Part shown: piece after piece, positions 1 through 64,000 of the stretch | How positions within the stretch are numbered: the first letter of the stretch is position 1 | Layout of the letters: every line of letters begins with the position of its first letter | NCBI RefSeq assembly: GCF_965223525.1 | Contig: NZ_CBDCWX010000005.1 | Coordinates: 323,414 to 387,413, forward strand | DNA length: 64,000 nt | Reading direction: 5' to 3' | Source: Candidatus Leptofilum sp. | Lineage (GTDB): Bacteria > Chloroflexota > Anaerolineae > Promineifilales > Promineifilaceae | Notes under the pieces: generated by a model | Told to the model about the DNA's origin: nothing | The model's database searches: none | Seen by the model: the letters and a program-made list of their open reading frames with translations, nothing else | Program-made: the position numbers and the translations under genes

Positions 1-720
1 AATGTTGTCCTCTACACGAATGATGGTCACTCTCCCGAAAGTTTACTGAGCCTGTTTCGCAGCCGAGATGTGGATGGTTTTGTCATTATCTGGAATCACG
101 TTCCGGCCACTTTTATTGATGTTTTGCTAGAGGCAAATGTTCCGTTCGTCATTCTGGGTCGTCGTGTAGAGCATGAGCAAGCTTCTTTCATAGCCCCGGA
201 CAATTACAATGGTGCGCGTACCCTCATGCAGCACCTTATTTCGTTAGGCCATCGGCGGATTGGCTTCACGACGCGCCCAACGATGGGCCACACTCATGAA
301 GATCGCTTTAATGCGTACAAAGATGCCCTCCACGAGGCAACCATCCCCTACGATCCCGATCTGGTTGTGGAAACGCAAATTGAATCCCGTAGCGGTTACC
401 ATGCTGCGAATCAATTGCTCGATCTGGCTGAACCGCCAACGGCCGTATTCGCTTTTCATGATTTTGTGGCCATAGACGCCCAGCAGGCCATTTTGGATCG
501 GGGTCTGCGTATTCCCCAAGATATTGCCCTGGCAGGTTTTGATGGGCTGCGTACCTCTCTTTTTACCTCTCCCCCCATTACCACCGTCAGCCAGCCCTTG
601 GCCCAAATTGGCCAGGAATCTGTTTTAACTTTGCTTCAACTCATCGAAGATGACACCCATCCCCCTATTCAAAAAACATTACCTGTAGAACTCATTATCA
701 GACAATCAACCGTTGCTTAA
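1..720 (+). CDS. LacI-family transcriptional regulator, effector-binding domain only (5' end lies outside the window)
   Basis: Frame 1 is open from base 1 to the stop at 718-720. The product aligns over its whole length with the C-terminal two thirds of the complete LacI-type protein at 13854-14867 (HRRIGFTTRP, EPPTAVFAxHDxVAxD, GLRxPQDIAxAGFD, PVELIxRQST). Confidence 0.85.
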   Translation, partial: NVVLYTNDGHSPESLLSLFRSRDVDGFVIIWNHVPATFIDVLLEANVPFVILGRRVEHEQASFIAPDNYNGARTLMQHLISLGHRRIGFTTRPTMGHTHEDRFNAYKDALHEATIPYDPDLVVETQIESRSGYHAANQLLDLAEPPTAVFAFHDFVAIDAQQAILDRGLRIPQDIALAGFDGLRTSLFTSPPITTVSQPLAQIGQESVLTLLQLIEDDTHPPIQKTLPVELIIRQSTVA

Positions 721-745
721 TCATTGTTAGGAAACAAACATTCAA

Positions 746-1846
746 ATGACAAAAGAAAAAGACCAGACTCACAGTCCTGCTCTTGATGCAGACCTTACGC
801 TGCACAGCAAAGGAAATTTAACACATCTCTTGTCCACTGATGGGCGCACCGAGCCTGCTATGCCCGGCTTTGCCCCCCAATTTCACGACATCGTTGATTA
901 CATTGTAAAAATAACGCATGAAATCTGGGAGGAGCGCGGCATCGGCCGTCTGTACGAATATTATGCCACCAACATGCGTATCCATACGTCCAATGGCGAC
1001 ATCTACACGCGAGATAAAGTCATCGAGGCCACCATTCAGGCATTGGCTGCCTTCCCAGATCGCCGCCTCTATGCAGATGAGGTCATTTGGGCCGGGGATG
1101 ATGAACAGGGGTACTTTTCCTCGCATCGCCTAACGCATGAAGGGCACAACTGGGGGCATTCATCTTATGGGCCACCGACTGGCAAAAAAGTTAGCTACCG
1201 CGCCATTGCCGACTGTGCCGTGGTTGAGGGTGTCATCGTGGAGGAGTGGCTAGTGCGGGATGAGCTATCTTTGGTATACCAGCTTGGCTTTGATGTGCAT
1301 GAAATGGCGCGTCAGTTGGCGCAGCAAGAGGCAGACGTTGGCCAACAATTTATGATTCCTTCTGAGCCAGAGCGGCTCAGAGGCCAGCTTCCACCCGAAG
1401 CCCCGCCTGCTGACTCACAAGCGTTTAACGTTGGCCGGTTTGTGGAGCGAGCCGTTCATGAAATTTGGAATTGGCGCTTATTGAACAAAGTTGATGATTA
1501 CTATACTCCGCAATTTGTTTGTGAATCTGCATCGGGGCGGCGTTTGTACGGCCGTAACCAATACCGCAACTATATCCTATCCCTACTTTCACCCTTCCCA
1601 GACATGGCCGTCTCTGTAGACCACTTTTGCGCCTTGCGCGACGGTCCAAACCGCTACCGTACTGCTACCCGCTGGATCATGACAGGAACCCACACAGGCC
1701 CAGGCATTTACGGTGTGCCCACCGGCCAACAAATTCGCATTATGGGCATTAGCCACCATCTGGTGGAAGACGGCAAATTCATCCAAGAATGGACACTGTT
1801 TGACGAGTTTGCCCTGCTCAAACAGCTTTACAAGCCATCATCGTAA
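746..1846 (+). CDS. two-domain SnoaL-like / NTF2-superfamily protein (ester-cyclase-like), function unknown
   Basis: 366 aa with two consecutive ~130-aa modules. Each has a SnoaL-type layout (THEIWEE / VHEIWNW helix, FPD motif, G.PTGK / GVPTGQ strand, EEW / QEW end). Starts 25 nt after the LacI stop. Confidence 0.65.
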   Translation: MTKEKDQTHSPALDADLTLHSKGNLTHLLSTDGRTEPAMPGFAPQFHDIVDYIVKITHEIWEERGIGRLYEYYATNMRIHTSNGDIYTRDKVIEATIQALAAFPDRRLYADEVIWAGDDEQGYFSSHRLTHEGHNWGHSSYGPPTGKKVSYRAIADCAVVEGVIVEEWLVRDELSLVYQLGFDVHEMARQLAQQEADVGQQFMIPSEPERLRGQLPPEAPPADSQAFNVGRFVERAVHEIWNWRLLNKVDDYYTPQFVCESASGRRLYGRNQYRNYILSLLSPFPDMAVSVDHFCALRDGPNRYRTATRWIMTGTHTGPGIYGVPTGQQIRIMGISHHLVEDGKFIQEWTLFDEFALLKQLYKPSS

Positions 1847-1952
1847 CAATCTGTTCGCTTAAATCACAAAGGAGGTGATGCTGCTCAGAAACACCCATTT
1901 ACAGAAGAGAAAGATGTTTTGCAAAAAATCCCATTTAGGAGAAGAAATTTCC

Positions 1953-3356
1953 ATGAAAAACACACGCTTATTCAGTTTACTTTTATTGCTTTTTGTTGCT
2001 CTATTCTTTGTGGCTTGTGGTTCATCTGGCGATGAAGGCAGTGAAGACACAGCCGAAGACACCACATCAGATGCCGATGTAACAGAAGATGCTGATGAAG
2101 AAATGGACGAAGAAATGGCCGAGGATATGGGGGTTGAAGGCTGCCATATCGCTGCCCCAGCCGAAGATACCGAAATCAATATGATTGGTTGGTCCTTCCC
2201 CATTACCGATTATTATGCCGAAGAGCTAGAAAAATGTAACGGCGTCGAAAATCTTACCGTTAACACAAATCTGCTTGCCTCGGCCGATGCCCAAGAGCAG
2301 GTACGTTTGGCTCTTTCCTCCGGCGGCGATTCCCCCTTTGATATTGTCCATTCGGCCAATTCTGGTGTAGCAGAATGGGCTGGTGAAGGTTGGATGATGC
2401 CCTTGAACGATCTGGTGGATAAATATTGGGATGAATATAACTTGGGCGACATTCCTGAAAAAGCTTGGGAAGGTGCCACAATTGACGGTCAAATCTACGG
2501 TGTACCGATTGTAGGTAACACGCTTCACCTCATTTACCGTCAAGACGTATTTGATGAGCTAGGTCTGGAAGTGCCAGAAACGTATGATGAAGTAATTGAG
2601 GTATGCAACGCAATTGGTTTGGACAATACCGATTGGGATATGCCGTTTACCATTAACCTTTCTGCTGGTTGGGCTTGGGAAATTGAGTTCTTCCAAATGC
2701 TGCGAGCTTATGGTGGTGATTTCCTCAATGAAGACAGCACGCCGGCCTTTAATGGAGAAGCAGGTGTCAACGCGGTTAATAAAATCATTGAGGTTGCTGA
2801 TGCCTGCATGGGTATAGATGGCTACACATTTAGCCTCAACGACCAAGAGGTTGCCTTACAGTTGGGCACCTTACCGTCCACAAACATGTGGGCCAGCCGA
2901 GCAGCCAACATGACCGATCCGGAACGTACCGATTTGGGTGATGTCATTGCTTATGCCCCGGCTCCCCGTGTTACGGCCGATAGCCCCCGTGCTGGCTCTG
3001 CCTGGAACGACTTCTACATGATTCCAGCCACAGCCACCAATGACCCCGATCTCATCTTCCGCATCATCATGGAAGCGGCTGATGAAGAAAGCCAGCAAGG
3101 TGCAGCTGCTGTGGGTATGACCACTCGCGTGGCGGTCGCCGAATTTGGCGGTCCTTATCTGCCAGCAGCCAACCAGACCCTGGCTGAAGGGATCGGCAGC
3201 TACGACAAAAATCCAGCGATCGGTATTGTGCGTGCCAAGCTAGGTGAATTCTTGCCGCTAATTGGTACGGGCGAGATGACTGTTCAAGAAGCACTTGATG
3301 CTGCCGCCGAAGCCTACATCGAAGAAGCAACAGCTCAGGGCTATATTGACGGATAA
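1953..3356 (+). CDS. ABC transporter solute-binding lipoprotein (family-1 / carbohydrate-type)
   Basis: ATG at 1953 is preceded by AGGAGAAG. It has a signal peptide with lipobox FFVAC-GSS and a long acidic tether (DEGSEDTAEDTT...DEEMDEEMAED), followed by a typical extracellular solute-binding fold. The track ORF start at 1875 is an in-frame upstream extension. About 80 percent identical by eye to 15138-16562. Confidence 0.85.
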   Translation: MKNTRLFSLLLLLFVALFFVACGSSGDEGSEDTAEDTTSDADVTEDADEEMDEEMAEDMGVEGCHIAAPAEDTEINMIGWSFPITDYYAEELEKCNGVENLTVNTNLLASADAQEQVRLALSSGGDSPFDIVHSANSGVAEWAGEGWMMPLNDLVDKYWDEYNLGDIPEKAWEGATIDGQIYGVPIVGNTLHLIYRQDVFDELGLEVPETYDEVIEVCNAIGLDNTDWDMPFTINLSAGWAWEIEFFQMLRAYGGDFLNEDSTPAFNGEAGVNAVNKIIEVADACMGIDGYTFSLNDQEVALQLGTLPSTNMWASRAANMTDPERTDLGDVIAYAPAPRVTADSPRAGSAWNDFYMIPATATNDPDLIFRIIMEAADEESQQGAAAVGMTTRVAVAEFGGPYLPAANQTLAEGIGSYDKNPAIGIVRAKLGEFLPLIGTGEMTVQEALDAAAEAYIEEATAQGYIDG

Positions 3357-3373
3357 CTAAGCTGAAGCATAAA

Positions 3374-3410
3374 GGAAGCAAGGGCTTCGCCCTTGCTTCC
3401 TATTTCTTTT
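3374..3410 (+). terminator. intrinsic terminator/attenuator between the binding-protein and permease genes
   Basis: GGAAGCAAGGGC-TTC-GCCCTTGCTTCC forms a perfect 11-12 bp stem, followed by TATTTCTTTT. Confidence 0.8.
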
Positions 3411-3456
3411 AACAGAAATATCCAGCAGCTTTTCGATAATAATCTAGGAGGAGAGT

Positions 3457-4320
3457 ATGAAACGAGATACGTTTTTCAGGTTTGCATCTCCCAGTATTCT
3501 TTTGATGACTTTGCTAATGGTTGTGCCACTGTTTATGGCCATTTGGTTGGGCATGAACTTCATGACCTTTACCAACATTACTGCGCCACAGTTTGTTGGC
3601 CTGCAAAATTATATTGACATATTGAATGATTCCCGCTTTTGGCAATCATTTCGCTTCACGGCTCTGTACGCAGCCATTGTTGTACCCGCAACTATTGTAG
3701 TGGGCTTTACCGTTGCCTTACTACTAGACCAGGTGTCGAGCTTTACCAGAGGCATTTACATGTCTATCTTTTTGCTGCCGTTCATTATTGTGCCAATTGT
3801 CGGGACGTTGATGTTTAAGCAGCTCTTTGAACCGTCGGGGCTCTTTACTTACCTTTATCAGACAATTTTGGAAACAAGATTTCGTTATACCGAAATAACT
3901 GTGAAGGTTTTGATTATTCTTTACGGTATTTGGTATGTGGCTCCCTTTGCCTTTGTGGTTTATTTTGCGGGTTTACAAACACTCTCTCAGGATCAAATTG
4001 AAGCGGCTTCAATTGATGGCGCAACCCGCTGGCAAAAAGTACGCCACATTGTCATTCCTCATTTGCGCTCGTTAACAATTCTGATTTTGCTATTTTCTAT
4101 CATGGACACGTACCGCGTTTTTGATAGTGTATTTGTTCTTTCGGAGCTAAACCCAATTTATAAGGCAGATACAGTAATGACGTATACATTCCAAACGGCG
4201 ATTACGGTACAGCGGCTGGGCAAGGCAAATGCAATGGCCATACTGACCGTCGTAGGAATTATGGTTGTCTTGATTCCAAACTTGATTCAAGCCTACCGTG
4301 AGCAAATTGAGGAGCGTTAA
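3457..4320 (+). CDS. ABC transporter permease (MalF/UgpA-like)
   Basis: 287 aa, about 6 TM helices, binding-protein-dependent transport inner-membrane signature region (...AASIDGATRWQKVRHIVIPHL...). GGAGGAG RBS. Confidence 0.85.
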   Translation: MKRDTFFRFASPSILLMTLLMVVPLFMAIWLGMNFMTFTNITAPQFVGLQNYIDILNDSRFWQSFRFTALYAAIVVPATIVVGFTVALLLDQVSSFTRGIYMSIFLLPFIIVPIVGTLMFKQLFEPSGLFTYLYQTILETRFRYTEITVKVLIILYGIWYVAPFAFVVYFAGLQTLSQDQIEAASIDGATRWQKVRHIVIPHLRSLTILILLFSIMDTYRVFDSVFVLSELNPIYKADTVMTYTFQTAITVQRLGKANAMAILTVVGIMVVLIPNLIQAYREQIEER

Positions 4321-4322
4321 AA

Positions 4323-5327
4323 ATGGAAAAGATAACAAACCCAATCGGCCGTACGTTTATTCATGTGGCTTTGATTCTGTTTGCCGTTTATAGCATTGTG
4401 CCTTTCTTTTGGACAACGTTACAGTCATTTAAGACGTTAAAAGACGCTAATTCGCGCACGCCACTCATCTTTTTTGAGCCAACTTGGGAAAACTATACAG
4501 AGTTATGGTTGCGCTCTGTGCCTGAGAACGGGGCAACAATTGGCTACTTTTTGTTGTTGGCTGTTGTGGTGCTAATTTGTTTACTTTTGTTTGCCCGCTA
4601 CCTGCCGGTGCGTAACAGCATTGTTTACCTCTTTGTAGTAGGTGCGTTTGCTGCTTTGCTGTGGGCAATTCCGCAATTGGTGGATATGGCTAAATTTTAC
4701 GACTACTTTATCAATACGATTATCGTAACGGTGGGGACGGTGGTTGTCTCGATTAGTATTGGCTGTCTGGCTGGGTATTCGTTGGCACGTTACATTGGCT
4801 TTGCCAGTGTCGTCATTTTGATTGCGGCACTTGCGTTCCGTGCCCTGCCTCGTTTGGCGTTTATTTTGCCATATTACTGGATTGGCACAGCCACGAATCT
4901 GCTGGACACGCATATTTTGGTCATCATCACGTTGGTAGCGGTTAATCAACCGTTTACCATTTGGATGCTTCGCAGTTTCTTCATGGACATTCCCAGAGAG
5001 CTTGAGGAGTCGGCTATGGTGGATGGTTGTAATCGCCTCACGGCGTTTACGCGAGTGATTATTCCTATAATGTGGCCGGGGATCATTTCAACGGCGTTGT
5101 TCTCATTGTTGCTAGCTTACAATGAGTTTTTGCTGGTGCGCTTGCTGACGCAAACAAATTGGACGCTGCCTGTGGCAATTTCGCGCTTTACCGGGGGTGA
5201 AGATCCACGCCATCTGACGCTGGCGGCGGCTTCGGCCGTTTCGGCCACGATTCCGATTGTGCTGGTCATTTTGTTCTTCCAGAAGAATTTGGTGAAGGGG
5301 TTGGCCGCTGGTGCAGTGAAAGGATAG
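4323..5327 (+). CDS. ABC transporter permease (MalG/UgpE-like)
   Basis: 334 aa polytopic protein with the EAA-type loop (ESAMVDGCNRLTAFTRVIIPIM). Starts 3 nt after the upstream permease, so the two are probably translationally coupled. Confidence 0.85.
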   Translation: MEKITNPIGRTFIHVALILFAVYSIVPFFWTTLQSFKTLKDANSRTPLIFFEPTWENYTELWLRSVPENGATIGYFLLLAVVVLICLLLFARYLPVRNSIVYLFVVGAFAALLWAIPQLVDMAKFYDYFINTIIVTVGTVVVSISIGCLAGYSLARYIGFASVVILIAALAFRALPRLAFILPYYWIGTATNLLDTHILVIITLVAVNQPFTIWMLRSFFMDIPRELEESAMVDGCNRLTAFTRVIIPIMWPGIISTALFSLLLAYNEFLLVRLLTQTNWTLPVAISRFTGGEDPRHLTLAAASAVSATIPIVLVILFFQKNLVKGLAAGAVKG

Positions 5328-5449
5328 GCACGGCCGTATCTTTGCAACGCATCTGGGTAGGTGAGGAGGTGATGCCTACAAGCAGACCCAAAGACAAATA
5401 GGTTCATGAAAGATTCGATAACTATAAACGTTTCAAGGAGAAAACAATA

Positions 5450-6772
5450 ATGAAAATCAGACCGTTTTTTATCGTAATTGCTGCTGTTGCTGGCCTTCTT
5501 GTCTTGATAGGAATGCAGTCCAATGCGGCCGCAGGTGAAGCTATGGCTGTTCAGGCAGTAGAGCAGGCGCGTGTCCCTGATCTGGAACCGCCCGCCATTC
5601 AATCATTGCGGCAGCTTTCGATTGATGGCTTGCGGGGACGGACGTTCCGTTCATCCATAACCATTGAAGAACAGCTTGGTGATGCTAATGGCTCATCAGA
5701 CTACTCTCAGTTTTATGGCGTGCCTTACTACAACACCTACATGGCCTCTTACCAATCTGATGGATTGAATGTCTATTCTCGCGTTGATATTCCCCCAACG
5801 GAAATGCCTGAAGATGGTTACCCCGTCATTGTTTTTGCTCACGGCTGGGTGGGTGCCAATGGTGCACCAGGCTACACGTTTAACTACGCCGCCAGCTCAT
5901 ACTATGGCGACATGCTGGATGCTTACGTGAAAGCGGGCTATGTTTTGCTCATGCCTGGCTTCCGTGGGCACGGTACGGTGAATGGTGTCCCTGCTGACGG
6001 CATTGAGTACATGCACGCCTATGACAATGGCAGCTACCTCTCGACGATGTTTTACGCCATTGATATTCTCAATTTGCTGGGTGGCGTTGATTCGCTTAAT
6101 CACACAGATTGGGCAGCCTGGGGTGCGGGCGATGTTAAAATTGATACCAGCCGCATCTACCTGACAGCACATTCGCAGGGTGGCGATGCTGCCTTCACCG
6201 CGCTGACTGTATCCAGCAGCCCGAAATTGGATAATCATTTTGCCGCTGCTTCGCTTTGGGCCAGCAGCATTGAAGGACGCATTGAGCAAGGCGCATTCCT
6301 GGGGCCGCAAGAGTGGAGTTCCGATGCCTGGACAGACCCAGCTTACTTCCCGCACATGCCATCATGGTGGGATCCCGCCTGGTCTACCGCCACCATCGAG
6401 GATGGCCTTGCCAACCGCAAAAACACGATGTACGACACCGTGAATACGTACGTGGCTGATCAAGGGAATGCTGAGCCAGATACAAATTCTCTGGTAGAGA
6501 TTATGGCTACGCTGGATGCGGCCAAGCATACGCAGTACATCACCGCACCGCTTGATCTTCATTATTCGGATATGGATCATTATTCAATTCCTGAGTGGAA
6601 TGAGGGGATTATGCGAAAACTACGTATGATGGGCGGTTCTGGGAATACGTATCTGTATGCGGGAAATTCGCATGAATTCAGGGTGATTGATGGCTGGTCG
6701 CCTGTCGGCGCTGAGGCTGGGCGCGACCTAGCAATTGAGCGAACAATTGCACTCTTCAATGACACGCAATAA
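5450..6772 (+). CDS. secreted alpha/beta-fold hydrolase (esterase/peptidase-like)
   Basis: N-terminal signal peptide, oxyanion-type VIVFAHGW, nucleophile elbow AHSQGG. AAGGAGAAAA RBS. Confidence 0.6.
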   Translation: MKIRPFFIVIAAVAGLLVLIGMQSNAAAGEAMAVQAVEQARVPDLEPPAIQSLRQLSIDGLRGRTFRSSITIEEQLGDANGSSDYSQFYGVPYYNTYMASYQSDGLNVYSRVDIPPTEMPEDGYPVIVFAHGWVGANGAPGYTFNYAASSYYGDMLDAYVKAGYVLLMPGFRGHGTVNGVPADGIEYMHAYDNGSYLSTMFYAIDILNLLGGVDSLNHTDWAAWGAGDVKIDTSRIYLTAHSQGGDAAFTALTVSSSPKLDNHFAAASLWASSIEGRIEQGAFLGPQEWSSDAWTDPAYFPHMPSWWDPAWSTATIEDGLANRKNTMYDTVNTYVADQGNAEPDTNSLVEIMATLDAAKHTQYITAPLDLHYSDMDHYSIPEWNEGIMRKLRMMGGSGNTYLYAGNSHEFRVIDGWSPVGAEAGRDLAIERTIALFNDTQ

Positions 6773-6793
6773 CGTTCTTTACGTTTTTACAGT

Positions 6794-8131
6794 ATGGTAA
6801 AACATGTAGAGTTAGCCAGACGGAACAAGCAGTTCACCCTGACATCCTGGCAGACCCAAAATGGCTGGCGGCCGGTTAGCATGGCGCGAGCCGACGACGT
6901 CTACTTTTGGGACGCCAACGGTAAGCGCTACCTGGATTGGTCGTCTCAACTGGTTAATGTCAATATCGGCCACAACAACCAGCAGGTAATTGAAGCCATT
7001 CAGGCTCAGGCGGCTAAGTTAACCTATGCTATGCCGTCACTCGCCACCGAACCACGTGCTCGGCTGGGTGAACTGCTGGCAGAGATTACACCGGATGGTT
7101 TAACCAAGAGCTTTTTTACGCTAGGCGGCGCGGACGCTATTGAAAATGCCATGAAAATTGCCCGGCTGGTAACGGGTCGGCAAAAAATATTGACCCGTTA
7201 CCGGGCTTATCATGGGGGCACCTTTGGCGCGATGTCTGCTGGCGGCGATCCGCGCCGTCTGGCTAATGAACCGGGCGTCCCCTGGATTGTGCGTTTGCAC
7301 GATCCTTATGCTTACCGCAGCCCGCTTTATGACGGCCGTACCCGCGACGAAGGCGATCAGGCTCTCATTGACCAAATGGCCGAGACAATTGAGTATGAAG
7401 GCGCAGACAATATCGCCGCCGTTTTGTTGGAAGGTTACAGCGGCACCAGCGGTATCATTCAAGGCGAGGAGGTTTATTGGCGGGGCGTGCAGCAGTTGTG
7501 TGACCAGTACGGTCTGCTGCTGATTATTGATGAGGTGATGAGTGGATACGGCCGTACCGGCAAATGGTTTGGCGTTAATCATTATCCCTGGGTCAAGCCA
7601 GACATCATAGTGATGGCCAAGGGGCTTACCAGCGGCTATGTACCGCTGGGCGCAGTAGTGGTTTCCGAGCAGATTGCGGCTCATTTCGAAGAAAATGTAC
7701 TGTGGGCGGGCCTGACATACAGCGCACATGCCCTGGCCTGTGCCGCCGCCATTGCCAATATCCAGGTCTATCGCCAGCAAGATCTGATTGAGCGTTCAGC
7801 CAAAATGGGTCAGGTGCTGCGAGCGGGGCTGGTTGCTCTGGCCGAAAAACATCCCTCCGTGGGCGATATTCGCGGTACCGGGCTGCACCAGGTTATTGAA
7901 CTGGTCAAAAATCGGGACAGCCGCGAGCCGTTTAGCCCCTTTAACCAGCCCATGACCGAACCGATGCAAAAGGTAGCGGCTTTGCTGCTAGCCAATGGGA
8001 TGAGTACCTTTGTCAAATGGAACTGGATTTTCTGCACGCCGCCGCTCATCATCAATGAAGCTCAAATTGAAGAAGGATTAAGCATTATTGACAAGGCACT
8101 GATGCTGGCCGACGCCTATACCGAGGGCTAA
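6794..8131 (+). CDS. class III (omega-type) PLP-dependent aminotransferase
   Basis: 445 aa. DEVMSGYGRTGKWFG and VMAKGLTSGY (PLP lysine) motifs and the overall layout of the beta-alanine/taurine-pyruvate aminotransferase group. Confidence 0.85.
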   Translation: MVKHVELARRNKQFTLTSWQTQNGWRPVSMARADDVYFWDANGKRYLDWSSQLVNVNIGHNNQQVIEAIQAQAAKLTYAMPSLATEPRARLGELLAEITPDGLTKSFFTLGGADAIENAMKIARLVTGRQKILTRYRAYHGGTFGAMSAGGDPRRLANEPGVPWIVRLHDPYAYRSPLYDGRTRDEGDQALIDQMAETIEYEGADNIAAVLLEGYSGTSGIIQGEEVYWRGVQQLCDQYGLLLIIDEVMSGYGRTGKWFGVNHYPWVKPDIIVMAKGLTSGYVPLGAVVVSEQIAAHFEENVLWAGLTYSAHALACAAAIANIQVYRQQDLIERSAKMGQVLRAGLVALAEKHPSVGDIRGTGLHQVIELVKNRDSREPFSPFNQPMTEPMQKVAALLLANGMSTFVKWNWIFCTPPLIINEAQIEEGLSIIDKALMLADAYTEG

Positions 8132-8141
8132 CTGTTCAGTT

Positions 8142-8405
8142 ATGAACAATCAAGAAAACAAAAGAAACGTGTGGGACTTTTGGCAAAAATTGAACCATGT
8201 TGAACCTGATCCTTGAGGAGTATGAAGATTTTCATCAACGGCCGTGGCTGCATAGTTTTGGGAATCGCGGTCTCTACACCGCTGGGGGACGCTCACTTGG
8301 CATGAGCGATGTCCCATTTTCAATCCATCGGGGGAAGTTTCTGGGGATTCCGGCAACGGGGAAACTAATGACGATGCGTGATTTCGATTGGTACCGACTC
8401 CTAGA
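8142..8405 (+). pseudogene. degraded SnoaL-like gene remnant (frameshifted, truncated)
   Basis: ATG 8142 opens MNNQENKRNVWDFWQKLNHVEPDP and stops at 8214-8216. A different frame (track ORF 8197-8460) continues with ...GKFLGIPATGKLMTMRDFDWYRL. This matches the WLGIPGTGKRVRVRYMDFWRI strand of the neighbouring intact paralogs. The total is too short for a full domain. Confidence 0.45.
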
Positions 8406-8468
8406 GGTGACAGTCACCCAAAAACGGCCTCGTTGCAGCAAACCCCTCTGGTCAAGGTGACTGTCACC
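8406..8468. repeat. paired 13-bp palindromes GGTGACAGTCACC (8406-8418) and GGTGACTGTCACC (8456-8468), copy A
   Basis: The second box is the exact reverse complement of the first. Start-to-start spacing is 50 bp. The same architecture is at 9501-9563. Lies 31 nt upstream of ATG 8499. Confidence 0.8.
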
Positions 8469-8498
8469 TGAACAGTTACATTTGAGGAAAAAGCTCTT

Positions 8499-8993
8499 AT
8501 GGCAGCAGAAAAAAACAAGCAGCTTGTTGACGATATGTACAAGGGCTTGAATGAAAATATATTGGGGCTAATGCACCGTTACTGGAAAGAAGAGATGGTT
8601 TGGGAAGGGCCAGCAGGCATTGGCACGATGAACGGCATTGATGAGTTTGAGCATGTTTATCGGAAACCCTTCATCAAGGCATTCCCAGACAAACATGCCA
8701 CGGACATTGTTCGCATTGCGGAAGGGGATTGGGTGGCTGCGACTGGGTACCAAGACACGACTTTTGCCGAGGATTGGCTGGGCATTAAAGCCAGCGGCCA
8801 AAAAATTCGGATGCGTTACATGGATTTTTGGCGGGTGGAAGTAGATGAAGAAACTGGGAACCGAAAATTAGCAGAAAATCTGGTTTTAATTGATATTTTG
8901 GGTGTTCTTGAGCAATGTGGTTACGACATCAGCAAAGTTCTGCACTTCGTTGGCTCCAAACCACCAGAATTCTTTAACCAAATTGAGGAATGA
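8499..8993 (+). CDS. single-domain SnoaL-like / NTF2-superfamily protein
   Basis: 164 aa. Family motifs W.GPAGIG, FPDK, WLGI..SG.K.R.RYMDFWR, ENLVLIDILGVLEQ are shared with 9005-9505 and with the C-terminal halves of 9598-10605, 11823-12836 and 16730-17713. Confidence 0.75.
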   Translation: MAAEKNKQLVDDMYKGLNENILGLMHRYWKEEMVWEGPAGIGTMNGIDEFEHVYRKPFIKAFPDKHATDIVRIAEGDWVAATGYQDTTFAEDWLGIKASGQKIRMRYMDFWRVEVDEETGNRKLAENLVLIDILGVLEQCGYDISKVLHFVGSKPPEFFNQIEE

Positions 8994-9004
8994 GGGTCGG
9001 TTTA

Positions 9005-9505
9005 ATGGCAGCAGAAGAAAACAAGAAAATTGTTGATGCCATGTATGAGAGTATGAACTTGAACCAAGTTGGCGCGATGAAAAAACATTGGACGCGCAAT
9101 ATGGTTTGGGATGGTCCGGCCGGAATTGGCAAGAAGCATGGTGTAGAACAGTTTGAGGAGGAAGTGAGACGGCCGTTTATTCACGCTTTCCCCGATAAAG
9201 TGGGCGAAGATATCGTGCGCCTCTTTGAGGGAGATTGGGTTGCTGGCACAGGATTTCAGGACGCAACTTTTGCCCATGACTGGTTAGGGATTCCAGGCAC
9301 AGGGAAGCGTGTGCGCGTCCGCTATATGGATTTCTGGCGCATCGAAGAAGAAGACGGCGAACGCAAATTGGCAGAAAATTTCGTTCTGATCGACATCCTC
9401 GGCGTGCTGGAGCAGGCTGGATACGATGTGAAAAAAGTGTTGCAGTTTGTAGGGTCAAAACCCCCTGAATTTTTTGAAAATATAAGCACTCAGTCCCAGA
9501 GGTGA
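9005..9505 (+). CDS. single-domain SnoaL-like / NTF2-superfamily protein (tandem paralog)
   Basis: MAAEENKKIV start parallels MAAEKNKQLV of the upstream gene. Same motif set. The stop TGA lies inside palindrome 9501-9513. Confidence 0.75.
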   Translation: MAAEENKKIVDAMYESMNLNQVGAMKKHWTRNMVWDGPAGIGKKHGVEQFEEEVRRPFIHAFPDKVGEDIVRLFEGDWVAGTGFQDATFAHDWLGIPGTGKRVRVRYMDFWRIEEEDGERKLAENFVLIDILGVLEQAGYDVKKVLQFVGSKPPEFFENISTQSQR

Positions 9506-9563
9506 CAGTCACCTAAAGACGGCTCCATTCTAGCAAACCCTTCTGAGCAGGGTGACTGTCACC
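9501..9563. repeat. paired 13-bp palindromes GGTGACAGTCACC (9501-9513) and GGTGACTGTCACC (9551-9563), copy B
   Basis: Boxes, the AGAG / TGAAC flanks and the 37-nt spacer length are identical to copy A. The spacer sequence is only about 70 percent identical. Lies 35 nt upstream of ATG 9598. Confidence 0.8.
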
Positions 9564-9597
9564 TGAACGATTACTTGAAAATATTGAATAAATTGAC

Positions 9598-10605
9598 ATG
9601 ACAGATATTCACCAACAAAACAAGCAGCTAATTGGAAAATTGAGAGCCGCCCTTTACGATATTGACAAAGGACAGCTAAAAAAACAGCTTAACGCGGTCT
9701 TTGCGCCGGATTGTGAGATTCATCTGGCCTTTCCATTTGAAGATTTGGCTGGGCCGGATGGGTTGTTTGACGTGTATCGGGGGTTGTTAACGGCCGTTCC
9801 CGACCTAGAGCGCCGCGACTTCATCTTCATGGCAGGGGAGGCGAACGGGAACAACTGGGTCGGCTGCGGTGGGCATTACCTGGGCGTGTTTGAGAATCAT
9901 TGGCTCGACATTCCCCCCACCCAGCACCTCATCTTCATGCGCTACCACGAGTTTTTCCGCATCGAAGAGAACCAAATAGTCGAGATGCAAGCCCTGTGGG
10001 ACATTCCCCAACTCATGATGCAGGCTAACGCCTGGCCGATGACCCCTAGCCTTGGCGTAGAGTGCGTCGTGCCCGGCCCAGCTTTGCAGGACGGCATCAT
10101 CACCGCCCCCTATGACCAAGCAAAAGCAGATGCCAGCGTCAAGCTGGTGCTGGATATGGTGTCGGGCTTGAAAAACTCGCCGCAGGGCGCAGAAGCGATG
10201 GAATTGGATCGTTTCTGGCATCCAAAAATGAACTGGTACGGCCCCGCTGGTATTGGCTCTGCCCGCCGCTTATCCGGCTTCCGCAACTGGCATCAAATCC
10301 CGTTCTTAAAAGCAATGCCCGATCGCACCATCATTTTGGACAAAGGCGTTCTCTTTGGCGACGGCAATTACGTCGGCTTCACCGCCTGGCCCGTCATGTG
10401 GATGACGGTCAGCGGTGATGGCTGGCTGGGCATTGCGCCTGCCAATCAAAAGATAACGATGCGTAGTCTTGATTTTTGGCGTTGTGAAAACGGCCGTTTG
10501 CGGGAAAATTGGGTGTTGGTTGATATTTTAGACGTTTATAACCAGCTTGGCGTGGACGTATTCTCTCGAATGAAGGAATTGACCGTTGCTCGACAGCCAA
10601 TTTAA
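9598..10605 (+). CDS. two-domain SnoaL-like / NTF2-superfamily protein
   Basis: 335 aa. The C-terminal module carries W.GPAGIG ... LDFWRCENGRLRENWVLVDILDVYNQLG. The N-terminal module is a more diverged copy (HEFFRIEENQIVEMQALWD). Confidence 0.7.
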   Translation: MTDIHQQNKQLIGKLRAALYDIDKGQLKKQLNAVFAPDCEIHLAFPFEDLAGPDGLFDVYRGLLTAVPDLERRDFIFMAGEANGNNWVGCGGHYLGVFENHWLDIPPTQHLIFMRYHEFFRIEENQIVEMQALWDIPQLMMQANAWPMTPSLGVECVVPGPALQDGIITAPYDQAKADASVKLVLDMVSGLKNSPQGAEAMELDRFWHPKMNWYGPAGIGSARRLSGFRNWHQIPFLKAMPDRTIILDKGVLFGDGNYVGFTAWPVMWMTVSGDGWLGIAPANQKITMRSLDFWRCENGRLRENWVLVDILDVYNQLGVDVFSRMKELTVARQPI

Positions 10606-10645
10606 CCATTCAGTTTTCACACCACAAGGGGAGCACAAAAAGTTC

Positions 10646-11809
10646 ATGAAGACCTTTAAATTTCAAGCCAGAACCAAACTTATTGCTGGCTCAGATTCCG
10701 TGCAGCAGCTTGGCACAGAAGTCAATGCTTTAGGCGTCAACCACGTTATGGTCGTAACGGATAAGGGAATTGTGGCTGCCGGGCTGTTGGATAGGGTGAT
10801 ACGGCCGTTGCACAAGAGTAACATCACGACAACCATCTTTGATCAAGTCGAACCAAACCCAACGGATGAGACTGCCCTGATTGGCGGCCGCCGGGCCAAA
10901 GAGGAAGGCGCACAAGCCATTGTGGCCGTAGGTGGCGGCAGTCCAATTGATGCCGCCAAAGCCATTGCCGTCATGGCAGCCAATGATGGCCCATTTGTGG
11001 ATTATTGTGGCGCTGGGGGTGATCCATGGCCCAACACACCATTGCCTATCATTGCCATACCCACAACGGCCGGAACAGGTGCCGAGGTCAGTGCCGCCGG
11101 CATGATCAACCTGCCAAAACAAGGGCGAAAAGTAGACATCTTTGGCGCCTCTATTTTGCCCAAGGTCGCCATTGCCGATGCCAACCTGACGATCACGCTG
11201 CCACCCCATTTAACCGCGTGGACGGGGGTTGATGCGTTAAGCCACGCAGTCGAAGCTTACCTCTGCCTTGGTGCAAATCCTGTATCCGATGCCATAGCAG
11301 AAGGGGCAATAAGCTTGGTTGCCCAAAATATTCGTCGCGCTTATGAAGATGGCAGCGACCTGGAAGCACGACACAATATGTTGGTTGCCAGTGCCATGGC
11401 GGTCATCGCTGCCTCAGGCGCAGCGGGACTCGGCGTGATCCACTCATTGGCCCAAACCCTGGGTGGGTTTTACGACTTGCCCCACGGTCTGACTATTGCC
11501 GTCTGTTTTGCTGATGGACTGGCTTATAATCTACCTGCTTTGCCGGAAAAGTATGCCACAATCGCTCGTTTGCTAGGGGTAGATACCAGCAAAATGACAA
11601 TGGAAGAGGCCGCAAAATCTGTGATTCCAGCAATCCGTCAGCTCAATGCAGACTTAAATATTACCGATACGTATGCCAGCATGAAGGTTCAGCGGGATGA
11701 TATACCCCAATTAGCGGAGTATGCCTTGCTGGATGGGTGTACACCAACCAATCCCCGTCCCTTGACACACGAAGCATTTGTCGAGTTGTTTGAAGGCGGT
11801 TTTTATTAA
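10646..11809 (+). CDS. iron-containing (group III) alcohol dehydrogenase
   Basis: MKTFKF start with AAGGGGA RBS. GGGSPIDAAKAIA dinucleotide motif, metal-binding His cluster region (DALSHAVEAY, HSLAQTLGG...PHG). Confidence 0.85.
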   Translation: MKTFKFQARTKLIAGSDSVQQLGTEVNALGVNHVMVVTDKGIVAAGLLDRVIRPLHKSNITTTIFDQVEPNPTDETALIGGRRAKEEGAQAIVAVGGGSPIDAAKAIAVMAANDGPFVDYCGAGGDPWPNTPLPIIAIPTTAGTGAEVSAAGMINLPKQGRKVDIFGASILPKVAIADANLTITLPPHLTAWTGVDALSHAVEAYLCLGANPVSDAIAEGAISLVAQNIRRAYEDGSDLEARHNMLVASAMAVIAASGAAGLGVIHSLAQTLGGFYDLPHGLTIAVCFADGLAYNLPALPEKYATIARLLGVDTSKMTMEEAAKSVIPAIRQLNADLNITDTYASMKVQRDDIPQLAEYALLDGCTPTNPRPLTHEAFVELFEGGFY

Positions 11810-11822
11810 TTTGGTGAGACAT

Positions 11823-12836
11823 ATGAGCAAATATCAAACCACAAAAAAAATTGTAAGTAATTATTTTGAAGCGATGGAAAATGCTTCCTCTGAAACCGTT
11901 GGCGATGTGTTAGCTTCCTTCACCAGCGAAAACTACTATTGGCGGGGCGTATACCCCTTCCGGGAACTGCACGGAGCCGAAGCAGTCGCTAAAACCTTTT
12001 GGACACCCCTCATGCAATCGTTATCCCGAATGCAGCGTCGCCAGGATATTTTCATTGGCGGCACCAATGAAATTAGCGGCGAGCAGTGGGTGATGAGCAT
12101 GGGCAACTTTATGGGGCTGTTTGATGCCGACTGGCTGGGCATTCCCCGCACTCGCAAAATCGCCAACCTGCGCTATGCCGAGTTTAACTGTGTAGAAAAC
12201 GGCAAAATCAGCCAAACGGGCATTTTTATTGACATAATCAGCCTGATGGTTCAGGCAGGCGTTTATCCGCTTCCGCCCTCAACTGGCGTTTATTACAACT
12301 ATCCTGGCCCACGCACCCACGATGGCCTGCTTTTTGAGGATGCGCCAGAGGGAGCGGGCGTTGTTACCTTGGCACTCGTCAACGAAATGATTCAAGATTT
12401 GAGGGATCTAAACGAAAGCGGATCAATGGGCTGCCCGCCAGAAATTTTGGAACGCACCTGGCACGACGATATGATCTGGTATGGGCCAGCCGGGATTGGC
12501 GCGACCTACACCATCCCCCGCTACCAAGAGCAGCATCAGCTCCCCTTCCGCCGCAATTTGGCCGACAAGAAGTTTCACGGCCACGTCTGCCGCTTTGCCG
12601 AGGGTAATTATGCTTGTTTTTTTGGCTGGCCGAATTTGTCTAACCGCCCGCTGGGTGGCTTTATGGGCTTGCCCCAAAGCGATGTGCAGGCCGAGATGCA
12701 GGTGGTGGATGTTTATCGGCGCGAGGGAGACAAGCTGGCTGAAAACTGGGTGTTTATTGACATTCTTTACTGGCTCAGACAGCAAGGGCTAGACGTACTT
12801 GGCCGTTCACAAAGAATAACGAACACATCGCTGTAA
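11823..12836 (+). CDS. two-domain SnoaL-like / NTF2-superfamily protein
   Basis: MSKYQTTKK start. N-terminal module ...ANLRYAEFNCVENGKISQTGIFIDIISLM. C-terminal module W.GPAGIG ... VVDVYRREGDKLAENWVFIDILYWLRQQG. Confidence 0.7.
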   Translation: MSKYQTTKKIVSNYFEAMENASSETVGDVLASFTSENYYWRGVYPFRELHGAEAVAKTFWTPLMQSLSRMQRRQDIFIGGTNEISGEQWVMSMGNFMGLFDADWLGIPRTRKIANLRYAEFNCVENGKISQTGIFIDIISLMVQAGVYPLPPSTGVYYNYPGPRTHDGLLFEDAPEGAGVVTLALVNEMIQDLRDLNESGSMGCPPEILERTWHDDMIWYGPAGIGATYTIPRYQEQHQLPFRRNLADKKFHGHVCRFAEGNYACFFGWPNLSNRPLGGFMGLPQSDVQAEMQVVDVYRREGDKLAENWVFIDILYWLRQQGLDVLGRSQRITNTSL

Positions 12837-12845
12837 TTATGCACC

Positions 12846-13733
12846 ATGCACACCAAAGCCCTGCCTTACATTTTGCTGCTCAGTCTGTTTTGGGGAACCA
12901 ATGTGGTTGCCAGCCGCTTTGGCATTGGCGAATTTGATCCCTATCTTTTCGTCACCCTCCGTTTAGCAATAGCCACCCTGTTTTTTGTACCCATCTTGCT
13001 CCTAAACCAGGGCCAGCTGCCGACAAACCGAGAATTATGGCAAAAAGCGGCCGTTAGTGGTGTGCTGGGGGTTGCCATTCCCATCCCCACCTTTATTTTG
13101 TCATTGCAATACCAATCAAGCGGCGTTGCCAGCATCTATGTGACCACTCTGCCCGTGATGATTGTCATTGCCGCTCATTTTCTACTGCCCGATGACCCCA
13201 TAACGCGCCACAAAGCCTTGGGAGTGGCTTTGGCACTGTGCGGCGCACTCTTTTTGGCTTTGCGTGGCGAAAGCGGCTTGGCCGATGTAGGTCGTGCCAG
13301 TCCATTGGGCTTTCTTCTGGTCATGGTTGGTTTGGTTTCAGAAGTGTTCAATACGATATTTGTCCGCCTTCAGATGCAAAAGTTAGACCCGATGCAGGTA
13401 ACGGCCGTTCGCCTACTGGTCGCTGCAATTATCGTTTTATTCGTCACGCTGCTGTTGGGTGATTTTTCACTTGCAAAAGTAACGTTAAATGGTTATTTCT
13501 CGTTGGCTTACGCCGCACTTATTGGTGCATTAGGTGGTCAATTTATGGCCTTCTACGTCCAGCGACGATTTGGCGCCACAGCCTTTTCTCTCACCTCCTT
13601 TATGGTGCCGGTCATCGCCACGATTTTTGGCGCACTCCTGCTTGGTGAAATTGTGACATGGGCAATGGGTCTTGGCGTTTTGCTGATTGGCAGCGGCTTG
13701 TATCTGCTCAATAGGCGTAACTTTGCTCACTAA
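12846..13733 (+). CDS. EamA/DMT-family transporter
   Basis: 295 aa, about 10 TM helices arranged as two EamA-like halves. Confidence 0.75.
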   Translation: MHTKALPYILLLSLFWGTNVVASRFGIGEFDPYLFVTLRLAIATLFFVPILLLNQGQLPTNRELWQKAAVSGVLGVAIPIPTFILSLQYQSSGVASIYVTTLPVMIVIAAHFLLPDDPITRHKALGVALALCGALFLALRGESGLADVGRASPLGFLLVMVGLVSEVFNTIFVRLQMQKLDPMQVTAVRLLVAAIIVLFVTLLLGDFSLAKVTLNGYFSLAYAALIGALGGQFMAFYVQRRFGATAFSLTSFMVPVIATIFGALLLGEIVTWAMGLGVLLIGSGLYLLNRRNFAH

Positions 13734-13772
13734 ATGCGCCTGTTAATCCTGTCTCGAGTTCCTTTTTTAACC

Positions 13773-13801
13773 TTGACAAGAAATCGTTTTCCGACTATAT
13801 T
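13773..13801 (+). promoter_or_regulatory. sigma-70-type promoter of the LacI-family gene
   Basis: TTGACA (13773-13778), 17-nt spacer, TATATT (13796-13801). Confidence 0.5.
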
Positions 13802-13828
13802 TTTTGATGAATAGGAAATCGTTTTCCT
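13780..13828. promoter_or_regulatory. two LacI-type operator candidates GAAATCGTTTTCC
   Basis: The identical 13-mer occurs at 13780-13792 (inside the promoter spacer) and within the near-palindrome AGGAAATCGTTTTCCT (13813-13828). Central CG is typical of LacI-family operators. Confidence 0.45.
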
Positions 13829-13853
13829 ATTTTCCTATGGAAGAGGAAGATTT

Positions 13854-14867
13854 ATGGCTATAACAATTCAAGACATTGCCAATCACCTCAACTTAGCACC
13901 TTCGACTGTCTCTAAAGCATTAAACGACTATCCGCACATCTCACCAAATACACGAAGCCGGGTTTTGACGGCCGCACGAGAGCTGGATTATGTACCCAGT
14001 GCCGCTGCCCGTAACTTGCGCCGTCGTCGTACAGACAAGATTGGGTTTTCCTTTAGCTTTCCGTTTTCTGTAATGAGTGATTATGTTTCTGGTCTTATTG
14101 CTGGTGCGGTGACTGCCGCTGAAGAACAAGGTTACAATTTAACCTTGTACCCCCTGTTAGATGATCAAGTAAGGCAATTGACTCAAATTTGCCGTGCCCG
14201 CGAAGTGGATGGCCTGCTTCTGCTGGGTCGGCCGCAAATGGCGGAAACCACTCTGCCTTTGCTAAAGCAGGAGGGCATTCCTTTTGTTGTAGTTGGGCGC
14301 TGGGCGGAAGACCAAGACATCTCTTTTGTTAAGCCAGATGATCCCAGCGGGGCTGTAGCCGTAACCAAACATTTGATTGAGTTAGGCCATCAGCGCATTG
14401 GCTTTACTACACGGCCGTCTATGGGTATCACCAGCCGTGATCGGTTTGCAGGTTATAAGCAGGCGCTTGAGGAAGCAAATATCCCCTTTGACAAAACTTT
14501 GGTTGTAGAAACCAATTTTGAACCAGAAAGTAGCTACTTAGCCATGAATCAACTGCTTGATTTAGATGAGCCACCAACGGCCGTATTTGCCATTCATGAT
14601 TTAGTTGCAGTGGACTGCTTACGAGCCGCAGTAGATCGTGGCTTACGCGTTCCCCAAGACATTGCCATTGCCGGGTTTGACGACTGGCGTATTTCCCTCA
14701 CAACACAGCCACCATTAACAACTGTTCAGGCTCCGCTGGAAAAGATGGGAGCATGTGCAATGGACATTTTGTTAGCACAAATATCTGATCCCAGCCGCCC
14801 GCCTAAACGCCTGATTTTGCCCGTTGAACTGATTGTCCGTCAATCCACAAAAGTTAGCCGACTGTGA
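13854..14867 (+). CDS. LacI-family transcriptional regulator (complete)
   Basis: N-terminal HTH (ITIQDIANHLNLAPSTVSKALN...SRVLTAARELDYVPSAAARNLR) plus a periplasmic-binding-protein-like effector domain. Confidence 0.9.
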   Translation: MAITIQDIANHLNLAPSTVSKALNDYPHISPNTRSRVLTAARELDYVPSAAARNLRRRRTDKIGFSFSFPFSVMSDYVSGLIAGAVTAAEEQGYNLTLYPLLDDQVRQLTQICRAREVDGLLLLGRPQMAETTLPLLKQEGIPFVVVGRWAEDQDISFVKPDDPSGAVAVTKHLIELGHQRIGFTTRPSMGITSRDRFAGYKQALEEANIPFDKTLVVETNFEPESSYLAMNQLLDLDEPPTAVFAIHDLVAVDCLRAAVDRGLRVPQDIAIAGFDDWRISLTTQPPLTTVQAPLEKMGACAMDILLAQISDPSRPPKRLILPVELIVRQSTKVSRL

Positions 14868-15137
14868 AAATTAGATATAGCTAAAGCATATTCTTGCGAC
14901 GAACAACAAGATAATAGAAATACAAAGAGCCATTCTGCACCCTGGAAAAGTAAAGAATGGCTCACAAATACCAAAGGGTAGCGTTTACTACCGCTTGGCG
15001 GTTTCCAGTATAGCCCAAACAAGCCAAGAAGGATAGTTCATGTCGCCCAACGATTAGCTGAGGAGGTGATGTAACGATCCATTACATGAAGTGCTTTCCC
15101 GCAAAATTAGTTCTAAAAATATAGGAGAAGATTTATA

Positions 15138-16562
15138 ATGAAAAACACACGCTTATTCAGTTTACTCTTATTACTAATTGCCGCCGTCTTCTTTGTGGCT
15201 TGCGGCTCATCCGGTGACGAAGGCAGTGAAGACACAGCCGAAGACACCACATCGAATGCTGAAGTAGCAGAAGACACCGATGAAGAGATGGACGAAGAAA
15301 TGGCAGAAGATGCGGATGAAGACATGGCAGAAGATATGGGTGTTGAAGGATGCCATATCGCTGCCCCAGCCGAAGACACCGAAATCAACATGATTGGTTG
15401 GTCCTTCCCCATCACCGACTTCTACGCTGAAGAGTTAGAAAAGTGCAACGGTGTGGAGAACCTCACCGTCAACACTAACCTGCTGGCTGGAGCCGATGCC
15501 CAAGAGCAAGTTCGCTTGGCACTGTCCGGCGGTGGTGATTCGCCATTCGATATTGTGCATGGTGCCAATGGTCAGGTAGCTGAATGGGGCGGCCCTGGCT
15601 GGCTGATGCCACTCAACGATTTGGTTGATAAATATTGGGATGAATACAACCTCGGTGATATTCCTGAAACTGTTTGGGAAGGGGCAACAATAGATGGCAA
15701 TATTGTTGGCATTCCAATGGTAGGGAATACGCTGCACTTTATCTACCGTCAAGATACCTTTGATGAGTTAGGTCTAGACGTGCCAGAAACGTATGACGAT
15801 GTTATCGCCATCTGCAACACCGTCGGTCTGGATAATCCCGATTGGGATATGCCGTTTGCCATCGATTTATCGCGCTCCAGGGGTTGGGAGCTTGAGTTCT
15901 TTATGCTGCTCCGAGCCTACGGTGGTGATTACCTGGATGATGATAACATGCCAATCTTCAATGGTGAAGAGGGTGTTTTGGCAATTGAAAAAATTGTTGA
16001 GGTAGCGAATGCTTGTTTAGGTGAAGACGGCCTCTCTTTCAGCCTAAATGACCAGGAAGTTGCTATGCAGCTAGGTACGTTACCGTCTACAAAAATGTGG
16101 GCTAGCCGAGCAGCCAACATGAGCGATCCAGAAAGAACTGATCTGATGGATGTGATCGCCTACGCACCTGCCCCTCGGGTAGTTGAAGGTGGCCCACGCG
16201 CAGGGTCAGCCTGGAACGATTACTTCATGATTCCGGCCACCACAACAAACGATCCCGACCTGATCTTCCGTATCATCATGGAAGCAGCCGATGAGGCTTC
16301 TCAGCAAGAGGCGGCTACATTGGGCATGGTTACACGCACGTCTGCAGCTGAATTTGGTGGCCCTTATCTGCCAGCCGCAAATCAAACCATTGCGGAAGGT
16401 GTTGGTAACTACCAAATAAACCCAGCTGTAAACATCGCTATTACTAAACTTGAGGAGTTTTTACCATTAGTGGGCAATGGCGATATGACTGCCCAAGAAG
16501 CGCTGGATGCAGCGGCTGAAGCATACATTGAAGAAGCCACAGCTCAAGGTTTCATAGAATAG
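15138..16562 (+). CDS. ABC transporter solute-binding lipoprotein, paralog of 1953-3356, no adjacent permeases
   Basis: Same signal peptide/lipobox (FFVAC-GSS) and an acidic tether with one extra DADEDMAE-type unit. About 80 percent identity by eye. AGGAGAAG RBS. Confidence 0.85.
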   Translation: MKNTRLFSLLLLLIAAVFFVACGSSGDEGSEDTAEDTTSNAEVAEDTDEEMDEEMAEDADEDMAEDMGVEGCHIAAPAEDTEINMIGWSFPITDFYAEELEKCNGVENLTVNTNLLAGADAQEQVRLALSGGGDSPFDIVHGANGQVAEWGGPGWLMPLNDLVDKYWDEYNLGDIPETVWEGATIDGNIVGIPMVGNTLHFIYRQDTFDELGLDVPETYDDVIAICNTVGLDNPDWDMPFAIDLSRSRGWELEFFMLLRAYGGDYLDDDNMPIFNGEEGVLAIEKIVEVANACLGEDGLSFSLNDQEVAMQLGTLPSTKMWASRAANMSDPERTDLMDVIAYAPAPRVVEGGPRAGSAWNDYFMIPATTTNDPDLIFRIIMEAADEASQQEAATLGMVTRTSAAEFGGPYLPAANQTIAEGVGNYQINPAVNIAITKLEEFLPLVGNGDMTAQEALDAAAEAYIEEATAQGFIE

Positions 16563-16729
16563 ACGGCTAACATAATTAGTCATACAATTGAGTAACCAAT
16601 GAGGAGAAGGCATCCTCAGATGCGTTTCTGGTAAATTAGCCATTGGCATTTGAGAATGCTCACTCCTCATTTTTTATTGGCATCTGCTTTTACAGCTTGG
16701 GCTGACAGCCCTCATTGGGTTTTTAGGTT

Positions 16730-17713
16730 ATGAACCAACAGATTAAACAATTCGTCTGGGATTATTGGCAAACGATGGAAAATGGAGGTGATGCTCGCAC
16801 TGTTTCTCACTATTTACATCTTGATGTCATTTGGCACGGCTTTCAACCGCTGCGCCATCTAAAGGGTGCATCTGAAGTATGGGCACAGTTTTGGAAACCC
16901 CTGTTTACGGCCATGCCAGATTTGGTGAGACGGCCGTATCTCTTCATCGGTGGCCCGTTTGAAGGGAATGATTGGGTGTGCGGCACGGGGGATTTCATCG
17001 GCACTTTTGCCACAGATTGGCAAGTGGGGGATATTGTCATTCCTGCCAACGGCCGTTCTGTTCATTTTCGCTTTGGCGAATTTTGTCGGGTAACAGATGG
17101 CAAAATTGCCGAAATTCGACTCATCATTGACCTAATTGATTTGCTAAGGCAGGTTGGAATACAGTTATTGCCGCCCAGCTACGGCCGTGACATTTGGATT
17201 CCAGGGCCGTTAGCAGGCGACGGCCTCTGCCTTGACCATCAAGACGAAGATGAATCACAAAAAACCTATGCGCTTGTCACCGAGATGATTTTTGGCGGAC
17301 TGAACAAATACGACGGCGAAAATCAGGCCAGCCAGGGGTTAGAACGTTTTTGGCAACCAGACATGGTGTGGCACGGGCCTGTTGGCGTTGGGTCAGCCTA
17401 TGGCCTGGCGGAGTTCAAACAGAACGCGCAGGGGCCAATTGTGCGAGCTTTTCCAGATCGCAAGGGGGTTGGTCACCAGGCACGTATTGCCGACGGCCGT
17501 TTCGCCGCATCAACCGGCTGGCCGAGTCTAGGCGGAACCCATCTGAACCCTTACCTGAATTGGCCACCAACTGGCGAACCCATCGGCTGGAACATTATGG
17601 ATTTTTGGCGACGCGAAGGGAACAAACTGCAAGAAAATTGGGTCTTGATCGATCTGATTGACGCCGCTTTGGCCTCAAACGTTGATTTATTACAAGGGTT
17701 GCACCATGCTTGA
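16730..17713 (+). CDS. two-domain SnoaL-like / NTF2-superfamily protein
   Basis: 327 aa. The C-terminal module has W.GPVGVG ... IMDFWRREGNKLQENWVLIDLID. The N-terminal module has ...FRFGEFCRVTDGKIAEIRLIIDLIDLL. Confidence 0.7.
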   Translation: MNQQIKQFVWDYWQTMENGGDARTVSHYLHLDVIWHGFQPLRHLKGASEVWAQFWKPLFTAMPDLVRRPYLFIGGPFEGNDWVCGTGDFIGTFATDWQVGDIVIPANGRSVHFRFGEFCRVTDGKIAEIRLIIDLIDLLRQVGIQLLPPSYGRDIWIPGPLAGDGLCLDHQDEDESQKTYALVTEMIFGGLNKYDGENQASQGLERFWQPDMVWHGPVGVGSAYGLAEFKQNAQGPIVRAFPDRKGVGHQARIADGRFAASTGWPSLGGTHLNPYLNWPPTGEPIGWNIMDFWRREGNKLQENWVLIDLIDAALASNVDLLQGLHHA

Positions 17714-17765
17714 AAATTCATTTGACCATATTTTTGTTCTCAACGACTCATGATGAGACGTTGAA

Positions 17766-17820
17766 TGTAGCCGCAGCTTCTTACTGCGTTCCAGAAGCGC
17801 GGAAAGAATCCGCGGCTACA
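17766..17820. repeat. imperfect long hairpin between convergent genes, containing the 23-mer GCGCGGAAAGAATCCGCGGCTAC
   Basis: TGTAGCCGC ... GCGGCTACA outer stem. The 23-mer (17797-17819) recurs exactly at 38964-38986. Confidence 0.6.
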
Positions 17821-17854
17821 CATCTCATTTTGCACTTGGCTTTGTGCGGGTTAC

Positions 17855-18607
17855 CTACAGCAACGGCCGTCCGCCATCCACAGGCACAATATTGCCCGTC
17901 ATAAAAGTGAGCTTCGTGGCCACAGCCCAAACCGTCTCGGCAACATCTTCTGGAGACGCGAGACGCTTGAGCGGCGTCATTTCTTCTTGCTGCCTAATGT
18001 AAGCTGGATCCATCTTTTTAGCGTACTCACCCAGCACCCAGCCCGGCGAGACGGACACAACACGAATTTTGGGCGCCAGCGCACGCGCCAAAGAGCGGGT
18101 CATTGAATCCAACGCCGCTTTTGAAGCACAATACGCCACATTGCTGCCAACCCCCGTCACCCCGGCAATGGATGATAAATTCACAATTGTGCCGCCGTCA
18201 TCTGCCTGCAACAGCGCTTTGAAAGCCCGCACAGAAGCAAAAGCGCCCCGCCAGTTAGTCTGGAAAATCCGGTCAATCCATCCGTCACTCAACGCATCTA
18301 GGTCTTCATGCGGCACGGGCGTGGTGATGCCTGCATTATTAACAAGCAAATCCAGACGGCCGTACCGCCCTGCCACCTGTTCTGCCAAGCCAGCCAAAGC
18401 AGCACTGTCGGTTACCGAAGCCTGCGCCACCAAATGATCGCTTCCTGGCAATTGCGCGGCTACCGCTTCTGCCTGCTCCACGCTCTTGCGGTAGGTAATA
18501 ATCACCTTTGCACCCGCCGCAGCCAGCCGCTGGCAAATGGCCGAGCCAATACCGCCCCCGCCGCCCGTAACCAGCGCAACCTGCCCCTGCATTGAACGAG
18601 CATTCAT
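17855..18607 (-). CDS. short-chain dehydrogenase/reductase (SDR)
   Basis: TGGGGGIG cofactor motif, NNAG, catalytic S...YCASK. Confidence 0.85.
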   Translation of the reverse strand: MNARSMQGQVALVTGGGGGIGSAICQRLAAAGAKVIITYRKSVEQAEAVAAQLPGSDHLVAQASVTDSAALAGLAEQVAGRYGRLDLLVNNAGITTPVPHEDLDALSDGWIDRIFQTNWRGAFASVRAFKALLQADDGGTIVNLSSIAGVTGVGSNVAYCASKAALDSMTRSLARALAPKIRVVSVSPGWVLGEYAKKMDPAYIRQQEEMTPLKRLASPEDVAETVWAVATKLTFMTGNIVPVDGGRPLL

Positions 18608-18609
18608 GG

Positions 18610-19887
18610 TTAACGGCCGTATCGTTCAACGCGCAAATCTGCCTGGGCTTTATGCGCCCAGAACCGCTCAATGGCACACAACCGCGAACAGTATTCACCA
18701 ATCATTGCGCTGGCCTCATCCGTCTCTACACGTTGGTAAGTCACCGTTTTGATAAACTTGCCAACCCACAGCCCGCCCGTGTAGCGTGCCGCCAGCTTGG
18801 TGGGCAGAGTATGGTTGGTGCCAATCACCTTGTCGCCATAAGCTACGTTGGTGCGGGGGCCAATAAACAATGCGCCATAGTTGGTCATGTTGTTCAAAAA
18901 GTAATCGTCGTCGGCCGTCATAATTTGCACATGCTCACTAGCAACTTTATCCGCCTCAACACACGCTTCTTCCAGACTGTCTACTAAAATGATTTGCCCA
19001 TAATCACGCCAGGAAACGCTGGCAATATCGGCCGTTTCCAGCGTTTCTAGCTGGCGACCAATTTCAACTTCGGTTTCCCGCGCCAGCTTTTCACTGGTGG
19101 TAATAAGCACGGCCGGAGAGGTAGGCCCATGTTCTGCCTGGCCCAGCAGATCGGTGGCTACCATTTCAGCATCCACCGTGTCGTCGGCCACAACCAGCAC
19201 CTCTGTGGGGCCAGCCAGCAGATCAATGCCCACTTTGCCAAAAAGCTGACGCTTAGCTTCAGCTACATAGGCATTGCCGGGGCCCACAATCATATCCACT
19301 GGTTCCATCGTTTCTGTACCCAGCGCCATGCGGGCAATGGCCTGCACACCACCTAAAATGTGAATTTCATCCGCGCCACCGAAGTGCATGGCTGTAATGG
19401 TTTCAGCAGGCAGTTCGCCATTGATGGGGGGCGTACAGGCAATGATGCGCTTGACGCCAGCCACTTTGGCCGTTAGCACGCTCATGTGGGCGGAAGCCAC
19501 CATGGGATATTGACCGCCGGGAATGTAGCAGCCTACGCTATTGACGGGGAGGTTTTTATGTCCCAAGATGACTCCTGGCAACGTTTCCACCTCAATATCG
19601 CGCAGAGCGTCTTTTTGATGCTGGGCGAAGTTGCGAATTTGCGTCTGAGCAAATTTAAGGTCTTCAATGGTTTGCGGATCAACAGAGGCAACAATTTCCT
19701 GGATTTTTGCATCGCTTAATTTGAAGCTGGGCGGATCCCACTTATCGAATTTAATTGAGAGGTCGCGGACGGCCGCATCCCCCCTCTGCCGAATATCATC
19801 TAAAATGCCAGCAACAATTTGCTGAACCTTCACGTCTGCGTCGTGTGCTGCTTCGGCACTAATGCCATGTTTTAATATTTTTGCCAT
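18610..19887 (-). CDS. histidinol-dehydrogenase-family (HisD-like) NAD-dependent dehydrogenase
   Basis: MAKILKH start with GGGAGTAAGGA RBS (the track ORF start 19956 is an upstream extension). [12 protein letters not shown] motif and overall HisD architecture. The catabolic rather than his-operon context suggests a non-histidinol substrate. Confidence 0.75.
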
Positions 19888-19980
19888 TTTCCTTACTCCC
19901 TTTTGATGATTAAAAGGTAACTGTACAATCCCCCTCTCTAACCCTCCCCCAAACAAAAGGGGAGGGAACGGCTCTTACAG

Positions 19981-20733
19981 TTACATTTGTTTGATAATTT
20001 GTTCAGCGGCAGCCGCCAACAGGCGGGAATCTGCCGACAAGGTGATAAATTGATAACCAAGCTGCTTCATTTGCTGGCCGCGATCAGCGGTAGGTACCCA
20101 GATTCCAGCGATACGGCCGTTGGCTAATGTAACCTCAGCAATGTGAGCCAAGGCAGCCGCCAGGACGGGGTCACCCATGTCCATCCCCGTTTGCCCAGTG
20201 AGCGACAGTCCCAGGTCACCAGGGCCCACATAAACGCCGTCCAATCCAGGTGTGTCCAAAATGTCGGTGAGATTGTTCAGGGCTTCTTGGGTTTCTATCA
20301 TGGCCAGGGTGAGGATGGAGTCATTGGCATGTTGGGCATAGTCTGGCCCGATAGAGAGGCGAGCACGGGTTGGCCCCAGGCTACGGTAACCCAGCGGCGC
20401 ATAGTAACAGGCCCCCACAAACTGTTCTGCCTCTGCCCGGTTATTCACCATAGGGCAGATGATGCCCTGGAAACCAGCATCTAGCAAACGCATAATTTGG
20501 GCGGGGTCGTTCCAGGTGCTGCGTGCCAGGGCGATTGTGCTGGTTGTGTTGATGGCTTGCAGCATGGCAACGGCCGTTTCATACCCAGCCAGGCCATGCT
20601 GTAAATCAACCGTCACGGTGTCCCAGCCCGCGTGGGCCATCACCTCGGCAGACCATGTGCTGGGAATGTGCAACCATCCGTTAACGGCCGTCTTCCCCTC
20701 GGCCAAAATAGTGCGTAAATGATTCAATCGCAT
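19981..20733 (-). CDS. HpcH/HpaI-family (class II) aldolase
   Basis: 250 aa. WLHIPS...VTVDLQHG, ...LAMIETQEA..., GVYVGPGDL motifs of 2-keto-3-deoxy-acid aldolases. Confidence 0.8.
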   Translation of the reverse strand: MRLNHLRTILAEGKTAVNGWLHIPSTWSAEVMAHAGWDTVTVDLQHGLAGYETAVAMLQAINTTSTIALARSTWNDPAQIMRLLDAGFQGIICPMVNNRAEAEQFVGACYYAPLGYRSLGPTRARLSIGPDYAQHANDSILTLAMIETQEALNNLTDILDTPGLDGVYVGPGDLGLSLTGQTGMDMGDPVLAAALAHIAEVTLANGRIAGIWVPTADRGQQMKQLGYQFITLSADSRLLAAAAEQIIKQM

Positions 20734-20922
20734 AGCTCTTTGTTCTCCTTACAAATAACGTAGGCTGCAATTGTATACGCATCATGAATACGTATGCAAA
20801 ATTTAAACGACCAGCGCCATTTTGTCAATATGCAACTGGCAGTTTACCTACCCATTTTCCCGGTTGCCAGGTGAACGGCCGTTTGCCAGAATAGCCTCAT
20901 CCGCAAAGCAAAAGGAGGCTTT

Positions 20923-21630
20923 ATGAACAAGCAAAACAGTCCCGTTGAAGGCAAAGTGATTTATGTTCTCATTTTGGTGACGCTGGTGCAAACCATCTAC
21001 CCAATTTCCATCAGTAACACGCTAGTGGCGCTCATTGGGTACCAGGTGCTGTACATGAGCTTGATGGTGGCGGGGATTTTGGTGGTGCGGGAACGGCCGT
21101 ACTACACTTGGGCGCTCGTCTTTACCGGGTTGGTGTGGCTGGCGGCAGGCATCATTTACGCGCTCAATCCACTGGCGCAGTGGGCCAACATCATTAGCTA
21201 CATCATCATTGCTATTTTTCAGGGATTGGTGGTGCGCGTACTGCTACACTATATCTTCACTACGCGGCGCGTCTCGCGGGATGTGTTGTACGCGGCTTGT
21301 GCCGTCTACCTGCTGCTGGGCGCTATTTTTGTGCCAATTTACGGCCTCATTGAGACGTTCACCTGGTTCCCAAAACAAACCAACCACGCTTTTGTAGATG
21401 GCCTAAACAGCTACGAAGGCGCACCGATTCCTTGGCAAACCTTTATTTACTACAGCTACGCCACGCTCACCACGCTGGGCTACGGCGACATTTTGCCCAC
21501 CACCTTCTGGGCGCGGTCAGTTGCTTCGATAGAAGCGATCGTTGGCGTGCTATACATCACCATTATTATGGCACGATTAGTTGAGTTGTACGCAGCCCAT
21601 GAGGGAGAGACAGAAAGGGTTTCGGCATGA
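20923..21630 (+). CDS. membrane protein with K+-channel pore domain
   Basis: Selectivity-filter signature TLTTLGYGD between two C-terminal TM helices. Additional N-terminal TM helices. AAGGAGG RBS. Confidence 0.7.
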   Translation: MNKQNSPVEGKVIYVLILVTLVQTIYPISISNTLVALIGYQVLYMSLMVAGILVVRERPYYTWALVFTGLVWLAAGIIYALNPLAQWANIISYIIIAIFQGLVVRVLLHYIFTTRRVSRDVLYAACAVYLLLGAIFVPIYGLIETFTWFPKQTNHAFVDGLNSYEGAPIPWQTFIYYSYATLTTLGYGDILPTTFWARSVASIEAIVGVLYITIIMARLVELYAAHEGETERVSA

Positions 21631-21661
21631 CGGCCGTTTCCTTTTCCACTACAATCTACCT

Positions 21662-22666
21662 ATGACAATGATTAACCACGCACTCAAAGGGAAGAAAGTT
21701 TTGGTCACCGGGGCCACTGGCTTCATTGGTGGGCGGCTGGCCGAGCGGTTGGCCAGGGAAGAAGGAGCCATCGTCACTGGCACCGGGCGCAATCTGGACG
21801 CAGTGCCGCACGTTGCCGAAGCGGGCGTCACGCTAAAAAAAGCTGATTTGCTAGATGAAGCGTCCATGCGTGAGGCAATGCAGGGGCAGGAGATTGTGTT
21901 CCACGTTGCCGCCTGGCTGGGGCGGCACGGCGGCGAACAGCGTGCCTACGCGCTTAACGTGGCGGCCACAGCCCTGGCTGTGCGTCTGGCCGCCGAAGCA
22001 GGCGTACAGCGATTTGTACAAACAAGCTCCATTGCTGCCTACGGCCATCCGCCAAAGGCACTAAACGTGGGTGAAGATCAGCCGCTGGACACGGAGCAGG
22101 AAGTGATTTACGGCCGTACCAAAGCACTTGGTGAGATTCGGGCGTTTGAACTGGGGAAGGAGTTGGGGATTGAGGTAACGGCCGTTCGCCCCGGCCTGGT
22201 CTATGGCCCTCGCGCCCAAAGCTGGACAATCAACATGCTCAAGCTGGTGTGCAAGGGGATGCCGGTTATTTTTGGCGACGGCAAAGGACACGCCTACCCG
22301 GTGTTTATTGATAATTTGGTAGACGGGATGTTGTTGACGGCCGTTCATCCCAAAGCACCTAGCGAAGCGTACAATCTGTGCGATCCAGTGGTGAACTTCA
22401 ATGAATGGTTTGGCTTTTACGGGCAGATGTGCGGCAAAAAACCGCGCCGCATTCCCTTTTGGACAGCACACGTTTTGATTGTGCTTAACCAACTGCTGAA
22501 ACTCGGCCTACCGCTCAACCGCCCCCGCCTGCGAATGTATGCCCTCAAAGCAGAATTCCCCGCTACCAAAGCCCAGGAGGAACTCGGCTTTGTCTCCCGC
22601 ATTCCCATTGAGAAAGGTATGAAAATTACCGAGGCGTGGCTGCGGGAAGAAGGGTATCTGCCCTAA
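21662..22666 (+). CDS. NAD-dependent epimerase/dehydratase-family protein
   Basis: MTMINH start. VLVTGATGFIGGRL Rossmann motif, YGRTK catalytic pair. Confidence 0.8.
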   Translation: MTMINHALKGKKVLVTGATGFIGGRLAERLAREEGAIVTGTGRNLDAVPHVAEAGVTLKKADLLDEASMREAMQGQEIVFHVAAWLGRHGGEQRAYALNVAATALAVRLAAEAGVQRFVQTSSIAAYGHPPKALNVGEDQPLDTEQEVIYGRTKALGEIRAFELGKELGIEVTAVRPGLVYGPRAQSWTINMLKLVCKGMPVIFGDGKGHAYPVFIDNLVDGMLLTAVHPKAPSEAYNLCDPVVNFNEWFGFYGQMCGKKPRRIPFWTAHVLIVLNQLLKLGLPLNRPRLRMYALKAEFPATKAQEELGFVSRIPIEKGMKITEAWLREEGYLP

Positions 22667-22688
22667 TGTCGCTTCGCGTACGGTGGTC

Positions 22689-22751
22689 GGTAAACGGTAA
22701 TCCGTAAGCAGTAACCGATGACCGTTTACCGATTACGGATTACCGTTTACC
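22689..22751. repeat. heptamer-periodic hairpin element (GGTAAAC/GGTAATC type)
   Basis: Perfect 19-bp inverted repeat GGTAAACGGTAATCCGTAA (22689-22707) / TTACGGATTACCGTTTACC (22733-22751). The whole tract reads in 7-nt register. It ends 3 nt before ATG 22755. Confidence 0.85.
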
Positions 22752-22754
22752 AAA

Positions 22755-23435
22755 ATGCACTGGATTGCAATTATTCTAACAACGGCCGTTCTCACCCTCA
22801 TCCTCTACTGGTTACTCATCACCACAGAGGGGGTCTATTTGGGACGGCGGATTGTGGTGTGGCTGTACGACATCACCGCGCATAAATATGATGGCATCAA
22901 GGAGTTTGATGCAGAAGCAGAGCATTTTTTTTTGATACGGCCGTTGCTCGTCCGCCTGCGCCGTGTGCCAAACCCGCTGGTGCTGGACGTGGCTACTGGC
23001 ACCGGGCGGCTGCCCCACTTCTTGCTAGAGGCGCCCACGTTTAACGGCCGTATCATTGGACTAGATGCGTCTGAGAAGATGCTGAAGCTGGCGAATGAGA
23101 AATTACGGCCGTATGGCCACCGTGCCAGTTTGGTGCAGCAGGTGGCTGACCAACTGCCCTTCCCCAACAATCAGTTTGACCTCATAACCTGCCTGGAAGC
23201 CCTTGAATTTTTCCCGTCGGATACGGCCGCTTTGCAAGAAATGATTCGCGTACTCAAACCGGGCGGCACGCTGCTCGTTACCCGTCGCAAGGGGCGGGAG
23301 GGCAAAGCATTCATCGGCCGTTACCGAACCGTGCAGCAGTTTGAAGCCCATCTGCGCCAGCTTGGGCTGGAAGATGTTCACACCAATCCCTGGCAGACAG
23401 ATTACGATCAGGTTTTTAGTCGCAAACCAGCCTAA
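22755..23435 (+). CDS. class I SAM-dependent methyltransferase with N-terminal TM helix
   Basis: VLDVATGTGRL motif I, LKPGGTLLV motif. The start codon is uncertain because no SD is visible. Confidence 0.7.
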   Translation: MHWIAIILTTAVLTLILYWLLITTEGVYLGRRIVVWLYDITAHKYDGIKEFDAEAEHFFLIRPLLVRLRRVPNPLVLDVATGTGRLPHFLLEAPTFNGRIIGLDASEKMLKLANEKLRPYGHRASLVQQVADQLPFPNNQFDLITCLEALEFFPSDTAALQEMIRVLKPGGTLLVTRRKGREGKAFIGRYRTVQQFEAHLRQLGLEDVHTNPWQTDYDQVFSRKPA

Positions 23436-23459
23436 ATTGCCGATTTTTGAAATTGGGGC

Positions 23460-23510
23460 TTGACAAATCTCATTTTCCCTAATACTATTAGGTAAATCTA
23501 ATGATATTAG
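23460..23510 (+). promoter_or_regulatory. promoter plus two TetR-type operator palindromes
   Basis: TTGACA (23460-23465), 17 nt, TACTAT (23483-23488). Palindromes CCTAAT-ACT-ATTAGG (23478-23492) and CTAAT-GAT-ATTAG (23498-23510) overlap the -10 and the leader. Confidence 0.5.
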
Positions 23511-23517
23511 GATAAAT

Positions 23518-24138
23518 ATGGATAAACCCTTAACCAGACGACAGCAAATTCGACTCGACACAATTGAAACGATTCTCCGCATAGCGCGTGAGGAGATGCA
23601 GGCAAACGGAGTTGCGGCGCTGAGCTTGGGCGTTATTGCCAAGCGAATTGGGATGCGTACTCCTTCTCTCTACACCTATTTCGACAGCAAACACGCCATC
23701 TATGATGAACTGTTCCGGCGCGGCTTTTTGGAATTCGGACGGCGTATGGATGAACGGCCGTATCAAGACGGCACGTTACAAGAAAATTTAGAAAGTTCTA
23801 TGGCCACCTACATGCGCTTTGCTCAGGAAAATCCTGATCTCTATCAGCTGATGTTTCAGCGGCCAGTGCCCGGATTTGTCCCATCAGAGGAGAGTATGGC
23901 AGTGAGCTTGGCACGTTTGAACATGGCCAGAAGCCAATTTGCCTACATTTGGGAAAGTGGCGAGATTGATACTGAGCTAACCTTTGAAGAAGCCCGCGAT
24001 CTTTATATTGCCTTTCAGCATGGTTTAACCGAATTACATTTGGCAAACAATCCTGATTTACCGGTGGGTCAGGGGCGATTTGGCAAATTGATTACCCAGG
24101 CTGCACAAATGATTGTAGCCGCCTGGCAGAAAAAATAG
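23518..24138 (+). CDS. TetR/AcrR-family transcriptional regulator
   Basis: N-terminal HTH (ILRIAREEMQANGVAALSLGVIAKRIGMRTPSLYTYFDSKHAIYDELF). Confidence 0.85.
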   Translation: MDKPLTRRQQIRLDTIETILRIAREEMQANGVAALSLGVIAKRIGMRTPSLYTYFDSKHAIYDELFRRGFLEFGRRMDERPYQDGTLQENLESSMATYMRFAQENPDLYQLMFQRPVPGFVPSEESMAVSLARLNMARSQFAYIWESGEIDTELTFEEARDLYIAFQHGLTELHLANNPDLPVGQGRFGKLITQAAQMIVAAWQKK

Positions 24139-24163
24139 TGAGCAAAATTTGGAGGTAAATAAC

Positions 24164-24988
24164 ATGACAATTTCAATTGGAGTAGATGCAATGGTGCAAC
24201 AGGCAAGCGATATTCCTGCGCTGTCCCATGCCGAAGCCGGTAAGCTGTCGCAAACGGAATACGAGCAGGTGCTGGCGTTGTTGGAAACATTGGACGGTAG
24301 CGATTGGCAACAGCCCACCTACTGCACAGAATGGAATGTACGGGACATGGTTGCCCATTTGGCTGGCGCAGTAACAGGCAGCACCAGCAGAGCAGAGTTT
24401 TTACGGCAAAATGTGAAGCATCCTTATGTCAAGGAAGCGGCAAACGGAATTGATGGCACAAACAGGCTGCAACTGGAGGAGCGACTTACTAAAACCCCAG
24501 ATGAACTGATCGCGGAATTTCGTCAAAACGGACAAGTGGCTGTGAATAATCGCCAAAAATTGCCCTGGCTGGTGCGCCAACTGCCTGTTCCTGGCGTGGG
24601 CAACTTCGGATATTTGATGGACATTATCTACCCGCGCGACCAATGGATGCACCGATACGATATCTGTGCCGCTACCGGCAAAAAGATGGTAGTGACGCGA
24701 GAACACGACGGCCGTCTCATAGACTTGGTTTTGCTAGACATTGCCAAAAAGCTGGTAAAACAGTTAGCCAGTCGCAACATCGTCCTGCGCCTGACTGGCG
24801 CACTTAGTAGCGATTATCAATTTGGCAACAAACATACGCCAGGTTGCACGTTGGAGATAGACTTTTTTGATTTCAATTTGCGCGCCTCTGAGCGAATTTC
24901 TGTAGCTGAAGCATTGCGTCGTACGGCCGTTACTGGTGATGAAGCCGCGGCCAAATGGTTCCTGACAAACGCTACCGTCCTGTACTAA
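24164..24988 (+). CDS. DinB/maleylpyruvate-isomerase-family (mycothiol-dependent-type N-domain) protein
   Basis: GGAGGT RBS 8 nt upstream. W..PT.C.EW.VRDMVAHL motif typical of this family. Confidence 0.55.
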   Translation: MTISIGVDAMVQQASDIPALSHAEAGKLSQTEYEQVLALLETLDGSDWQQPTYCTEWNVRDMVAHLAGAVTGSTSRAEFLRQNVKHPYVKEAANGIDGTNRLQLEERLTKTPDELIAEFRQNGQVAVNNRQKLPWLVRQLPVPGVGNFGYLMDIIYPRDQWMHRYDICAATGKKMVVTREHDGRLIDLVLLDIAKKLVKQLASRNIVLRLTGALSSDYQFGNKHTPGCTLEIDFFDFNLRASERISVAEALRRTAVTGDEAAAKWFLTNATVLY

Positions 24989-25080
24989 CCCTCGTTATAA
25001 CCGCAAAATTGAATAGGGAAAGCACTGGCGGCAACGGCCGTATGGTTTATGCTGCCTGAAAGATAGTTGACCCCAGAGTT

Positions 25081-25126
25081 CACGGAGCACACAGAGAATG
25101 TTAAAAAATCTCTGTGTGCTCTGTGG
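25081..25126. repeat. CACAGAG-type hairpin repeat
   Basis: CACGGAGCACACAGAGA / TCTCTGTGTGCTCTGTG, 16 of 17 bp pairing. Related to 27999-28057. Confidence 0.65.
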
Positions 25127-25269
25127 TGAATTGTCATTCTCGTACCAAATGCCAGTACTTTCGGGCACACTACCTTGCGAGTTCCATCGTGGCGACGTAA
25201 GATGAAGCCGTAACTGTTGTCACAAACGGCCGTTTCCCGGTGTTTAAGGGGGCAGAAAGACAAACCAGC

Positions 25270-25851
25270 ATGGCAAAAGGAACAGATGTGACCAGCCTCA
25301 CCGACAATCTGCTGCTCGAACAAATTGGGCAGGGAGATGTGGCCTCCTTCGAGGCACTCTTCCACCAGCATTATGATCGCGTCTATGGCCTGCTGTTCCG
25401 CCTGCTGGGCAACCGGGATGAAGCGGAAGATGTGACCCAGGAAGTGTTTCTCAAGCTGCACGACCACGCCTTTAGCCACCGCTTTTTACAGCGCAACCGG
25501 GAACACAACCTCGGTGCCTGGCTATACCGCACCGCCACCAATATGGGCTACAACGCCATTCGCGGGCGGCAGCGGCGTTGGCAACGCAACACCCTACTGG
25601 TACCAGACCCACAAGGCAGCCCCGGTGCAGAAACAGAAGTGGAGCAAAAAGAGCGGGAAACGGCCGTTCGCCAAACCCTTGCCAAGCTACCAGAGCGTGA
25701 CACCCAACTTCTGCTCATGCGGCAAATGGGCTTTAGCTACGCTGAATGTGCCGAGACCGTTGGCGTCGCCCCTGGCTCGGTTGGCACCCTACTCGCCCGC
25801 GCCGCCGCCGCTTTCAAACAAGCATATGAAGAGGTGGATGGTAATCGGTGA
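25270..25851 (+). CDS. ECF-type sigma-70-family RNA polymerase sigma factor
   Basis: Region 2 (DEAEDVTQEVFLKL) and region 4 HTH (MGFSYAECAETVGVAPGSVGTLLARA). The start is uncertain (25240 GTG or 25270 ATG). Confidence 0.85.
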   Translation: MAKGTDVTSLTDNLLLEQIGQGDVASFEALFHQHYDRVYGLLFRLLGNRDEAEDVTQEVFLKLHDHAFSHRFLQRNREHNLGAWLYRTATNMGYNAIRGRQRRWQRNTLLVPDPQGSPGAETEVEQKERETAVRQTLAKLPERDTQLLLMRQMGFSYAECAETVGVAPGSVGTLLARAAAAFKQAYEEVDGNR

Positions 25852-25884
25852 ACGATTTTACAGATTACCGTAACAGGTGATGAG

Positions 25885-26886
25885 ATGAACGAAGACAAGC
25901 AACTACAAGAGGTGATGGAGCAGCTATCGGTTTTGGAGCCGACAGCAACGGATGCGCCCCGCCCGGCGCGGCAAGCGTATGCCCGGTTGCAAACCAAGCT
26001 GCAAGCAGAGCAAACTCTGGAACGCCCCAACTGGCTGGCCCAATTGGGGCAATGGCTGTTTGGCCCACAGCGGCGTCTGGCAACGGCCGTTTCTCTTGCG
26101 ATCACTCTGCTCATCATCAGCTTTAGCTTCCCCGGCGTGCGCGCTGCCGCCAGCGATTTACTCAGCCTGTTCCGCGTGCAAAAATTTGCCGCCATCTCCG
26201 TCTCGCCAGAACAGCTTGCCATTTTGCAGCAGGTGGCCGAACAAGGCATCATGCCCGGCGAATTGATCGTTGACCAGGAGCCAGGCGCATTGACACCGGC
26301 AGATTCCGTTGTGGAAGCTGCTAATCTTGCAGGGCTAACGGCCGTTTCTACCCTACCCACCCTCGGCGAACCAACAGAAATTTTTGTCGCTTCCGGCGGG
26401 AGTGGCCAATTCATCATTAACGAGGCCAACAGCCGCCAGCTAATTGAAGCCGCCAACCTCGACCCAAATTTACTGCCGTCCGGTATTGACGGGGCGCGGA
26501 TCACTGTGGCGACGTTCAGCGGCGTGGAGCAACGCTGGGCCAACGGCACCACCTTGCTACAAACCGACAGCCCGATTGTGCAATACCCGGAATCGCTGGA
26601 TACGGCCGTTTTAGGCGAGGCACTGCTCCAATTGCTGGGCCTAAATCCGCTGGAAGCCAGCCGCTTGGCTCAGCAAATTGATTGGACCAGTACCCTACTG
26701 TTGCCCATCCCCAGCAGTCTGGCGACTTTCCAGGAAGTGACAATCAACGGCGTCAGTGGCATTGGCCTCAACAGCATAGATGGCCAGATGAATGCGCTGG
26801 TGTGGCAAGTAAACGGCCGTCTTTATCTGCTGGCGGGTTCACAAACCGTCCCTGAACTAGCCGAACTGGCTGCTTCAGCCGAATAA
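25885..26886 (+). CDS. putative anti-sigma factor / single-pass membrane protein
   Basis: Immediately downstream of the ECF sigma gene. Cytoplasmic N-terminus, one TM helix (AVSLAITLLIISFSF), ~240-aa extracytoplasmic domain. No zinc-finger motif seen. Confidence 0.45.
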   Translation: MNEDKQLQEVMEQLSVLEPTATDAPRPARQAYARLQTKLQAEQTLERPNWLAQLGQWLFGPQRRLATAVSLAITLLIISFSFPGVRAAASDLLSLFRVQKFAAISVSPEQLAILQQVAEQGIMPGELIVDQEPGALTPADSVVEAANLAGLTAVSTLPTLGEPTEIFVASGGSGQFIINEANSRQLIEAANLDPNLLPSGIDGARITVATFSGVEQRWANGTTLLQTDSPIVQYPESLDTAVLGEALLQLLGLNPLEASRLAQQIDWTSTLLLPIPSSLATFQEVTINGVSGIGLNSIDGQMNALVWQVNGRLYLLAGSQTVPELAELAASAE

Positions 26887-26893
26887 TTTCCAT

Positions 26894-27030
26894 CAACAGA
26901 TTTCGCAGATTAAACAGATTTTTTGTCTGCTCAAAATACTCTTTAGAAGCACCATCCCTCTGTCATTCCCGTGAAAACGGGAATCCACTACTCTCGACAC
27001 AGATGGATTCCCGCCTGCGCGGGAATGACA
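26894..27030. repeat. composite intergenic repeat: module X (26894-26925) plus 70-bp palindrome built on TGTCATTCCCG...CGGGAATGACA (26961-27030)
   Basis: Module X CAGATTTCGCAGATTAAACAGATTTTTT has relatives at 30838-30869 and 53176-53207. The half palindrome TGTCATTCCCGTGAAAACGGGAATCC has a relative at 30799-30824. Confidence 0.65.
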
Positions 27031-27075
27031 AATGTAAGATGAGGTGGTTTCTGAAAGAATTGATTGCCTACCTAG

Positions 27076-27993
27076 ATGAATGACCTTGCCATAAACGCCA
27101 CCGGCTTGCGAAAACAGTTTGGGGAAAAAACGGCCGTTGCCAACCTCACGCTCCAGGTAAAACGCGGGGAGATTTTTGGCTTTTTGGGGCCAAACGGCGC
27201 AGGCAAAACCACCTCCGTGAAGATGCTGCTAGGATTAACTGCGCCGACGGCGGGCAGCGCCACATTGCTGGGCCAGCCGCTAGGCCACCGGGCCACGCGG
27301 GGCAAGATTGGCTTTTTGCCAGAGCATTTTCGTTTTCATGAATGGCTCAAAGCGGCCGAATTTTTGGATTTACACGGCCGTCTGCACCAGCTACCCAAGC
27401 AAATCCGCCAACAAACCATCCCGGAACTGCTGGAGTTGGTTGGTTTGCAAGGCCGGGCCCAAACGCCCCTGCGAGCCTTCTCCAAGGGGATGCTCCAGCG
27501 CATCGGGCTGGCGCAGGCGTTGCTCAACGAGCCAGAGCTGGTCTTTTTGGATGAGCCAACCTCTGGCCTAGACCCGCTGGGGCGACGGCTGGTGCGGGAT
27601 GTGATCAACCAGCTGCGGCAGCGCGGAACGGCCGTTTTTCTCAACTCTCATCTACTCAGCGAAGTGGAGCAAACTTGTGACCGGGTTACCTTTATTCGCC
27701 AGGGCGAGGTGCTAGAAACGGTATCCCTGCATGAAATGAGTACGGCCGTTCCCGTCATTATTCGCGTGGGGCAGCCAAACGCCCAATTGCTGGCTGATTT
27801 GGCGCAGTTTGGTGAGGGAGCCTTCTTGGCTGGCAACGGCCGTATCCACCTCACCTTGCCCCATGAAGAAAAGTTGCCCACGCTGGCCAACTGGCTAATC
27901 AGCCAAGGCTATACGCTATACGAACTCACGCCGCAACCCATCACGCTGGAAGAACGCTTCCTGCAAATCGTCGGCGACCAATCAGAAGGATGA
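27076..27993 (+). CDS. ABC transporter ATP-binding protein (ABC-2 exporter type)
   Basis: Walker A GPNGAGKTT, signature FSKGMLQR, Walker B LVFLDEPTSGLD. Confidence 0.9.
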   Translation: MNDLAINATGLRKQFGEKTAVANLTLQVKRGEIFGFLGPNGAGKTTSVKMLLGLTAPTAGSATLLGQPLGHRATRGKIGFLPEHFRFHEWLKAAEFLDLHGRLHQLPKQIRQQTIPELLELVGLQGRAQTPLRAFSKGMLQRIGLAQALLNEPELVFLDEPTSGLDPLGRRLVRDVINQLRQRGTAVFLNSHLLSEVEQTCDRVTFIRQGEVLETVSLHEMSTAVPVIIRVGQPNAQLLADLAQFGEGAFLAGNGRIHLTLPHEEKLPTLANWLISQGYTLYELTPQPITLEERFLQIVGDQSEG

Positions 27994-27998
27994 AATAG

Positions 27999-28057
27999 CC
28001 ACAGAGAGCACAGAGATATAAGAGAAAACCCCTCTTTTTCCTCTGTGCTCTCTGTGG
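27999..28057. repeat. CACAGAG-type hairpin repeat (perfect 17-bp stem)
   Basis: CCACAGAGAGCACAGAG (27999-28015) / CTCTGTGCTCTCTGTGG (28041-28057), 25-nt loop. Sits between the ATPase and permease genes. Confidence 0.75.
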
Positions 28058-28066
28058 CAAAATATT

Positions 28067-28903
28067 ATGAATACGGTTCTGATTTTTGCCGAACTAACCA
28101 TCCGCGAGAGCCAGCGGCGCAAGGTGCTGTGGCTGGCGTTGCTGCTGGCAATCAGCTTTCTGACGATTTTTGGTCTGGGGCTACACTTTATTTACCGTGA
28201 AGTGGTGCGGGTGGGGATGCCAGCAGACGAAGTTGAGCTGGGGTTAGGGATTCTTCTTTCAGCGGGACTATACGTTACGAACTTCTTGGTGGTAGTGATG
28301 GCGGTGTTGATTTCGGTAACGGCCGTTTCTGGCGAAATTGATTCTCACACCATTGAAGCCTTGGTAACGAAACCAGTGCGTCGTTGGGAAATTATTTTGG
28401 GCAAATGGTTGGGCTTTGCTGCCATCCTCATGATTTACACAGTGCTGCTGGTGGGGGGCATTATTGTTCTTTACCGCTGGCGCACAGGCATCGCCGTACC
28501 CAATGTTGTTGAGGGGTTGAGCCTGCTGCTGCTCCAAGGGCTGTTAGTACTATCGGTCACGTTGCTGGGCGGCACGCGGCTTTCAACGCTGGCCAACGGC
28601 GTTTTGGCCTTTATGCTGGTCGGCATTGCCTTCATCGGTGGCTGGGTAGAGCAAATTGGTAGCCTGTTGCAAAATGAAACGGCCGTAGACGTGGGCATCG
28701 TCACCAGCCTGATTATGCCCACAGAAGTGCTGTGGAAACAGGCATTGGCACTGCTTCAGCCCCGCGTTTCAACCTCTCCCTTTGCGGCTGGTCCATTTGT
28801 CATTTTGTCACAACCGTCTGATTTGATGATTTGGTATGCGGTGGTGTACACGGCCGTTCTGCTGCTGCTGAGTTTAGTTAGCTTCTCCCGCCGCGATTTA
28901 TAA
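28067..28903 (+). CDS. ABC-2-family transporter permease
   Basis: 278 aa, 6 predicted TM helices with a large first extracytoplasmic loop. Adjacent to the ATPase gene. Confidence 0.7.
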   Translation: MNTVLIFAELTIRESQRRKVLWLALLLAISFLTIFGLGLHFIYREVVRVGMPADEVELGLGILLSAGLYVTNFLVVVMAVLISVTAVSGEIDSHTIEALVTKPVRRWEIILGKWLGFAAILMIYTVLLVGGIIVLYRWRTGIAVPNVVEGLSLLLLQGLLVLSVTLLGGTRLSTLANGVLAFMLVGIAFIGGWVEQIGSLLQNETAVDVGIVTSLIMPTEVLWKQALALLQPRVSTSPFAAGPFVILSQPSDLMIWYAVVYTAVLLLLSLVSFSRRDL

Positions 28904-29068
28904 CAGCCTTCTTCACCCAACGTCACCCCAACAGACAGATTTTCACCATAGACTTGAATACGAAATAGGAACCGTACGTCTTTCTCAGTCGGGAGCCTCT
29001 ACGGAAAGACGACCTGAATGTGACCAAAAATCATATCGCGGGTATTATATTGGATAGGAAGAGACTCC

Positions 29069-29740
29069 ATGTATTTCAGTGATCAGGGAAAGCTTCACCG
29101 TAATGGTTTCTGCGTTTCGCACGCAAGGTATCGTTTATTGGAAGAGTTAAGAAGGGTATCTGTGAATCAATTTTCTTCAATTCATGCCCTGGAAGCGTGG
29201 TTGCAAAAACATGGCATCGGTTATGATGCTTGGGGCAAAGATAGCAACAAAAGTTTGCGTAATTTGTGGCAAGAGCTGGAAGCAGGTGAGGTTCAGCTAA
29301 AAGAATCACCGCCGCTGCGGGTAGTTGAAGTTGTGCAAATCATCATCAGACGCAATCATGAAATTTTGGTCGAAGCGGAGCAAGAATTTGCGAATGGCCA
29401 GCGCCGTTTTAGAAACCAACCCCCCTCAGAGAAAGTAAAACCGGGCGAATCTATTCAGGATGCTGCCCGCCGCTGTCTACAAGAAGAGCTTGGCTTAGAA
29501 TTGGAAGCGATCACGCTGGATTTAACCACCCATCGGCAGCATCAAACCAACACTAACTCCATCTCTTATCCAGGGTTGCCTTCTCAGTACAACTTTCATC
29601 TGCTGGAAGCGACCGTTTCTGGCTTACCAGAAGGCGAATTTTGGCGTGAAAACGAGACGGAAGGCTCTGTAGACCCGGTGCTGCGGCATCGTTGGGCGTG
29701 GCGACCCAGAGAATCTATCAAATTTATTGCAAATCCGTAG
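29069..29740 (+). CDS. Nudix-hydrolase-domain protein
   Basis: Nudix box GESIQDAARRCLQEELGL. GGAAGAG RBS. Confidence 0.6.
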   Translation: MYFSDQGKLHRNGFCVSHARYRLLEELRRVSVNQFSSIHALEAWLQKHGIGYDAWGKDSNKSLRNLWQELEAGEVQLKESPPLRVVEVVQIIIRRNHEILVEAEQEFANGQRRFRNQPPSEKVKPGESIQDAARRCLQEELGLELEAITLDLTTHRQHQTNTNSISYPGLPSQYNFHLLEATVSGLPEGEFWRENETEGSVDPVLRHRWAWRPRESIKFIANP

Positions 29741-30713
29741 CTTCCTCGCGTTGCAGCATCGCTCCAACCGACAGACCCGATTGAACCAAGCCCCACATTG
29801 CCAAGCCAATCATCCACACCATCTCCAGGATGTGCAGCAGCACCGCATAGGCGGTAAGTGCTACCTCATCAAAGCCCACTGCCGCCAGCGGCACCACGAC
29901 AGACGCATGAAAGATGCCCGGTTGCGTGGGTGCAGAGGGCGGCGATAGTGCCAAGGCTCCCAGCGAAACGGCCAGCCGCTCCTCTGGCGGAAAGCCTTGC
30001 CCCAAGGCCAGCAGCGTTACGTAAAAGAAGCCCCAGAAACAACCCCAGGCCAGCAAGGAGGTTCCCATCACTCTGGCGAGTTGTTTGGGTTCAGAAACGG
30101 CCGTTAAATTATCTAGCAAATCTGTCAAGGTGCGGCGTGCCCCAGCTTCGGTAATGCGCGGCAGCTTGGCAAGCGCAGATGGCCACCGCGCCAACACGCG
30201 CTCCCGTCGCCGCACCAGCCACTGAATACCCGCAAACGCCGCCACCAGCACCGCCACCCCACCCAAAATGGAGCCGGGTGATAACGTAATGCCGGCACCT
30301 ACGGCTACGGCCGTCACCAGTGCCAACAAACGCATCAACTGCTCAAACAGTCGCTCCACCACAAAGCTGGAGGTTGCCTCGGTGTAAGAGACTGCACCAC
30401 CCCGCCCCAGCACCACAATTCGCATCGCTTCGCCTGCCCGAGCAGGCACAATGATGTTGCCCGCATGGCCAATGTTGCTGGCGTGGAACGTTTGCAGCAG
30501 GGTGGGCTTGTTGCCTAGCAGCAATCGCCAACGCCATGCGTAAAAGAGCAGCCCCAGGACTAGAAGTAAAGAAGCGAGGAGGAGATAGGTGGGAACGGCC
30601 GTTTGCAACACTCGTCCTACAGCCGCCAAATCCACAAACCAGACAAACAGCGCCACGATGATGCCAATCACCACCAGCAGCCCCACAATTTGCCAAATCT
30701 GCTTTCGACTCAT
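29724..30713 (-). CDS. lysylphosphatidylglycerol-synthase-TM-region-like (UPF0104) membrane protein
   Basis: MSRKQIW start. Polytopic, with the ...RWRLLL...IGHAGNIIVPARAGEAMR... pattern typical of the family. Confidence 0.6.
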   Translation of the reverse strand: MSRKQIWQIVGLLVVIGIIVALFVWFVDLAAVGRVLQTAVPTYLLLASLLLVLGLLFYAWRWRLLLGNKPTLLQTFHASNIGHAGNIIVPARAGEAMRIVVLGRGGAVSYTEATSSFVVERLFEQLMRLLALVTAVAVGAGITLSPGSILGGVAVLVAAFAGIQWLVRRRERVLARWPSALAKLPRITEAGARRTLTDLLDNLTAVSEPKQLARVMGTSLLAWGCFWGFFYVTLLALGQGFPPEERLAVSLGALALSPPSAPTQPGIFHASVVVPLAAVGFDEVALTAYAVLLHILEMVWMIGLAMWGLVQSGLSVGAMLQREEATDLQ

Positions 30714-30798
30714 GCTAACCGCGCATTTAAACTTTTGAAGTTTGCCCATCCCAAACTTGAACATCTTGGTCTAAAACTTCAAAAGTCTCTCAAAAAAT

Positions 30799-30869
30799 GG
30801 ATGCCCGTTTTCACGGGCATGACACAAAAAATCTCTGAAAAATCTGCGTTAATCCGCGAAATCTGCGGC
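30799..30869. repeat. composite intergenic repeat in opposite orientation to 26894-27030
   Basis: GGATGCCCGTTTTCACGGGCATGACA (30799-30824) and AAAAATCTGCGTTAATCCGCGAAATCTGCGGC (30838-30869) are reverse-complement relatives of the two modules at 26894-27030. Confidence 0.6.
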
Positions 30870-30874
30870 TAACT

Positions 30875-32212
30875 CTACGGATTCATTCGGTTGAGCGTGC
30901 GAGGAAACGGGCTAGTTTGGCGAATGTGGTCAATGCCGCAAATCCAGGCCACCGTGCGTTCCAGGCCAAGGCCAAAGCCGCTATGCGGCACGCTGCCAAA
31001 GCGTCGCAAATCCACATACCATTGATAATGTTCCTGCGGCAGTTCGTGCTTTTCAATAGCCGCCACCAGCAAATCCGGGTCGCTCATCCGCTCACTGCCG
31101 CCGATAATTTCGCCGTACCCTTCTGGAGCTAGCAGATCAACGCTTTTGCACACTTCTGGCCGACCAGGCCAAGGCTCCATGTAAAATGCCTTCACTTGGG
31201 TGGGGTAGCCATACACAAACAGTGGCTTGTCAAACTGCTTCGTCAGCTCCGTCTCGTGCGGCGAGCCAAAATCATCCCCCCACTCAATAGCCAGCAACTC
31301 TTTCATCTCTGGGTCGTCAGTCGCATCGCGAATGGCATGGATGCGCTCAATCGCCTCGTCATAACTAATGCGTGGGAACGGGGCTGTCATGTTTTCTAGC
31401 GCGGTCACATCACGCTCTAACAATTCCAACTCAGGCCGACGCTTGGCCAGCGTGGTTTGCACAATGTATTCCACAAACCGCTCTTCAAAATCCATGAGAT
31501 CATCCAGATCGAAGAAGGCCATCTCCGGCTCGACCATCCAAAATTCGGTCAGATGGCGGCGCGTTTTTGACTTTTCGGCGCGGAAAGTGGGGCCAAAGCA
31601 GTACACTTTGCCAAAAGCCATGATGTTGGCCTCGTTGTAAAGCTGACCAGTTTGAGCCAGGTACGCTATTTCATCAAAGTAACCCAGCTCGAAAAGGGTG
31701 CTGGTGCCTTCGGCCGCCGCCGGGGTGATGATGGGGGTATCAATGTTGAGGAAGCCTTCGTTGTCCAAAAAGTCTATGATGGCTCGCTTGATGGTGGTGC
31801 GGATTCGCATGATGGCCCACTGCTGGCTGGAGCGCAGCCAGAGGTGGCGATTGTCCATGAGGAACTCGACACCATGATCTTTGGGGGTGATGGGATAGTC
31901 AGCCACGTCTTGCACAACTTCTAGCTGCTCCACGCCAATTTCGTAACCACGCGGCAGGCCGGGAGCGCGATTATTTTCCCGAACCGTGCCGGTGATGATA
32001 ACGGAAGACTCCTGCCCCAATCGTTTAAGTTCTTCAAACAGCTCATCGCCAACTTCGGGACGAAAGGCAACGCCCTGGGTCATGCCACTGCCGTCGCGCA
32101 GGCGCAGGAACATGAGCTTGCCTTTGCGGGTGCTGTTGTACAGCCATCCCTTAATTGTCACTTTTTGGTCAACGTAATTTGCTATGTTTTGGATGGAAAT
32201 ATGTGGTGCCAT
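30875..32212 (-). CDS. asnS: asparagine--tRNA ligase
   Basis: Class IIb synthetase. [37 protein letters not shown] and [21 protein letters not shown] closely resemble Thermus-type AsnRS as I recall it. Confidence 0.88.
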
Positions 32213-32354
32213 TGTTTTCTCCAGTTCTTAAATTTGGCAGCGGGGATTGTACCACAGTTAAGAATTGAATTGGGGTGATTTGTGCAACGGATACGGCCGT
32301 TGCCACGTATGGAAAGGTAGCGAAATCTGAAGTTGAACCGTGCGTGGAGGGATT

Positions 32355-32543
32355 ATGAAACCAAAGAAACACGAGCCAACAAAGAAAAGTCGCCCATCAC
32401 CGCTTGTGATTGGTATCGGCATTGGCATTGCCTTGGGTGTTGTCATTGGCATCACGATGAAAAACTTAACAATGGGTATTGGTTCAGGCGTTGCCATTGG
32501 CACAGCCTTGGGGCTGGCTTTTACATCTCAGGAGGAAAGTTAG
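32355..32543 (+). CDS. small glycine-zipper membrane protein
   Basis: 62 aa. GGAGGG RBS. Basic N-terminus, then IGIGIGIALGVVIG ... MGIGSGVAIGTALGLA. Confidence 0.5.
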   Translation: MKPKKHEPTKKSRPSPLVIGIGIGIALGVVIGITMKNLTMGIGSGVAIGTALGLAFTSQEES

Positions 32544-32575
32544 CTTTCTTCCTGGCACTTTTTGGAGACATTGAA

Positions 32576-32788
32576 ATGAAGCAAGAAAATCAGGACAAAG
32601 TAGGCAAAAGACTTGGTATTGGCATCGGTGTTGGCATTGCTTTGGGTGCTGGCATTGGCGCAGCTATTGGCAATGTTGGTGTTGGCATTGCTATCGGCCT
32701 GGCACTTGGCGCTGGCGTAGGCACAGCACTCTCCCAATCTCAAAAGAGCAAAGCCGATCAGGCAGACGATACCTCATCAGAAATTTAA
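32576..32788 (+). CDS. small glycine-zipper membrane protein (tandem paralog)
   Basis: 70 aa. GIGIGVGIALGAGIGAAIGNVGVGIAIGLALGAGVG followed by an acidic tail. Confidence 0.5.
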   Translation: MKQENQDKVGKRLGIGIGVGIALGAGIGAAIGNVGVGIAIGLALGAGVGTALSQSQKSKADQADDTSSEI

Positions 32789-33711
32789 TGCTCGAGCATA
32801 TCTCGCGCAAACGCTAAAATTTCTTGGGCGAGGCGCAAACGATCTGCCTGATTATGCATCATTGTGTTCAGGCAACACGTTTCCACTCCCAAATCATCAC
32901 AGCTCCCCGCATCCTGCACATCGTACACAAAGCCATCAATCCGCTCGCCATAATATTCGGCGACAGTGCGGCTGGTATGCGGCAGCCCCAGCTCCTGCAT
33001 CATTTTGGCGGCGGGGCCTTTTACCGCCTGCCCGCCCACAATGGGACTTACAGCAATAACCGCTTTGGGTAAATCTTCTAGCAGCGCAGTAATTGGGTAA
33101 ACGTTCAAAATGGGGTCAATGCTCACAAATGGGTTGGACGGGGCGATGAGAACGAGATCGGCCGTTTCAAAAGCGCGAATGACGGAGCGGGTGGCGCGGA
33201 CATCTTCTGGTAGCACCACTTGGGTAACGGGTGGCTGCCACTTTTCTTGCACAAACCAGGTTTGGAAGTCGTAAAGCGTCTCGCCGCTTTGGATTTTTGT
33301 AGGGGCAGGCTGGTTGCTCATGGGCAAGACGCTTACCTGGATACCTAGTTTTTGGCAGAGATGGTGGGTAACGGCCGTTAGCGACTCCCCCTCCCCCAAT
33401 AAATGCGTCCGGGTCAGGTGTGTTGCCAAATCCAAATCACCTAGCTTGAACCAATCTGGCCCGCCCAGTGCCGCCACTTCGCCAATGGTGCGCCATGATT
33501 CGCCTGCCCGCCCCCAGCCAGTTTCATCATTGGCTACACCCGCCAATCGGTACATCACCGTGTCCAAATCAGGGCAAATAGTCAGCCCCAAATGCTCAAA
33601 ATCATCCCCGGTATTGACAATGATAGTTACATCTTCCGAGGGCAAAGTGCGAGCAATGCCGTCGGCCAGCTTGGCTCCGCCGACGCCACCCGCCAAAACC
33701 ACAACTTTCAT
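32785..33711 (-). CDS. cofD: 2-phospho-L-lactate transferase (F420 biosynthesis)
   Basis: MKVVVLAGGVGGAKL start with AAGGGAG RBS. NTGDDF..LGL.ICPDLDTVMY, GW...ESW and APSNPFVSI motifs of CofD/FbiA. The track ORF start 33816 is an upstream extension. Confidence 0.85.
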   Translation of the reverse strand: MKVVVLAGGVGGAKLADGIARTLPSEDVTIIVNTGDDFEHLGLTICPDLDTVMYRLAGVANDETGWGRAGESWRTIGEVAALGGPDWFKLGDLDLATHLTRTHLLGEGESLTAVTHHLCQKLGIQVSVLPMSNQPAPTKIQSGETLYDFQTWFVQEKWQPPVTQVVLPEDVRATRSVIRAFETADLVLIAPSNPFVSIDPILNVYPITALLEDLPKAVIAVSPIVGGQAVKGPAAKMMQELGLPHTSRTVAEYYGERIDGFVYDVQDAGSCDDLGVETCCLNTMMHNQADRLRLAQEILAFARDMLEH

Positions 33712-33978
33712 TTCAACTCCCTTGCAAATAAACCTCCTGCAGGTTCCACCCGCAAACTGTGTTCGGGAACAAACCTGCGGGGGTTGCCGATTTCCATGCA
33801 AAAATAAGGGCTGCATTGTATCACATGGATACTTTGCAGCCCTGGCTGAGGGGTCTTTATTTTCTCTAATACTTTATGGCTTTCTTAGTAGCCGTTCGGT
33901 TCCAAAACCGCTAAGTTAAATCCGAACAGCTACTTTAAGCCCATTCGCCAGTTCCACATTTTATTTGCGAATGGGCAC

Positions 33979-35181
33979 TTAGCGATGACCGTTACTATGC
34001 CCGTTGGGCATGACGTAGTTGGCAGCGGCTTCGCCCATGACGGCGACGCCGTCAATCATGGCGCGCTCATCAAAAGTGAAGCGGGGATGGTGGTGGGGGA
34101 AATTGATACCTGCTTCTTCGTTACTGGCACCGATGAAAAAGTAACAGCCGGGAACTTCATCCAGAATAAAGCCCATATCTTCGGAGGCCATCGTGCGCTT
34201 AGCGACGATATTTTCTGCCCCCATCACTTTGGAAGCGGCCTGGTAAACAACGGCCGTTGGCTCAGGTGCATTCACCACGGCTTGAACGATGGCGATGGTT
34301 TCCATGGTGGCAGTACAGTTCAGTGCTTCGGCCATACTGGTAGCCATCTCCAAAATGCGACGGTAAATCATACGGTGCAGGTCGTTATTATAGCTACGCA
34401 CGGTTCCTTTCAAAATTGCTTTGTCGGGGATGACATTAAAAGTTGTACCCGCCGAAAGTTGCCCAATGGAGACGACAACGCTGTCTTGCGGGTTGACGTT
34501 GCGGCTGACAATGCTTTGCAGGGCAGCCACGATGTGCGCCGCAGCCAAAACGGGATCAATTGCCAAATGGGGTGCTGCGCCATGCCCACCTTTGCCCTGT
34601 ACCGTCAGGGTAAACACGCTGGATGAAGACATGCACGGCCCATTGATGACGCGCACTTTGCCATACGGTTCGGGCGTCCACAAGTGCATCGCTAAAGCCA
34701 CATCTGGTTTGGGGGTGTCTAGCACGCCATCGGCAATCATGGCGATGGCACCGCCTAACCCTTCTTCACCAGGCTGGAAGACAAATTTGAGCGTACCTGC
34801 CATCTCTTCTTGGTAGCGGGACATGATTTTGGCCAGCCCCAGCCCCATCGCCGTGTGTCCGTCATGCCCACAGGCGTGCATAACGCCTGGATTTTGCGAT
34901 GCAAAGGGAAGCCCCGTTTCTTCCTGGATGGGCAGACCATCCATATCAAACCGAAGCAAAACGGTGGGGCCAGCTTTAGGCCCTTCCAAAAGGCCAACTA
35001 CCCCGGTTTGTCCCACGCCGGGCTGTACCTCAAAACCGTACTCGTTGAGCCGCTCGGCAACGATGCCAGCGGTGCGGGTTTCTTCAAACCCAAGCTCAGG
35101 ATGTTTGTGAAAGTCGCGCCGAGTGGCGACAAGCTCGTCAAAAATAAGTTCTGCTTCTTGTTTGAAATTTGGTGGGTTCAT
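33979..35181 (-). CDS. M20D-family amidohydrolase (N-acyl-amino-acid / hippurate hydrolase-like)
   Basis: RRDFHKHPELGFEE, MHACGHDGHTAM and FQPGEEG metal-site motifs. Confidence 0.85.
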   Translation of the reverse strand: MNPPNFKQEAELIFDELVATRRDFHKHPELGFEETRTAGIVAERLNEYGFEVQPGVGQTGVVGLLEGPKAGPTVLLRFDMDGLPIQEETGLPFASQNPGVMHACGHDGHTAMGLGLAKIMSRYQEEMAGTLKFVFQPGEEGLGGAIAMIADGVLDTPKPDVALAMHLWTPEPYGKVRVINGPCMSSSSVFTLTVQGKGGHGAAPHLAIDPVLAAAHIVAALQSIVSRNVNPQDSVVVSIGQLSAGTTFNVIPDKAILKGTVRSYNNDLHRMIYRRILEMATSMAEALNCTATMETIAIVQAVVNAPEPTAVVYQAASKVMGAENIVAKRTMASEDMGFILDEVPGCYFFIGASNEEAGINFPHHHPRFTFDERAMIDGVAVMGEAAANYVMPNGHSNGHR

Positions 35182-35404
35182 GGGTTTGCCAATACGTAAT
35201 AATTTAATGTTTACTGTGCAGCATTATAGCTACAAAATCTGACTAATTGTGTGACGCGATCCGGCTCTTTACGGGCTGTTCACAATGGTTTCACACTCTA
35301 TTTACTGAGGATACGGCCGTTTCTACTATATTCTTGTCTTACGCTTACATAAGCCATTACAGGGGTACTATAATTTTTGCAAGTTCAGTTGGAGGTAGTA
35401 TCAG

Positions 35405-35572
35405 ATGTTTGTCCCAATCGGTTTACTTGTTTCGTTGGTTATCATTTCATTTTTGTTAGGTATGGCAGCGGTACCGCTTTTAGTGCTAGTTATTCTGAAA
35501 ACGCCAGTGAGAATGCAGCCCAAAACTGCCTCAGAGGCGCAAAATAATTCTGAATTGGCTCGCTTCAAATGA
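35405..35572 (+). CDS. possible 55-aa single/double-TM peptide (absent from the ORF track because it is under 60 aa)
   Basis: TTACAT (35345-35350), 18 nt, TATAAT (35369-35374). GGAGGT RBS (35391-35396) lies 8 nt before the ATG. Product MFVPIGLLVSLVIISFLLGMAAVPLLVLVILKTPV... Confidence 0.3.
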   Translation: MFVPIGLLVSLVIISFLLGMAAVPLLVLVILKTPVRMQPKTASEAQNNSELARFK

Positions 35573-35590
35573 TTGAAGTGAGCATTTTTC

Positions 35591-36349
35591 TTAAGGGCTA
35601 ATTTCATTTAAGGCACCGAGAACGGCAATGGCCGTTTCCATTTGTTGCTGTTCCCGGCTTATTGTTGCGCTCCCATCCCCTAGTTGCGTGCCATAATAGC
35701 CAAACTGCGCGTGATTTCCCCCCACAATTTCCACATAGCTAGTCTGTTCCGGTAAAAATATTCGGTTTGCACTTACTTCTGCAACGCTGGCCAACCCATC
35801 CTCGGTGGCATAAATTTTGGTGATGGGAATTTGAGCATGAGCCAAGCTGTTTACCGCCTCTTTGGGATGGCTAGTGCCAATGAGGATTGCCCCCGTGAAC
35901 GTGGTTTCATGCGCCAAAATGGTGCGGGAGGCAATGGCTGCCCCGCGCGAATGGCCCGCCAACACTCATTGTTGCACAGCATCATTTGTCGCCATGATTT
36001 CCTGGCTGGTTTGCCAAAGCTGTTCTTCGTGGCTGGCGAACGGGGCGTTGCGCCAAGGCAGTTTGACGATGACAACAAGATAGCCTGCTTCTGCCAAGTT
36101 GCGTGCAAGTGGGGCGTATGCAATCGGTTCCACCATCGCGCCGGGGTAGAAGAGCACGCCAGTAGCGGCTTGATTGCTAGTCGGCTGGAAAATGATGTGC
36201 GTGTTGACTTCGATGATGGCAACGGCCGTATCGGAATCCATCACCCCATCTGGGAGATTTTGCGCCTGAAACGATAGCCATAGCCACGCCGTAAACGATA
36301 ATCCAGCCAGCGGCCACACAACGCGAATAACTTTGCGAAAACGGGACAT
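35591..36349 (-). pseudogene. alpha/beta hydrolase interrupted by one in-frame TGA
   Basis: Track ORFs 35966-36349 and 35591-35965 are contiguous in the same frame, separated only by TGA (plus-strand TCA 35966-35968). The stop sits four codons before the nucleophile elbow: ...AVQQ*VLAGHSRGAA. Confidence 0.6.
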
Positions 36350-36360
36350 GATTTCCTCCC

Positions 36361-36402
36361 AAAATAAAACACCCCTTCACCATTTTCAGGTTGAAGGGGT
36401 GT
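36361..36402 (-). terminator. intrinsic terminator
   Basis: On the minus strand: ACACCCCTTCA, 12-nt loop, TGAAGGGGTGT, followed by TTTATTTT. Confidence 0.7.
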
Positions 36403-36426
36403 GATTGTTACCTGAAATGTTTGCTT

Positions 36427-36531
36427 TTAGAGCAAAGCAAATGCCAATAATCCTGCAATTAGCAGTTGTGCGATGAAAACAGCGACAACGGCTCGTCCAG
36501 CGGGGCTTAAACTTCTAAAGTTGTGCAACAT
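36427..36531 (-). CDS. possible 34-aa hydrophobic peptide
   Basis: AAAGGA RBS. MLHNFRSLSPAGRAVVAVFIAQLLIAGLLAFALL. Followed directly by the terminator at 36361-36402. Confidence 0.25.
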   Translation of the reverse strand: MLHNFRSLSPAGRAVVAVFIAQLLIAGLLAFALL

Positions 36532-36604
36532 GAGCTTGTCCTTTACTAATCACCGTTAACAGTACACTATACGGGAATTGTGAACGGCCGTTGCAAACCG
36601 AACA

Positions 36605-37117
36605 TTACTTATTGGCTTCCCAACGCTCATAAAGCTGCGAGCCGAACGCCTCGTATTGCTCCTGACTGTCAAAAAATTTCTTTGGAATGGAATAAAAGCC
36701 TGTGCCTATCCAAATCATAAGATATTTTTTGTAATGCTTTATTGATCTTATTCCCTTCCATTTTGTCAAGGTCTCATTGGCCTCAGTTGCTTCAAACAAA
36801 CCATCCTCTTTAAGAACAAATTTATGTTCTCCTAAAACACCTGGCAAGTAACCAACTGAGAATACCGAGACCACAAGGCCAAATAAGCAAAGAGCTAACA
36901 TGATAAGCGTTGTCCCAATAGAAGCAACAATGAAGCCTGTAAGTATCGTACAAAAAGTACAGACCACATCTCCAGATTGTTCACGACTAAAATATGCTGG
37001 GAAAAACAGGGTTGCCCAAATTATAAAACCCATTACCCATACAGCTTTTGACCGTGGGATGAGGTAAAGTTGCAAATAAAGATGTTCGAGGCGCGAGTGA
37101 TGTGTTGTGATTTCCAA
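36605..37117 (-). CDS. hypothetical membrane protein with YcxB-like C-terminal region
   Basis: 170 aa, two or three TM helices, then ...WKGIRSIKHYKKYLMIWIGTGFYSIPKKFF... Markedly lower GC than the flanks. Confidence 0.45.
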   Translation of the reverse strand: MEITTHHSRLEHLYLQLYLIPRSKAVWVMGFIIWATLFFPAYFSREQSGDVVCTFCTILTGFIVASIGTTLIMLALCLFGLVVSVFSVGYLPGVLGEHKFVLKEDGLFEATEANETLTKWKGIRSIKHYKKYLMIWIGTGFYSIPKKFFDSQEQYEAFGSQLYERWEANK

Positions 37118-37262
37118 AATAAGCCCCCTTGATGACTTGGTTGACTGGAATTTCTGCCATTTTAATCGAATAAAAATCCCTAATCAAGCGCGAATTGATT
37201 TGTACACCACATTGCTTGTGATACGATCCTGGGAATCAATCTGGTTTTAGCAGGAGGCTTTT

Positions 37263-38879
37263 ATGAGCGCGACGATGATTTTGTATAACGGCCGTATCCA
37301 CACCCTAAACCCCCAACAGCCCACGGCAACGGCCGTTGCCATCCGTGATGGAAAAGTGCTGGCAATTGGTTCTGATAATGAAATAAAGTCCCTGCTGGCT
37401 GCTGACGGAGAGTTGGTGAATTTGAACGGCCGTTGCCTCACCCCCGGCTTGGTAGATGCCCATGTCCACTTCCAACATTTCGCTCTCAGCCTCCAGCGCG
37501 TTGACCTACGCGGCAGCCAAACCCTCGACGAAGCCCTCCAGCGCATCCGCCAAAAACTTTCTACCGTTCCCCGTTCACCGAATACCGATTACTGGTTACT
37601 GGGAAGAGGCTGGCGCGTTAACGATTGGGGACAAACCATCTTCCCTACTGCCGCCCACCTGGATGCCATCAGCAGCGATGTGCCAATTTGCCTGCACGAC
37701 CATAGCGGCCACGCCGCCTGGGTAAACAGCTGCGCCCTGCAACTGGCCAACATCACTGCCCAAACGGCCGATCCACCCGGCGGCCAAATTCAGCGCGATG
37801 AAAATAGCCAACCAACAGGCATCCTGTTCGAAGACGCAATGGATTTGGTTACCCAACACATCCCTGCTACCACCACTGCCCAGATTGCCGACGCCATGCG
37901 CGAAGCACAACAATATTGCTGGCGCGTCGGGCTTACCGGCCTGCATGATTTTGACGGCCGTGCCTGCTTCATCGCCCTGCAAAGCCTGCAGCAAAATGGG
38001 GAATTAGGCCTGCGCGTGGTGAAAAATGTGCCGGTCTACCGGCTGGAACACGCCATTGGCGTGGGGCTACGCAGCGGTTTCGGTAACGACTGGCTACGCA
38101 TCGGCAGCGTGAAAATATTTGCCGATGGCGCGCTCGGCCCCCGCACTGCCGCCATGATTGCTCCCTACGAAGGGGAACCAGACAATTACGGCATCGTCGT
38201 CACAGACAAGGAAGAGATGCTGGAGAAGGCGAGTACCGCCAGTGCCAACGGCCTCAGCGTCACTGTCCACGCCATTGGCGACAAGGCAAATCATGACGTG
38301 CTGGATGTGTTTGAAGCTGTTCGCCAAGAAGAAACAATACGCAATACGCAATACAAATTACGTCACCGCATTGAGCATGTCCAACTTATCCACCCCGCCG
38401 ACCAGCCCCGACTAGCACAGCTCAACGTCATCGCCTCTATGCAGCCCATTCACGCAACTTCGGACATGGAAACGGCCGTTCACCATTGGGGCAGCCGCAC
38501 AAAAGATAGCTACGCCTGGCGCATCATGCTCAACAGCGGAGCCACACTTGTTTTTGGCTCCGATGCGCCGATTGAGAAGATTGATCCGATGTTAGGGATT
38601 CATGCGGCCGTTACCCGACAACGCCCCGACGGCAGCCCTGGGCCAGACGGCTGGCACCCTGAACAAAAGCTCACCATGGCCGAAACTATCCACGCCTTCA
38701 CCACCGCCGCCGCCATTACCAGCGGGCAGGAAGCCACGCAAGGTAGCATTATCTGCGGTAAACTTGCCGATTTCACTATTTTCAGCCGGGACATCTTCAC
38801 CATCCCGCCGGATGAGTTGCTGGATGTGGAAATTAGCGGCACGGTTGTGGGGGGCACCTTCAAGTACCGCACGTTTTGA
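37263..38879 (+). CDS. YtcJ-like metal-dependent amidohydrolase (Amidohydro_3 type)
   Basis: NGRIHT...AVAIRDGKVLAIG...PGLVDAHVHF N-terminus and HAIGD / IEHVQL / GSDAP metal-site motifs. Confidence 0.8.
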   Translation: MSATMILYNGRIHTLNPQQPTATAVAIRDGKVLAIGSDNEIKSLLAADGELVNLNGRCLTPGLVDAHVHFQHFALSLQRVDLRGSQTLDEALQRIRQKLSTVPRSPNTDYWLLGRGWRVNDWGQTIFPTAAHLDAISSDVPICLHDHSGHAAWVNSCALQLANITAQTADPPGGQIQRDENSQPTGILFEDAMDLVTQHIPATTTAQIADAMREAQQYCWRVGLTGLHDFDGRACFIALQSLQQNGELGLRVVKNVPVYRLEHAIGVGLRSGFGNDWLRIGSVKIFADGALGPRTAAMIAPYEGEPDNYGIVVTDKEEMLEKASTASANGLSVTVHAIGDKANHDVLDVFEAVRQEETIRNTQYKLRHRIEHVQLIHPADQPRLAQLNVIASMQPIHATSDMETAVHHWGSRTKDSYAWRIMLNSGATLVFGSDAPIEKIDPMLGIHAAVTRQRPDGSPGPDGWHPEQKLTMAETIHAFTTAAAITSGQEATQGSIICGKLADFTIFSRDIFTIPPDELLDVEISGTVVGGTFKYRTF

Positions 38880-38963
38880 TCAAAAAAAACAAAACGCAGA
38901 TTCACCTGGTGAAAAAGATCAGGGCGATTAGGTAAATTTGCGTCCTAATCTTGTAACCTCTCT

Positions 38964-38986
38964 GCGCGGAAAGAATCCGCGGCTAC
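38964..38986. repeat. second copy of the 23-mer GCGCGGAAAGAATCCGCGGCTAC
   Basis: Exact match to 17797-17819. It overlaps the stop codon of the DUF2723 gene. Confidence 0.7.
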
Positions 38987-41583
38987 TGCACGGTTATTGG
39001 CCCCAAAATGTAGCGGTCACCATTCAAGTTGCCTTCGTGGTCAGAGATGTGCAGGCGACGGCCGCTTACCATTTCATACAATCCCACCTCAATAAAGTAG
39101 GTGCCGGGCGGCAGGTCGGGGGGAATCGTCAGGCGGTACGGGTCAATGAAGCGTTGGCCGGGCAGCCATTTGGGAATCCACAAATGGGTCGGCGCAGAGC
39201 CACCCAGCGGCGTGTAATCCAGAAAAACGTACGGCACATTGTTGCTGTCAATGAGATGGACAAAAATGGTGTAACTTTCTTCTGCTTTAGCCAGGGCCTC
39301 CCATTCCAGCGTCACGTTCACGATGTCGCCACGCTGGACAGTGTTTAGGTTTTCAACTGTCCAGGGGGCTGCGGCGCGGTCTCCGTTTACACGCGCAGAG
39401 GCACTTACCAAGCCCACCCGCTGCCGGAAGTTGGCCAGCAAATGCTCAGTTTCGGGCGGAGCGTCCACGGCGTTAACGCTTAGCGGCCCCAAATCTAAGT
39501 CAAGTGGAATTTCCTCGTTTTGGCTGAGGTTTTTCATATTGAGCCGCAGTGGATAAACGCCACCCGCTAAATCGTGCGGCAGCGCAAAGTCAAAACGCTC
39601 CACAATTACCTCATTTTCCCACCAGTTTGGGGTGATGAGATGGCTGTCGGTGGTAAATTCATAGCGGAGATCGCCCACGTACAGCACGGGAACGTAAAAA
39701 TCTTGCGTGCCAGCAGGCGCACGCATGGCCAAAGTCAGGGGCACAAAATCACCAGTCGTGGCGTGATGTTCTGGCAAATCATAAGCTACAATTTCGATGT
39801 CGTTGGCAACGGCCGTTACCGCAATCATTCCCTCTGGCACCGTTGTGTCTCCAGGCTCTACTACTTGGTAAAAGATGCTAGACGGCCGTAACCGAAACTC
39901 AGTCCCCGCCAAAGCTCCCTGCCGAAAATTACTTAAATAAACTGGCCCAGCGGGCAAATTGGCAAAAATGGCATCCAACCACGGGTTTGCCGTACCAGCC
40001 GCTACCAACTGTGGCGTAACCACTGCCGGATTCGGCCAATTTCCATTGACATAACGCTCATGCCAAAGTGGCGTCATTCGCTCCCAATCACTCAATAGCA
40101 CCGCCCCACTTTCCTGCCCATCGGCCCAATGCTCAACTGCTTCAATTACCGTCTGCCCCTCATCATAATCCCGCAACGAAACGCGCGGCATATTTTGCCA
40201 CACCTGCCAAATCGGCCCCGCAATAAAGAAAAAAGCCAGCGCAAAATAAAACCCGCGTCCATCCACGTTCATCCGCGTCCCAATTACTAAAAGCCAAAGC
40301 AACCCCAGCCCCGCAAACAGCCCGACAATCAAAAATGGGCCAACCAAATACGCCATGCTGTCCTGCGCCCGCAAGCTAATGACGAAGGCATAGGTGCCGA
40401 GGAAAGTTAAGGCAAAGAGCGTAACAAGGTGGCCGGGGGACAAAGTGAAGGGGTGAGTACTCGTTTCCTTTTTACCTTGTCTCCGGCGATTGGCAATCGC
40501 ATTCACCTTGTCAAAAATGGGCCAGAGGAGGCCGAACAGTGCTAACAAAATAACAGGCCAGCTAAACTGGAGACGCAGCAGACTCCAGAAAACGCGGGCG
40601 CGGTTGGGCTGGTCGGCCAGGCTAACATAGGGCAGCGAGTCGCTAAGGCCACGTGCCAGAATGTGATCCAGAAAGCCATTGAGCGTGTTCATAGTGGTGG
40701 GGCCAAAGCCGGGATCCATCGGGCTGCGAATAGGGAAGTAGAGCCAGACGGATAGCCCCAGCAGGGCAAATCCAACCATTTTTAAAACGGTTTGCCAGTT
40801 GTGCAGCGCCATGCGGCGGAGGCTAGAAATTACAGATTGGAGATTAAGGCACGTGTTCCCAGTCTCCAGTCTCCAGTCTCTAAACTCTTTGGTCAGCCAA
40901 ACGCTCAGAATAAATAACGCATACGCCGGAAAGCCAAAGACGGTGAGCGGGTGGTGCGTCACGCCTAGTCCGGCGGAGAAGCAGAAGGCGCAGAGCCATT
41001 TGTTTGAAGGGGTGAGAGAATCCACCTCTTTAGCCCTTCGCCCCTTCACTCCTTCATTTTCTGCCCACCATTTTGTCAAAAAGAATAGATTGGCGGCGGT
41101 AAAGGTGGCGGTGAGGATGTGAGGGTTGGCGTGGATAGCGTGCTGCCAGTGGTTTACGGCCGTTCCCACCACAAAAGCACCAAAAAGCGCAGCCATCGTC
41201 CCCAAAAGTTGACCTTCTTGAAGAAGGTCAACTTTTCTTGCCACCGTGCGAATGATGCCAAAGACAAACCAGGCACCCAGCGAAGCAGAAACGGCCGCAA
41301 GCAAATGCATCCGCCAGGCCACCGTGCCAATGGGAATAATTGTCTGGAATAGCTTGCCCAACAGCGTGATAAACGCATAGCCTGGCGGGTGGGCAATGCC
41401 CAACATGTTAGCCACAAAAGTGTACTCACTAGGGTCGCCCAGCACGGGGGATTGTGCCAGGGTGAGGAGGTAGAGGGTGAGGAGAGTTATTAGTAAAAAG
41501 AGACTGGAGATTAGAGACTGGAGATTCGTTTTTAGTCTCCAATCTCCGGTCTCTAATCTCCTATTTTTTGAGTAATTGGTCAT
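38983..41583 (-). CDS. DUF2723/TMEM260-like GT-C-fold membrane protein (putative polyprenol-phosphate-sugar-dependent glycosyltransferase) with large extracytoplasmic C-terminal domain
   Basis: VLGDPSEYTFVANMLGIAHPPGYAFITLLGKLF signature. More than 10 TM helices, then ~390 soluble residues. The start is uncertain (ATG 41583 chosen) because the N-terminus reads through repeat 41499-41562. Confidence 0.7.
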   Translation of the reverse strand: MTNYSKNRRLETGDWRLKTNLQSLISSLFLLITLLTLYLLTLAQSPVLGDPSEYTFVANMLGIAHPPGYAFITLLGKLFQTIIPIGTVAWRMHLLAAVSASLGAWFVFGIIRTVARKVDLLQEGQLLGTMAALFGAFVVGTAVNHWQHAIHANPHILTATFTAANLFFLTKWWAENEGVKGRRAKEVDSLTPSNKWLCAFCFSAGLGVTHHPLTVFGFPAYALFILSVWLTKEFRDWRLETGNTCLNLQSVISSLRRMALHNWQTVLKMVGFALLGLSVWLYFPIRSPMDPGFGPTTMNTLNGFLDHILARGLSDSLPYVSLADQPNRARVFWSLLRLQFSWPVILLALFGLLWPIFDKVNAIANRRRQGKKETSTHPFTLSPGHLVTLFALTFLGTYAFVISLRAQDSMAYLVGPFLIVGLFAGLGLLWLLVIGTRMNVDGRGFYFALAFFFIAGPIWQVWQNMPRVSLRDYDEGQTVIEAVEHWADGQESGAVLLSDWERMTPLWHERYVNGNWPNPAVVTPQLVAAGTANPWLDAIFANLPAGPVYLSNFRQGALAGTEFRLRPSSIFYQVVEPGDTTVPEGMIAVTAVANDIEIVAYDLPEHHATTGDFVPLTLAMRAPAGTQDFYVPVLYVGDLRYEFTTDSHLITPNWWENEVIVERFDFALPHDLAGGVYPLRLNMKNLSQNEEIPLDLDLGPLSVNAVDAPPETEHLLANFRQRVGLVSASARVNGDRAAAPWTVENLNTVQRGDIVNVTLEWEALAKAEESYTIFVHLIDSNNVPYVFLDYTPLGGSAPTHLWIPKWLPGQRFIDPYRLTIPPDLPPGTYFIEVGLYEMVSGRRLHISDHEGNLNGDRYILGPITVQ
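40825..40881. repeat. GGAGACT/GGAGATT heptamer repeat embedded in frame in the DUF2723 gene
   Basis: Minus strand: AGAGACT GGAGACT GGAGACT GG ... TTAATCTCCAATCTG..., translated as RDWRLETGNTCLNLQSVISS. Confidence 0.75.
41499..41562. repeat. GGAGATT/AGAGACT heptamer hairpin (about 21-bp stem)
   Basis: GGAGATTAGAGACTGGAGATT pairs with AATCTCCGGTCTCTAATCTCC at 20 of 21 positions. Lies at the GT4 / DUF2723 gene junction. Confidence 0.8.
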
Positions 41584-42685
41584 AGATGGCAATGGTTTCT
41601 TGCGCTGTGCGTTCCCAGCTAAATTTTTGTGCGTGAGCCAGGCCAAGCTGCTGGCGATGTTGATACTCTTCTTTGTCAGTGAGCAGGCGGTGGATTACGG
41701 CCGTCATCTTTTCCACATTTCTCGGATCAAAATAAGCGGCCGCGTTACCCCCAACTTCTGGATGTGGCCCAGCGTTGCTGGCAGCAACGACCTGCCCAGA
41801 AGCCATCTGCTCCAAAATGGGTAAGCCAAATCCTTCATACAAACTCGGTTGCACGCCTAAAGCAGCTCCGGCAAGCACGGCGGGCAAATCTTCATCTGGT
41901 ACCCAGCCCAACACTTTTACAGCATCTTGCAAACCGTCAGTTTCAATTTTGGCGAAAAAGTCATCATAGAGCCATCCCTTGCCCCCAGCCAGGACGAGGG
42001 AGAGATTTGGAAGAGTTTGGCGGAGTGCCTTGAGGGCATCGAGCAAACGATTGAGATTCTTGCGTGGCTCGATGGTGCTGAGGTGAACAAGGTACCGGTC
42101 GGGTAAATCGTATGTCTGCTTAATTTGGGTTACCCTGGCCGGGGACACAGGTTGAAAATGGGAAGCCGGTGCCTCGTGCACAACATGAATCTTAGCCGGA
42201 TCAATGCCAAATTGCGTGACGATGTCTTGCCGGGTTGCCTGCGAAACGGCGACGATGGCATCGGCGCGGCGGCAGTAAAGGGGCATGGCCACATTCAAAT
42301 ACCAGTAGTTGAGCTTTTTGTGGTAGGCAGGAAAAAGCTGCGGAATTAGATCGTGGATAGTGAGGACGGTGGGTACGCCGCGCAAGGGCAATAAAAGATG
42401 TTCTGTTGCATGAAATAGTTCTGCGTTAGGAATTAGCCGGTTAAAGCCTAACCGACCCATCTGCCCCAACAGCACGGCCATGCGCCACGGTTTGTACCCC
42501 CACTGTACCGATTTTTGGGGGATTTGGGTGGGAAGTGATGGTGGGAAACGGCCGTCCCGCCCCCGATTATAAAAAAGTCCAAACCGCTCTGGCTGTGCTT
42601 CGATGAGTGCCTGGGCCAGCTTTTCGCTGTACCGTCCCAGGCCGGCTCTGGCGTGAACGGCCGCAGAAATATCCACATAAATCAT
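41561..42685 (-). CDS. GT4-family (GT-B, Glycos_transf_1) glycosyltransferase
   Basis: EGFGLPILEQMASG motif and overall two-Rossmann layout. Confidence 0.85.
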   Translation of the reverse strand: MIYVDISAAVHARAGLGRYSEKLAQALIEAQPERFGLFYNRGRDGRFPPSLPTQIPQKSVQWGYKPWRMAVLLGQMGRLGFNRLIPNAELFHATEHLLLPLRGVPTVLTIHDLIPQLFPAYHKKLNYWYLNVAMPLYCRRADAIVAVSQATRQDIVTQFGIDPAKIHVVHEAPASHFQPVSPARVTQIKQTYDLPDRYLVHLSTIEPRKNLNRLLDALKALRQTLPNLSLVLAGGKGWLYDDFFAKIETDGLQDAVKVLGWVPDEDLPAVLAGAALGVQPSLYEGFGLPILEQMASGQVVAASNAGPHPEVGGNAAAYFDPRNVEKMTAVIHRLLTDKEEYQHRQQLGLAHAQKFSWERTAQETIAIYDQLLKK

Positions 42686-42805
42686 GAGCAGGATTGTAGC
42701 AGCAGGACACAGCTGTGGCTAAAGGCAGCAACCTACGCCTAAGCAACGATTGGCAGTCTCCGTTACAATGTGTGTGAGCAGAATTTGTTACGTTGGAGGC
42801 TTGAT

Positions 42806-43354
42806 ATGGAGAAAGTTCAGATACGGAGAGCCGTGCCGGATGATGCGGACAGGATGGCGCACTGTTTGGTGGCTGGGAATCGAGCGTCATTCGATGGGTT
42901 GGTTCCAGAGAAGTGCCTGGATTTTCCGGTGGAAGAGAGCAGCCGCAACTGGCGGCAAACCCTGGTTGAAAATGAAACCAGCCACATCTGGCTGCTGCTG
43001 GTGGCAGAATATGAAGCGGGGTTGGTTGTGGGCTACGCCATGTTTGGCACGGGCAGCCGCCAGTCTGAGTTTGGCAGTGAACTGCTCTCTATGGCCGTAG
43101 ACCCCAATTGGCAGCAGCGCGGCATTGGGCGGCTGTTGGTGCAACGGGGGGCTGCGTTTTACCAAAAGCAGGGAATCCATTCGATGCTGGTGGGGGTCTT
43201 GGAGATCAATCCAAACGTGGCTTTTTATGAGCGGCTGGGGGCAAAGTATGTTGAGGAACGGCCGTACAATTGGGACGGCTTCGAGACGACCGAACTACTT
43301 TATGGCTGGGCCAATTTAGAGATGCTTGCAAATCTGCGAGGAAGAGGAAGGTGA
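42806..43354 (+). CDS. GNAT-family N-acetyltransferase
   Basis: GGAGG RBS. MEKVQIRRAVPDDA start. Acetyl-CoA motif A QQRGIGRLLV. Confidence 0.8.
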   Translation: MEKVQIRRAVPDDADRMAHCLVAGNRASFDGLVPEKCLDFPVEESSRNWRQTLVENETSHIWLLLVAEYEAGLVVGYAMFGTGSRQSEFGSELLSMAVDPNWQQRGIGRLLVQRGAAFYQKQGIHSMLVGVLEINPNVAFYERLGAKYVEERPYNWDGFETTELLYGWANLEMLANLRGRGR

Positions 43355-46036
43355 GAACGGCCGTTCTTCTTGCTGCACCTCGTCAAGCCGCCTCTGCAAC
43401 GCCGCAGCGACTTCCCGCACATATGGCTCTTGCAGAACCCCAAGATGATCTGTGGAGAACTGACAGAGGTACACTCCCTCAGCCGCTGCTTTGTCCCAGC
43501 CTAACGATTGATTTGTGAGGCGGCTACGTTCAACCACAAACATATCAATTTTGCCCTGAAACGTGCCACTTGGCCGATAGCGTAAGCGAGATTGGCGGGT
43601 AACAAACTTCATTAAATAATAATCTCGATGCTGCCGCAAAACGGGTGCGCCACTGGCAAGATAGAAGCTAAAAACAGACTTCTTAGCAATTTGATAAAGC
43701 CGAGCAAGCCGCTGGCGTGATTGCAAGGCAATATGCCGCACCTTGCCCACAATCAATTTTGGTAAGTTTTTGTCCAAGCCAAACGTTGGCAAACTGTCCA
43801 CCTGTAGGCCAACGCCATTCTGATGCTGGATCATCAACGATTCTCTACTGTCTAGTGGCGATGGTTCGATGAGAGCCAGTAGAGCCACTTGCTGCCCAGC
43901 TTTTTGCAGCTGCCAAGCCATTTCATAGGCAACCATGCCGCCATAACAGAAACCGCCTAAATAGTAGGGACCTTCTGGCTGGAACTGCCGAATCTCCGCC
44001 ACATACCGCTCAGCAAGCGCTTCAACTCTGGGTGACTCCACGCGATGCCCTGTCCAGTTAGGCGGCTGCACGCCATAAAAGGGCTGGTCATCGGCCAAAT
44101 AGTCGGCCAATTTTTGATGATTGAAGACATGCCCAGCACCGCCATGTACACAATAAAATGGGGGGCGGCCGCCGCCTTCTTTAATTGGAACAAGGGCCGA
44201 CCATGAATCAGACGGCCGTTGCCGTTCGATAGCTTCAGCCAACTGGGCAATCGTTGGATATTGGAACAGCAAGGTAATAGGCAAGCCTTGCATGATTCGT
44301 TTATCAATTTGGGCAAACACGAGCGTAGCCAGCAATGAGTGACCGCCTAGCGTGAAGAAATTGTCGTATATCCCAATGGGCTTTACGCCGAGAACCTCCT
44401 CCCAAATGGCTACTAAGGTCGCTTCATGCTCTGTGGTTGGGGCAGCAAACGCCTCATTTTTCTCTGTTTGGGCAAGTGGCAGTTTACTCAGAGCCAGCCG
44501 GTCTATTTTACCGTTTGCGTTTTGGGGCAATTTGTCTAAAAAGATAAATTGGGCGGGAACCATATATTCAGGCAGCGCTGTTCGCATAAAGTGAACGAGG
44601 GCTTCGGTCGTTGGCTTTTGGCCTGCATAGGGAACGACGTAGGCAATGAGTTGTTTATCGCCAACTGCTGGGGTATGGGTAATAACGGCCGTTTCCTTCA
44701 CCAATTTATACTGAGCCAAAGTCGCTTCAACTTCCGCTATTTCAATGCGAAAGCCTCGAATTTTTACCCGTGAATCTTTGCGACCTAAATAAACTAAACT
44801 ACCATCTGGTTGCAAACGGCCTAAATCTCCTGTGTGATAAAGTCTCATCGTAGGCTCGTTAGCGACTTGCGGGAATGCCTGCTTGGTTAAAGCAGGCCGC
44901 TGCCAATAAGCCACAGCAAGATACGGGCTTTTGACCACAATTTCGCCTACTTCGGATGGAGGGACGGTGCGGTCGTTTTCATCAACCAAAATAATCTCTT
45001 TATCTTGAACAGGGTAGCCTACAGGGACAACATTGGTTTCTAGCTCAATCTGTTTATTCACAAAAAATTGACGGTAAATAGAAACCTCTGTTGAGCTTAA
45101 ATTGTTGAGTAAAATGCAGTTATCAGAAAATCGCTTTCTGTATCGCTCAACATCCGCAGTAGAAACTGCCTCGCCCCCTAAATGGATTAGGCGAATCTTC
45201 GGAAAATTTTCATCCCCCTCCAAATTGTCCACAAAATGCCGAAAAACTGTCGGGATGGAGTGAAAAATCGTTATGCCTTCCTCAATCAACCAACGTTCTA
45301 ATCGTGTTAATCCCAACAGTTTTAAGTTAAAAGGAAAAATCGCTGCCCCTTTCAACATCGCCCGGAAAATATCACTGATACCCGCCGCATGGCTTAGCGA
45401 GCCAAATAAAGACAGCCGATCATCCATACAAATTTTGGTCGCATTGGTGTAGGTCATCACGTAATGAAGAATGTTTCGCTGATTTTGCAAAACTCCTTTG
45501 GGCTTGCCTGTAGAACCTGACGTGTAAATGAGATAGGCGGGCGCGTCTGGTGAGATGGGAAGGCTCAAATCTTTGGCTGATTTACCTTGCACCTCATCTT
45601 CTACATTAATAATCTGGATTTTGTCTGTCTGATAGGTTTGGGCTGTAGGGAAGTTTTTGTGATTGGTTAAAATCAACTCAGCCAGAGAGTCTTGCAATAA
45701 ATATGATGCTCTGGCCTGGGGATACGATGGGTCTATGGGAACAAATGCTTTGCCTGCCTTTAGCACGCCAAATAGCGCGGTTACAAAAGCAATGGTGGGC
45801 TCAAACAGTAAAGCGACAACTTTTCCCTCCCTTCCAGCTTTTTCCAAAATGGTATGGGCGATCTGGTTGGCTCGGTCATTTAATTGCTGGTAGGTCAACG
45901 CGGCCGTTTCAGTTTTAATAGCTAAGCGGCCTGGGGTTTGCTGAACTTGGGATTCAAAACAAGCAGCAATGGATTGCTCTATGCTCTTTTTTTCAAATGG
46001 TCTAAATGTAGCAGGTGGGGGAACGGTCACCTTCAT
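43316..46036 (-). CDS. stand-alone NRPS-like protein: adenylation - thiolation - thioesterase (A-T-TE), no condensation domain
   Basis: A-domain cores LIYTSGSTGKPKGV, YHTGDLGR, GRKDSRVKIRGFRIE, NANGKIDR. Carrier-protein site FFTLGGHSLLA. TE domain PFYCVHGGAG ... GGFCYGG ... DHLGVL. Confidence 0.85.
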   Translation of the reverse strand: MKVTVPPPATFRPFEKKSIEQSIAACFESQVQQTPGRLAIKTETAALTYQQLNDRANQIAHTILEKAGREGKVVALLFEPTIAFVTALFGVLKAGKAFVPIDPSYPQARASYLLQDSLAELILTNHKNFPTAQTYQTDKIQIINVEDEVQGKSAKDLSLPISPDAPAYLIYTSGSTGKPKGVLQNQRNILHYVMTYTNATKICMDDRLSLFGSLSHAAGISDIFRAMLKGAAIFPFNLKLLGLTRLERWLIEEGITIFHSIPTVFRHFVDNLEGDENFPKIRLIHLGGEAVSTADVERYRKRFSDNCILLNNLSSTEVSIYRQFFVNKQIELETNVVPVGYPVQDKEIILVDENDRTVPPSEVGEIVVKSPYLAVAYWQRPALTKQAFPQVANEPTMRLYHTGDLGRLQPDGSLVYLGRKDSRVKIRGFRIEIAEVEATLAQYKLVKETAVITHTPAVGDKQLIAYVVPYAGQKPTTEALVHFMRTALPEYMVPAQFIFLDKLPQNANGKIDRLALSKLPLAQTEKNEAFAAPTTEHEATLVAIWEEVLGVKPIGIYDNFFTLGGHSLLATLVFAQIDKRIMQGLPITLLFQYPTIAQLAEAIERQRPSDSWSALVPIKEGGGRPPFYCVHGGAGHVFNHQKLADYLADDQPFYGVQPPNWTGHRVESPRVEALAERYVAEIRQFQPEGPYYLGGFCYGGMVAYEMAWQLQKAGQQVALLALIEPSPLDSRESLMIQHQNGVGLQVDSLPTFGLDKNLPKLIVGKVRHIALQSRQRLARLYQIAKKSVFSFYLASGAPVLRQHRDYYLMKFVTRQSRLRYRPSGTFQGKIDMFVVERSRLTNQSLGWDKAAAEGVYLCQFSTDHLGVLQEPYVREVAAALQRRLDEVQQEERPFSPSSSSQICKHL

Positions 46037-46212
46037 AAGCTAGCCCCTTTTGATATGAGTGATTATCAAAAATTTGGCTACTTCAAAGGTGATAATCAGC
46101 TTAACCCTAAGTAGAGAATCTTTCGGGGCGGATTAAGTTTAATCACGGTTTTACGCAATGGGGGAAATTGCTCACAAGCGTTTAATCAGCGGCTGGGACA
46201 ATTTAGAATGGC

Positions 46213-46587
46213 TTACAAATCTGCGAGGAAGGTAAGAACGGCCGTTCTCACCTCCTCCACAGTTAATCCACTCGTATCCAAATAAAAATCACAGTGCTTG
46301 CGGGCATGGCGCAGCAGATGATGTTGCTGCACTAGCCGCTGGGGGCCACCATCAATGTGGGGGCGGCGGGCGCGTGCATTGGCGTAATCCACGTCGAGGA
46401 AGATGAGCAGATCGGGCTGGGTGACGCGCTGCCACATATTGGCGACGTAAGAATGCTCCTGAGCAGGGTGTCGCGCTTCGTAACCAGCCGCCTTGAGTGC
46501 AGTAGTGAGGGTACTCTTGCCTGAAGAACATGGGCCAACCACGGCAACGCGCAGGGTTTTACTGTCAACCAAATCAGAATCTGGCAT
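46213..46587 (-). CDS. small P-loop NTPase/kinase-like protein
   Basis: MPDSDLV start. Walker A GPCSSGKST, Walker-B-like LLIFLDVD. Confidence 0.55.
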   Translation of the reverse strand: MPDSDLVDSKTLRVAVVGPCSSGKSTLTTALKAAGYEARHPAQEHSYVANMWQRVTQPDLLIFLDVDYANARARRPHIDGGPQRLVQQHHLLRHARKHCDFYLDTSGLTVEEVRTAVLTFLADL

Positions 46588-46598
46588 AAATTTCCAGG

Positions 46599-46655
46599 GG
46601 ATTGGAGACTGAAGATTAGAGATTACCAATCTTCAGTCTCTCATCTCCAATCTCC
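46599..46655. repeat. GGAGACT/GAAGATT heptamer hairpin
   Basis: GAGACTGAAGATT / AATCTTCAGTCTC perfect 13-bp stem with an outer ATTGGAGA / TCTCCAAT extension. Lies between the PP2C-like and P-loop genes. Confidence 0.8.
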
Positions 46656-46656
46656 T

Positions 46657-47379
46657 TCAAATTGGTAAAGACACATCCATCCGGCGCACGCCATCTTTTT
46701 GCGGCGCGGCGTGTACCGAAACGACTAATACGCTAATGTCGTCACGCGGACGGCCGTTGTCCTTCTCGTTTGCCTCAGCTAGTAACATATCGGCCAGGGT
46801 TCGTGCTTCGGTAATGCCCGTGCCAATCATTTGCCGGGTGGCCGCGACGGGGTCATAGTTGCCATTACCGCTCAGGCTACCCGCGTGGCGCAGGCCATCG
46901 GTGAACACCACAATGATCGTACCTGGCAAAATGGGCAGCTCGGTAATGACTGGCTTGGTATTACGATAGATACCTACACAGCGGGAGGGCTCATCGAGCA
47001 AATAAAGGCCATCTTGCTGCGTAAAGACAACAACTGGAGATTCATTGTTGCGGGAGATGACGAAGGTTTTGGTCTCCATATCCACCGAGAGCATATTGAG
47101 CGTTGCGCTAACTTTGCCCCCGCGGTAGGTGTAAAGGTAGTCATGTGCGGCACGAGCGGCCGCGCCGTCCCGCACGCCTTCACTAAGTAGTTGGATTGCC
47201 TTGCGTGCCACCAAATTGCTAATTGCCTTGGCCGATTTGCCACTACGCTGCCCATCTACCAGCACAAACGAGAGTCCGCCATGCGGCCGTTCAATCATTT
47301 CTAGCGTATCACCACTTTCGCTGGTGGCGTATTTGCCAATTTTGGCAACAGCAAATTGCACATCCATAACAGAATTCAT
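46657..47379 (-). CDS. SpoIIE/PP2C-like serine phosphatase domain protein
   Basis: ~240 aa. SGDT...VLVDG..SG and VVFTDGL motifs and overall PPM-type length. Start is 47379 or 47367. Confidence 0.6.
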   Translation of the reverse strand: MNSVMDVQFAVAKIGKYATSESGDTLEMIERPHGGLSFVLVDGQRSGKSAKAISNLVARKAIQLLSEGVRDGAAARAAHDYLYTYRGGKVSATLNMLSVDMETKTFVISRNNESPVVVFTQQDGLYLLDEPSRCVGIYRNTKPVITELPILPGTIIVVFTDGLRHAGSLSGNGNYDPVAATRQMIGTGITEARTLADMLLAEANEKDNGRPRDDISVLVVSVHAAPQKDGVRRMDVSLPI

Positions 47380-47456
47380 TATAGCCGACGGGATAAAGAA
47401 ACAAAAAAAACGCTGATGACATATCACCAGCGTCCTTAGCAGGTCGTTCAGTTGGC

Positions 47457-47729
47457 TTAAATTTGGGTAGCCAGCTTCGCGTGTTTAGCGTGATGACGCC
47501 GCTGCCAAACCAGATAATGCGTGTGGATGTTGTCTGCTAGCCCAACCAGCGCCAGGGCGTTAAACAAAAGCGTGCCAAGGAGCCGTACATAATCGGTCGT
47601 TTCCACATAAAGCGGCAGACGGGTGGCTGTTGCCAGGGCAAAAACCATTATTACCACACAAATAAAGCTCATAAGCCAAACGTGTAGGGCACTGTGGGGA
47701 ACATTTTTTGTAGACAGTTGTTGTTTCAT
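47457..47729 (-). CDS. hypothetical small membrane protein
   Basis: GGAGAG RBS. Two hydrophobic helices and a basic C-terminus. Confidence 0.4.
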   Translation of the reverse strand: MKQQLSTKNVPHSALHVWLMSFICVVIMVFALATATRLPLYVETTDYVRLLGTLLFNALALVGLADNIHTHYLVWQRRHHAKHAKLATQI

Positions 47730-47856
47730 ATCACTACTCTCCAAGATTGTTTGACGAACCTAGCAATCATGCCATTTTGATCTGTCATTGAAAATTAAAC
47801 GTGACATGATTGCCAGGTTAACCAGTTAACAACTGTCTCCGTTTGATGCCTACAAA

Positions 47857-48294
47857 TTACTCTTCCACGATAAGCGTGGCAACCATGCCTGCTTCGCGGT
47901 GGCCAGGAATACCGCAGTAAACAGCATAAGTACCGGGGGGTACGGCCGTAAATTCTGCCATCACCTGTTCATTCGCGGGCATATGCACATGCCAATCCAG
48001 CTCATCAATATCAAAACTGTGAGCATACGTATCCTTGTTGTCCAGGGCAAAGGCGATGGCTTCGCCTGCCTGTACACGCAGCACATCTTGCCCAAAGCGC
48101 ATATTTTCGGAGGTGTAGTGGATGGCTGAGGGGGAAACGGCCGTTTCCGAACGACCTCCCAGCAAATCATTCAGCAATCCCATCCTGGCGATAACCAAAC
48201 CAAAAAGCACAATCCCCACAAGAATTCCGCCCAAAAGCACTAAATAATTCAGCCAGCTATTTTCTTTTTCCTGCACAGTTGTTGTAACTTGCAT
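47857..48294 (-). CDS. membrane-anchored cupredoxin (type-1 copper) domain protein
   Basis: N-terminal TM helix. Copper ligand pattern H...YCGIPGHREAGM. Confidence 0.7.
   Translation of the reverse strand: MQVTTTVQEKENSWLNYLVLLGGILVGIVLFGLVIARMGLLNDLLGGRSETAVSPSAIHYTSENMRFGQDVLRVQAGEAIAFALDNKDTYAHSFDIDELDWHVHMPANEQVMAEFTAVPPGTYAVYCGIPGHREAGMVATLIVEE
48133..48148. repeat. 16-bp perfect palindrome GGAAACGGCCGTTTCC (extended ACGGCCGT element)
   Basis: Read directly from the sequence. An identical 16-mer lies at 48396-48411. Both are inside coding sequence and translate as E-T-A-V-S. Confidence 0.95.
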
Positions 48295-48308
48295 AACAAT
48301 GCGTCCTT

Positions 48309-48336
48309 GTCTTGCTTACTAAGTCTTGCTTACTAA
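48309..48336. repeat. perfect 2 x 14-nt tandem direct repeat GTCTTGCTTACTAA
   Basis: Read directly from the sequence. Lies just upstream of the cupredoxin gene start. Confidence 0.8.
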
Positions 48337-48339
48337 TTG

Positions 48340-48368
48340 GTAGAGGCAGGTCTGAGACCTGCCTCTAC
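48340..48368 (-). terminator. perfect 13-bp hairpin downstream of 48378-48782 (no U-tract)
   Basis: GTAGAGGCAGGTC-TGA-GACCTGCCTCTAC. Confidence 0.4.
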
Positions 48369-48377
48369 TCCCCAAAT

Positions 48378-48782
48378 TTAATCACCAGCAGCGATGGAAA
48401 CGGCCGTTTCCTCATCATTGCCAACTCCACGAGACATTGTTGCCACCATGCCAGCGACGATGCCGATAAACGGCGCATTCAAAGCGTGGAAGGCAGAGAC
48501 AAACGGCAACCCATTACGACGGGCTTCCATAAGGAATGGCTGTAACAAAATGAGAAAGAAGAGCAGCGCCGTGCGGCCAATAATTGCTTTTGGTAGCTTG
48601 GCAACGGCCGCTGCAATAAGTGCCAACAGCGAAGCCAGCAGCAAAGCCAAACCAAAGAAAACATGGGCATCGGGCGTACTCACCACACCGGCGTGCCAAA
48701 TTCCGGCAAAGAACATCTGGGCAAAAACCCCTAGGCTAATAAAAGCGGTTAAACCTTTGTGAACAATTGCGAAAGTTTTCAT
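48378..48782 (-). CDS. hypothetical 4-TM membrane protein
   Basis: 134 aa, four hydrophobic helices. Upstream of the cupredoxin gene on the same strand. Confidence 0.5.
   Translation of the reverse strand: MKTFAIVHKGLTAFISLGVFAQMFFAGIWHAGVVSTPDAHVFFGLALLLASLLALIAAAVAKLPKAIIGRTALLFFLILLQPFLMEARRNGLPFVSAFHALNAPFIGIVAGMVATMSRGVGNDEETAVSIAAGD
48396..48411. repeat. 16-bp perfect palindrome GGAAACGGCCGTTTCC
   Basis: Read directly from the sequence. Confidence 0.95.
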
Positions 48783-48871
48783 GATAATTTTTCCTCCAAG
48801 TTTTGAATGATTTTTACGTTTCTGAAATTAAAATCTGCGCGTGACAACAACGTGACGCACAACTGCTTTCT

Positions 48872-49090
48872 TTATAGATGGGTTTCGGCTTCAGCAGGGT
48901 GAGGCTGTTGTTCTGATGCTTGCACCGATTCACCCGTTTTGTCTTCCAGCAGAGCAACCAAATCTGCCAGCGTGGCAAAACCGAGCCGTTCACCACTGTT
49001 GGGGTTTTCTAGCAAACCGCGCCAAGAGCCGTCTTGCTTTTCACGCCAGAGCCGCAGCAGGTAAGCCATGTATTCGCGTTTTGCCATCAT
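48872..49090 (-). CDS. small hypothetical protein (YLLRLWRE...WRGLLENP..GERLGFA.L.DLVALL pattern)
   Basis: 72-aa ORF with coding-like composition. No recognisable catalytic motif. Confidence 0.4.
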   Translation of the reverse strand: MMAKREYMAYLLRLWREKQDGSWRGLLENPNSGERLGFATLADLVALLEDKTGESVQASEQQPHPAEAETHL

Positions 49091-49137
49091 AATTCCCCTT
49101 GCTTGATTTTTGGGTTCTCAGCTCACCAGATTTGTTG

Positions 49138-49851
49138 TCATTTGTTTGGTGTACCGCGTAGCAACACAATCCCGGTAGCTATCATCCAACCCATCCCAAC
49201 GGGCAAAATGAGGAAGCCAAATGCCCCCATACCGGCCACATAATGGACTGCAACTGAGAACAGCCCAACCAAACCAGATAGATAACCCCATCGGATCAGC
49301 CAAACTGGCATCCAACTGCTACGGTTTGCCAGGGTGATGAAAAGGGGACCAGCCCCGAGGATGAGTGCCGTAGCCAGATCGTCGGCGCGTGTACCAACCC
49401 AGCCCAAGACATTGCCAATAGCTACGGCCGTTTCCGATGTATCCCCCGCCAACTGCACAACGAGCGAAAGCATGGCAATATACGAAACAATAACCAAAGG
49501 AACGGCTACCTGATAGCAAACCTGCGCTGCCTGGCTGAATCCGAGCCGCTGTTGGCTGAGCCCAGCCAACACATTCCCCGCCACGCCCAAAATGAGTACG
49601 CCGATTATCCAGATGCTGAGATTGGCCACGAGCTGCCCCTTTACGCCAGCAACGGCCGCTAGATATCCAGCCATGTCGCCACTGTCTAGGGCTGCCCACA
49701 AATCTGTGCCGCTTGTACCCCATAGCGCAGCGCCAATGATCATGGTGATACAGCCGCCAATCGCCGTATAGCCAGCCAGCCGCGCCGCAGGTCGCGTCAC
49801 CCTATGCTCTTTAACGAAACCTTTTTGTATTTCTGTTTGTGTCACTTGCAT
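49138..49851 (-). CDS. hypothetical polytopic membrane protein
   Basis: AAAGGAG RBS before ATG 49851. About 6 TM helices. Confidence 0.5.
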   Translation of the reverse strand: MQVTQTEIQKGFVKEHRVTRPAARLAGYTAIGGCITMIIGAALWGTSGTDLWAALDSGDMAGYLAAVAGVKGQLVANLSIWIIGVLILGVAGNVLAGLSQQRLGFSQAAQVCYQVAVPLVIVSYIAMLSLVVQLAGDTSETAVAIGNVLGWVGTRADDLATALILGAGPLFITLANRSSWMPVWLIRWGYLSGLVGLFSVAVHYVAGMGAFGFLILPVGMGWMIATGIVLLRGTPNK

Positions 49852-50036
49852 TGTGTATGCTCCTTTTGTCACGAATCGTTACAAACTGTTTGCCTGATGG
49901 GTCGGCCCGTTTCATTTGTGGAACCGTCTGTTATAATGAAACCGCTTTGCATCCGATGGCTTGTTGAATCAATTGTTGGTAGTTTAAAAAGCCACCCTTT
50001 AGGAATCCTTTATTTTTCTTTTAACTGAAAATAAAT

Positions 50037-53000
50037 ATGCCTAGATTGACAATCTCATTGCTAGGGGGAGTGAAAATTGCGTTAGACGGTACGGCCGTAT
50101 CCAACTTCGCTTCTCGCAAGGCCGATGCACTTTTTATTTACCTCGCCTGTAACCCACGTCCGCACCCCCGCGAAACATTAGCAACCCTCTTCTGGCCCAA
50201 CAACGACCAAACTCGCGCCCTGGCCAATCTCAGCGTCATTCTCTCTAGCCTGCGGAAGCAGGTAGACGATTTTTTGCTCACCGACCGGCACATGGTTTCT
50301 TTCAACACCGAAGCAACATTTTGGCTAGATGTGGTGTCATTTGAGCAGGCGATTGCAGCTACCCAGAAGCAGCAGGCAGACAAAATCAGCCGAACCATTG
50401 CCGCGCAGTTGCAAACGGCCGTCTCCCATTACAAAGGCGACTTCCTGGCAGGGTTCAACGTGCGTGGCGTGCCAGAGTTTGAGGCGTGGGTGCTGCTGGA
50501 GCAAGAACGCCTGCGCCAAATGATGCTCGATGCCCTGGCTAATTTAGTCAGCTTTCACCAACAACGCAGCCAATTTTCTGAAGGCATCCAGGTTGCCCAA
50601 CAACTCCTCGCGCTTGATCCCCTACAAGAAGAGATTCATCGCCAGCTTATGCGGCTCTACGCCCTCGACAACCAACGCCCCGCCGCCCTGGCGCAATATG
50701 ACCAATGCACCGCCATTTTGGCTGAGGAGCTAGGCGTCGAACCGGATGAGGAAACGAAGCAGCTCTTTGAAGAGATCCGAGATGACAAGGTGACGAACCA
50801 AGAAAATGTCACCCAAGCTGCCGCAGGCAGCACACCCACGCACAATCTCCCCACCCCAACCACTAAATTTATTGGTCGCGAAAACGAATTGGCGCACATT
50901 GAGAACTGGTTGGCGGAGCCAAACGACCGTCTGCTCACCATCATTGGGCCAGGCGGCATGGGTAAAACGCGGCTGGCGCAGGAAGCGGCCCGTGGGCAAG
51001 TGAATCAATTTGCTGATGGCGTGTGGATGGTATCGTTGGTGCCACAGACAAATTTTAGTGAGATGATAACGGCCGTTTCCGAAACCATTGGTCTTACCCT
51101 ATCCGGCCAAGAAGCCATTGCCACCCAGCTCCACAACCATCTCAAACCCGTCGAAATGCTGCTCATTCTCGACAATTTGGAACATTTGCTAAGCACAGAG
51201 CTGCACAATTTCCTCATCCAGCTCACGCACGATGCGCCCGAACTACGTATCATCACCACCAGTCGTGAACGGCTAAACCTGCAAGCCGAGCGGCTGCTTA
51301 CTTTAGGTGGGCTACCATTTCCAACAATCGGTGAACGGTTATCGGATAACGGATTACGGCTCACCGATTACCCAGGAATTCAACTCTTTTCAAACCGAGT
51401 CCAACGGATTCGTGCCGGGTTTGAGCTGGAGAAGGAGGAAACGGCCGTAATCCAACTGTGTCAACTCGTTGGTGGGCTACCGCTGGCGCTGGAATTAGCT
51501 GCAACATGGATTCGCGTTTTATCGGTAAACGAAATTGTGGCTGAAATTAAGCGGGAACTGAGTGCGCTGGCGACCACGCTGCGCGATGTGCCAGAACGCC
51601 ACCGCAGCCTGCACGCCGTCATTGAATCTTCCTGGCAAATGTTGTCTACAGATGAGCAAACATTGTTCCGCAAACTGGCCGTTTTCCGAGGTGGGTTAAC
51701 GCGAACCGCCGCCCAACAAATCGCAAAGGCAACATTGCCGCAATTAATGAACTTAGTCGATCGCTCCTTTCTGCGGCTCGATGACGATCAGCGGTTTCGC
51801 CGTCACCCGCTCATGCTGCAATTTGCCCAAGAAAAGCTCGCCAGCCAACCAGGTGAGCAGCTGCAAACAGAAGCAATGCATGCCAGCTATTTTGCGAAGT
51901 TTGTCCATTCCCGTGAATCAACTTTAGCGGGTGAAGACACGCAGCAAGCGCTAGATGAGATCAACACAGAGCTAGAAAATATTCGCGCAGCCTGGCAGTG
52001 GTCCTTGCAGCAGATGAATGCACCATTACTCAATCAAGTCATCGAAAGCATTAGCCGCTTTTTTACAGATCGCAGTCGGTATTTAGAAGGGGCAGATTTA
52101 TTTGAGAGTGCATTGCTGGCAATTGAGGAATGGGAGGAAACGGCCGTTTCTGAACAACTCATCGCCAAAATGCAGGTTGAACTCGGTTTTTACCTCTACC
52201 AAACTGGCCAATACGCCAAAGCGGAAAAAGTGCTGCTTGAGGCCAACACATCAACACAAAAACTTGGTCTGAACACAGCCCGTCTCAATTGCTTAAAACA
52301 TTTAGGCGATGTAATTGCCGATCAAGGGGAGCGGGATCGCGCCCGAACAATTTTGGAAGAAGCGTTGCAACTGTGTCGCAAAACTGAAGCTGACGATGAA
52401 ATTGTGGAAATGACCATCTTAAACACCTTGGGCAACCTGGAAGTTTCGGCAGGAAATTATGACACGGCCCAACATCATTTTGATCAGGCAATGGACATTG
52501 CCAAAGCATTAAACCATACGCTGCGCATTGCCATTTTGCACAACAACATTGCCATCATTGCCAACCGGCAAGACAATTTCGAAGAGGCGTTGCACCAATA
52601 CCAATTGGCGCGTAACAAATTCGTCGAAAACAATCACGCCTGGGGTATCGCAGCCACAACCCACAACATTGGCATGATCTACGCAGACCTAGAAAGATAT
52701 GAAGAAGCACTAGCAACAATTCAGGAAGCATACGCCGCCCATGAAAAAATCGGGCATCGGCGCGGCATGGTCGGGGGGCTTTCTTTCATGGGGACAATTC
52801 AGTTCAAATTAGGAAAACGACGCGAGGCGGGACGTAACTATTACGAATCGCTGAAAATGGCGCAAGAGGTGGGTGTTGCTTGGTCAGCCGTTGCCACCCT
52901 GGTTGATGTTGCCGAATTAGAGATGAGTTACGGCCGTTTTGAGAAAGCGGCGGAGCTGGTTGCGTTTGCTATTCAGCAAGAGACGGCCGAGGCAGTCACA

Positions 53001-53126
53001 TTGGAAAAGGGGCAGGGGTTGCTTGAGGAGCTAAAAGCAGAACTTCCTTATGCCTGGTTGGAGGGGATGGAAACGGCCGTTGCCGATCTAACTCTAGATG
53101 ACATCATCGCAAAACTAACAAATTAG
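50037..53126 (+). CDS. SARP/AfsR-type regulator: winged-helix DNA-binding + BTAD + NB-ARC P-loop ATPase + TPR array (STAND class)
   Basis: The N-terminus has an OmpR/PhoB-like wHTH and BTAD (EQERLRQMMLDAL...LDPLQEEIHRQLMRLY...Y..C...L.EELGVEP). Walker A GPGGMGKTRLA. The C-terminal ~350 aa are TPR-like repeats. Confidence 0.85.
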   Translation: MPRLTISLLGGVKIALDGTAVSNFASRKADALFIYLACNPRPHPRETLATLFWPNNDQTRALANLSVILSSLRKQVDDFLLTDRHMVSFNTEATFWLDVVSFEQAIAATQKQQADKISRTIAAQLQTAVSHYKGDFLAGFNVRGVPEFEAWVLLEQERLRQMMLDALANLVSFHQQRSQFSEGIQVAQQLLALDPLQEEIHRQLMRLYALDNQRPAALAQYDQCTAILAEELGVEPDEETKQLFEEIRDDKVTNQENVTQAAAGSTPTHNLPTPTTKFIGRENELAHIENWLAEPNDRLLTIIGPGGMGKTRLAQEAARGQVNQFADGVWMVSLVPQTNFSEMITAVSETIGLTLSGQEAIATQLHNHLKPVEMLLILDNLEHLLSTELHNFLIQLTHDAPELRIITTSRERLNLQAERLLTLGGLPFPTIGERLSDNGLRLTDYPGIQLFSNRVQRIRAGFELEKEETAVIQLCQLVGGLPLALELAATWIRVLSVNEIVAEIKRELSALATTLRDVPERHRSLHAVIESSWQMLSTDEQTLFRKLAVFRGGLTRTAAQQIAKATLPQLMNLVDRSFLRLDDDQRFRRHPLMLQFAQEKLASQPGEQLQTEAMHASYFAKFVHSRESTLAGEDTQQALDEINTELENIRAAWQWSLQQMNAPLLNQVIESISRFFTDRSRYLEGADLFESALLAIEEWEETAVSEQLIAKMQVELGFYLYQTGQYAKAEKVLLEANTSTQKLGLNTARLNCLKHLGDVIADQGERDRARTILEEALQLCRKTEADDEIVEMTILNTLGNLEVSAGNYDTAQHHFDQAMDIAKALNHTLRIAILHNNIAIIANRQDNFEEALHQYQLARNKFVENNHAWGIAATTHNIGMIYADLERYEEALATIQEAYAAHEKIGHRRGMVGGLSFMGTIQFKLGKRREAGRNYYESLKMAQEVGVAWSAVATLVDVAELEMSYGRFEKAAELVAFAIQQETAEAVTLEKGQGLLEELKAELPYAWLEGMETAVADLTLDDIIAKLTN
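51330..51371. repeat. six heptamer units (GGTGAAC GGTTATC GGATAAC GGATTAC GGCTCAC CGATTAC) embedded in frame in the regulator gene
   Basis: 42 nt = 14 codons (GERLSDNGLRLTDY). Same unit family as 22689-22751 and 57751-57835. Confidence 0.75.
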
Positions 53127-53147
53127 GACTTCGCAATTATTTGATTA

Positions 53148-53207
53148 CTTGCCGCGAATTTCCACAAATTTTTACAAGAATTCGCGTCAATTCGCGAAAT
53201 TCGTGGC
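53148..53207. repeat. palindromic module-X-type repeat between convergent genes
   Basis: GCCGCGAATTT ... AAATTCGTGGC outer stem. The right half AAGAATTCGCGTCAATTCGCGAAATTCGTGGC is a reverse-complement relative of 26894-26925. Confidence 0.6.
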
Positions 53208-53249
53208 AAAAAACTATTTTCTGCGTAAGCCCTGTAAATAAAGGTGCAA

Positions 53250-54059
53250 TTAACCAAACAAGCGCCCCAACAGGCCCCCATCCGACTTTTTCTCCTTAAT
53301 TCTTGCTTCCATTTGCCGCGCAGCGGGGAAATCTTTCAGCCGCAACGTTTGCTGGTTGCATTTGTCTGCCTCATCCACATCCTCCAACTGCCAGTGAACA
53401 ATGCTCAATTTGTGCCAAATGAGCGGATTGCTATTGTCAAAATGGAGTGCTTCCCGATAAGCGACTTTGGCTTCTTCCCACATCTTTTGGTCATAATAAA
53501 AATCGGCTAGCTGACGGCGCATGGCTAACCTCTGCGGCACCGTAGAAGCAACATCGGCCGTTTTGCCAAACCATTCAACCGTTTTTTCCAAATCATCCAT
53601 CGCTTGCCAATAGTCCACCTCAATGCGGTAGAGATAGTAATCGGCGTGGCTCAAATCGTGCAGGTAATCTAAAACGAGGCGAGCGTCTTCAAGACGGCCG
53701 TTATGCACATAAAGCAGCGGCTCCAGCATATTGATTTCAACCACATCTGGCTCTAAATCTTGTGCCTTATCCAGCCACGCTTTGGCCGCTGCCAAACCAT
53801 CCGGCGTATAGTTGCCATCTTTTTCCTGCGAGGCAGCGATCACTGTGTAAGCCGTGCCCGCATACGCATACGGCCGTGAGCCACCCGTGACAAATGTTTT
53901 CAAAGCGGCCGTAAGCTGGTTGGGATTTCCGCCATAAGCATCCACTTTTTCCAGGCCAACCAAAAAAGATTGCCGCCCCTGTTCCGTGGCCGCCTCCGTC
54001 GCTGGCCAATTTATTTTATCTAACAGCGGGATGAGCTTGGCAATAATTTGTTGACCCAT
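53250..54059 (-). CDS. TPR-repeat protein
   Basis: AAAAGGA RBS before ATG 54059. Several 34-residue TPR-like units (W..A...Y..AL..D). Confidence 0.55.
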   Translation of the reverse strand: MGQQIIAKLIPLLDKINWPATEAATEQGRQSFLVGLEKVDAYGGNPNQLTAALKTFVTGGSRPYAYAGTAYTVIAASQEKDGNYTPDGLAAAKAWLDKAQDLEPDVVEINMLEPLLYVHNGRLEDARLVLDYLHDLSHADYYLYRIEVDYWQAMDDLEKTVEWFGKTADVASTVPQRLAMRRQLADFYYDQKMWEEAKVAYREALHFDNSNPLIWHKLSIVHWQLEDVDEADKCNQQTLRLKDFPAARQMEARIKEKKSDGGLLGRLFG

Positions 54060-54152
54060 ATGCAATCCTTTTCTTGGGATAGTTCGGAACCCTATTCTTT
54101 GCCGAAAAATCTACTATTTGACAACCACAGCTTAGTGTAACTGTCCGCTACC

Positions 54153-54196
54153 AAAAAGAAAAGCCCTCCTCAGTGAAAATTGAGGAAGGCTTTTTT
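54153..54196 (-). terminator. intrinsic terminator of the groES-groEL operon (bidirectional shape)
   Basis: Minus strand: AGCCTTCCTCA, loop, TGAGGAGGGCT, followed by TTTCTTTTT. The plus strand also ends in TTTTTT. Confidence 0.7.
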
Positions 54197-54277
54197 AGTA
54201 ATTGGTATTCAGTTTTCAGTAATCAGTTTTCAGAAGTTTCCTACTGATTACTGTTTACTGACCCACTGATAACTGAT
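54197..54277. repeat. heptamer-periodic hairpin element (CAGTAAT/CAGTTTT type)
   Basis: AGTAATT GGTATTC AGTTTTC AGTAATC AGTTTTC ... GATTACT GTTTACT ... Lies between the groEL stop and its terminator. Confidence 0.75.
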
Positions 54278-55933
54278 TTAGAATCCCATACCGCCGCCGG
54301 GCATACCGCCGCCAGCAGGTGGCATTGGCATTTCCTCTTCTGGCAGGTCAGTAATGAGTGCTTCGGTGGTTAGCACCATAGAAGCGATGGAGGCCGCATT
54401 TTCCAAAGCACCACGGGTTACCTTGGCCGGGTCAATGATGCCAGCTTTTACCATGTCAATGTATTCGCCGCTCATCACGTTGTAGCCAATGCTGGTGTTG
54501 CCAGCTTTTTCCTGTGCCTGACGCACGTTCTGGATAACCACGTCGCCGTTCTGGCCAGCATTTTCAGCGATTTTACGCATGGGAGCTTCTAAAGCGCGTT
54601 GCAAAATGCCAACACCCGTCATCTGGTCGCCATCGGGCAAGGATACGCTATCCAAAGCGGGCAGTGCGTTCAGCAATGCCACGCCACCACCAGGTACGAT
54701 GCCTTCTTCTACGGCTGCACGGGTGGCGCTCAGGGCATCCTCAACGCGGTGCTTCTTCTCTTTCAGCTCAACCTCGGTAGCCGCGCCTACACGGATGATA
54801 GCCACGCCACCAGCCAGCTTGGCCAGACGTTCCTGCAATTTTTCGCGGTCATAATCAGACGTGCTGCGGTCAATTTCTACTTTGATCTGCTCAACACGAC
54901 CTTTGATCTGGGCTTCTTCACCACTGCCATCTACGATGGTGGTGTCATCTTTGGAGGAAACGATCTTGGCAGCGCGACCCAAGTCACTCAACTGAACGCT
55001 ATCCAGCTTGCGGCCCATCTCTTCGGTGATAACCTGACCACCAGTGAGCACAGCAATGTCCTGCAACATAGCTTTACGACGGTCGCCAAAGCCGGGGGCT
55101 TTAATAGCCAGCGCATTGATCATGCCACGCAATTTGTTCAAGACCAGGGTAGCTAACGCTTCGCCATCTACATCTTCGGCGATGATAACCAGGTTTTTCT
55201 TACCAGTCTGTACCAGTTTTTCCAGGATTGGAATGATGTCTTGGGCAGAGCTAATTTTCTTGTCGTGGATGAGGATGTGAGCATCTTCAATCACGGCTTC
55301 CATGCTGTCAGAATCGGTGACGAAGTAAGGACTAATGTAGCCACGATCAAAGTTCATCCCTTCAACGTAATCAGTTTCAAATTCAAGAGAGCGAGATTCT
55401 TCTACGGTGATAACGCCGTCTTTGCCCACCTTGTCCATCACGTCGGCAATCAGTTCACCAATGCTGGTGTCCTGTGCGGAAATGGAAGCAACGGAGGCGA
55501 TTTCAGCTTTGTCATCAATGGAGATTGCCATGCTGCGAATTTTGTCGGCGAGAGCGGCCGTTCCAGCCTCGATGCCGCGCTTCAGGAGCATGGGGTTGGC
55601 CCCAGCAGCAATGTTTTTCAACCCTTCGTTAACAATGTTTTGGGCTAAAACGGTGGCGGTGGTGGTGCCGTCACCAGCGATGTCGTTGGTTTTGGTGGCT
55701 GCTTCTTTGAGCAGTTGAGCACCCATATTTTCATAGGGGTCTTCCAGCTCAATCTCTTTAGCAACGGTCACACCGTCATGGGTGATGGTGGGGGCGCCAA
55801 ATTTCTTGTCCAAAGCCACGTTACGACCTTTGGGGCCGAGCGTGGTGGAAACGGCCGTTGCCAATGTATCAATACCTTTTTTCAGCTTGCGCCGAGCTTC
55901 TTCAGAAAATGCAAGTTGTTTCGCCATTTTCAA
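54278..55933 (-). CDS. groL: chaperonin GroEL (Cpn60)
   Basis: [15 protein letters not shown]..., [13 protein letters not shown]-terminal GGM repeats ([11 protein letters not shown]). Confidence 0.97.
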
Positions 55934-55944
55934 TAATCTCCTTT

Positions 55945-56235
55945 TTAGCCTTCTACAATGGCCAATACGTCAGTTTCTTTGAGGATGAGCAGCTTCTTGC
56001 CATCTATTTTTACTTCAGTGCCGCCATATTTGGCATATAGCACCTTATCGCCAACCTGCACATCCATAGCAATCCGGTCGCCATCCTCATCGCGGCGGCC
56101 AGGGCCAATGGCGATAACCTCGCCTTCCTGTGGCTTTTCTTTAGCGGTTTCTGGCAACACCAGGCCAGAGGGGGTGGTTTGTTCACGCTCCATTGGTTCA
56201 ACAACCAAGCGATCACCCAGTGGTTTGAGCTTCAT
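55945..56235 (-). CDS. groS: co-chaperonin GroES (Cpn10)
   Basis: [12 protein letters not shown]..., 96 aa, directly upstream of groEL. AAGGAG RBS. Confidence 0.95.
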
Positions 56236-56280
56236 AACCTAACTCTCCTTATTTCTAAATTTTGTTTTCAAAGTGGGGGG

Positions 56281-56307
56281 CTGGCACTCTCTCTGCTAGA
56301 GTGCCAG
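56281..56307. promoter_or_regulatory. CIRCE-like HrcA operator (variant arms)
   Basis: CTGGCACTC-N9-GAGTGCCAG, compared with consensus TTAGCACTC-N9-GAGTGCTAA. Lies in the predicted 5' UTR of groES. Confidence 0.7.
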
Positions 56308-56320
56308 CAATTACGATGGC

Positions 56321-56348
56321 ATTTTAGCAGAATTTTTAGCAGTGTCAA
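56321..56348 (-). promoter_or_regulatory. sigma-70-type groES promoter
   Basis: Minus strand: TTGACA (56348-56343), 16 nt, TAAAAT (56326-56321). Confidence 0.55.
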
Positions 56349-56356
56349 GGCAATTC

Positions 56357-56382
56357 TAGCACTCTTTTTCGGTGGGTGCTAA
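56357..56382. promoter_or_regulatory. second CIRCE element upstream of the -35
   Basis: TAGCACTC-N9-GGGTGCTAA. Confidence 0.7.
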
Positions 56383-56402
56383 ATTCTGATGAAATTCATA
56401 CA

Positions 56403-57614
56403 TTACGGCTCAGTTTCCAGGGCGGCGCGGCGGCACTCTACCAGCCCCTGCTGGGCAACATCGGCGTATACGACGCTGACTTCGGCGGCTTGCTGGAAGT
56501 AAGGTTCCGCTAAAGGACAGTTTTGGGTACCCTGGCGCAAATAGGCATCCGCTAGCAAATAAAAGAAGCGAGCATTCAGTTCAGTAGGCTCTCCGTACAG
56601 TTCCACCGCCCGGCTAAACTCTTCAATGGCTTGTTCAAATTTGTTCAGGCGCACGTAAGCTTCACCTAAACGGCCGTGTGCCCGCGCCACATCCGGGTCC
56701 AGGGCAATTGCTTGCAGGCCATTTTCTTCTGCCAGATTGTCTTGCCCCAGTTGGAGGTACATGTGTGCCAGCCCATCGTACCCGGCGGCAAAGTTGGGGT
56801 CTATGGCAACGGCTTCCTGGAAACTCAAAATCGCTTCAGACACATTCCCATCGCCAAAAAAATTGTAGCCCAGCTCATAATAAAGCTCCGGCAATCGCTC
56901 TGCCTGCAACCCTAGCTGGAACTGCTCGCGTGCGGCCGTATAAAATCCCTGATTTGTCAACACAATACCCAGGTAGAGGCGTGCCAGGGGATTATCTGGT
57001 TCAATGGTTGTCGCTTCTTCGGCTCTAAATTGGGCATCCTGGTACAGTTCCGGCTCAAATTGCAAAACCAGCCCAGCGGCCGAGTAAGCATACGCCGTGG
57101 CATTGTCTGGATTAATGCTGATGGCGGTTTCGGCAGCGCGGTAAGCCTGGGCAAATTGCAAATCGGCTGCGGTAGGATCACCTGAATTGCTAAGTCTTTC
57201 TCCATTGGCAATGTAAGCTGAGGCAACGGCCGTCCAGATGCGATCATTTTCTGGAGCGAGAACGGCCGCTTCCTCTGCCCGTGTTAACGCTTCTTCTGCA
57301 TTCCGCAACTTGATGAGCAGGTCAATATAGCGGATATAAATTTCTGGCTTGGTGGCATCAAGCTGAACCGCTTGGGCATAATAGCCTGCAGCTTCTTCCC
57401 ATGCACCTTCCCGCTCGGCGATGTCTGCTAGCAAAGCGTACTCAGTAGCCGAGCGCGTTGGTTCTGGCGTGGGCGTGGGCACAATCACATCCCGCACCTC
57501 TTCCGCATTTTGGATCACAAAAATCCCTAACCCAATGCCTACCAGGATAAAAATCACCAGCAGACAAGAAGGGCCACGACGCGGATATGGGGGGTCTCGA
57601 CGTTCAATAATCAT
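56403..57614 (-). CDS. membrane-anchored TPR-repeat protein
   Basis: N-terminal TM helix (CLLVIFILVGIGLGIFVI), then about 9 TPR-like units. Confidence 0.65.
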   Translation of the reverse strand: MIIERRDPPYPRRGPSCLLVIFILVGIGLGIFVIQNAEEVRDVIVPTPTPEPTRSATEYALLADIAEREGAWEEAAGYYAQAVQLDATKPEIYIRYIDLLIKLRNAEEALTRAEEAAVLAPENDRIWTAVASAYIANGERLSNSGDPTAADLQFAQAYRAAETAISINPDNATAYAYSAAGLVLQFEPELYQDAQFRAEEATTIEPDNPLARLYLGIVLTNQGFYTAAREQFQLGLQAERLPELYYELGYNFFGDGNVSEAILSFQEAVAIDPNFAAGYDGLAHMYLQLGQDNLAEENGLQAIALDPDVARAHGRLGEAYVRLNKFEQAIEEFSRAVELYGEPTELNARFFYLLADAYLRQGTQNCPLAEPYFQQAAEVSVVYADVAQQGLVECRRAALETEP

Positions 57615-57750
57615 GCAAAAAATATAGCCAGTTCTACAGAATGATAAAACAGCCGACTTATCTGTCGGCTGCGTGTTTGCGATCTTAACATGGCTTTGGG
57701 AAGCGTCAAGAGAGGGAAGGCGGTTCTTGCTTATTTTTAATGGTGGTTTC

Positions 57751-57835
57751 CAGTAAACAGTTATCAGTAGGTCAGTGGTCAGTATTCAGGACGGGTCGCT
57801 GATTACTGAATACTGTTTACCGATTACCGTTCACC
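57751..57835. repeat. heptamer-periodic hairpin element (CAGTAAA/CAGTTAT/CAGTATT type)
   Basis: CAGTAAACAG...CAGTATTCAG / CTGAATACTGTTTAC arms. The right end supplies the last codons (VNGNR*) of the GT2 gene ending at 57817. Confidence 0.75.
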
Positions 57836-58788
57836 AACTCACGGTGCCGCAAGCGCCAGAGCAAACCAACCGGATAGCCAATCATTTTGGCCACATCCCC
57901 CACCAAGCGAATGATGGGAATGAGGGCAAAGGCACGCAGGCGAGAGGGTGGCCGCCAGCCCCAGGTGTTGCTCCAGAGGCGCTGGGCCGGTTTTTGGCAG
58001 TAGACGCCGCTGCCCAGCAACAGCAGCACCCAGCCGGGCCACTTCTCGCGCCAGATTAGGCGCAAAATGTAAGGCAATCCAACCAGATAGGTGAAGTAGC
58101 GTACCAGATGTCGTTTGGGCCACAGGTTGGCTTTGCCATCGCCGCGAGCGTAGTGGTAATACTGCTTGAAATAACCGGTGAGATCGCTACGAGGGCGGAA
58201 GTAGGCAACGGCCGTATCCACAAAAGGAAATGCACCATACTGCTCCCGCAGGGCAAAGTCAAACACCAAATCTTCACTGTAATCTAGCCATTCCGGGTAG
58301 CCCCCCACCGCTTCCCAGGCAGACTTGAGAAAAGCGACAGAGCGGCTGGAGGGAAGGAATTTTTCTGGCACGATGTCGCGGCGGGTGGGCAACACGGTTG
58401 AGCCCATCACCACTTCGAAATCGGTATATGGGTCTGGCTCGAACCAGCCGCTGGTAACGGCCGTTTCTCCGGCCACAATTGGCCGTACCAGTTCCTCTAA
58501 CCAGTAAGGGGCCAGCACCACACCGGCATCGGTGGCGGCAATAATGGGGCCAGCAGCAGCGGCGATCGCAATATTACGCCCCTGGCTGATGTTGCTGCCG
58601 GGTGCTACCAAAATATTGAGCGGCAGCCACGTTTTGTATTCCGTTAATATTTCCAGGGTGTCGTCTGTAGAACCACCATCGCAAATGACCAACTCATCTG
58701 GCGGCTGGCTTTGTTGAATGAGCGAATCGAGCAACGGCCGTATCGCTTCCCCTTCATTTTTAACTGTGACAATCACCGAAACTTTCAT
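57817..58788 (-). CDS. GT2-family glycosyltransferase
   Basis: MKVSVIVTVKNEG...ICDGGSTDDT N-terminal GT-A motif and a DxD-like ATDAG. Hydrophobic C-terminal region. Confidence 0.8.
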   Translation of the reverse strand: MKVSVIVTVKNEGEAIRPLLDSLIQQSQPPDELVICDGGSTDDTLEILTEYKTWLPLNILVAPGSNISQGRNIAIAAAAGPIIAATDAGVVLAPYWLEELVRPIVAGETAVTSGWFEPDPYTDFEVVMGSTVLPTRRDIVPEKFLPSSRSVAFLKSAWEAVGGYPEWLDYSEDLVFDFALREQYGAFPFVDTAVAYFRPRSDLTGYFKQYYHYARGDGKANLWPKRHLVRYFTYLVGLPYILRLIWREKWPGWVLLLLGSGVYCQKPAQRLWSNTWGWRPPSRLRAFALIPIIRLVGDVAKMIGYPVGLLWRLRHRELVNGNR

Positions 58789-59000
58789 CAATGGGTTCCT
58801 TAGGGATTTGTTTCCAGGGCACAATTTGTTTGCAACCAAATCCCTTGTGGCGATATGCTATAATCCCGCCCTGACATGAACATGAAGTTGGTTGCTTTAT
58901 GACCTACTTTAACAATAACCCCCAAAAAGCAAGCTGGTTGCACACGATGTAGCAACTGGTACCGGGGTACTACCTACCCAGATCGTTTGGAAGAGTGACA

Positions 59001-59990
59001 ATGACAGATTTAGATTTATCCATTGTGGTTCCTGTTTATAACGAAGAAGAGAATTTACGAGAATTGTTAGCCGAAATTACGGCCGCGCTCAAAGAGGAGC
59101 CAATCCGCTACGAGGTGATTTTTATTGATGATGGCAGCAGCGACAGCAGTTTTACTGTGCTGGAACAGTTGCACCAAGCAGACGATCGCGTCATCGGCAT
59201 TCAATTTCGGCGTAATCATGGGCAAACGGCCGCTTTTGCCGCCGGGTTTGAGCAGGCCAAAGGTCGCTACATCCTCACGATGGATGCCGACCGCCAAAAC
59301 GACCCCGCCGACATCCCCGCCATGATTAAGAAGCTGGAAGAAGGATACGATGTGGTGAACGGCTGGCGCGAAAATCGCCAAGATGCGTTTTTGATGCGGA
59401 AGCTGCCCTCCTTCATTGCCAACCGCCTCATTGCCCGGCTCAGTGATGTGCCGCTGCGCGACCGGGGCTGCTCACTCCGCATCTTCCGCGCCGAGGTCAC
59501 AGAAGAGCTAAAGCTGTACGGCGAACTCCATCGCTTCATCCCGGAAATGGTCAGTTTTGCTGGCTTCAGCATGGCAGAAGTCCCCGTGAATCATCGCCCC
59601 CGCGTGGCAGGCACCTCCAAATACGGCATCTCGCGCACCTTTCGCGTCATTGTAGATTTGATGACCGTTCTCTTTTTACGCAAATATAGCGACCGGCCCA
59701 TGCACTTGTTTGGCATGTTGGGGACATTATTCGGTGGGTTAGGCACCCTGCTTGGTGTCTACCTTGTCTGGCTCAAAATTTGGGCAGGTATTCAGGATAA
59801 CCGATTTTGGGATGGATTTAGAGAGTTTCAAATTGGGGAACGGCCGTTGCTCCTGTTAGCCGTTTTGCTAGTCATTCTGGGAGTGCAGTTCCTAGTAATG
59901 GGCCTCATCGCCGAGCTAATCGTGCGTACTTACTACGAGTCGCAAAACAAAACCGTCTACTACATCCGCAAAGTCGTCGGCGGCAAATAA
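59001..59990 (+). CDS. GT2 polyprenyl-phosphate glycosyltransferase (ArnC/GtrB/DPM1-like)
   Basis: LSIVVPVYNEEENL...IFIDDGSSD...MDADRQNDP and two C-terminal TM helices. Confidence 0.85.
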   Translation: MTDLDLSIVVPVYNEEENLRELLAEITAALKEEPIRYEVIFIDDGSSDSSFTVLEQLHQADDRVIGIQFRRNHGQTAAFAAGFEQAKGRYILTMDADRQNDPADIPAMIKKLEEGYDVVNGWRENRQDAFLMRKLPSFIANRLIARLSDVPLRDRGCSLRIFRAEVTEELKLYGELHRFIPEMVSFAGFSMAEVPVNHRPRVAGTSKYGISRTFRVIVDLMTVLFLRKYSDRPMHLFGMLGTLFGGLGTLLGVYLVWLKIWAGIQDNRFWDGFREFQIGERPLLLLAVLLVILGVQFLVMGLIAELIVRTYYESQNKTVYYIRKVVGGK

Positions 59991-60040
59991 CTATCATTAG
60001 CCACAGAGGAAAAAGAGTTTTCAGAGTAAATAGCCATCAC

Positions 60041-60131
60041 CTCGGCTGCGGTCGGCGTCTCGCCGTACCGCTTACTATTTCATGCTGAATCTATGTAAAT
60101 TGGGGCTAAATGGTGTGGGAAACGGCCGTTT
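60041..60131 (+). repeat. 91-bp direct repeat, left copy
   Basis: 87 of 91 positions are identical to 61594-61684, with no indels. Contains a GC hairpin (GCGGTCGGCG..CGCCGTACCGC) and ends in GGGAAACGGCCGTTT. Confidence 0.9.
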
Positions 60132-60249
60132 TCCATCCAAACTGCCCCGTTCCCCCACATTCCAGCTAGGCAAAGAAAGTGGCAAGGCGGGTTGTCTGCT
60201 ACAGCACACTAAGAAGACTCGCCCCGAGCAAGGGGTGAAGGGCTAGAGT

Positions 60250-61566
60250 TTACTCTGGACTTGAAATTACAACTTCATTCCAAACACCCGATGCTATGTC
60301 ATCGGTGTAGCGATAAAAATACTCTATGTTACGTTCGCTAAGTTTTACACTAGAGGCCACAATGTACCCTAACCCTGCGCCTTCATACAGCCATACAGGA
60401 GCCCTCGTCATAGAGACTGATAAAAGAGAGTCCTCATGCAAAAGAGAGATTGTTTGCGACTTCAAATCGAGTAAATAAATGCCGCTCCTATCTGATATTT
60501 CTGCATTGAATGCGACCATTTCAGAATCAGGTGACCAAGAATAGTATCCCGTGTAAGTATATGGAAAAGAAATTATCTCTGTATCCCACCCACCAGTCTC
60601 GCTCATTTGACTGACGCCAATTTGTCTTGTTAGCTCGAAGCCTGTTGAGTCGTACTCATTTACCTGATAAACAATCTTTTGCCCATCGGGCGAAAACACT
60701 GGATTGTAAGCACACATTGTCGGTGGAGAGACAGGCGTTTCCATGCCTATGTCGAAATCGTAAACCATTACTTGACGATACCATGCTTCATCAGTAACAA
60801 CATAGACGATTTGGTTTCCTGTTGGTGACCAACTTGCAGACCAGTATGAAAGAGATGGATTGGAAAGACGCTCATAAAAATGGTCAACTTCTTTCGTTTC
60901 TGGGTCAAATAAGAAGAGCTTTTGGCCAGTGAAGGTATCGTCCTCAATAGAATATCTAGACCCTTGCATCAATACTAATCTTTGCGTATTTGACCAACTG
61001 AAGTTTGTATTTGTTTGAGGAAAAAACTCTGTGTCACCAATTGTCTGGTTCAATGGAACAAACATGCTGCTCCACCCCGTGCCAGCAGAGTGTAAAGCTA
61101 ATCCAATGTAACGACGATCCCCATCCACATATTTTCTTATAATAAGTTCTGCTCTGTGGATTAGGTTGCTATCTAATTCGATAGCCTCTGTGCGTAGTAG
61201 CTCACCCGTTTCAAGCGATAAAAAGCTCAGTTTCAAAGATCTTGTTTTTGTATGCACATATGTAATTTCATTATTTTTTTCTGCAATGATAAAAGATGAC
61301 CTGCCACCAAGTCTTGTTCGTACGTTTTCAATATCACATGGGGGTGGGGGGATAGTCTCAAATTCCTCCTCAATTTCGCTGTCAGGCGTATCTTCGATAG
61401 GTCTTGTATTTGAATCGCTCGCTGCTGCACTTGCTAATGGCTGATTTGTTGAAGTTGCTTGTACAGAAACGTTTTCAGCAACTCCGTTTTCTACACGACA
61501 AGCGACAAACAATAGCGCATATGCAAATAAAATAATATTAAACTGCGTAGAAGTTAATTTGTTCAT
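60250..61566 (-). CDS. lipoprotein with PD40/TolB-like beta-propeller repeats
   Basis: MNKLTS... signal peptide with lipobox LFVAC. Repeated WSPTGNQIVY / FSPDGQKIVY / WSPDSEMVAF blades. GC is clearly lower than the neighbours. Confidence 0.65.
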   Translation of the reverse strand: MNKLTSTQFNIILFAYALLFVACRVENGVAENVSVQATSTNQPLASAAASDSNTRPIEDTPDSEIEEEFETIPPPPCDIENVRTRLGGRSSFIIAEKNNEITYVHTKTRSLKLSFLSLETGELLRTEAIELDSNLIHRAELIIRKYVDGDRRYIGLALHSAGTGWSSMFVPLNQTIGDTEFFPQTNTNFSWSNTQRLVLMQGSRYSIEDDTFTGQKLFLFDPETKEVDHFYERLSNPSLSYWSASWSPTGNQIVYVVTDEAWYRQVMVYDFDIGMETPVSPPTMCAYNPVFSPDGQKIVYQVNEYDSTGFELTRQIGVSQMSETGGWDTEIISFPYTYTGYYSWSPDSEMVAFNAEISDRSGIYLLDLKSQTISLLHEDSLLSVSMTRAPVWLYEGAGLGYIVASSVKLSERNIEYFYRYTDDIASGVWNEVVISSPE

Positions 61567-61593
61567 ATTACAAATTTCCAATTAGTAGATTGG

Positions 61594-61684
61594 CTCGGCT
61601 GCGGTCGGCGTCCCGCCGCACCGCTTACTATTTCATGCTGAATCTATGTAAATTGGGGCTAAATGTTGGGGGAAACGGCCGTTT
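61594..61684 (+). repeat. 91-bp direct repeat, right copy
   Basis: See 60041-60131. Confidence 0.9.
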
Positions 61685-61728
61685 CTCCCAAACAATCGAC
61701 GCTCCTCAGCACAAGCCTGTGGCAAAAA

Positions 61729-62691
61729 TTAGGGCAGTGCAGCAACAAAATCGAGGATGAGTTGCTGTACACGTTCGGTGTCATTGGGTGCCAAAATGTC
61801 CCCGGCCAGCACGTGGCTACCCTCATCTTGTGCATCGGTAATTGGAGCAATTTCTTTTGACGCTACGCCAATTTGGGCAAAGATCTCCTCTGTTTTAGCG
61901 GGACTAACCACCGTGTCGTTGGGCGAATAAATCACCAGCACCGGGCTTTGAATACCCGCTAAATCAGCACGGCGCGTGAGCTTGACCAACCCCATCATTG
62001 GCAAAATGGCGCGGGTGGGATAGCTTTCGGTCCAATATTGAGCGTGCCCTTCATTGGCAGGCTCCCAACTGCGCTCCGAGCCAATAACGAGGTTGACAAT
62101 TTGCTCCGCCCAAGGCCAGGTTAGAATCTCTGAAGTCGGGTCGGTGGGGCCAAAGTTTGGCGAGATGAGGACGGTGGCCAGCAAATTGTCGGTGTTCGGT
62201 TGCGCGGCTAGCCAGGTCGCGGCCGTTCCACCCGTCGAGACGCCAATCACAATCACTTTTTCACCCAGCCGCTGCCCAATTTGGTATGCTTCCCAGGTGT
62301 CGTTGAGCCAATCATTCACAGTTGCTTCGGCCATCGCTTCGCCAGAACGGCCGTGTCCGGTAAACCGCGTATAAAACAAATTCGCCCCCAACTCTGCCAC
62401 CACATTGTCCGACAACGGTGCAGTCTCCTGCCGGGTCGCGGAAAAACCATGCAGGTACACAGCTGAAATTTCTGTTTTCTGCCCCGGCTCACCCGCCCAA
62501 ATGATCGTTTTTTCGGCATTAGGCACAATGTCGCTAAACTGCGCTTCGGACTCGGCCAGATAGCTATCCAAATCGTCTGGCAAATTAACCGGCGCGAGTT
62601 CAGTATCCACAACCACACGCGGCCCAGCCAGAAAAACAATGACCAATAACAAAATGATGACTAGGGGAATCCACACAATTTTTCTCTTCAT
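61729..62691 (-). CDS. membrane-anchored alpha/beta hydrolase (lysophospholipase/esterase-like)
   Basis: MKRKIVWIPLVIILLL anchor. HGFS oxyanion motif. Nucleophile elbow GVSTGG. Confidence 0.75.
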   Translation of the reverse strand: MKRKIVWIPLVIILLLVIVFLAGPRVVVDTELAPVNLPDDLDSYLAESEAQFSDIVPNAEKTIIWAGEPGQKTEISAVYLHGFSATRQETAPLSDNVVAELGANLFYTRFTGHGRSGEAMAEATVNDWLNDTWEAYQIGQRLGEKVIVIGVSTGGTAATWLAAQPNTDNLLATVLISPNFGPTDPTSEILTWPWAEQIVNLVIGSERSWEPANEGHAQYWTESYPTRAILPMMGLVKLTRRADLAGIQSPVLVIYSPNDTVVSPAKTEEIFAQIGVASKEIAPITDAQDEGSHVLAGDILAPNDTERVQQLILDFVAALP

Positions 62692-62938
62692 TTTTCCTTC
62701 GCTTGTTTTAAGCAAATCACAAGAAGATTTTTAAAATAAGCGAACCTTCTTTGTTGTGATTTGCTCAAGTAAAAGCAGGAGAAGTGGCTCTTCTTATTTT
62801 CAAAAACTTTCCCGCTTTTACATATGGGTTTGGCAAATTTTAGCATAGAAATTGTTGGAGAACGGCCGTACCCACCCAAATTCGCCCAATCCCCACTTTC
62901 ATGCTATGAATTGAGCCACTAAAACAAAGGAGCAGAAA

Positions 62939-63685
62939 ATGATTCCAATTGGTGATGACAATTACGGCCGTACCACCACCCCCTACGTCAACTACATTTT
63001 GATCGCCCTCAACCTTCTCGTTTTCATCGTTTTTCAGGGCGCAGGCAACAATTTGGAGTTCACTTACGCCTTCTCCACCGTGCCGCAAGAAATTATTTCT
63101 GGCGAAGATTTGGTTACAGAAAACCAAGTTTACATTGAATCGACCACCGGGCAGCAGTTCATCATCCCCGGCTTGCAGCCGACGCCGATTTCCGTCTATA
63201 TGACCTTGCTTACCGCCATGTTTATGCACGGCGGCTGGGCACACATCGGTGGCAACATGCTCTACCTGTGGATATTTGGGGATAATTTGGAGGATCGGTT
63301 GGGACACGGCCGTTTCCTAGCCTTCTACTTACTCACTGGTCTGTTGGCTTCCCTCTCGCACGTCGCCGCCTCTGTGCTGCTCGGCGACAATTTGCTCATC
63401 CCCAGCCTGGGGGCTTCCGGGGCAATCGCGGGCGTGTTGGGTGGCTACCTGCTGCTCTTCCCGCGCAACCGCGTGCGGGTCATCATGGTGCGAGTGGTAA
63501 CGCAGGTGCGCGCCATTTTTGCGGTGGGGCTTTGGTTTGTCTTGCAGCTGGTCGGCGGATTGGGCAGCGTCACTGGCGGCAGCGACGGCGTCGCCTACGC
63601 CGCCCACATCGGCGGCTTCATCGCTGGCCTGGCCCTCATCAAACTATTTGATGCAGGTCGATCTGCTCAATATGATTTTACATAA
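62939..63685 (+). CDS. rhomboid-family intramembrane serine protease
   Basis: HIGGNMLYLWIFG, GASGAIAG (catalytic Ser) and AHIGGFIAG (catalytic His) motifs. Confidence 0.85.
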   Translation: MIPIGDDNYGRTTTPYVNYILIALNLLVFIVFQGAGNNLEFTYAFSTVPQEIISGEDLVTENQVYIESTTGQQFIIPGLQPTPISVYMTLLTAMFMHGGWAHIGGNMLYLWIFGDNLEDRLGHGRFLAFYLLTGLLASLSHVAASVLLGDNLLIPSLGASGAIAGVLGGYLLLFPRNRVRVIMVRVVTQVRAIFAVGLWFVLQLVGGLGSVTGGSDGVAYAAHIGGFIAGLALIKLFDAGRSAQYDFT

Positions 63686-63795
63686 AATCGCATCTTTACC
63701 CGTGCCAGCGGGAATGTTACAATGTAGTTCATTACATAACATTTGCCAACGTCGTACTCAATAGTTATCAACCACTGATGGCATCACCTCAGGAA

Positions 63796-63843
63796 GTAAT
63801 TATGTAATTGGGTAATTACCTAGTTACTCAATTACCCAATTGC
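63796..63843. repeat. heptamer-periodic hairpin element (GTAATTG/GGTAATT type)
   Basis: GTAATTGGGTAATT / AATTACCCAATTGC arms (13 of 14), followed by an A7 run. Confidence 0.65.
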
Positions 63844-63885
63844 AAAAAAACAAACAGGTGATTGCCACGAAAATTGCAGAAGTAT

Positions 63886-64000
63886 ATGAGCAATATTTAC
63901 AACCCCGCCCTGTTTGTTAACCAGGAACGCAAATTTCTGGGCTTTCAAAAACTGCTGCGGCCAGAAACACGCCAAGCGGTGATGCTAATTCAGGCTACCA
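63886..64000 (+). CDS. 5' end of an unidentified gene running off the window
   Basis: ATG 63886 opens a frame (MSNIYNPALFVNQERKFLGFQKLLRPETRQAVMLIQAT) that stays open to the window edge. Confidence 0.3.
   Translation, partial: MSNIYNPALFVNQERKFLGFQKLLRPETRQAVMLIQAT

Follow-up and report, generated by a model that had tools for sequence, protein, structure and literature searches.

The described element closest to the octamer analysed here is HIP1 (GCGATCGC), the highly iterated palindrome (HIP) of cyanobacteria, beside which alternate HIPs are known (GGGATCCC, TCGATCGA, CAGGCCTG, GCCGGC and others; Elhai, 2015, PMC4390886; Xu et al., 2018, PMC5861425). Its published density is 0.2-2.73 per kb, 16-317-fold above a second-order Markov null (PMC5861425). 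Neisseria DUS and Pasteurellaceae USS are likewise short lineage-specific words, found about once per kb in genes and spacers alike, that arose by point mutation, distort peptide content, are conserved among related species and consist of a core with a weaker flanking consensus, with molecular drive as the favoured explanation; they are, however, non-palindromic 9-12-mers read by a competence receptor, and tend to be depleted from phages and from islands of recent acquisition, whereas the present octamer, ACGGCCGT, is enriched in phages. REP, BIME and MITE elements and Chi are also abundant short signals, and REPs are palindromic too, but REP and MITE elements are insertions of 20-150 bp between genes, Chi lacks symmetry, has a strand bias and is enriched only few-fold, and none of these is written into coding sequence at saturation.

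The 8-bp palindrome ACGGCCGT, which reads alike on both strands, occurs exactly 102 times (1.6 per kb) in the window, by which we mean the whole 64-kb stretch of DNA analysed, and this is the number reached by hand tally in an earlier note on this DNA (Table 1). Observed-to-expected ratios are 97 on base composition and 122, 61 and 28 under Markov models of order 1, 2 and 3 respectively, and dinucleotide shuffles of the window gave a mean of 0.75 copies with a maximum of 5. As with HIP1, this is a GC-rich octameric palindrome whose density, roughly 1-3 per kb, exceeds second-order Markov expectation tens to hundreds of times, and it lies in non-coding DNA and in all phases of coding DNA; unlike HIP1, it belongs to the Chloroflexota (class Ardenticatenia) and has an unrelated core without GATC or CGATCG. 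Genes hold 87% of the copies, at 1.61 per kb, and the 13 intergenic copies correspond to 1.49 per kb of non-coding DNA. Density varies along the window; in cyanobacteria, low HIP1 density is a sign of recent acquisition or strong constraint (PMC3025956). We found no earlier description of ACGGCCGT in the literature searched.

Table 1. Coordinates of the octamer copies and of associated features in the window
Feature	Coordinates	Strand	Details
ACGGCCGT copies, part 1	1..64000		Starts: 439, 1548, 5330, 7332, 7548, 8238, 9169, 9790, 10490, 10801, 13401, 14411, 14577, 16930, 17049, 17181, 17493, 17863, 18356, 18613, 20113, 20570, 20684, 20875, 21093, 21630, 22110, 22178, 22337, 22782, 22937, 23044, 23105, 23754
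ACGGCCGT copies, part 2	1..64000		Starts: 24708, 24923, 25034, 25226, 25660, 26083, 26338, 26602, 26813, 27130, 27374, 27628, 27742, 27836, 28319, 28679, 28850, 30097, 30307, 30595, 32293, 33371, 34250, 35313, 36222, 36584, 37288, 37329, 37426, 37954, 38472, 39809, 39882, 41156
ACGGCCGT copies, part 3	1..64000		Starts: 41697, 42548, 43258, 43357, 44212, 44685, 46238, 46750, 47942, 48137, 48400, 49424, 50091, 50415, 51069, 51441, 52140, 52930, 53073, 53694, 53870, 55851, 56670, 57226, 58208, 58457, 58734, 59840, 60122, 61675, 62347, 62862, 62964, 63306
Sparsest stretch (4-kb bins)	1..16000		13 copies/16 kb, 0.8 per kb; sugar ABC transporter, aminotransferase and SnoaL-like genes, including a paralogous substrate-binding protein pair
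Densest stretch (4-kb bins)	20001..28000		28 copies/8 kb, 3.5 per kb; ordinary metabolic, transporter and sigma-factor genes (Pfam)
Syntenic block with relative L041 (Ardenticatenaceae MAG HK-STAS-CHLO-22)	21618..43197		Used for orthologous-site test
Perfect 16-bp extended palindrome GGAAACGGCCGTTTCC	48133..48148		Within minus-strand gene 47857-48294; read E-T-A-V-S
Second perfect 16-bp extended palindrome GGAAACGGCCGTTTCC	48396..48411		Within minus-strand gene 48378-48782
SARP/AfsR-like NB-ARC/TPR regulator gene	50037..53126	+	Seven copies (50091, 50415, 51069, 51441, 52140, 52930, 53073): six T-A-V, one Y-G-R
91-nt intergenic segment (family D8)	60041..60131		Ends in copy 60122
Second copy of 91-nt intergenic segment (family D8)	61594..61684		Ends in copy 61675; 96% identity

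Such abundance could in principle arise as a by-product, whether of composition, of codon usage or of a preference for certain amino acids (Thr-Ala-Val, for example), with no cause at the DNA level, and higher-order Markov expectations do come near the observed count (58 at order 5 and 95 at order 6), but this agreement is circular, since the motif itself dominates the sub-words. A synonymous-codon shuffle that holds every protein sequence and each gene's codon usage fixed (n=500) predicts 9.2 +/- 2.7 copies (maximum 19) where 89 are observed in genes, an excess of 9.7-fold, which is about the order of magnitude over a codon-aware null by which the earlier note proposed to judge the element. 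All three codon phases are occupied, as had been noticed there, and they yield three unrelated peptides: 45 copies read ACG GCC GTn (T-A-V), 28 nAC GGC CGT ([NDHY]-G-R) and 16 nnA CGG CCG Tnn (x-R-P-x). T-A-V is seen 45 times against 7.7 expected (5.8-fold) while its five permutations stand at about 1x, and all 45 use the one motif-encoding codon combination, for which codon usage predicts 11.6%; [NDHY]GR is seen 30 times against 10.8 expected, with 28 motif-encoded. Outgroups (95,000 codons) have T-A-V at 0.7x expectation, none of it motif-encoded, and the GC content of motif-rich contigs ranges from 43 to 67%. Where the protein sequence allows the octamer it is almost always present (89 of 93 synonymous opportunities, about 96%), and all seven peptides that had been quoted for the regulator gene are found in its translation, so that the motif is written into protein sequence. 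The synonymous shuffle, the T-A-V codon use and the outgroup T-A-V refute the by-product reading, whose probability we regard as negligible. The saturated synonymous sites, the T-A-V excess without excess of its permutations, the equal density in spacers and the palindromic flanks there mean that the copies are kept by a force on the DNA sequence itself, not on protein, and this force raises Thr-Ala-Val and x-Gly-Arg in the proteome 3-6-fold.

The octamer is embedded in a graded consensus, GGaA-ACGGCCGT-TtCC, of 16 bp in full, and the same palindromic preference is seen around the 13 intergenic copies. The flank bias that had been described is borne out (AACGGCCGTT is found 37 times), the perfect 16-mer GGAAACGGCCGTTTCC is present twice, and the one-mismatch forms listed as frequent, ACGGCCGC (11), TCGGCCGT (8) and GCGGCCGT (8), are the commonest NCGGCCGN variants; to read them as decaying or not-yet-converted copies is plausible. 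One-mismatch variants in the window pile up at the first and last base (32 at positions 1/8 versus 7, 2 and 3 inside), as those of HIP1 likewise do (Elhai, 2015, PMC4390886), so that in both elements the 6-bp core, here CGGCCG, is the stricter unit. A weaker palindromic flank extension is also common to the two, although that of ACGGCCGT reaches 16 bp, with GG and CC at +/-3-4, and its outer bases, A...T, are not those predicted by Elhai's G-methyl-C ratchet.

Beyond +/-4 nt the flank information is about zero, and a repeat search of the window returned just motif-centred pseudo-families of 25-40 nt and no long repeat family, which disposes of the possibility, raised beforehand, that all copies lie inside one longer repeat. 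A dispersed mobile micro-repeat (REP, MITE or very small mobile element) inserting into the genome finds its support in the two copies that had been offered as intergenic examples; they are indeed intergenic, but they are not mutually independent, since both lie in the duplicated 91-nt segment. It is at odds with the absence of similarity beyond +/-4 nt and with the placement of most copies in genes, in frame. Moreover, where an orthologous position lacks the motif, the alignment has no gap and the sequences differ by substitutions only, deeper relatives having QYV, SSI, RAR, NIT or FGA where the window has TAV. A mobile micro-repeat is ruled out for all copies but the D8 pair, and as an account of the element it is vanishingly improbable. 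The copies are independent and, as with HIP1, were formed in situ without indels, by synonymous and non-synonymous point substitutions.

The source of the window is a clade of Ardenticatenia MAGs to which the octamer is limited, its density declining with phylogenetic distance. Across 16.7 kb aligned with L041 at 79% nucleotide identity, 35 of 40 window motifs (87.5%) are conserved, against 20% of control octamers, and 35 of the 37 L041 motifs are conserved in the window; orthologous HIP1 sites, too, are conserved much more often than control palindromes. Where the amino acid is conserved, the codon is identical in 63 of 65 cases inside motifs versus 49% outside, and silent sites within ACGGCCGT are thus frozen between species. 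Enrichment of the CGGCCG core reaches further than that of the octamer: the hexamer stands at 3.5-7x in L001-L007, L010 and L041, also where octamers are few, and at about 1x among Anaerolineae further removed. Sister lineages have alternate palindromes, L010 CCGGCCGG/GCCGGCCG and L008 GCCGGC, as do relatives in the case of HIP1.

Contigs recognized as phage by a terminase, portal, major head, tape measure or head protease gene have the motif at 2-4 per kb, and they match the host in phase ratios, in flanks and in variant spectrum (196 one-mismatch variants at positions 1/8 versus 26, 21 and 14 inside, in viral contigs). With 3.6-3.7 per kb, some phage or mobile-element contigs lie above the 1.6-2.2 per kb seen in the host. 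The force on ACGGCCGT works equally in spacers and on phage genomes. Taken jointly, the conclusions on origin, DNA-level action, peptide bias, frozen silent sites and reach into phages are ones we hold with high confidence. Near-complete synonymous saturation and phage co-enrichment are shown for ACGGCCGT, and we found neither documented for HIP1. Phage structural modules at host-like or higher density could also mean that the motif, probably modified, is a protective self-mark that keeps a host nuclease or defence system off the DNA, both resident DNA and successful phages being selected for many copies in a palindromic, orientation-free analogue of Chi-type protection. One motif-rich phage contig encodes a predicted large C5-cytosine methyltransferase (L134:1903-3717) with about six repeated target-recognition-like segments, which suggests that cytosine methylation may matter in this host-phage system. 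We nevertheless consider a self-mark improbable: we could tie no defence or nuclease gene to the motif, Chi-like signals lack symmetry and are only modestly enriched, and protection would not require every synonymous opportunity to be filled.

As the best explanation we take ACGGCCGT to be a highly iterated palindrome specific to one lineage, on the chromosome of an uncultured member of the Ardenticatenia (Chloroflexota); to this account as a whole, with the drive described below, we give somewhat more than an even chance. A hypothetical symmetric (dimeric) sequence-specific protein would read it as double-stranded DNA, its contacts probably strongest at the CGGCCG core, weaker at the outer A/T and weakest at the GG/CC three to four bases out. 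Such a reader would most likely fill the genome by molecular drive, in which recognition of the site biases mismatch correction or gene conversion, and not by organismal selection on one site at a time. Near-saturation at about 1.6 per kb is hard to reach by selection, since the marginal fitness value of a further site, with thousands already there, would be minute; a per-site conversion bias is independent of copy number. Most plausibly the bias would depend on methylated cytosine in the CGGCCG core, an idea already put forward for HIP1, and would turn near-cognate sequences into cognate ones and mend losses in every replicon replicating in these cells.

We favour this methylation and repair mechanism only tentatively, at rather less than an even chance. 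Very-short-patch repair in enterobacteria (Vsr/Dcm), in which methyltransferase-linked mismatch correction raises its own word, CCWGG, and depletes near-cognates, is to our knowledge the sole well-established mechanism of this kind; in E. coli it acts only on T:G mismatches at methylated C, its skew is modest compared with 60-100x for ACGGCCGT, and it leaves the outer A/T and the GG/CC flanks unexplained. Counting against the drive, the 64-kb window and the host loci yielded no gene for a methyltransferase, a Vsr-type enzyme or another nuclease, whereas cognate methyltransferases (DmtA/DmtC) are known for HIP1; nor do the near-variants show an excess of C>T (deamination-type) changes. GCGGCCGC, with G...C outer bases, has 5 copies against 102 in the window, so Elhai's exact ratchet does not fit. 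The graded 16-bp consensus resembles what a dimeric DNA-binding protein would recognize more than it does the 4-8 bp target of a classical methyltransferase, and mobile contigs denser than the host fit selection in mobile DNA no less well than they fit passive drive.

These last points lead to a reading that we consider possible though unlikely, in which the 16-bp palindrome is the binding site of an abundant protein and natural selection keeps each copy, the candidates being a nucleoid or chromosome-organizing factor or a self-DNA signal for uptake or recombination like DUS/USS; a role of HIP1 in transformation has recently been proposed. The consensus extends to spacers, orthologous sites are strongly conserved with frozen silent positions, density is like that of DUS/USS at about 1-2 per kb, mobile DNA would be expected to be dense if it gains from the signal, and pairs less than 60 bp apart are mildly scarce (10 versus 19.8 expected). 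Spacing is otherwise exponential over the 64 kb (KS p = 0.42), however; 89/93 saturation would require that every one of thousands of sites be under appreciable selection, an assumption not easily defended; phages are injected, not taken up, so uptake-driven build-up should spare them; and neither a binding protein nor competence genes were identified. Conservation and saturation alone do not separate biased conversion from purifying selection.

In summary, ACGGCCGT is about 100-fold above chance in an uncultured Chloroflexota lineage and its phages, and the earlier reading of it as HIP1-like with a different sequence holds for every HIP property that sequence can address (density, placement, origin, conservation, variant spectrum and phylogeny). 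It is a real HIP-type element, and HIP1, long unexplained in cyanobacteria, has in it a counterpart outside that group.

The octamer palindrome ACGGCCGT, called hyper-abundant in the earlier note on the strength of a hand tally of 102, occurs exactly 102 times in the 64,000 bases of the window (1.59 per kb; G+C content 51%). The commonest 6-, 8- and 10-mers of the window are all sub-words or extensions of this motif, and each of the remaining palindromic octamers has five copies at most. One hundred dinucleotide-preserving shuffles gave a mean of 0.75 copies and a maximum of 5, and the observed/expected ratio is 97 under a base-composition null and 122, 61 and 28 under Markov models of order 1, 2 and 3 respectively. 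Markov orders 5-6 were rejected as circular, since their expectation nears the observed count only through sub-words that consist largely of the motif. The most conservative null was a shuffle of synonymous codons within each gene, which keeps all proteins and per-gene codon usage, applied to a set of 54 genes called approximately by a crude longest-ORF rule (86% coding). Against 9.2 +/- 2.7 copies in these shuffles (maximum 19 in 500) there are 89 inside the genes, so that the roughly ten-fold excess over a codon-aware null that the earlier note had set as its threshold is reached. A composition artefact is refuted, and both the density and the order-2 ratio exceed those used to define a highly iterated palindrome (HIP), namely a palindromic 6-8-mer with at least 0.2 copies per kb and at least 16 times its second-order Markov expectation (Xu et al., 2018).

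The copies were said to lie in intergenic DNA and in all three codon phases of genes, and they do: 13 are intergenic, 45 are read as ACG GCC GTn (T-A-V), 28 as nAC GGC CGT ([NDHY]-G-R) and 16 as nnA CGG CCG Tnn (x-R-P-x), with equal densities in coding and non-coding DNA (1.61 versus 1.49 per kb). The effect on the proteome is the strongest single result of the analysis. All 45 T-A-V tripeptides of the window are spelled by the motif, where codon usage predicts 11.6%, and T-A-V itself stands at 5.8 times its amino-acid-composition expectation, its five permutations being at 0.65-1.16 times theirs. The tripeptide [NDHY]GR is found 30 times (10.8 expected), 28 of them motif-encoded, and the motif is actually present at 89 of the 93 octamer positions that the proteins permit. 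In 95,000 codons of motif-free Anaerolineae, T-A-V is at 0.7 times expectation and is never motif-encoded. These figures show that the motif shapes the proteins and not the reverse. Across 14 orthologous genes, motif density showed no significant trend with protein conservation (rho = -0.19, p = 0.52).

When the two half-sites of each copy are folded together (n=204), A is preferred at -1 (58%) and -2 (42%) and G at both -3 and -4 (54% at each), with p values from 1e-7 to 1e-24, and the information content is about zero from -5 outward. The 13 intergenic copies show the same preference, which is therefore not a codon effect. The complete site is a graded 16-bp palindrome, GGaA-ACGGCCGT-TtCC, in keeping with the flank bias toward AACGGCCGTT described previously, of which there are 37 copies. 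The closest relative sampled (L041, Ardenticatenaceae MAG HK-STAS-CHLO-22) and two further relatives (L001/L002) retain GG/CC at +/-3-4, the octamer-adjacent base in the latter pair being C...G, not A...T.

A single longer dispersed repeat as the source of the copies, the alternative raised in the earlier note, was not found: shared sequence ends within +/-4 nt, and a repeat search of the window gave no longer repeat carrying the motif apart from one duplicated 91-nt segment, which holds both of the intergenic copies cited there. As is required of a HIP, copies in coding and non-coding DNA share no sequence beyond the motif. Their spacing is close to exponential (KS p = 0.42), with no pairs less than 41 bp apart in the window where 6.3 were expected (P = 0.001); pooling the window with six relatives (L041, L001-L004 and L006) gives 10 pairs closer than 60 bp against 19.8 expected by Poisson, a mild deficit. 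The scarcity of close pairs could reflect site exclusion, or chance. The quasi-periodic distribution listed among HIP criteria concerns periods of 10-90 kb.

Several other repeats were seen in the window (see table). The 91-nt duplicate could be a shared terminator or 3' element, the 27-nt hairpin pair is probably formed by intrinsic-terminator-like elements common to both loci, and the 81-nt repeat looks like an operator-type site. In the 16 kb around the lipoprotein paralogs the motif is sparser than anywhere else in the window (0.8 per kb). The heptanucleotide arrays, with units ACCGATT/ACGGATT (x5), CCAGTCT (x3), AGAGACT (also as a 14-mer x2 plus an inverted copy), CCAATCT, TTCAGTA/TACTGAT and GATTACC, some in inverted pairs, resemble the STRR heptamers known from filamentous cyanobacteria, a second cyanobacteria-like repeat feature of this genome.

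Coordinates of features in the window, and in other loci where a locus is named
Position	Strand	Feature	Observation
1875-3356; 15138-16562		Paralogous sugar-type ABC substrate-binding lipoproteins	Acidic N-terminal linkers; 13.2 kb apart; 73-86% nucleotide identity over 300-nt blocks
8399-8479; 9494-9574		81-nt repeat (D11, D20)	83% identical; palindrome GGTGACAGTCACC twice
8499-8993		Small gene	First 81-nt copy lies upstream
8990-9505		Tandem paralog	Second 81-nt copy follows
9598-10605		Gene	Second 81-nt copy lies ahead
21.6-43.2 kb		Region syntenic with L041	16.7 kb aligned, 79% identical
22689-22758; 40859-40880; 41499-41561; 46626-46655; 54192-54278; 57764-57835		Short tandem heptanucleotide arrays	Mostly intergenic
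26961-26987; 30798-30824		27-nt hairpin-forming sequence TGTCATTCCCGTGAAAACGGGAATCCA and complement (I7)	93% complementary; downstream of genes
30307		Old motif site	Common to L001/L002
30875-32212	minus	Asparaginyl-tRNA synthetase (AsnRS)	Query for relatives
39882		Old motif site	Common to L004
48133; 48396		Perfect 16-mers	Both present, as the earlier note reported
50037-53126		Gene with seven motif copies	All copies and the seven peptides quoted for them present
60041-60131; 61594-61684		91-nt intergenic segment, twice (D8)	96% identical; each ends in GGGAAACGGCCGTTT
60250-61581	minus	PD40 beta-propeller-like gene	A 91-nt copy just 3'
61729-62715	minus	Alpha/beta hydrolase gene	A 91-nt copy just 3'
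L005, 1-10374		Relative	CGGCCG 3.95 per kb, G...A/C flanks
L008, 1-21335		Relative	GCCGGC 88 vs 24-43 expected
L010, 1-21335		Relative (Anaerolineae MAG H21_261)	GCCGGCCG 33 vs 2.5 expected; CCGGCCGG 19 vs 2.1 expected
L134, 1903-3717	minus	Phage C5-cytosine DNA methyltransferase (IMGVR_UViG_3300021517_000012)	604 aa; PF00145; phrog_116
L272, 689-1634		Metagenome contig Ga0056108_1069641	Tandem 12-mer satellite (ACGGCCGTGTAC)n with octamer

The history of the sites can be read by comparison with L041. The motif itself may have anchored the blastn alignments to a slight extent. In these alignments the orthologous position carries a perfect copy for 35 of the 40 motifs of the window and for 35 of the 37 in L041, as compared with 20% of control octamers overall and 24% of those with six G+C. 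Where the amino acid is conserved, T, A, G, R and P have the same codon in 63 of 65 cases within motifs and in 49% elsewhere (854/1,728, Val codons included); only 14 of 20 Val codons inside motifs are identical, as expected for a codon whose third base lies outside the octamer. Conservation above both control octamers and the same codons elsewhere is a property of HIPs, as is spread by substitution and not insertion. The alignment of orthologs, advised previously as a check for directed substitution, is gap-free and contains substitutions only, deeper orthologs having QYV, SSI, SGI, RAR, NIT, ETS and FGA at the TAV positions of the window; old sites are few (see table). One-mismatch forms, noticed before as frequent, number 32 at positions 1/8 versus 7, 2 and 3 at the inner pairs in the window, and interior variants are at or below expectation in the pooled clade data, so that one-nucleotide deviants are biased to the first and last positions, outside the core, as they are for HIPs. 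A deamination signature of m5C was considered and rejected: C>T at motif position 2 makes up 6 of the 12 interior variants in the window, and the pooled data are not above expectation. A mobile micro-repeat is likewise refuted. We are highly confident that the motif is an element of the HIP type, which substitutions create and which is maintained at the level of DNA.

Using the AsnRS of the window as query, we collected 80 loci from species-representative genomes, each relative being sampled by no more than 21 kb around this one marker gene. The near relatives are all MAGs labelled Ardenticatenaceae, Promineifilaceae or Anaerolineae (Chloroflexota, class Ardenticatenia, NCBI taxonomy), several of which appear from their isolate names to derive from activated-sludge projects, apparently ones that used long reads. 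The density of ACGGCCGT drops with AsnRS distance, from 2.2 per kb in L041 (92% identity) through 2.1 and 1.7 in L002 and L001 (87% each), 1.1 in L003 (83%) and 0.7 in L004 (81%) to 0.47, 0.19 and 0.08 in L006, L005 and L007 (79% each), and is about zero from L008 (73%) outward, through about 70 more loci of Chloroflexota. Enrichment of the hexamer core CGGCCG reaches further than that of the octamer, at 3.5-7 times dinucleotide expectation in L001-L007, L010 and L041 and about 1 times in more distant lineages; the enriched set includes lineages in which the octamer is rare and the outer bases differ, with GCGGCCGA/GC in L005 and CCGGCCGG/GC in L010. The other GC-rich palindromes of the sister lineages L010, L008 and L005 (see table) parallel the 'alternate HIPs' of cyanobacteria. 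Motif-rich metagenome contigs span 43-67% G+C, so that enrichment does not depend on base composition. The metagenome pattern scan for the motif returned mostly short contigs, and one very dense match, L272, owes its density to a satellite that has nothing to do with the dispersed motif and is a false positive of this motif-based harvest.

Many viral contigs, at densities of 1.5-4 copies per kb, came out of a scan of IMG/VR for two motif copies 20-50 bp apart. Since these and the metagenome loci were picked by motif, their densities are upper-biased, the patterns of phase, flank and variants being unaffected. Several of the matches are genuine tailed-phage modules: L190, which encodes a terminase large subunit, portal, head morphogenesis and major head proteins, has 31 copies in 15 kb at 50.7% G+C, and others carry a terminase (L136, 1.94 per kb), a tape measure (L196/L138, from one 65-kb contig, 2.7/3.6 per kb), a head protease (L137, 1.72 per kb) and a tail spike (L184, 2.52 per kb). 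A 158-kb set of such viral contigs holds 382 copies (384 including copies within 8 nt of a locus end), with a phase ratio of 147:115:49 and a flank consensus that are the same as in the window; 148 of their 158 T-A-V tripeptides are motif-encoded, and one-mismatch variants again concentrate at the outer bases (196 versus 26, 21 and 14 inside). Of the longer contigs collected, L098/L154 (IMGVR_UViG_3300033417_000002, 100 kb) has the highest dispersed density, at 3.7 per kb; it encodes FtsK/SpoIIIE-like, MoxR-type AAA and lytic transglycosylase/peptidase proteins without clear capsid genes, and is perhaps not a phage but a conjugative element or some other mobile one. The methyltransferase on the motif-rich contig L134 (CGGCCG, 4 per kb) has about six repeats in its variable region (VDEALATQTT, VDGALPTQTT, VDEALATVTA, VDEPLRTFHT, VDDPLATFAA and VDREMGTVTT), which suggest that the enzyme is multispecific and has several target-recognition domains.

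These data demonstrate that a sequence-specific, strand-symmetric force acting at the DNA level makes and preserves the site, prevailing almost entirely over the choice of synonymous codons and in part over that of amino acids. Host chromosomes, spacers and phages are all subject to it, and its strength falls from CGGCCG through the outer A/T to the GG/CC flanks. We suggest that a dimeric protein would read the site, and that a molecular drive, in which recognition of the site biases mismatch correction or gene conversion, would create it. Drive is favoured over site-by-site selection because thousands of near-saturated sites cannot each carry a meaningful fitness increment, and Dcm/Vsr very-short-patch repair is an established precedent for such a repair bias. 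That the drive is linked to methylation or repair is a tentative proposal. The HIP-specific version, Elhai's methylation-directed repair ratchet (PMC4390886), in which the outer bases evolve to G...C and so give G-methyl-C at the methylated C of the core, does not fit in its exact form, as there are five copies of GCGGCCGC against 102 of ACGGCCGT, with outer preferences of A >> G and T > C. HIPs are also characterised by a DNA methyltransferase for the motif or its core in the same genome and by methylation of the site. No methyltransferase, Vsr or nuclease genes were found in the window or the host-clade loci (regex on all ORFs; Pfam on 30 window proteins). The regex scan also covered motif-rich viral DNA (about 200 kb) and metagenome contigs rich in the motif (about 100 kb), and its only methyltransferase matches were phage-borne and putative, on the viral contigs L134 (C5), L199 (N4/N6, weak) and L138 (N6 fragment). 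A search of the window for an explanation at the RNA level found no tRNA or Rfam family, and SOS-box mimicry (GAAC-N4-GTTC) was discarded, its only two matches both being motif copies and not meaningful.

The main rival to drive, which we consider slightly less likely than a methylation- or repair-linked drive, is that the copies are selected because a nucleoid, recombination or uptake protein binds them; the 16-bp consensus and the very high motif densities in mobile DNA fit this reading. HIP1, the cyanobacterial type of HIP, has been linked to transformation in recent reports; a purely uptake-driven origin is at odds with the enrichment of the motif in phages, which do not enter by uptake. 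That the site serves as a protective self-mark seems improbable.

As the earlier note had proposed, the element behaves like HIP1 with a different sequence, and all HIP properties that could be tested are found in ACGGCCGT. It is not HIP1 itself, because sequence, core and phylum all differ: HIP1 is GCGATCGC with a CGATCG/GATC core in cyanobacteria, the motif belongs to Chloroflexota, and CGATCG occurs only six times in the window. The DNA uptake sequences of Neisseria and Pasteurellaceae (DUS/USS) are asymmetric 9-12-mers, read in competence and depleted in phages and foreign DNA, whereas the motif is a perfect palindrome and phage-enriched, and so is not of this class. REP/MITE elements, which are conserved over more than 20 bp, intergenic and of insertion type, were also rejected, the copies here having no longer unit and being made by substitution. 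The open-access literature on HIPs treats the phenomenon as cyanobacterial, and full-text searches of open-access papers gave no account of a genomic motif ACGGCCGT, or of a HIP in Chloroflexota or otherwise outside cyanobacteria, a mention elsewhere being possible. This may perhaps be the first HIP system documented outside cyanobacteria, independently evolved around CGGCCG, with a 16-bp symmetric site and shared with the phages of its hosts.

To our knowledge HIP1 has had no accepted function or origin in 30 years, and the comparative work on it that we know of is confined to one phylum, in which motif, methyltransferases and phylogeny are confounded. The present motif is an independent replicate, in Chloroflexota, with a different core and in a graded clade, in which some lineages have the hexamer only, others the octamer at 0.5-2 per kb, and sister lineages other palindromes, and it constrains the models: the outer A/T contradicts a G-methyl-C ratchet, synonymous-site saturation favours drive, and phage enrichment speaks against an uptake-only origin. 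There are practical consequences too, in that the motif measurably reshapes proteins through excess T-A-V and x-G-R, which bears on annotation and alignment, and that the octamer, as a strong compositional barcode, could help to bin activated-sludge filament MAGs, assign phages and spot horizontally acquired DNA. If the independent origin is true, HIPs would arise generally and repeatedly wherever such a sequence-specific drive or system of self-recognition acts, and would not be a cyanobacterial peculiarity. The Ardenticatenia would then allow an independent test of the competing HIP1 hypotheses, and the responsible gene could be sought by phyletic correlation along their natural gradient, which begins with lineages that have CGGCCG alone, passes through sister lineages with alternate palindromes and ends in genomes saturated with the octamer.

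Follow-up and report, generated by a model that had tools for sequence, protein, structure and literature searches.

Gene content of the locus

The window analyzed here is a 64,000-nt stretch of DNA from Candidatus Leptofilum sp. (Chloroflexota), and its first 21 kb (approximately) appears to be a regulated locus for the uptake and breakdown of a small polar compound (Table 1). The island ends near 20.8 kb, beyond which the genes are unrelated, and a tblastn search of the SnoaL/NTF2 modules against all 64 kb confined them to positions 854–17710. As a preliminary description of this DNA had counted, there are six intact SnoaL genes with ten modules, and all six scored above the gathering score of Pfam SnoaL or SnoaL_2; the two LacI genes, the single permease pair, and all the other enzymes that it named were also present. 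Its catabolic reading of the region is supported by the uptake system, LacI regulators, dehydrogenases, and aldolase. The reading frame of the first LacI gene is open from base 1, indicating that it is truncated by the window edge. No ABC ATPase gene lies within the island, and the importer ATPase is encoded elsewhere. No description of the function of the locus was found in the literature searched, nor was there an NCBIfam match to a characterized pathway, in agreement with the earlier statement that no pathway could be assigned.

Table 1. Genes and sequence features of the locus
Feature	Position	Strand	Basis
LacI-family regulator 1 (LacI1), C-terminal 239 residues only	1..720	+	Peripla_BP_3, Peripla_BP_1
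Type A, two-module SnoaL protein, 366 aa	746..1846	+	Pfam SnoaL, 117 bits, 2 stretches
Solute-binding lipoprotein SBP1, sugar-type, CUT1-like	1953..3356	+	SBP_bac_1
Hairpin, 13-bp stem, between SBP1 and permease genes	3373..3401	+	Strongest stem-loop, terminator scan
ABC permease 1	3457..4320	+	BPD_transp_1; nearest NCBIfam models GlcT, UgpA
ABC permease 2	4323..5327	+	BPD_transp_1; nearest NCBIfam models GlcU, MalG
Exported alpha/beta hydrolase, Ser242-Asp376-His408 triad	5450..6772	+	AlphaFold, Foldseek, invariant residues
Class III aminotransferase	6794..8131	+	Aminotran_3, 290 bits
Frameshifted remnant of single-module SnoaL gene	~8142..8405	+	tblastn against C, E = 1e−7
Type B, single-module SnoaL protein, W.GPAGIG type	8499..8993	+	Pfam
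Type B copy (C), single-module SnoaL protein, 65% identical to B	9005..9505	+	Pfam
Type D, two-module SnoaL protein	9598..10605	+	Pfam, 2 stretches
Fe-dependent alcohol dehydrogenase (Fe-ADH)	10646..11809	+	Fe-ADH, ADH_Fe_C
Type E, two-module SnoaL protein	11823..12836	+	Pfam SnoaL (C-terminal half), SnoaL_2 (N-terminal half)
EamA-family transporter	12846..13733	+	Pfam
Promoter-like site TTGACA-17-TATATT with two operator cores	13773..13828	+	Sequence scan
LacI-family regulator 2 (LacI2), full length	13854..14867	+	LacI HTH, Peripla_BP_3
Solute-binding lipoprotein SBP2, 78.7% identical to SBP1	15138..16562	+	Pfam
Type F, two-module SnoaL protein	16730..17713	+	Pfam, 2 stretches
Short-chain dehydrogenase (SDR)	17855..18607	-	Pfam
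HpsN-like four-electron alcohol dehydrogenase, Histidinol_dh family	18610..19887	-	Pfam, structure matches; motif GGQYPM
HpcH/HpaI class II aldolase	19981..20733	-	Pfam
Palindrome TGAATACGTATGCA, upstream of HpcH-HisD-SDR operon	20785..20798	.	Sequence scan

The NTF2/SnoaL proteins

The NTF2/SnoaL fold proposed for these proteins was upheld by Pfam HMMs, an AF2 model, and Foldseek. The AF2 model of type F (pLDDT 89) had two NTF2 cones, and its Foldseek matches were IdmH, ChaU, SnoaL2, AclR, and LEH. Type F was 65–85% identical among the 120 homologues listed, and the type E family comprised 167 representative clusters at E ≤ 1e−30. The remnant upstream of type B proved to be a real single-module gene broken in two frames, with a core matching gene C and an N-terminal piece, in the other frame, resembling the N-terminus of F. 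The motif W.GP.G[IV]G, given earlier as W.GPAGIG within a private set shared by most of the modules, was indeed shared, but by five of the ten (those of B and C, and the C-terminal one in each of D, E, and F). The classical catalytic residues of SnoaL, Asp121 and His119, are probably not retained in the W.GP-type modules, a point against the function proposed below. In D, E, and F, each of the two modules has invariant constellations of Asp, Arg, Asn, His, and Trp, a sequence pattern consistent with functional pockets and a negatively charged ligand.

The closest structural matches were to polyketide cyclases and hydroxylases, and the annotation includes the names “ester cyclase” and “polyketide metabolic process”, as expected of a secondary-metabolite (polyketide) tailoring cluster. 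However, no PKS, NRPS, glycosyltransferase, or resistance gene occurred in any locus examined, the annotated loci contained no glycosidase, and the operon that holds the NTF2 genes, controlled by a LacI repressor, also encodes a solute-binding protein and the permeases of an importer; we therefore regard such a cluster as extremely improbable.

Conservation of the locus and origin of the module set

Orthologues of A, B, D, E, and F are kept as a set in ~35 Chloroflexota and Acidimicrobiia genomes, and the set also occurs in Roseobacters, Vibrio, rhizobia, Paracoccus, and one haloarchaeon, Halobellus; the bacterial carriers belong to several phyla and come from the sea or from soil. The recurring set consists of a CUT1-like ABC importer, usually a LacI regulator, and the NTF2 proteins, to which many lineages add an HpsN-like four-electron dehydrogenase together with an SDR and a class II pyruvate aldolase. 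In the ~35 Chloroflexota and Acidimicrobiia loci, the gene order is [LacI]-A-SBP-P1-P2-(B)-D-F-E, and identity is mostly 65–90% for the SBP, the permeases, D, E, and F, against ~45–55% for LacI and A. Type A orthologues (34–57%) were found in most of the fuller clusters examined, and the gene adjoins LacI in Chloroflexota and in most of the Alphaproteobacteria examined. In Ruegeria, Marinovum, Paracoccus, Octadecabacter, and Mesorhizobium, the arrangement is mostly E / UgpC-SBP-P1-P2-(D')-B-HisD-D-SDR-LacI-A-cupin-(MetE-II)-alpha/beta hydrolase-RraA, of which the Octadecabacter and Mesorhizobium loci are rearranged versions, and Halobellus limi has five “ester cyclases” beside an ABC system, an aldehyde dehydrogenase, and a beta-hydroxyacid dehydrogenase. 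In Vibrio pelagius and Phaeobacter piscinae, the NTF2 genes and the transporter are present but HisD, SDR, and aldolase are missing, showing that the oxidative and aldolase part is not obligatory.

The preliminary description attributed the SnoaL genes to unusual amplification in this genome by local duplication and fusion, which would imply a recent, lineage-specific event leading to a private pathway. Some local duplication is real: B and C form a close pair, SBP1 and SBP2 share 78.7% identity at the protein level and 74.5% at the DNA level (~80% in the earlier estimate), LacI1 and LacI2 are 52% identical, and one SnoaL copy has decayed. However, pairwise module identity is otherwise only 13–38%, and D, E, and F are 30–35% identical to one another over their full length, versus 49–69% to their Vibrio pelagius counterparts (E 69%, D 56%, F 49%; A 35%) and, for D and E, 50–56% to Roseobacter counterparts (E ~50%; D 56% to Ruegeria and Marinovum orthologues). 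Each module type thus has orthologues in other phyla that are closer than its own-genome paralogues, indicating an old origin for the two-module architecture and the set of paralogues, which were inherited as a unit. The two-module architecture was present in every lineage examined, and the set is syntenic across phyla. Recent amplification conflicts with this pattern of orthology and is highly improbable; judged from these identities, the five NTF2/SnoaL families (A, B, D, E, and F) are an old set inherited together, and only B/C, SBP1/SBP2, and LacI1/LacI2 look like later duplications.

Transport and regulation

SBP1 has a lipobox (..FFVAC-GSS) and an acidic linker, and is 75–86% identical in most Chloroflexota loci. 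Its nearest solved structure is the sorbitol-binding protein 4rya, at only E = 6e−14, and the label “various polyols” on the Marinovum permease comes from one annotation pipeline. Between Chloroflexota and Proteobacteria, SBP identity is only 26–29%, suggesting that the imported compound could differ between lineages.

A LacI-type operator with the 12-bp consensus GAAA[AT]CG[AT]TTTC was found upstream of LacI or A in 19 locus records (17 distinct). In the window, its core GAAATCGTTTTC occurs twice (13780–13791 and 13815–13826), coinciding with the best promoter-like site of the window. The conserved operator partly supports the co-regulation implied earlier; within the window, however, it lies only upstream of LacI2, and the promoter of the first operon is outside the window. 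The palindrome upstream of the HpcH gene is tentatively a second operator, and in the sister Leptofilum genome (L001), GAATACGTATTC precedes the HpcH gene by 60 bp. The hairpin between the SBP1 and permease genes may be an intra-operon attenuator.

Dehydrogenases, aldolase, and accessory genes

The HisD-like gene is 63–65% identical to alphaproteobacterial genes. It lies within the NTF2 block in Acidimicrobiia (L026 and L027), and together with the SDR gene in Alphaproteobacteria; an SDR also accompanies it in L006, L019, L024, and L026, and adjoins it in L026. The SDR proteins of different phyla are only ~34% identical and may therefore not be orthologous. The aldolase is HpcH in the window and HpcH or RraA-like in other lineages, and this exchange of families at a retained position argues for a conserved aldol-cleavage step.

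The protein encoded at 5450–6772 had no Pfam match above threshold. Its AlphaFold model (pLDDT 91.8), the Foldseek matches, and the invariant triad agree with its earlier assignment as a secreted alpha/beta hydrolase, and it has an N-terminal hydrophobic leader. In L049, L050, and L051, orthologues belong to the corresponding operon, and the gene recurs only in a subset of Chloroflexota. The aminotransferase was found only in this strain, being missing even from the sister genome, and is a strain-specific accessory gene. The Fe-ADH, whose nearest NCBIfam models (ErcA, GbsB, and lactaldehyde reductase) are all below cut-off, fills the slot held by F in other genomes, and in the locus census this gene and EamA were confined to Leptofilum. 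Given these distributions, the earlier scheme, running from uptake through de-esterification, transamination, and alcohol-to-acid oxidation to aldol cleavage, was an over-reading.

These enzymes also bear on a possible role in organosulfonate catabolism. The solute in that case would be a C3 or C2 sulfonate, free or conjugated (DHPS, cysteinolate, taurine, or a form linked to a glyceryl or acyl group). The HisD-like enzyme would take the part of HpsN, and sulfoacetaldehyde made from taurine by the aminotransferase would be reduced by the Fe-ADH to isethionate, for export through EamA. Among solved structures, the HisD-like protein is closest to sulfopropanediol 3-dehydrogenases (8v35, E = 1.6e−110, versus 2e−83 for the best true HisD), and L-cysteinolate is also oxidized by HpsN homologues (PMC12814064). 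The best PDB match of the aminotransferase is taurine:2-oxoglutarate aminotransferase (6jix, E = 2.6e−110, versus 1.6e−76 for the next), although this gene is the strain-specific one, and the match of the Fe-ADH to sulfoacetaldehyde reductase SarD is sub-threshold (269 bits against a cut-off of 700). HpsN is discriminated by the motif G-R-Y-A/S-H, the final His126 of which binds the sulfonate (PMC11382572). In contrast, this position reads GGQYPM in the window protein, and G-G-[RKQE]-[YF]-P-[ML] in it and in all 14 distinct cluster-linked orthologues. Moreover, no Xsc, SuyAB, CuyA, sulfite exporter, or sulfite dehydrogenase occurred in the annotated or Pfam-labelled loci. Taken jointly, the sulfonate substrates are unlikely.

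Neighboring genes and candidate substrates

Five independent occurrences of methyl-transfer genes beside the cluster were noted: MetE-II (Roseobacters and Halobellus), a GcvT-like gene (Halobellus), sox with a MetE-like gene (Vibrio), Meth_synt_2 with DAO (L002), and URO-D with a corrinoid protein and RACo (L050). [quoted passage not shown] The NTF2 proteins would then hydrolyze enaminone or imine substituents and dehydrate or tautomerize the cyclohexenone core, the HisD-like enzyme would oxidize the ring hydroxymethyl, methyl-transfer enzymes would strip the O-methyl group, and ring opening and cleavage would fall to the cupin, hydrolase, and aldolase. NTF2 enzymes such as scytalone dehydratase, ketosteroid isomerase, and PhzA/B act on cyclic enones and imines; the bicupin, alpha/beta hydrolase, RraA-like aldolase, and Amidohydro_2 genes resemble lower pathways of aromatic rings; and several carriers are phototroph-associated or live in marine or saltern habitats (coral- and algae-associated Roseobacters, the saltern haloarchaeon, and Vibrio). 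A review reports that Vibrio harveyi forms mycosporine-glycine and 4-deoxygadusol by hydrolysis of shinorine and porphyra-334, through genes that are not known (PMC3083659). However, the Chloroflexota clusters, including that in the window, are without the cupin and MetE-like genes, the cluster also occurs in soil rhizobia and Paracoccus alcaliphilus, and the scheme was made to fit the gene list, so that we consider MAA or gadusol catabolism quite unlikely.

Some of the same neighbors might instead indicate an N-methylated osmolyte of the betaine type, with Trp-rich NTF2 pockets binding the quaternary ammonium group and the methyl groups passing to one-carbon metabolism. The soxBDAG-purU-sdaA genes of Vibrio pelagius, the GcvT-like aminomethyltransferase of Halobellus, the MetE-II genes, a creatininase-family gene in L007, and the many invariant Trp residues would fit such a substrate. 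Nevertheless, it is improbable: the transporter belongs to the sugar/polyol (CUT1) type and comes with a LacI regulator, rather than being a betaine system of the OpuA/ProX, BCCT, or TRAP kind; a hydroxylated carbon skeleton is indicated by the HisD-like, SDR, and aldolase genes; and the Vibrio sox genes are a standard self-contained block that may merely lie nearby.

Proposed function

On balance, and with somewhat better than even confidence, we interpret the region as the Candidatus Leptofilum version of an old and widespread catabolic locus that processes a polyol-like solute non-phosphorylatively with cofactor-free NTF2 enzymes. The imported solute would be small, neutral to anionic, and polyol-like, perhaps carbocyclic or branched, and perhaps methyl-bearing, and it would stay unphosphorylated because no kinase gene was found in any annotated or Pfam-labelled cluster examined. 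The SDR would oxidize a secondary alcohol to a ketone, and the HpsN-like enzyme would convert a primary alcohol beside a hydroxyl-bearing carbon to a carboxylate. On the intermediates thus activated by a carbonyl group, the NTF2 proteins would next serve as acid/base catalysts that need no cofactor; by analogy with the known reactions of the fold, candidates are enolization-driven isomerization, beta-elimination (dehydration), and water addition with ring opening. Finally, the aldolase would free pyruvate. In Leptofilum, the exported alpha/beta hydrolase may liberate the solute by cleaving an ester or amide bond in a precursor, and the additions of this genus also include the second LacI-SBP pair, besides the Fe-ADH and EamA genes.

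SnoaL-like modules and their fold

A Pfam profile search recovered the six SnoaL genes with ten modules counted in the preliminary description, as well as all other genes named there (the hydrolase by other evidence). PF07366 / PF12680 scored above the gathering threshold in all six genes; A, D, and F each contained two SnoaL stretches, and E contained SnoaL_2 in its N-terminal half and SnoaL in its C-terminal half. When the ten modules were compared with the whole window by tblastn, the matches were confined to positions 854–17710, a decayed remnant included. The W.GP.G[IV]G motif proved real, but it was present in five of the ten modules (B, C, and the C-terminal halves of D, E, and F) and not, as had been stated, in most of them. 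The N-terminal halves of D, E, and F formed a second group and both halves of A a third. Identity between modules was 13–38%, except for B and C (65%).

The NTF2/SnoaL fold that had been proposed was confirmed by Pfam, an AF2 model of F, and Foldseek. The model (pLDDT 89, pTM 0.89) consisted of two NTF2 cones, each a helix-helix-helix-sheet unit, with a low-confidence linker between them. Foldseek matched it to IdmH, ChaU, SnoaL2, AclR, SnoaL, AknH, LEH, and PhzA/B at no more than approximately 20% identity, with a probability of 1.0 and a target-normalized TM of 0.75–0.88 per module. The best PDB sequence match was 8ysb, a “predicted ester cyclase”, and F was 100% identical to a protein annotated “ester cyclase [Candidatus Leptofilum sp.]”. 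NCBIfam gave no specific name for any NTF2 gene, its sole match (TIGR02096) being far below the cut-off. The window proteins thus share the alpha+beta cone fold with known SnoaL/NTF2 enzymes (IdmH 6hnn, ChaU 8kaa, SnoaL2 8r2b, AclR 2gey, LEH, and 8ysb), but at only about 20% identity; unlike those enzymes, they include fused two-module proteins, belong to a solute-uptake operon, not to a biosynthetic cluster, have conserved residues of their own (W-x-G-P, D-x-x-R, N-W, and D), and occur as four or five distinct paralogues together.

Residue conservation was assessed for D, E, and F with 15–34 sequences per type, and many polar residues were kept in both halves. The W.GP-type modules had W-x-G-P ... 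D-[FVY]-[WY]-R ... N-W ... D in common, and the N-terminal modules R-R ... W ... R-x-x-E-F ... E ... D ... Q. The abundant arginines would fit an anionic ligand. The Asp/Arg/Asp pattern may resemble the water-activating triad of LEH. The SnoaL aldol cyclase acts on a polyketide substrate with a catalytic Asp121 together with His107/His119 and Gln105; at these positions the W.GP-type modules presumably carry Asp (of the DFWR motif), Asn, and Val, so that the triad would not be kept, which we regard as a lead.

Positions of features in the window and in related loci
Feature	Locus	Position	Strand	Observation
LacI1, regulator	window	1–720		
A, two-module	window	746–1846		
Hairpin	window	3373–3401		perfect 13-bp stem, between binding-protein and permease genes
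Exported hydrolase	window			within the operon in other Chloroflexota (L049, L050, L051)
Aminotransferase	window	6794–8131		this strain only; L001 has the remnant and B immediately after the hydrolase
Corresponding indel site	L001	1245–1854		
SnoaL remnant	window	~8212–8406		
B, single-module	window	8499–8993		
C, single-module	window	9005–9505		copy of type B
D, two-module	window	9598–10605		
Fe-ADH and EamA	window			two Leptofilum genomes only
E, two-module	window	11823–12836		
TTGACA-17-TATATT	window	13773–13801		best sigma-70-like site in the first 20 kb, just upstream of LacI2
AGGAAATCGTTTTCCT	window	13813		perfect palindromic variant
LacI2, regulator	window	13854–14867		
F, two-module	window	16730–17713		
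SDR	window	17855–18607	-	
HisD-like	window	18610–19887	-	
HpcH aldolase	window	19981–20733	-	
TGAATACGTATGCA	window	20785		palindrome upstream of the HpcH operon
Large ORFs	window	36605–64000		e.g., 887, 906, and 1029 aa
Extra block	L001	11238–17269		between F and the aldolase operon; absent from the window
LacI-A pair	L040	15699–17689		
LacI-A pair	L044	3371–5402		
LacI-A pair	L002	2921–5127		
Replacement genes	L007	14497–16617		Anaerolineales subgroup
Replacement genes	L012	3113–7878		Anaerolineales subgroup
SBP56-type neighbor	L041	19488–24927		Marinovum
SBP56-type neighbor	L042	15777–17174		Phaeobacter
Methyl-transfer genes	L050	1–2935		~5 kb upstream of the SnoaL cluster
SnoaL set	L039	146759–151828		Halobellus limi plasmid NZ_CP031313.1

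An old paralogue set with a local elaboration

Leptofilum is a filamentous genus of Chloroflexota. The region is also present in the sister Leptofilum genome L001 (L004 being the same stretch), at 85–91% DNA identity to the window. More than 500 homologues of F were found, the best 120 of which were 62–100% identical and nearly all from Chloroflexota. A scan of one genome per species yielded 35 loci, mostly from Anaerolineae, plus three from Acidimicrobiia. When their ORFs were labeled against the window proteins, the order [LacI]-A-SBP-permease-permease-(B)-D-F-E recurred, and in its compact form (L002) the genes were separated by 1–4 bp or overlapped by 4 bp. Across these genomes, the solute-binding protein (SBP), the permeases, D, E, and F were mostly 65–90% identical, and LacI and A approximately 45–55%. 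A tblastn search added 24 records on plasmids, from Vibrio, Ruegeria, Phaeobacter, Marinovum, Octadecabacter, Tritonibacter, Paracoccus, Ensifer (an unannotated record), Mesorhizobium, Rhizobium, and the haloarchaeon Halobellus limi. In reciprocal comparisons with the window, the Vibrio pelagius proteins were 69% (E), 56% (D), 49% (F), and 35% (A) identical, and those of Ruegeria conchae/Marinovum 49–50% (E), 56% (D), 33–38% (B), 34% (A), and 63–64% (HisD-like). Because each type has its own orthologue in distant lineages, the paralogue set and the two-module fusions are old. The earlier explanation by local amplification is contradicted by the same orthologues in other phyla and by the mutual identity of D, E, and F, only 30–35% over their full length. 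What the island holds is real and of more interest than a private amplification would be: a conserved, uncharacterized multi-NTF2 catabolic module as elaborated in one lineage. The two-module family is small, with 167 representative clusters at E ≤ 1e−30 out of 1.84 billion.

The Halobellus limi plasmid has five “ester cyclase” genes (four two-module, one single-module; 36–47% identical to the window proteins), with an ABC system and genes for GcvT-like and MetE-II proteins adjoining, which implies that the set has moved between domains of life.

The SnoaL remnant noted earlier is indeed a single-module gene broken across two frames: one contains the F-like N-terminus, MNNQENKRNVWDFWQKL, and the other the core, which matches C at E = 1e−7. 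SBP1 and SBP2 were 78.7% identical and LacI1 and LacI2 52%, LacI1 being truncated by the window edge, as its frame is open from base 1. The Fe-ADH gene occupies the usual slot of F, which has been relocated behind the duplicated LacI-SBP pair. The aminotransferase is an indel difference from L001. The extra block of L001 contains a third LacI, type A divided between a pair of single-module genes, another E-type gene (54%), an SBP of reduced length, and a 306-aa protein in which two B-like modules are fused; relative to L001, the window has the HpcH-HisD-SDR operon in inverted orientation. The genes beyond 20.8 kb (ion channel, epimerase, methyltransferase, TetR regulator, and others) are unrelated to the island.

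Oxidation and aldol-cleavage genes accompanying the NTF2 set

In Alphaproteobacteria, the order was mostly E followed by UgpC-SBP-P1-P2-(D')-B-HisD-D-SDR-LacI-A-bicupin-(MetE-II)-alpha/beta hydrolase-RraA, rearranged in Octadecabacter and Mesorhizobium and at times flanked by an Amidohydro_2 protein, an SMP-30 lactonase, or an HpcH aldolase. The HisD-like gene lay between NTF2 genes in the Acidimicrobiia loci L026 and L027, with the SDR adjoining in L026, and HpcH-HisD-SDR directly followed E in L006. The aldolase family alternated between HpcH and RraA-like from locus to locus, and in Halobellus an aldehyde dehydrogenase and a beta-hydroxyacid dehydrogenase took the place of HisD and SDR. Because the families substitute for one another between lineages, these data suggest that three steps are conserved: alcohol-to-acid oxidation, secondary-alcohol oxidation, and aldol cleavage. 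Vibrio pelagius and Phaeobacter piscinae had only the transporter and three or four NTF2 genes, so the NTF2 proteins can function in the absence of the oxidative branch. The annotated or Pfam-labeled loci contained no kinase, glycoside hydrolase, or PKS. Non-phosphorylative sugar-acid pathways with a terminal HpcH-family aldolase, such as L-rhamnose LRA1-4/YfaU, are similar in lacking a kinase, in oxidation followed by a class II aldolase yielding pyruvate, and in ABC transport under LacI- or GntR-type control; they use enolase-superfamily/IlvD-type dehydratases and lactonases, where the window cluster has NTF2 proteins instead. HpcH matched PF03328, and its close relatives are hydroxyketoacid aldolases (7o5w, E = 1.3e−55).

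Other neighbors varied. In an Anaerolineales subgroup, Ldh_2, creatininase-family, SDR, thioesterase, and fucose-isomerase-like genes replace HpcH-HisD-SDR. In Marinovum and Phaeobacter, the cluster adjoins an SBP56-type protein (selenium-binding; methanethiol-oxidase-like), and the Marinovum cluster additionally has dmdA and other DMSP-demethylation genes for neighbors. The L050 contig, also from Chloroflexota, adds a further methyl-transfer neighbor, with genes for a URO-D-family methyltransferase, a B12-binding corrinoid protein, and a RACo activator.

The HisD-like protein matched PF00815 at 461 bits, and its nearest solved structures were DHPS-3-dehydrogenases (HpsN; 8v35, E = 1.6e−110; 8wwe, 4e−103), ahead of the best true HisD (2e−83). 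About half of the residues aligned with HpsN of Cupriavidus pinatubonensis (8v35) were identical, and the catalytic Glu-His (..SEH..) and Asp-Lys (..GDK..) were kept. HpsN has the motif G-R-Y-A/S-H, in which His126 hydrogen-bonds the sulfonate, and HisD has G-S-A-P-L (PMC11382572). The window protein reads G-G-Q-Y-P-M, and all 14 distinct cluster-linked orthologues G-G-[RKE]-[YF]-P-[ML]; window and orthologues together thus have GG[RKQE][YF]P[ML] where HpsN has GRY[AS]H. Nor is the protein a true HisD, since the G-S-A-P-L motif differs and the gene lies with the SDR and aldolase genes beside NTF2 genes rather than in a his-operon. Its own GG..P[ML] motif and the kept catalytic residues define a third HisD/HpsN subfamily. 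The enzyme would carry out a four-electron oxidation of a primary alcohol beside a hydroxyl- or amino-bearing carbon, in the manner of HpsN/HisD.

A sulfonate substrate is suggested by the proximity to HpsN structures, by the aminotransferase (best PDB match, taurine:2-oxoglutarate aminotransferase 6jix, E = 2.6e−110; above the cut-off for NCBIfam subfamily PRK06062), and by a weak SarD match. We down-weighted this reading because the HpsN motif is not kept; moreover, the aminotransferase is strain-specific, and no sulfolactate or sulfoacetaldehyde desulfonation gene was found in the annotated or Pfam-labeled loci, the window locus included.

Candidate substrates and implications

Two further readings serve as leads. 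A methylated compound is suggested by methyl-transfer or one-carbon genes beside the cluster in five independent settings. A polyol-like compound is suggested by the structure nearest to the SBP, the sorbitol-bound 4rya of the SmoEFGK-type polyol ABC transporters, which also share the permease family; this best solved relative is related only at E = 6e−14, too distant for ligand inference, which was rejected.

Lsd19/MonB-type polyether epoxide hydrolases, whose fused or paired NTF2 modules work in sequence and each perform one cascade step without a cofactor, are a possible precedent. They differ in being biosynthetic, with hydrophobic polyketide substrates. By a further reading, which we hold to be improbable, A, B, D, E, and F could be an unrecognized cofactor-free NTF2 cascade, possibly a hetero-oligomer, central to a widely distributed pathway for an abundant “orphan” phototroph product. 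The candidates that fit best would be mycosporine-like amino acids and gadusol, or else some other methylated C7 or branched cyclitol. Mycosporine or gadusol chemistry fits the gene list, and this choice of substrate is speculative. To our knowledge, no catabolic genes are known for these compounds, and we found none in the literature searched. Bacterial hydrolysis to mycosporine-glycine and 4-deoxygadusol has been described, by genes that are not known (PMC3083659).

We found no description of the cluster in the literature searched. A fixed set of four or five different NTF2-fold proteins is kept from Chloroflexota to Proteobacteria (approximately 50–70% identity, lower for A and B) and occurs also in Actinomycetota and one haloarchaeon, invariably beside an importer and in many cases also beside an HpsN-like dehydrogenase and an aldolase. 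This pattern is the mark of a complete catabolic route absent from current pathway maps, the genes of which are mislabeled by annotation pipelines as “polyketide ester cyclase” or “histidinol dehydrogenase”. Knowing the substrate would add a carbon or nitrogen flux to models of algal-bacterial and mat or sediment communities, assign functions to an entire NTF2 subfamily, and establish a third specificity class within the HisD/HpsN family. The question is directly testable, as several carriers have been cultured.

Uptake, exported hydrolase, and regulation

Pfam identified the components of LacI-controlled CUT1 uptake: a LacI HTH with a periplasmic-binding fold, SBP_bac_1, and two BPD_transp_1 domains. 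No cognate ABC ATPase was found in the first 21 kb; a MalK/UgpC-type ATPase adjoins the cluster in L050 and in proteobacterial clusters. Supply of the ATPase in trans is usual for this transporter class. The hairpin is a candidate partial terminator boosting binding-protein expression, for which its position is the usual one.

The exported hydrolase had no Pfam match above threshold, and its earlier description as a secreted alpha/beta hydrolase was upheld by other means. Its homologues are named alpha/beta hydrolase or dienelactone hydrolase, and Ser242 (H-S-Q-G-G), Asp376, and His408 were invariant in 41 sequences. Foldseek matched its AF2 model (pLDDT 91.8) to S9 peptidase catalytic domains, CE7 acetyl-xylan esterases, PET46, and feruloyl and chlorogenate esterases, with a probability of 1.0 and a query-normalized TM of at most 0.5. 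The alpha/beta hydrolase fold of the modeled protein is settled, and an esterase or amidase is predicted.

The window does not extend to the promoter of the first operon. At the sigma-70-like site, the predicted operator GAAATCGTTTTC occurs in two copies, one overlapping and one following the promoter: the spacer holds AAGAAATCGTTTTCCG, and AGGAAATCGTTTTCCT comes after it. At the sequence level, a palindromic operator with a central CG is therefore present at this promoter. Nineteen fetched locus records (17 distinct, as L004 and L014 repeat L001 and L002) carried the core GAAA[AT]CG[AT]TTTC, either upstream of LacI or in the gap between it and A; we estimate a chance expectation of approximately 0.01 per 20 kb. 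This is good comparative evidence for the core as a predicted LacI operator governing the core operon. The LacI2 operator had no other occurrence in the window with up to three mismatches; control of the whole island by one regulator is therefore unsupported. LacI and A are immediate neighbors in Chloroflexota and Alphaproteobacteria, often with a 4-bp overlap, the other gene order differing, and the inducer may be made or processed by A. Upstream of the HpcH operon lies the different palindrome TGAATACGTATGCA, for which a regulatory role is tentatively proposed; a palindrome is also found upstream in L001.

Follow-up and report, generated by a model that had tools for sequence, protein, structure and literature searches.

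Several kinds of gene acquisition resemble what we describe here. In homology-facilitated illegitimate recombination, or Campbell-type crossover, after natural transformation no element-encoded enzyme is needed, and an insertion combined with a deletion is the classical outcome. The minimal mobile elements of Neisseria are variable gene cassettes which lie between conserved genes and are swapped by transformation; flanking direct repeats or a junction palindrome are no defining feature of them, unlike at the locus described here. Integrative islands and islets that target the 3' ends of tRNA or protein genes and bring a replacement 3' end with them (attL/attR direct repeats), their integrase-less derivatives such as cis-mobilizable elements (CIMEs) and integron cassettes are further points of comparison, as is HIP1 of cyanobacteria, an iterated palindrome for which links to precise insertions and to recombination, both site-specific and illegitimate, have been reported (Elhai 2015, PMC4390886).

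The DNA analysed is from the filamentous Candidatus Leptofilum sp. (Chloroflexota, Promineifilaceae; assembly GCF_965223525.1, contig NZ_CBDCWX010000005.1), and "the window" is the whole 64-kb stretch at 323,414-387,413 of that contig. The 8-base palindrome ACGGCCGT occurs there in 102 copies against about 1.05 expected from base composition, an over-representation of about 100-fold and a density of about 1 per 630 bp (about 1.6 per kb). Like HIP1 (GCGATCGC), this is an octameric palindrome, over-represented to a similar degree, found in genes and outside them and set in an extended palindromic context, but it differs in sequence and in the phylum that carries it. As is seen for highly iterated palindromes, the dominant palindrome switches among related genomes (GCGGCCGC, TGCCGGCA, CCGGCCGG and CCGATCGG in related MAGs). 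No prior report of ACGGCCGT as an iterated palindrome was found in the literature searched. One copy stands at the end of a direct-repeat pair flanking a gene for an A-T-TE protein, in this arrangement:

42806-43354, plus strand: GNAT acetyltransferase gene (longest ORF starts at 42770; Pfam Acetyltransf_1/7/10)
43304-43368: repeat copy 1, 65 nt; read on the plus strand as the GNAT tail and on the minus strand as the last 17 A-T-TE codons
43316-46036, minus strand: A-T-TE, 906 aa, stand-alone NRPS-like protein with adenylation, carrier (T) and thioesterase domains
43357-43364: ACGGCCGT closing copy 1 on the right, 3-4 nt before the repeat stops at 43368/43369
43369-46190, minus strand: inserted segment, 2822 nt, not present in any relative; contains the body of A-T-TE with its 5' leader and ends on the right in a decayed GNAT remnant
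46104-46190, plus strand: decayed GNAT 3' remnant, about codons -48 to -20, in register, with two in-frame stops
46191-46248: repeat copy 2, 58 nt; read on the plus strand as an orphan GNAT tail and on the minus strand as the P-loop gene's last 12 codons plus stop
46213-46587, minus strand: P-loop (Walker-A) protein gene, about 124 aa (longest ORF to 46629)
46221-46262: extended imperfect palindrome (inverted-repeat search) centred on ACGGCCGT at 46238-46245, in the P-loop C-terminal coding region
46657-47379, minus strand: SpoIIE/PP2C-type phosphatase gene (Pfam SpoIIE)

The two copies are identical at 52 of 58 positions in a multiple alignment, outside one 6-nt indel, the tandem insertion AGGAAG that sits in copy 1 (88% over the 41 nt of 43304-43344 versus 46191-46231 and 96% over the 24 nt of 43344-43367 versus 46225-46248), in agreement with the preliminary description of this DNA, which had given about 90% identity and that indel. 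ORF translations also bear out the four C-terminal decodings proposed there: copy 1 encodes the GNAT end (...GWANLEMLANLRGRGR and stop) on the plus strand, where it holds the last 17 GNAT codons, and the A-T-TE end (...EERPFSPSSSSQICKHL and stop) on the minus strand, while copy 2 encodes the P-loop protein end (...VRTAVLTFLADL and stop) on the minus strand and an orphan SGWDNLEWLTNLRGR and stop, with no gene body, on the plus strand. The duplication does end at the HIP-like palindrome, the repeat stopping 3 nt past ACGGCCGT, but as the 2-3 shared nt beyond it agree with the extended consensus of the palindrome, the exact break point cannot be fixed. In copy 2, ACGGCCGT falls within the final 12 codons of the P-loop gene (codon position E/R-T-A-V), where the palindrome is kept in all close relatives, and the extended palindrome there contains the perfect 16-mer GAGAACGGCCGTTCTC. 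Among 10,676 ACGGCCGT pairs lying 300-8000 nt apart in 1.3 Mb of the clade, with inverted orientation as the control, the two sides of the 43357/46238 pair had anchored scores of 28 and 5.5, and the inverted control never exceeded 20; an unbiased self-BLAST of the whole window gave only three direct-repeat pairs of this size. Such 3'-end similarities are thus rare in the window. The bases CTGC and GTTCT are derived states common to both copies against all relatives, which makes the copies sisters within this lineage. Copy 1 has only slightly more derived states than copy 2 (matches summed over four outgroups are 176 versus 181, with the indel in addition), and the block is unusually well conserved between lineages (up to 86%).

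The A-T-TE protein matches the Pfam families AMP-binding, AMP-binding_C, PP-binding and Thioesterase, exceeds the score cut-off of TIGR01733 and has NRPS modules as its PDB relatives. Its best full-length homologues are 40-43% identical and mostly from Nostocales, no homologue above about 50% identity was present among 5.8 billion proteins searched, and tblastn gave no match in 94 related loci (1.3 Mb). Its conserved C-terminus stops about 4 codons ahead of the junction, and copy 1 supplies the ORF with its stop and the 17 codons before it. The GC content is 0.42-0.49 across most of the insert and 0.53-0.57 in the flanks, and ACGGCCGT occurs within the insert only at 44212 and 44685 (2 observed versus about 4.7 expected), so the earlier picture of an AT-richer 2.8 kb with two copies holds; the composition of A-T-TE itself (GC 0.477; GC3 0.47 against a window mean of 0.555, sd 0.074) is low without being an extreme outlier. 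No recombinase or transposase domains were detected in the 54 window ORFs of at least 95 aa that were scanned, nor were terminal inverted repeats found at the ends of the insert. A transposase-type target duplication was considered and rejected, there being no transposase in the window, no terminal inverted repeats and differing repeat lengths (58 nt here versus 91 nt at a second cassette described below). A-T-TE is co-oriented with the SpoIIE/P-loop operon, and a consensus scan covering sigma-70-type promoters and intrinsic terminators only found neither between operon and gene, so A-T-TE is likely to be expressed by read-through from the operon.

Related loci were retrieved using the SpoIIE gene as an anchor (80 loci), and in nearly all of those examined the P-loop gene, whose product has only Walker-A-level matches in Pfam and PDB, lay downstream of the SpoIIE-type phosphatase gene. 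GNAT orthologues of 66-80% identity held the same position in the loci L003, L010, L090, L091 and L092. In L003, L010 and L092 (Promineifilaceae) the site is empty, with the GNAT and P-loop genes overlapping tail to tail at a single block with its palindrome; convergent sites with one repeat copy, for which the preliminary description had proposed a search, are therefore present, and the A-T-TE gene is carried by none of the relatives. The slot holds a DNA-alkylation-repair gene in L001, L090 and L091; L008 has a GNAT relic there, and GNAT is missing from L002, L004 and L007. With at least five states among the relatives, the slot is a hypervariable insertion hotspot. In L090/L091 the alkylation-repair gene entered this slot at a distance of about 25 nt from the palindrome and duplicated nothing, so the palindrome is not required for insertion here. 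An insertion of A-T-TE at the GNAT/P-loop junction is supported by these sequence comparisons.

The event was, however, not the simple 60-bp target duplication that had been put forward: the insertion stands, but copy 2 is the well-kept tip of a GNAT 3' piece about 145 nt long, the rest of which is the decayed remnant. In blastx the remnant aligns without gaps and in frame to GNAT C-termini over 42 aa. Its in-register identity is 32/87 to the window GNAT (p=0.011) and 39/87 to L003 (p=9e-5), and the sum for 6 orthologues has z=3.2 (p=0.0016) and peaks at offset 0; its support is a single-register test (p of about 0.002), and an unanchored nhmmer profile search missed it. Identity steps up sharply between 46190 and 46191, from 32/87 on the left to 18/22 and then 34/36 on the right (Fisher estimate for 32/87 versus 18/22 about 2e-4), and the 22 GNAT-only, non-coding nt of copy 2 are identical to L092 at 21/22 positions.

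Elsewhere in the window a second cassette had been described as having the same architecture:

60041-60131: repeat L1, left arm and apex of a 165-nt hairpin
60041-60205: that hairpin, centred on ACGGCCGT at 60122-60129
60250-61581, minus strand: cargo, encoding a beta-propeller (PD40) protein of 443 aa, secreted or lipoprotein-like
61594-61684: repeat L2, 91 nt, with ACGGCCGT (61675-61682) at its end and 96% identity to L1

The likeness is partial. This repeat too ends at the palindrome, but it is a hairpin arm (after L2 the right arm is short and different), and relatives that are without the PD40 cargo, which is absent from all 94 related loci, miss the whole block, so here the repeats look like part of the inserted unit. 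The cargo has GC 0.41, GC3 0.35 and no ACGGCCGT, giving for both cassettes together 2 copies versus about 7.2 expected (Poisson P of about 0.03). For the homologous hairpin of L082 a folding energy of -90.5 kcal/mol (z=-7.7) was obtained, and the slot downstream of GT2, common to the window and L082, holds different cargo between homologous repeats in the two. One-sided palindrome-anchored repeats occur at about six loci, including 60122/61675 of the window, 9088/10334 of L082, 18521/20119 of L025 and, in L016, an array in which a repeat carrying two palindromes lies between successive two-gene modules. The pair 18043/19618 of L020 seems to be that of L025 18521/20119 again; in L025/L020 the copies differ in the orientation of the 7-nt spacer that separates two palindromes. 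The repeat ends 3 nt past a hairpin-forming palindrome at three loci (both window cassettes and L082), cargo and upstream gene are co-oriented at the four loci that include an upstream gene, repeat lengths (58, 62 and 91 nt) and identities (79-96%) vary, and nothing beyond the core is common to repeats of different loci.

The locus resembles integrative islands and CIMEs in its direct repeats of tens of nt flanking foreign DNA, in one-sided identity starting at a dyad-symmetric site, in a target gene whose 3' end is restored while the displaced orphan 3' fragment remains, and in the empty attB-like site of relatives. Unlike them, the A-T-TE insert consists of one gene and has no integrase, the "core" is a palindrome found about 1.6 times in every kb, no att sequence is common to different loci, and the repeated block serves two convergent genes simultaneously. 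Integron cassettes are similarly single promoter-less ORFs co-oriented with an upstream expression source, a hairpin-forming repeat adjoins the ORF in the second cassette and L082, and L016 has an array of modules that are toxin-antitoxin-like; but IntI and R''/R' core boxes are missing here, the crossover would be at the apex of the hairpin and not its base, and 58-91 nt are shared, not 7. As with minimal mobile elements, the GNAT/P-loop slot holds A-T-TE, an alkylation-repair gene or nothing, and the second slot PD40, u340, HD or an acyltransferase plus PIN. Homology-facilitated illegitimate recombination likewise has one homologous, in-register junction with the other at short GC-rich microhomology, and insertions in hotspots between conserved genes, but here there is a duplication, and the homologous anchor would be only about 58 nt.

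The best explanation, which we consider about equally apt to prove right or wrong, would be recombination through a copy of the block on incoming DNA whose homology ended at the palindrome. In the ancestral state, as represented by the three relatives, GNAT and P-loop genes converge and overlap by about 20-30 nt. The incoming DNA would already have borne a copy of the GNAT 3' end, its chromosomal homology stopping at the palindrome, which would be the first joining point of foreign DNA and chromosome. Integration would be by reciprocal crossover inside the block of about 58 nt, resolved at its left edge, either by Campbell-type integration of a circle or by homologous exchange with a donor of the same layout. 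As the block is then present twice, GNAT takes its tail from copy 1 and the P-loop gene from copy 2. This model would account for the old, decayed remnant left of 46191 with fresh sequence to its right, for the presence of the block's only indel in copy 1, and for the lack of a transposase, an integrase and terminal inverted repeats. Neither a donor nor a circular form nor strain-level polymorphism was found, which leaves the crossover unobserved, and the model moves the primary joining, 3 nt past the palindrome, to an earlier genome without explaining it.

The copies might instead have arisen in situ, no block having come in, if foreign DNA was captured at the palindrome hairpin, by a break or a stalled fork, and nicks staggered by 58-145 nt were filled in, or a template switch re-entered upstream (microhomology-mediated replication restart). 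The sister relationship of the copies, the repeat end 3 nt past a hairpin palindrome at three loci, the lengths of 58, 62 and 91 nt (which fit a variable re-entry point), the lack of a recombinase and the uniform polarity, which could mirror replication direction, all agree with this. It would, however, predict even decay of non-coding sequence, whereas 46104-46190 is 37% identical to the window GNAT and the adjoining 22 nt are 82% identical to copy 1 and 95% to a distant relative; the 2-3 shared nt past the palindrome fit its extended consensus, and we know of no enzymatic precedent for a 58-145 nt stagger. We regard this as possible but rather unlikely.

Still less likely, in our view, is that a host recombinase (Xer-like or other, encoded beyond the window) crosses in the dyad core around ACGGCCGT, so that promoter-less cassettes are inserted behind a host gene and in its orientation, the one-sided repeat being an element-borne replacement for the 3' end of the target, as happens with islands at the 3' ends of tRNA or protein genes. 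One-sided identity ending at the dyad-symmetric AGGTRAGAA-CGGCCG-TTCTCACCT, with attL/attR geometry, non-identical repeats (79-96%), the cargo exchange downstream of GT2, the L016 array, one polarity for all cassettes and the link of HIP1 to site-specific recombination (PMC4390886) favour it, and the inverted spacer of L025/L020 could come from recombination of orientation-less sites. Yet no recombinase was found in the window or any cassette, a core recurring every 630 bp or so would let a core-only recombinase scramble the genome, repeats of different loci have only that core in common, the L090/L091 insertion ignores the palindrome, and no attC-like R''/R' boxes were seen by eye. That no insertion took place, the two-copy A-T-TE arrangement being ancestral and lost by relatives, or the similarity reflecting constraint on overlapping 3' ends, appears very improbable. 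Recombination of the 58-nt repeats would yield the single-copy sites observed, and the conservation of the block would suit constraint, but A-T-TE is missing from all relatives with their five or more slot states, a distribution that speaks against loss, close A-T-TE homologues exist nowhere in the search, its composition and palindrome density are under the local norm, the duplication would still require a founding event, and constraint leaves the orphan GNAT tail and the GNAT-only part of copy 2 unexplained.

A-T-TE is thus a lineage-specific acquisition, in which a duplicated overlap leaves both neighbours intact, and selection for intact neighbours alone would enrich for overlap-duplicating events whatever the mechanism. 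The position of ACGGCCGT at the end of the duplication hints at a role for the palindrome in gene gain; at the joining point it may act as microhomology, as a replication or breakage hotspot or as the core site of a recombinase.

The A-T-TE gene, which lies in a 2822-nt insert between two copies of a repeat, encodes a single polypeptide matching the Pfam families AMP-binding (231 bits), AMP-binding_C, PP-binding and Thioesterase, and it scored 336 against TIGR01733 (cut-off 317); it is predicted to be an NRPS-like enzyme with adenylation, carrier and thioesterase domains in one chain. The features needed here are:

43304-43368, copy 1 of the repeat, on the GNAT tail side
43316-46036, minus strand, A-T-TE gene
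43369-46190, the insert
46191-46248, copy 2 of the repeat, on the P-loop tail side
46213-46587, gene for a small Walker-A (P-loop) protein of no family
46657-47379, minus strand, SpoIIE/PP2C-type phosphatase gene

The direct repeat proposed in the preliminary description was borne out by comparison within the window and by multiple alignment. The first 41 nt are 88% identical between the copies, the left copy then carries a 6-nt AGGAAG tandem insertion, and the following 24 nt are 96% identical (52/58 for the whole block without the indel). The four C-termini read from it were also correct, being, each up to its stop codon, GWANLEMLANLRGRGR for the GNAT protein, EERPFSPSSSSQICKHL for A-T-TE, VRTAVLTFLADL for the P-loop protein and SGWDNLEWLTNLRGR for an orphan GNAT-like tail, and thus two copies of one 58-nt block encode four protein C-termini. 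A self-BLAST of the window found only three direct-repeat pairs of this size at most 12 kb apart (43304/46191, 60041/61594 and an operator-like pair at 8399/9494). To score such pairs against chance, 1.3 Mb of related sequence was taken, and all pairs of sites of the hyper-abundant octamer palindrome ACGGCCGT with a spacing of 300-8000 nt were extended with gaps from the palindrome, using inverted orientation as the control. The control never gave an anchored score above 20, compared to 28 on one side of the A-T-TE pair and 5.5 on the other, and with three pairs in the window this goes against the objection that 60-bp matches of this kind are commonplace. The repeat is real, and it is one-sided. 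It is not a known RNA gene or a tRNA-type att site, as neither an Rfam family nor a tRNA or tmRNA gene was found in the window. A scan for promoter and terminator consensus sequences was uninformative at both this cassette and the second one described below, except for a small terminator-like hairpin after the stop codon of the latter's PD40 gene.

Using the phosphatase as query, 80 loci were obtained from Chloroflexota MAGs, with the closest phosphatase from a Candidatus Leptofilum sp. (94%) followed by those of Ardenticatenaceae and Promineifilaceae MAGs (85-89%). The Walker-A and phosphatase genes, the former directly downstream of the latter, form a conserved two-gene unit in nearly all of these 80 loci. 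In L003 and L010 the GNAT and P-loop genes converge and overlap, with one copy of the block and the palindrome, and L092 is a third empty site of this type. The left flank of copy 1 aligns to the GNAT gene of the relatives and the right flank of copy 2 to their P-loop gene, and therefore the relatives show exactly the convergent, single-copy junction that had been predicted. The proposed insertion with a duplicated overlap is thus supported by outgroups, while the mechanism offered below is a refinement and not a proof. In every close relative the palindrome lies in the codons E/R-T-A-V of the P-loop C-terminus, whatever follows the stop.

The slot between the glycosyltransferase and P-loop genes holds an intact GNAT gene in L003, L010 and L092, only the last 43 GNAT codons in L008, and no GNAT gene and a terminator-like hairpin in L002, L004 and L007. 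A DNA-alkylation-repair gene occupies it together with GNAT in L090 and L091 and without GNAT in L001, the closest relative, and the slot is thus a hotspot. The alkylation-repair gene of L090 and L091 lies between the GNAT and P-loop stop codons at about 25 nt from the palindrome; the GNAT tail there is shortened and there is no duplication, and so insertions at this slot need neither palindrome nor duplication. No flanking repeats were found around the alkylation-repair insertions of L001, L090 and L091, and so the pattern is not followed by every insertion in the clade. Also in L001, a DUF3360 membrane-protein gene (10720-12420), again without flanking repeats, separates phosphatase and P-loop genes that are adjacent elsewhere. 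As the GNAT and P-loop genes overlap, both can survive an insertion only if the overlap is duplicated or one tail is rewritten, and so selection alone would enrich for the observed duplicated-overlap pattern.

Copy 2 may be the tip of a longer, decayed GNAT sequence. The frame of the orphan tail runs on upstream without gaps and aligns with the last 42 GNAT residues, with two in-frame stops. In the register set by the repeat, 46104-46190 matches the window GNAT gene at 32/87 positions (p=0.011) and that of L003 at 39/87 (p=9e-5), and summed over six orthologues the match exceeds a window-wide null by 3.2 sd (p=0.0016), peaking sharply at offset zero. Support for the remnant comes from this register-specific test only; 46104-46190 was missed by nhmmer when a profile of GNAT sequence upstream of the block was run unanchored, and so the evidence that the orphan tail ends a GNAT 3' remnant of about 145 nt is moderate. 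Identity to copy 1 is 37% left of the 46190/46191 boundary; it rises to 82% over the first 22 nt to the right, a stretch without coding function here, and to 94% in the 36 nt coding for the P-loop tail. Those 22 nt are identical at 21 of 22 positions to L092, a distant genome, and relatives lacking GNAT have unrelated sequence there, making constraint an unlikely cause of their conservation. If the remnant is accepted, the step in identity would fit a junction of old and fresh sequence and not the even decay of one duplication in situ. The resemblance of 46178-46197 to 43220-43239 (17/20) had raised the possibility that copy 2 was once a longer GNAT copy which lost 71 nt between two GGCTGGG repeats; that match is possibly due to chance, and the in-register remnant fits better.

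How the insert arrived can be narrowed from its ends and contents. It holds the A-T-TE ORF only, no transposase, integrase or recombinase domain was found by Pfam in the 54 window ORFs of at least 95 aa, and no inverted repeats pair the sequence from 43369 with that up to 46190, including on direct inspection of the ends. Duplications at the three best-characterised loci are 58 (about 145 with the remnant), 91 and 62 nt long at 79-96% identity. Of the earlier suggestion of a target duplication at insertion, the duplicated block therefore stands, and a simple transposase-type duplication is rejected, there being no recombinase, no terminal inverted repeats and unequal repeat lengths. The best fit is an incoming DNA that carried its own GNAT 3' end, with homology to the chromosome ending at the palindrome, and that would have been integrated by a reciprocal crossover within the block, resolving at its left edge; the route could be a Campbell-type event or a homologous exchange with a donor already having the layout. 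Such carried homology would explain the identity step and the in-register remnant, as well as the A-T-TE ORF, which passes through the palindrome and takes its last 17 codons from copy 1 (its conserved sequence stops about 4 codons short of the junction). It also fits the only indel of the block lying in copy 1, and a mild incongruence, in that L090 and L091 are closest for the GNAT body but not for the P-loop and phosphatase genes. Neither a donor nor a circle nor a polymorphic strain was found for the insert, and carried homology leaves the founding joint, with foreign DNA starting 3 nt past the palindrome, without explanation. The 2-3 shared bases past the octamer match the extended palindrome consensus, and so the palindrome itself could contain the true joint.

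The A-T-TE gene was compared with related loci and with protein collections. No homologue was found by tblastn in 94 related loci, and the best full-length relatives among 5.8 billion proteins are 40-43% identical, mostly single-module A-T-TE proteins of Nostocales, and the gene is therefore a lineage-specific acquisition whose source is unsampled. Look-ups gave no exact-sequence match for the window's GNAT, P-loop or A-T-TE proteins, and a metagenome scan with the GNAT query gave two matches only, at 39% identity. A composition scan agreed with the earlier statement that the insert is AT-richer than its flanks; its GC3 of 0.47, about 1.2 sd under the window mean, is low and not extreme. The enclosed 2.8 kb does hold only two copies of ACGGCCGT; still, these two, compared to about 0.04 by chance on our own estimate, suggest that the gene either was long resident in a palindrome-making genome or came from one.

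The palindrome itself occurs 102 times in the 64 kb compared to 1.05 expected (the next palindrome has 5 copies), or about once per 630 bp, spread over spacers and most genes and often embedded in GGAAACGGCCGTTTCC. In the closest clade (L001-L039) most loci have it as their commonest octamer palindrome, with a density of about 1-2.8 per kb. With one octamer far above expectation it qualifies as a highly iterated palindrome, as does cyanobacterial HIP1; our literature search found no report of ACGGCCGT as such. HIP1 has reported links to site-specific and illegitimate recombination and to precise insertions (PMC4390886), and a DNA-uptake role was proposed in a 2026 preprint. Other palindromes dominate in several more distant relatives, namely GCGGCCGC in L038 (24 copies in 17 kb), TGCCGGCA in L052, CCGGCCGG/GGCCGGCC in L050 and L060, and CCGATCGG in L066, a palindrome that L071 and L078 also have in number; such changes are like the switching described for cyanobacterial palindromes. 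No DNA methyltransferase gene, such as one for a cognate orphan enzyme recognising the inner CGGCCG or GGCC, was seen in the 64-kb window, where the sole methyltransferase match (22755-23435) is to generic and UbiE/COQ5-type SAM-methyltransferase families. A stretch of 4.9 kb (1875-6772), of lower GC than elsewhere and holding ABC-transporter genes and one ORF with no Pfam match, has no ACGGCCGT where about 8 are expected, and may be another acquired block.

The second cassette, said earlier to have the same architecture, comprises:

60041-60131, left repeat
PD40 gene (cargo)
61594-61684, right repeat

It is real, with repeats of 91 nt at 96% identity around a palindrome-free gene (GC3 0.35) for a 443-aa PD40 protein, and the likeness holds only in part, as its repeats seem to belong to the inserted unit and the left one is a hairpin arm. 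The left repeat forms the left arm and apex of a 165-nt hairpin (60041-60205) centred on the palindrome, and L082 has a homologous hairpin (9009-9172; -90.5 kcal/mol, z=-7.7) after the same glycosyltransferase gene, the homology extending even to the unpaired internal loop; both are downstream of GT2. This hairpin was found only there, in the window and in L082-L087, with no further copy in about 1.25 Mb searched, and no Rfam match was obtained for the cassette even at a relaxed threshold; it may be a bidirectional terminator or a mobile, possibly MITE- or REP-like, hairpin element. The corresponding slot in L082 holds an unrelated lipoprotein-like gene bounded by a 62-nt repeat (79%) ending AACGGCCGTT, and within each of these two genomes the repeat copies are most closely related to each other. 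The hairpin block is missing altogether from L081 and L094, and so the repeats here look as if they belonged to the inserted unit; L093 is rearranged, and no single-copy empty site with the hairpin apex was found in these three loci.

Palindrome-anchored repeats also bound insertions elsewhere. In L025, and in L020, which is apparently the same locus, one-sided palindrome repeats bound an acyltransferase gene and a PIN toxin gene:

L025, 18470-18545 and 20070-20140, repeats flanking the acyltransferase and PIN cassette
L020, 18000-18060 and 19570-19640, repeats flanking the acyltransferase and PIN cassette

Beyond the common part one copy reads ACGGCCGT-ACCCCCT-ACGGCCGT, and the other ACAGCCGT-AGGGGGT-ACGGCCGT in L025 and ACGGCCGT-AGGGGT-ACGGCCGT in L020, the short spacer between the palindromes being inverted between copies. 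In L016 such repeats separate two-gene modules in an array within which the locus begins; positions 1-3250 have four copies of a 55-90-nt repeat, each with two ACGGCCGT, between XisH/XisI-like (by eye), antitoxin plus PIN and other modules, a layout that looks like a cassette array. L027 has a 43-nt repeat (3972-4014 and 4835-4877) with the palindrome in its middle, flanking a toxin-antitoxin pair of PIN and ribbon-helix-helix type (by eye) inserted in the signal-peptide/lipobox region of a lipoprotein gene, with a truncated second N-terminus upstream. Repeats in L038 (2822-2925 and 4350-4450; 105 nt, 92%) flank a dCTP-deaminase-like (dcd) gene with an apparent intein (both by eye), and the idea that they end at that genome's own dominant palindrome was dropped, as they end elsewhere.

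The geometry at the A-T-TE gene is, by analogy, that of attL and attR of islands that replace the 3' end of a gene. Like att-type islands it has flanking direct repeats, a single-copy empty site in relatives and an identity block running from a dyad-symmetric region and restoring the target 3' end; the block spans from a 16-24-nt palindrome through the P-loop stop codon and leaves the P-loop ORF intact. Such islands, however, encode a tyrosine or serine integrase, and neither the insert nor the 64-kb window has one. The favoured crossover within carried homology resembles Campbell-type or homology-facilitated integration of transforming DNA. A site-specific, integron-like reading is kept alive by a recurrent polarity: where the upstream gene falls inside the locus, as it does in four cases, gene and cargo have the same orientation and every repeat begins with the palindrome on the cargo sense strand. 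Against it, there is a palindrome about every 630 bp, the repeats of one locus have nothing else in common with those of another, and no recombinase was found. Integron attC sites have R'' (RYYYAAC) and R' (GTTRRRY) boxes and an imperfect hairpin at the 3' end of the ORF; such boxes are absent at the hairpin base of these repeats, whose ends read ...GAACGGCCGTTCT or ...AAACGGCCGTTT, and no long hairpin was found at the A-T-TE cassette; an integron also needs IntI and attI by the array, whereas the window has no integrase domain. We think it improbable that a host-driven cassette exchange in Promineifilaceae crosses over or joins at ACGGCCGT, placing promoter-less genes (NRPS-like enzyme, lipoproteins, toxin-antitoxin pairs) co-oriented downstream of residents with a 50-90-nt one-sided repeat regenerating the resident 3' end or terminator. 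If true, this would amount functionally to integron-like gene capture lacking both IntI and attC, in which a highly iterated palindrome takes a direct part in gene gain.

Several other observations were made in the window. The operator-like pair (8399-8479 and 9494-9574; 81 nt, 83%, two GGTGACAGTCACC palindromes about 50 nt apart) was discarded as a cassette boundary; it lies upstream of paralogous SnoaL-like genes (8499-8993, 8990-9505 and 9598-10605) and looks like a duplicated operator or promoter region. Paralogous solute-binding-protein genes (1953-2970 and 15138-16179; DNA identity 73-86%), both adjoining LacI-type regulator and SnoaL-like genes, form a duplicated sugar-uptake-like module. 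No repeats flank the gene at 36605-37117, which is low in GC and free of the palindrome, and a 170-aa ORF is found at the same position in L090. Heptamer-like runs (ACCGATT/ACGGATT/ACCGTTT) occur at 22714-22758, 37563-37593, 51342-51372 and 57791-57835.

Cyanobacteria have been known for 30 years to contain highly iterated palindromes, with no agreement on their function. In the present case genomes of another phylum, filamentous Chloroflexota of activated sludge, are dominated by a different octamer, which sits at the exact end of repeats bounding several strain-specific gene insertions. If this link is not causal, the A-T-TE locus is still a clean, outgroup-verified case of a foreign biosynthetic gene placed in an overlapping convergent junction with the overlap duplicated. 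If it is causal, such palindromes would have a role in gene acquisition, and it would show how small accessory genes enter tight, even overlapping, junctions and leave the neighbouring genes undamaged.
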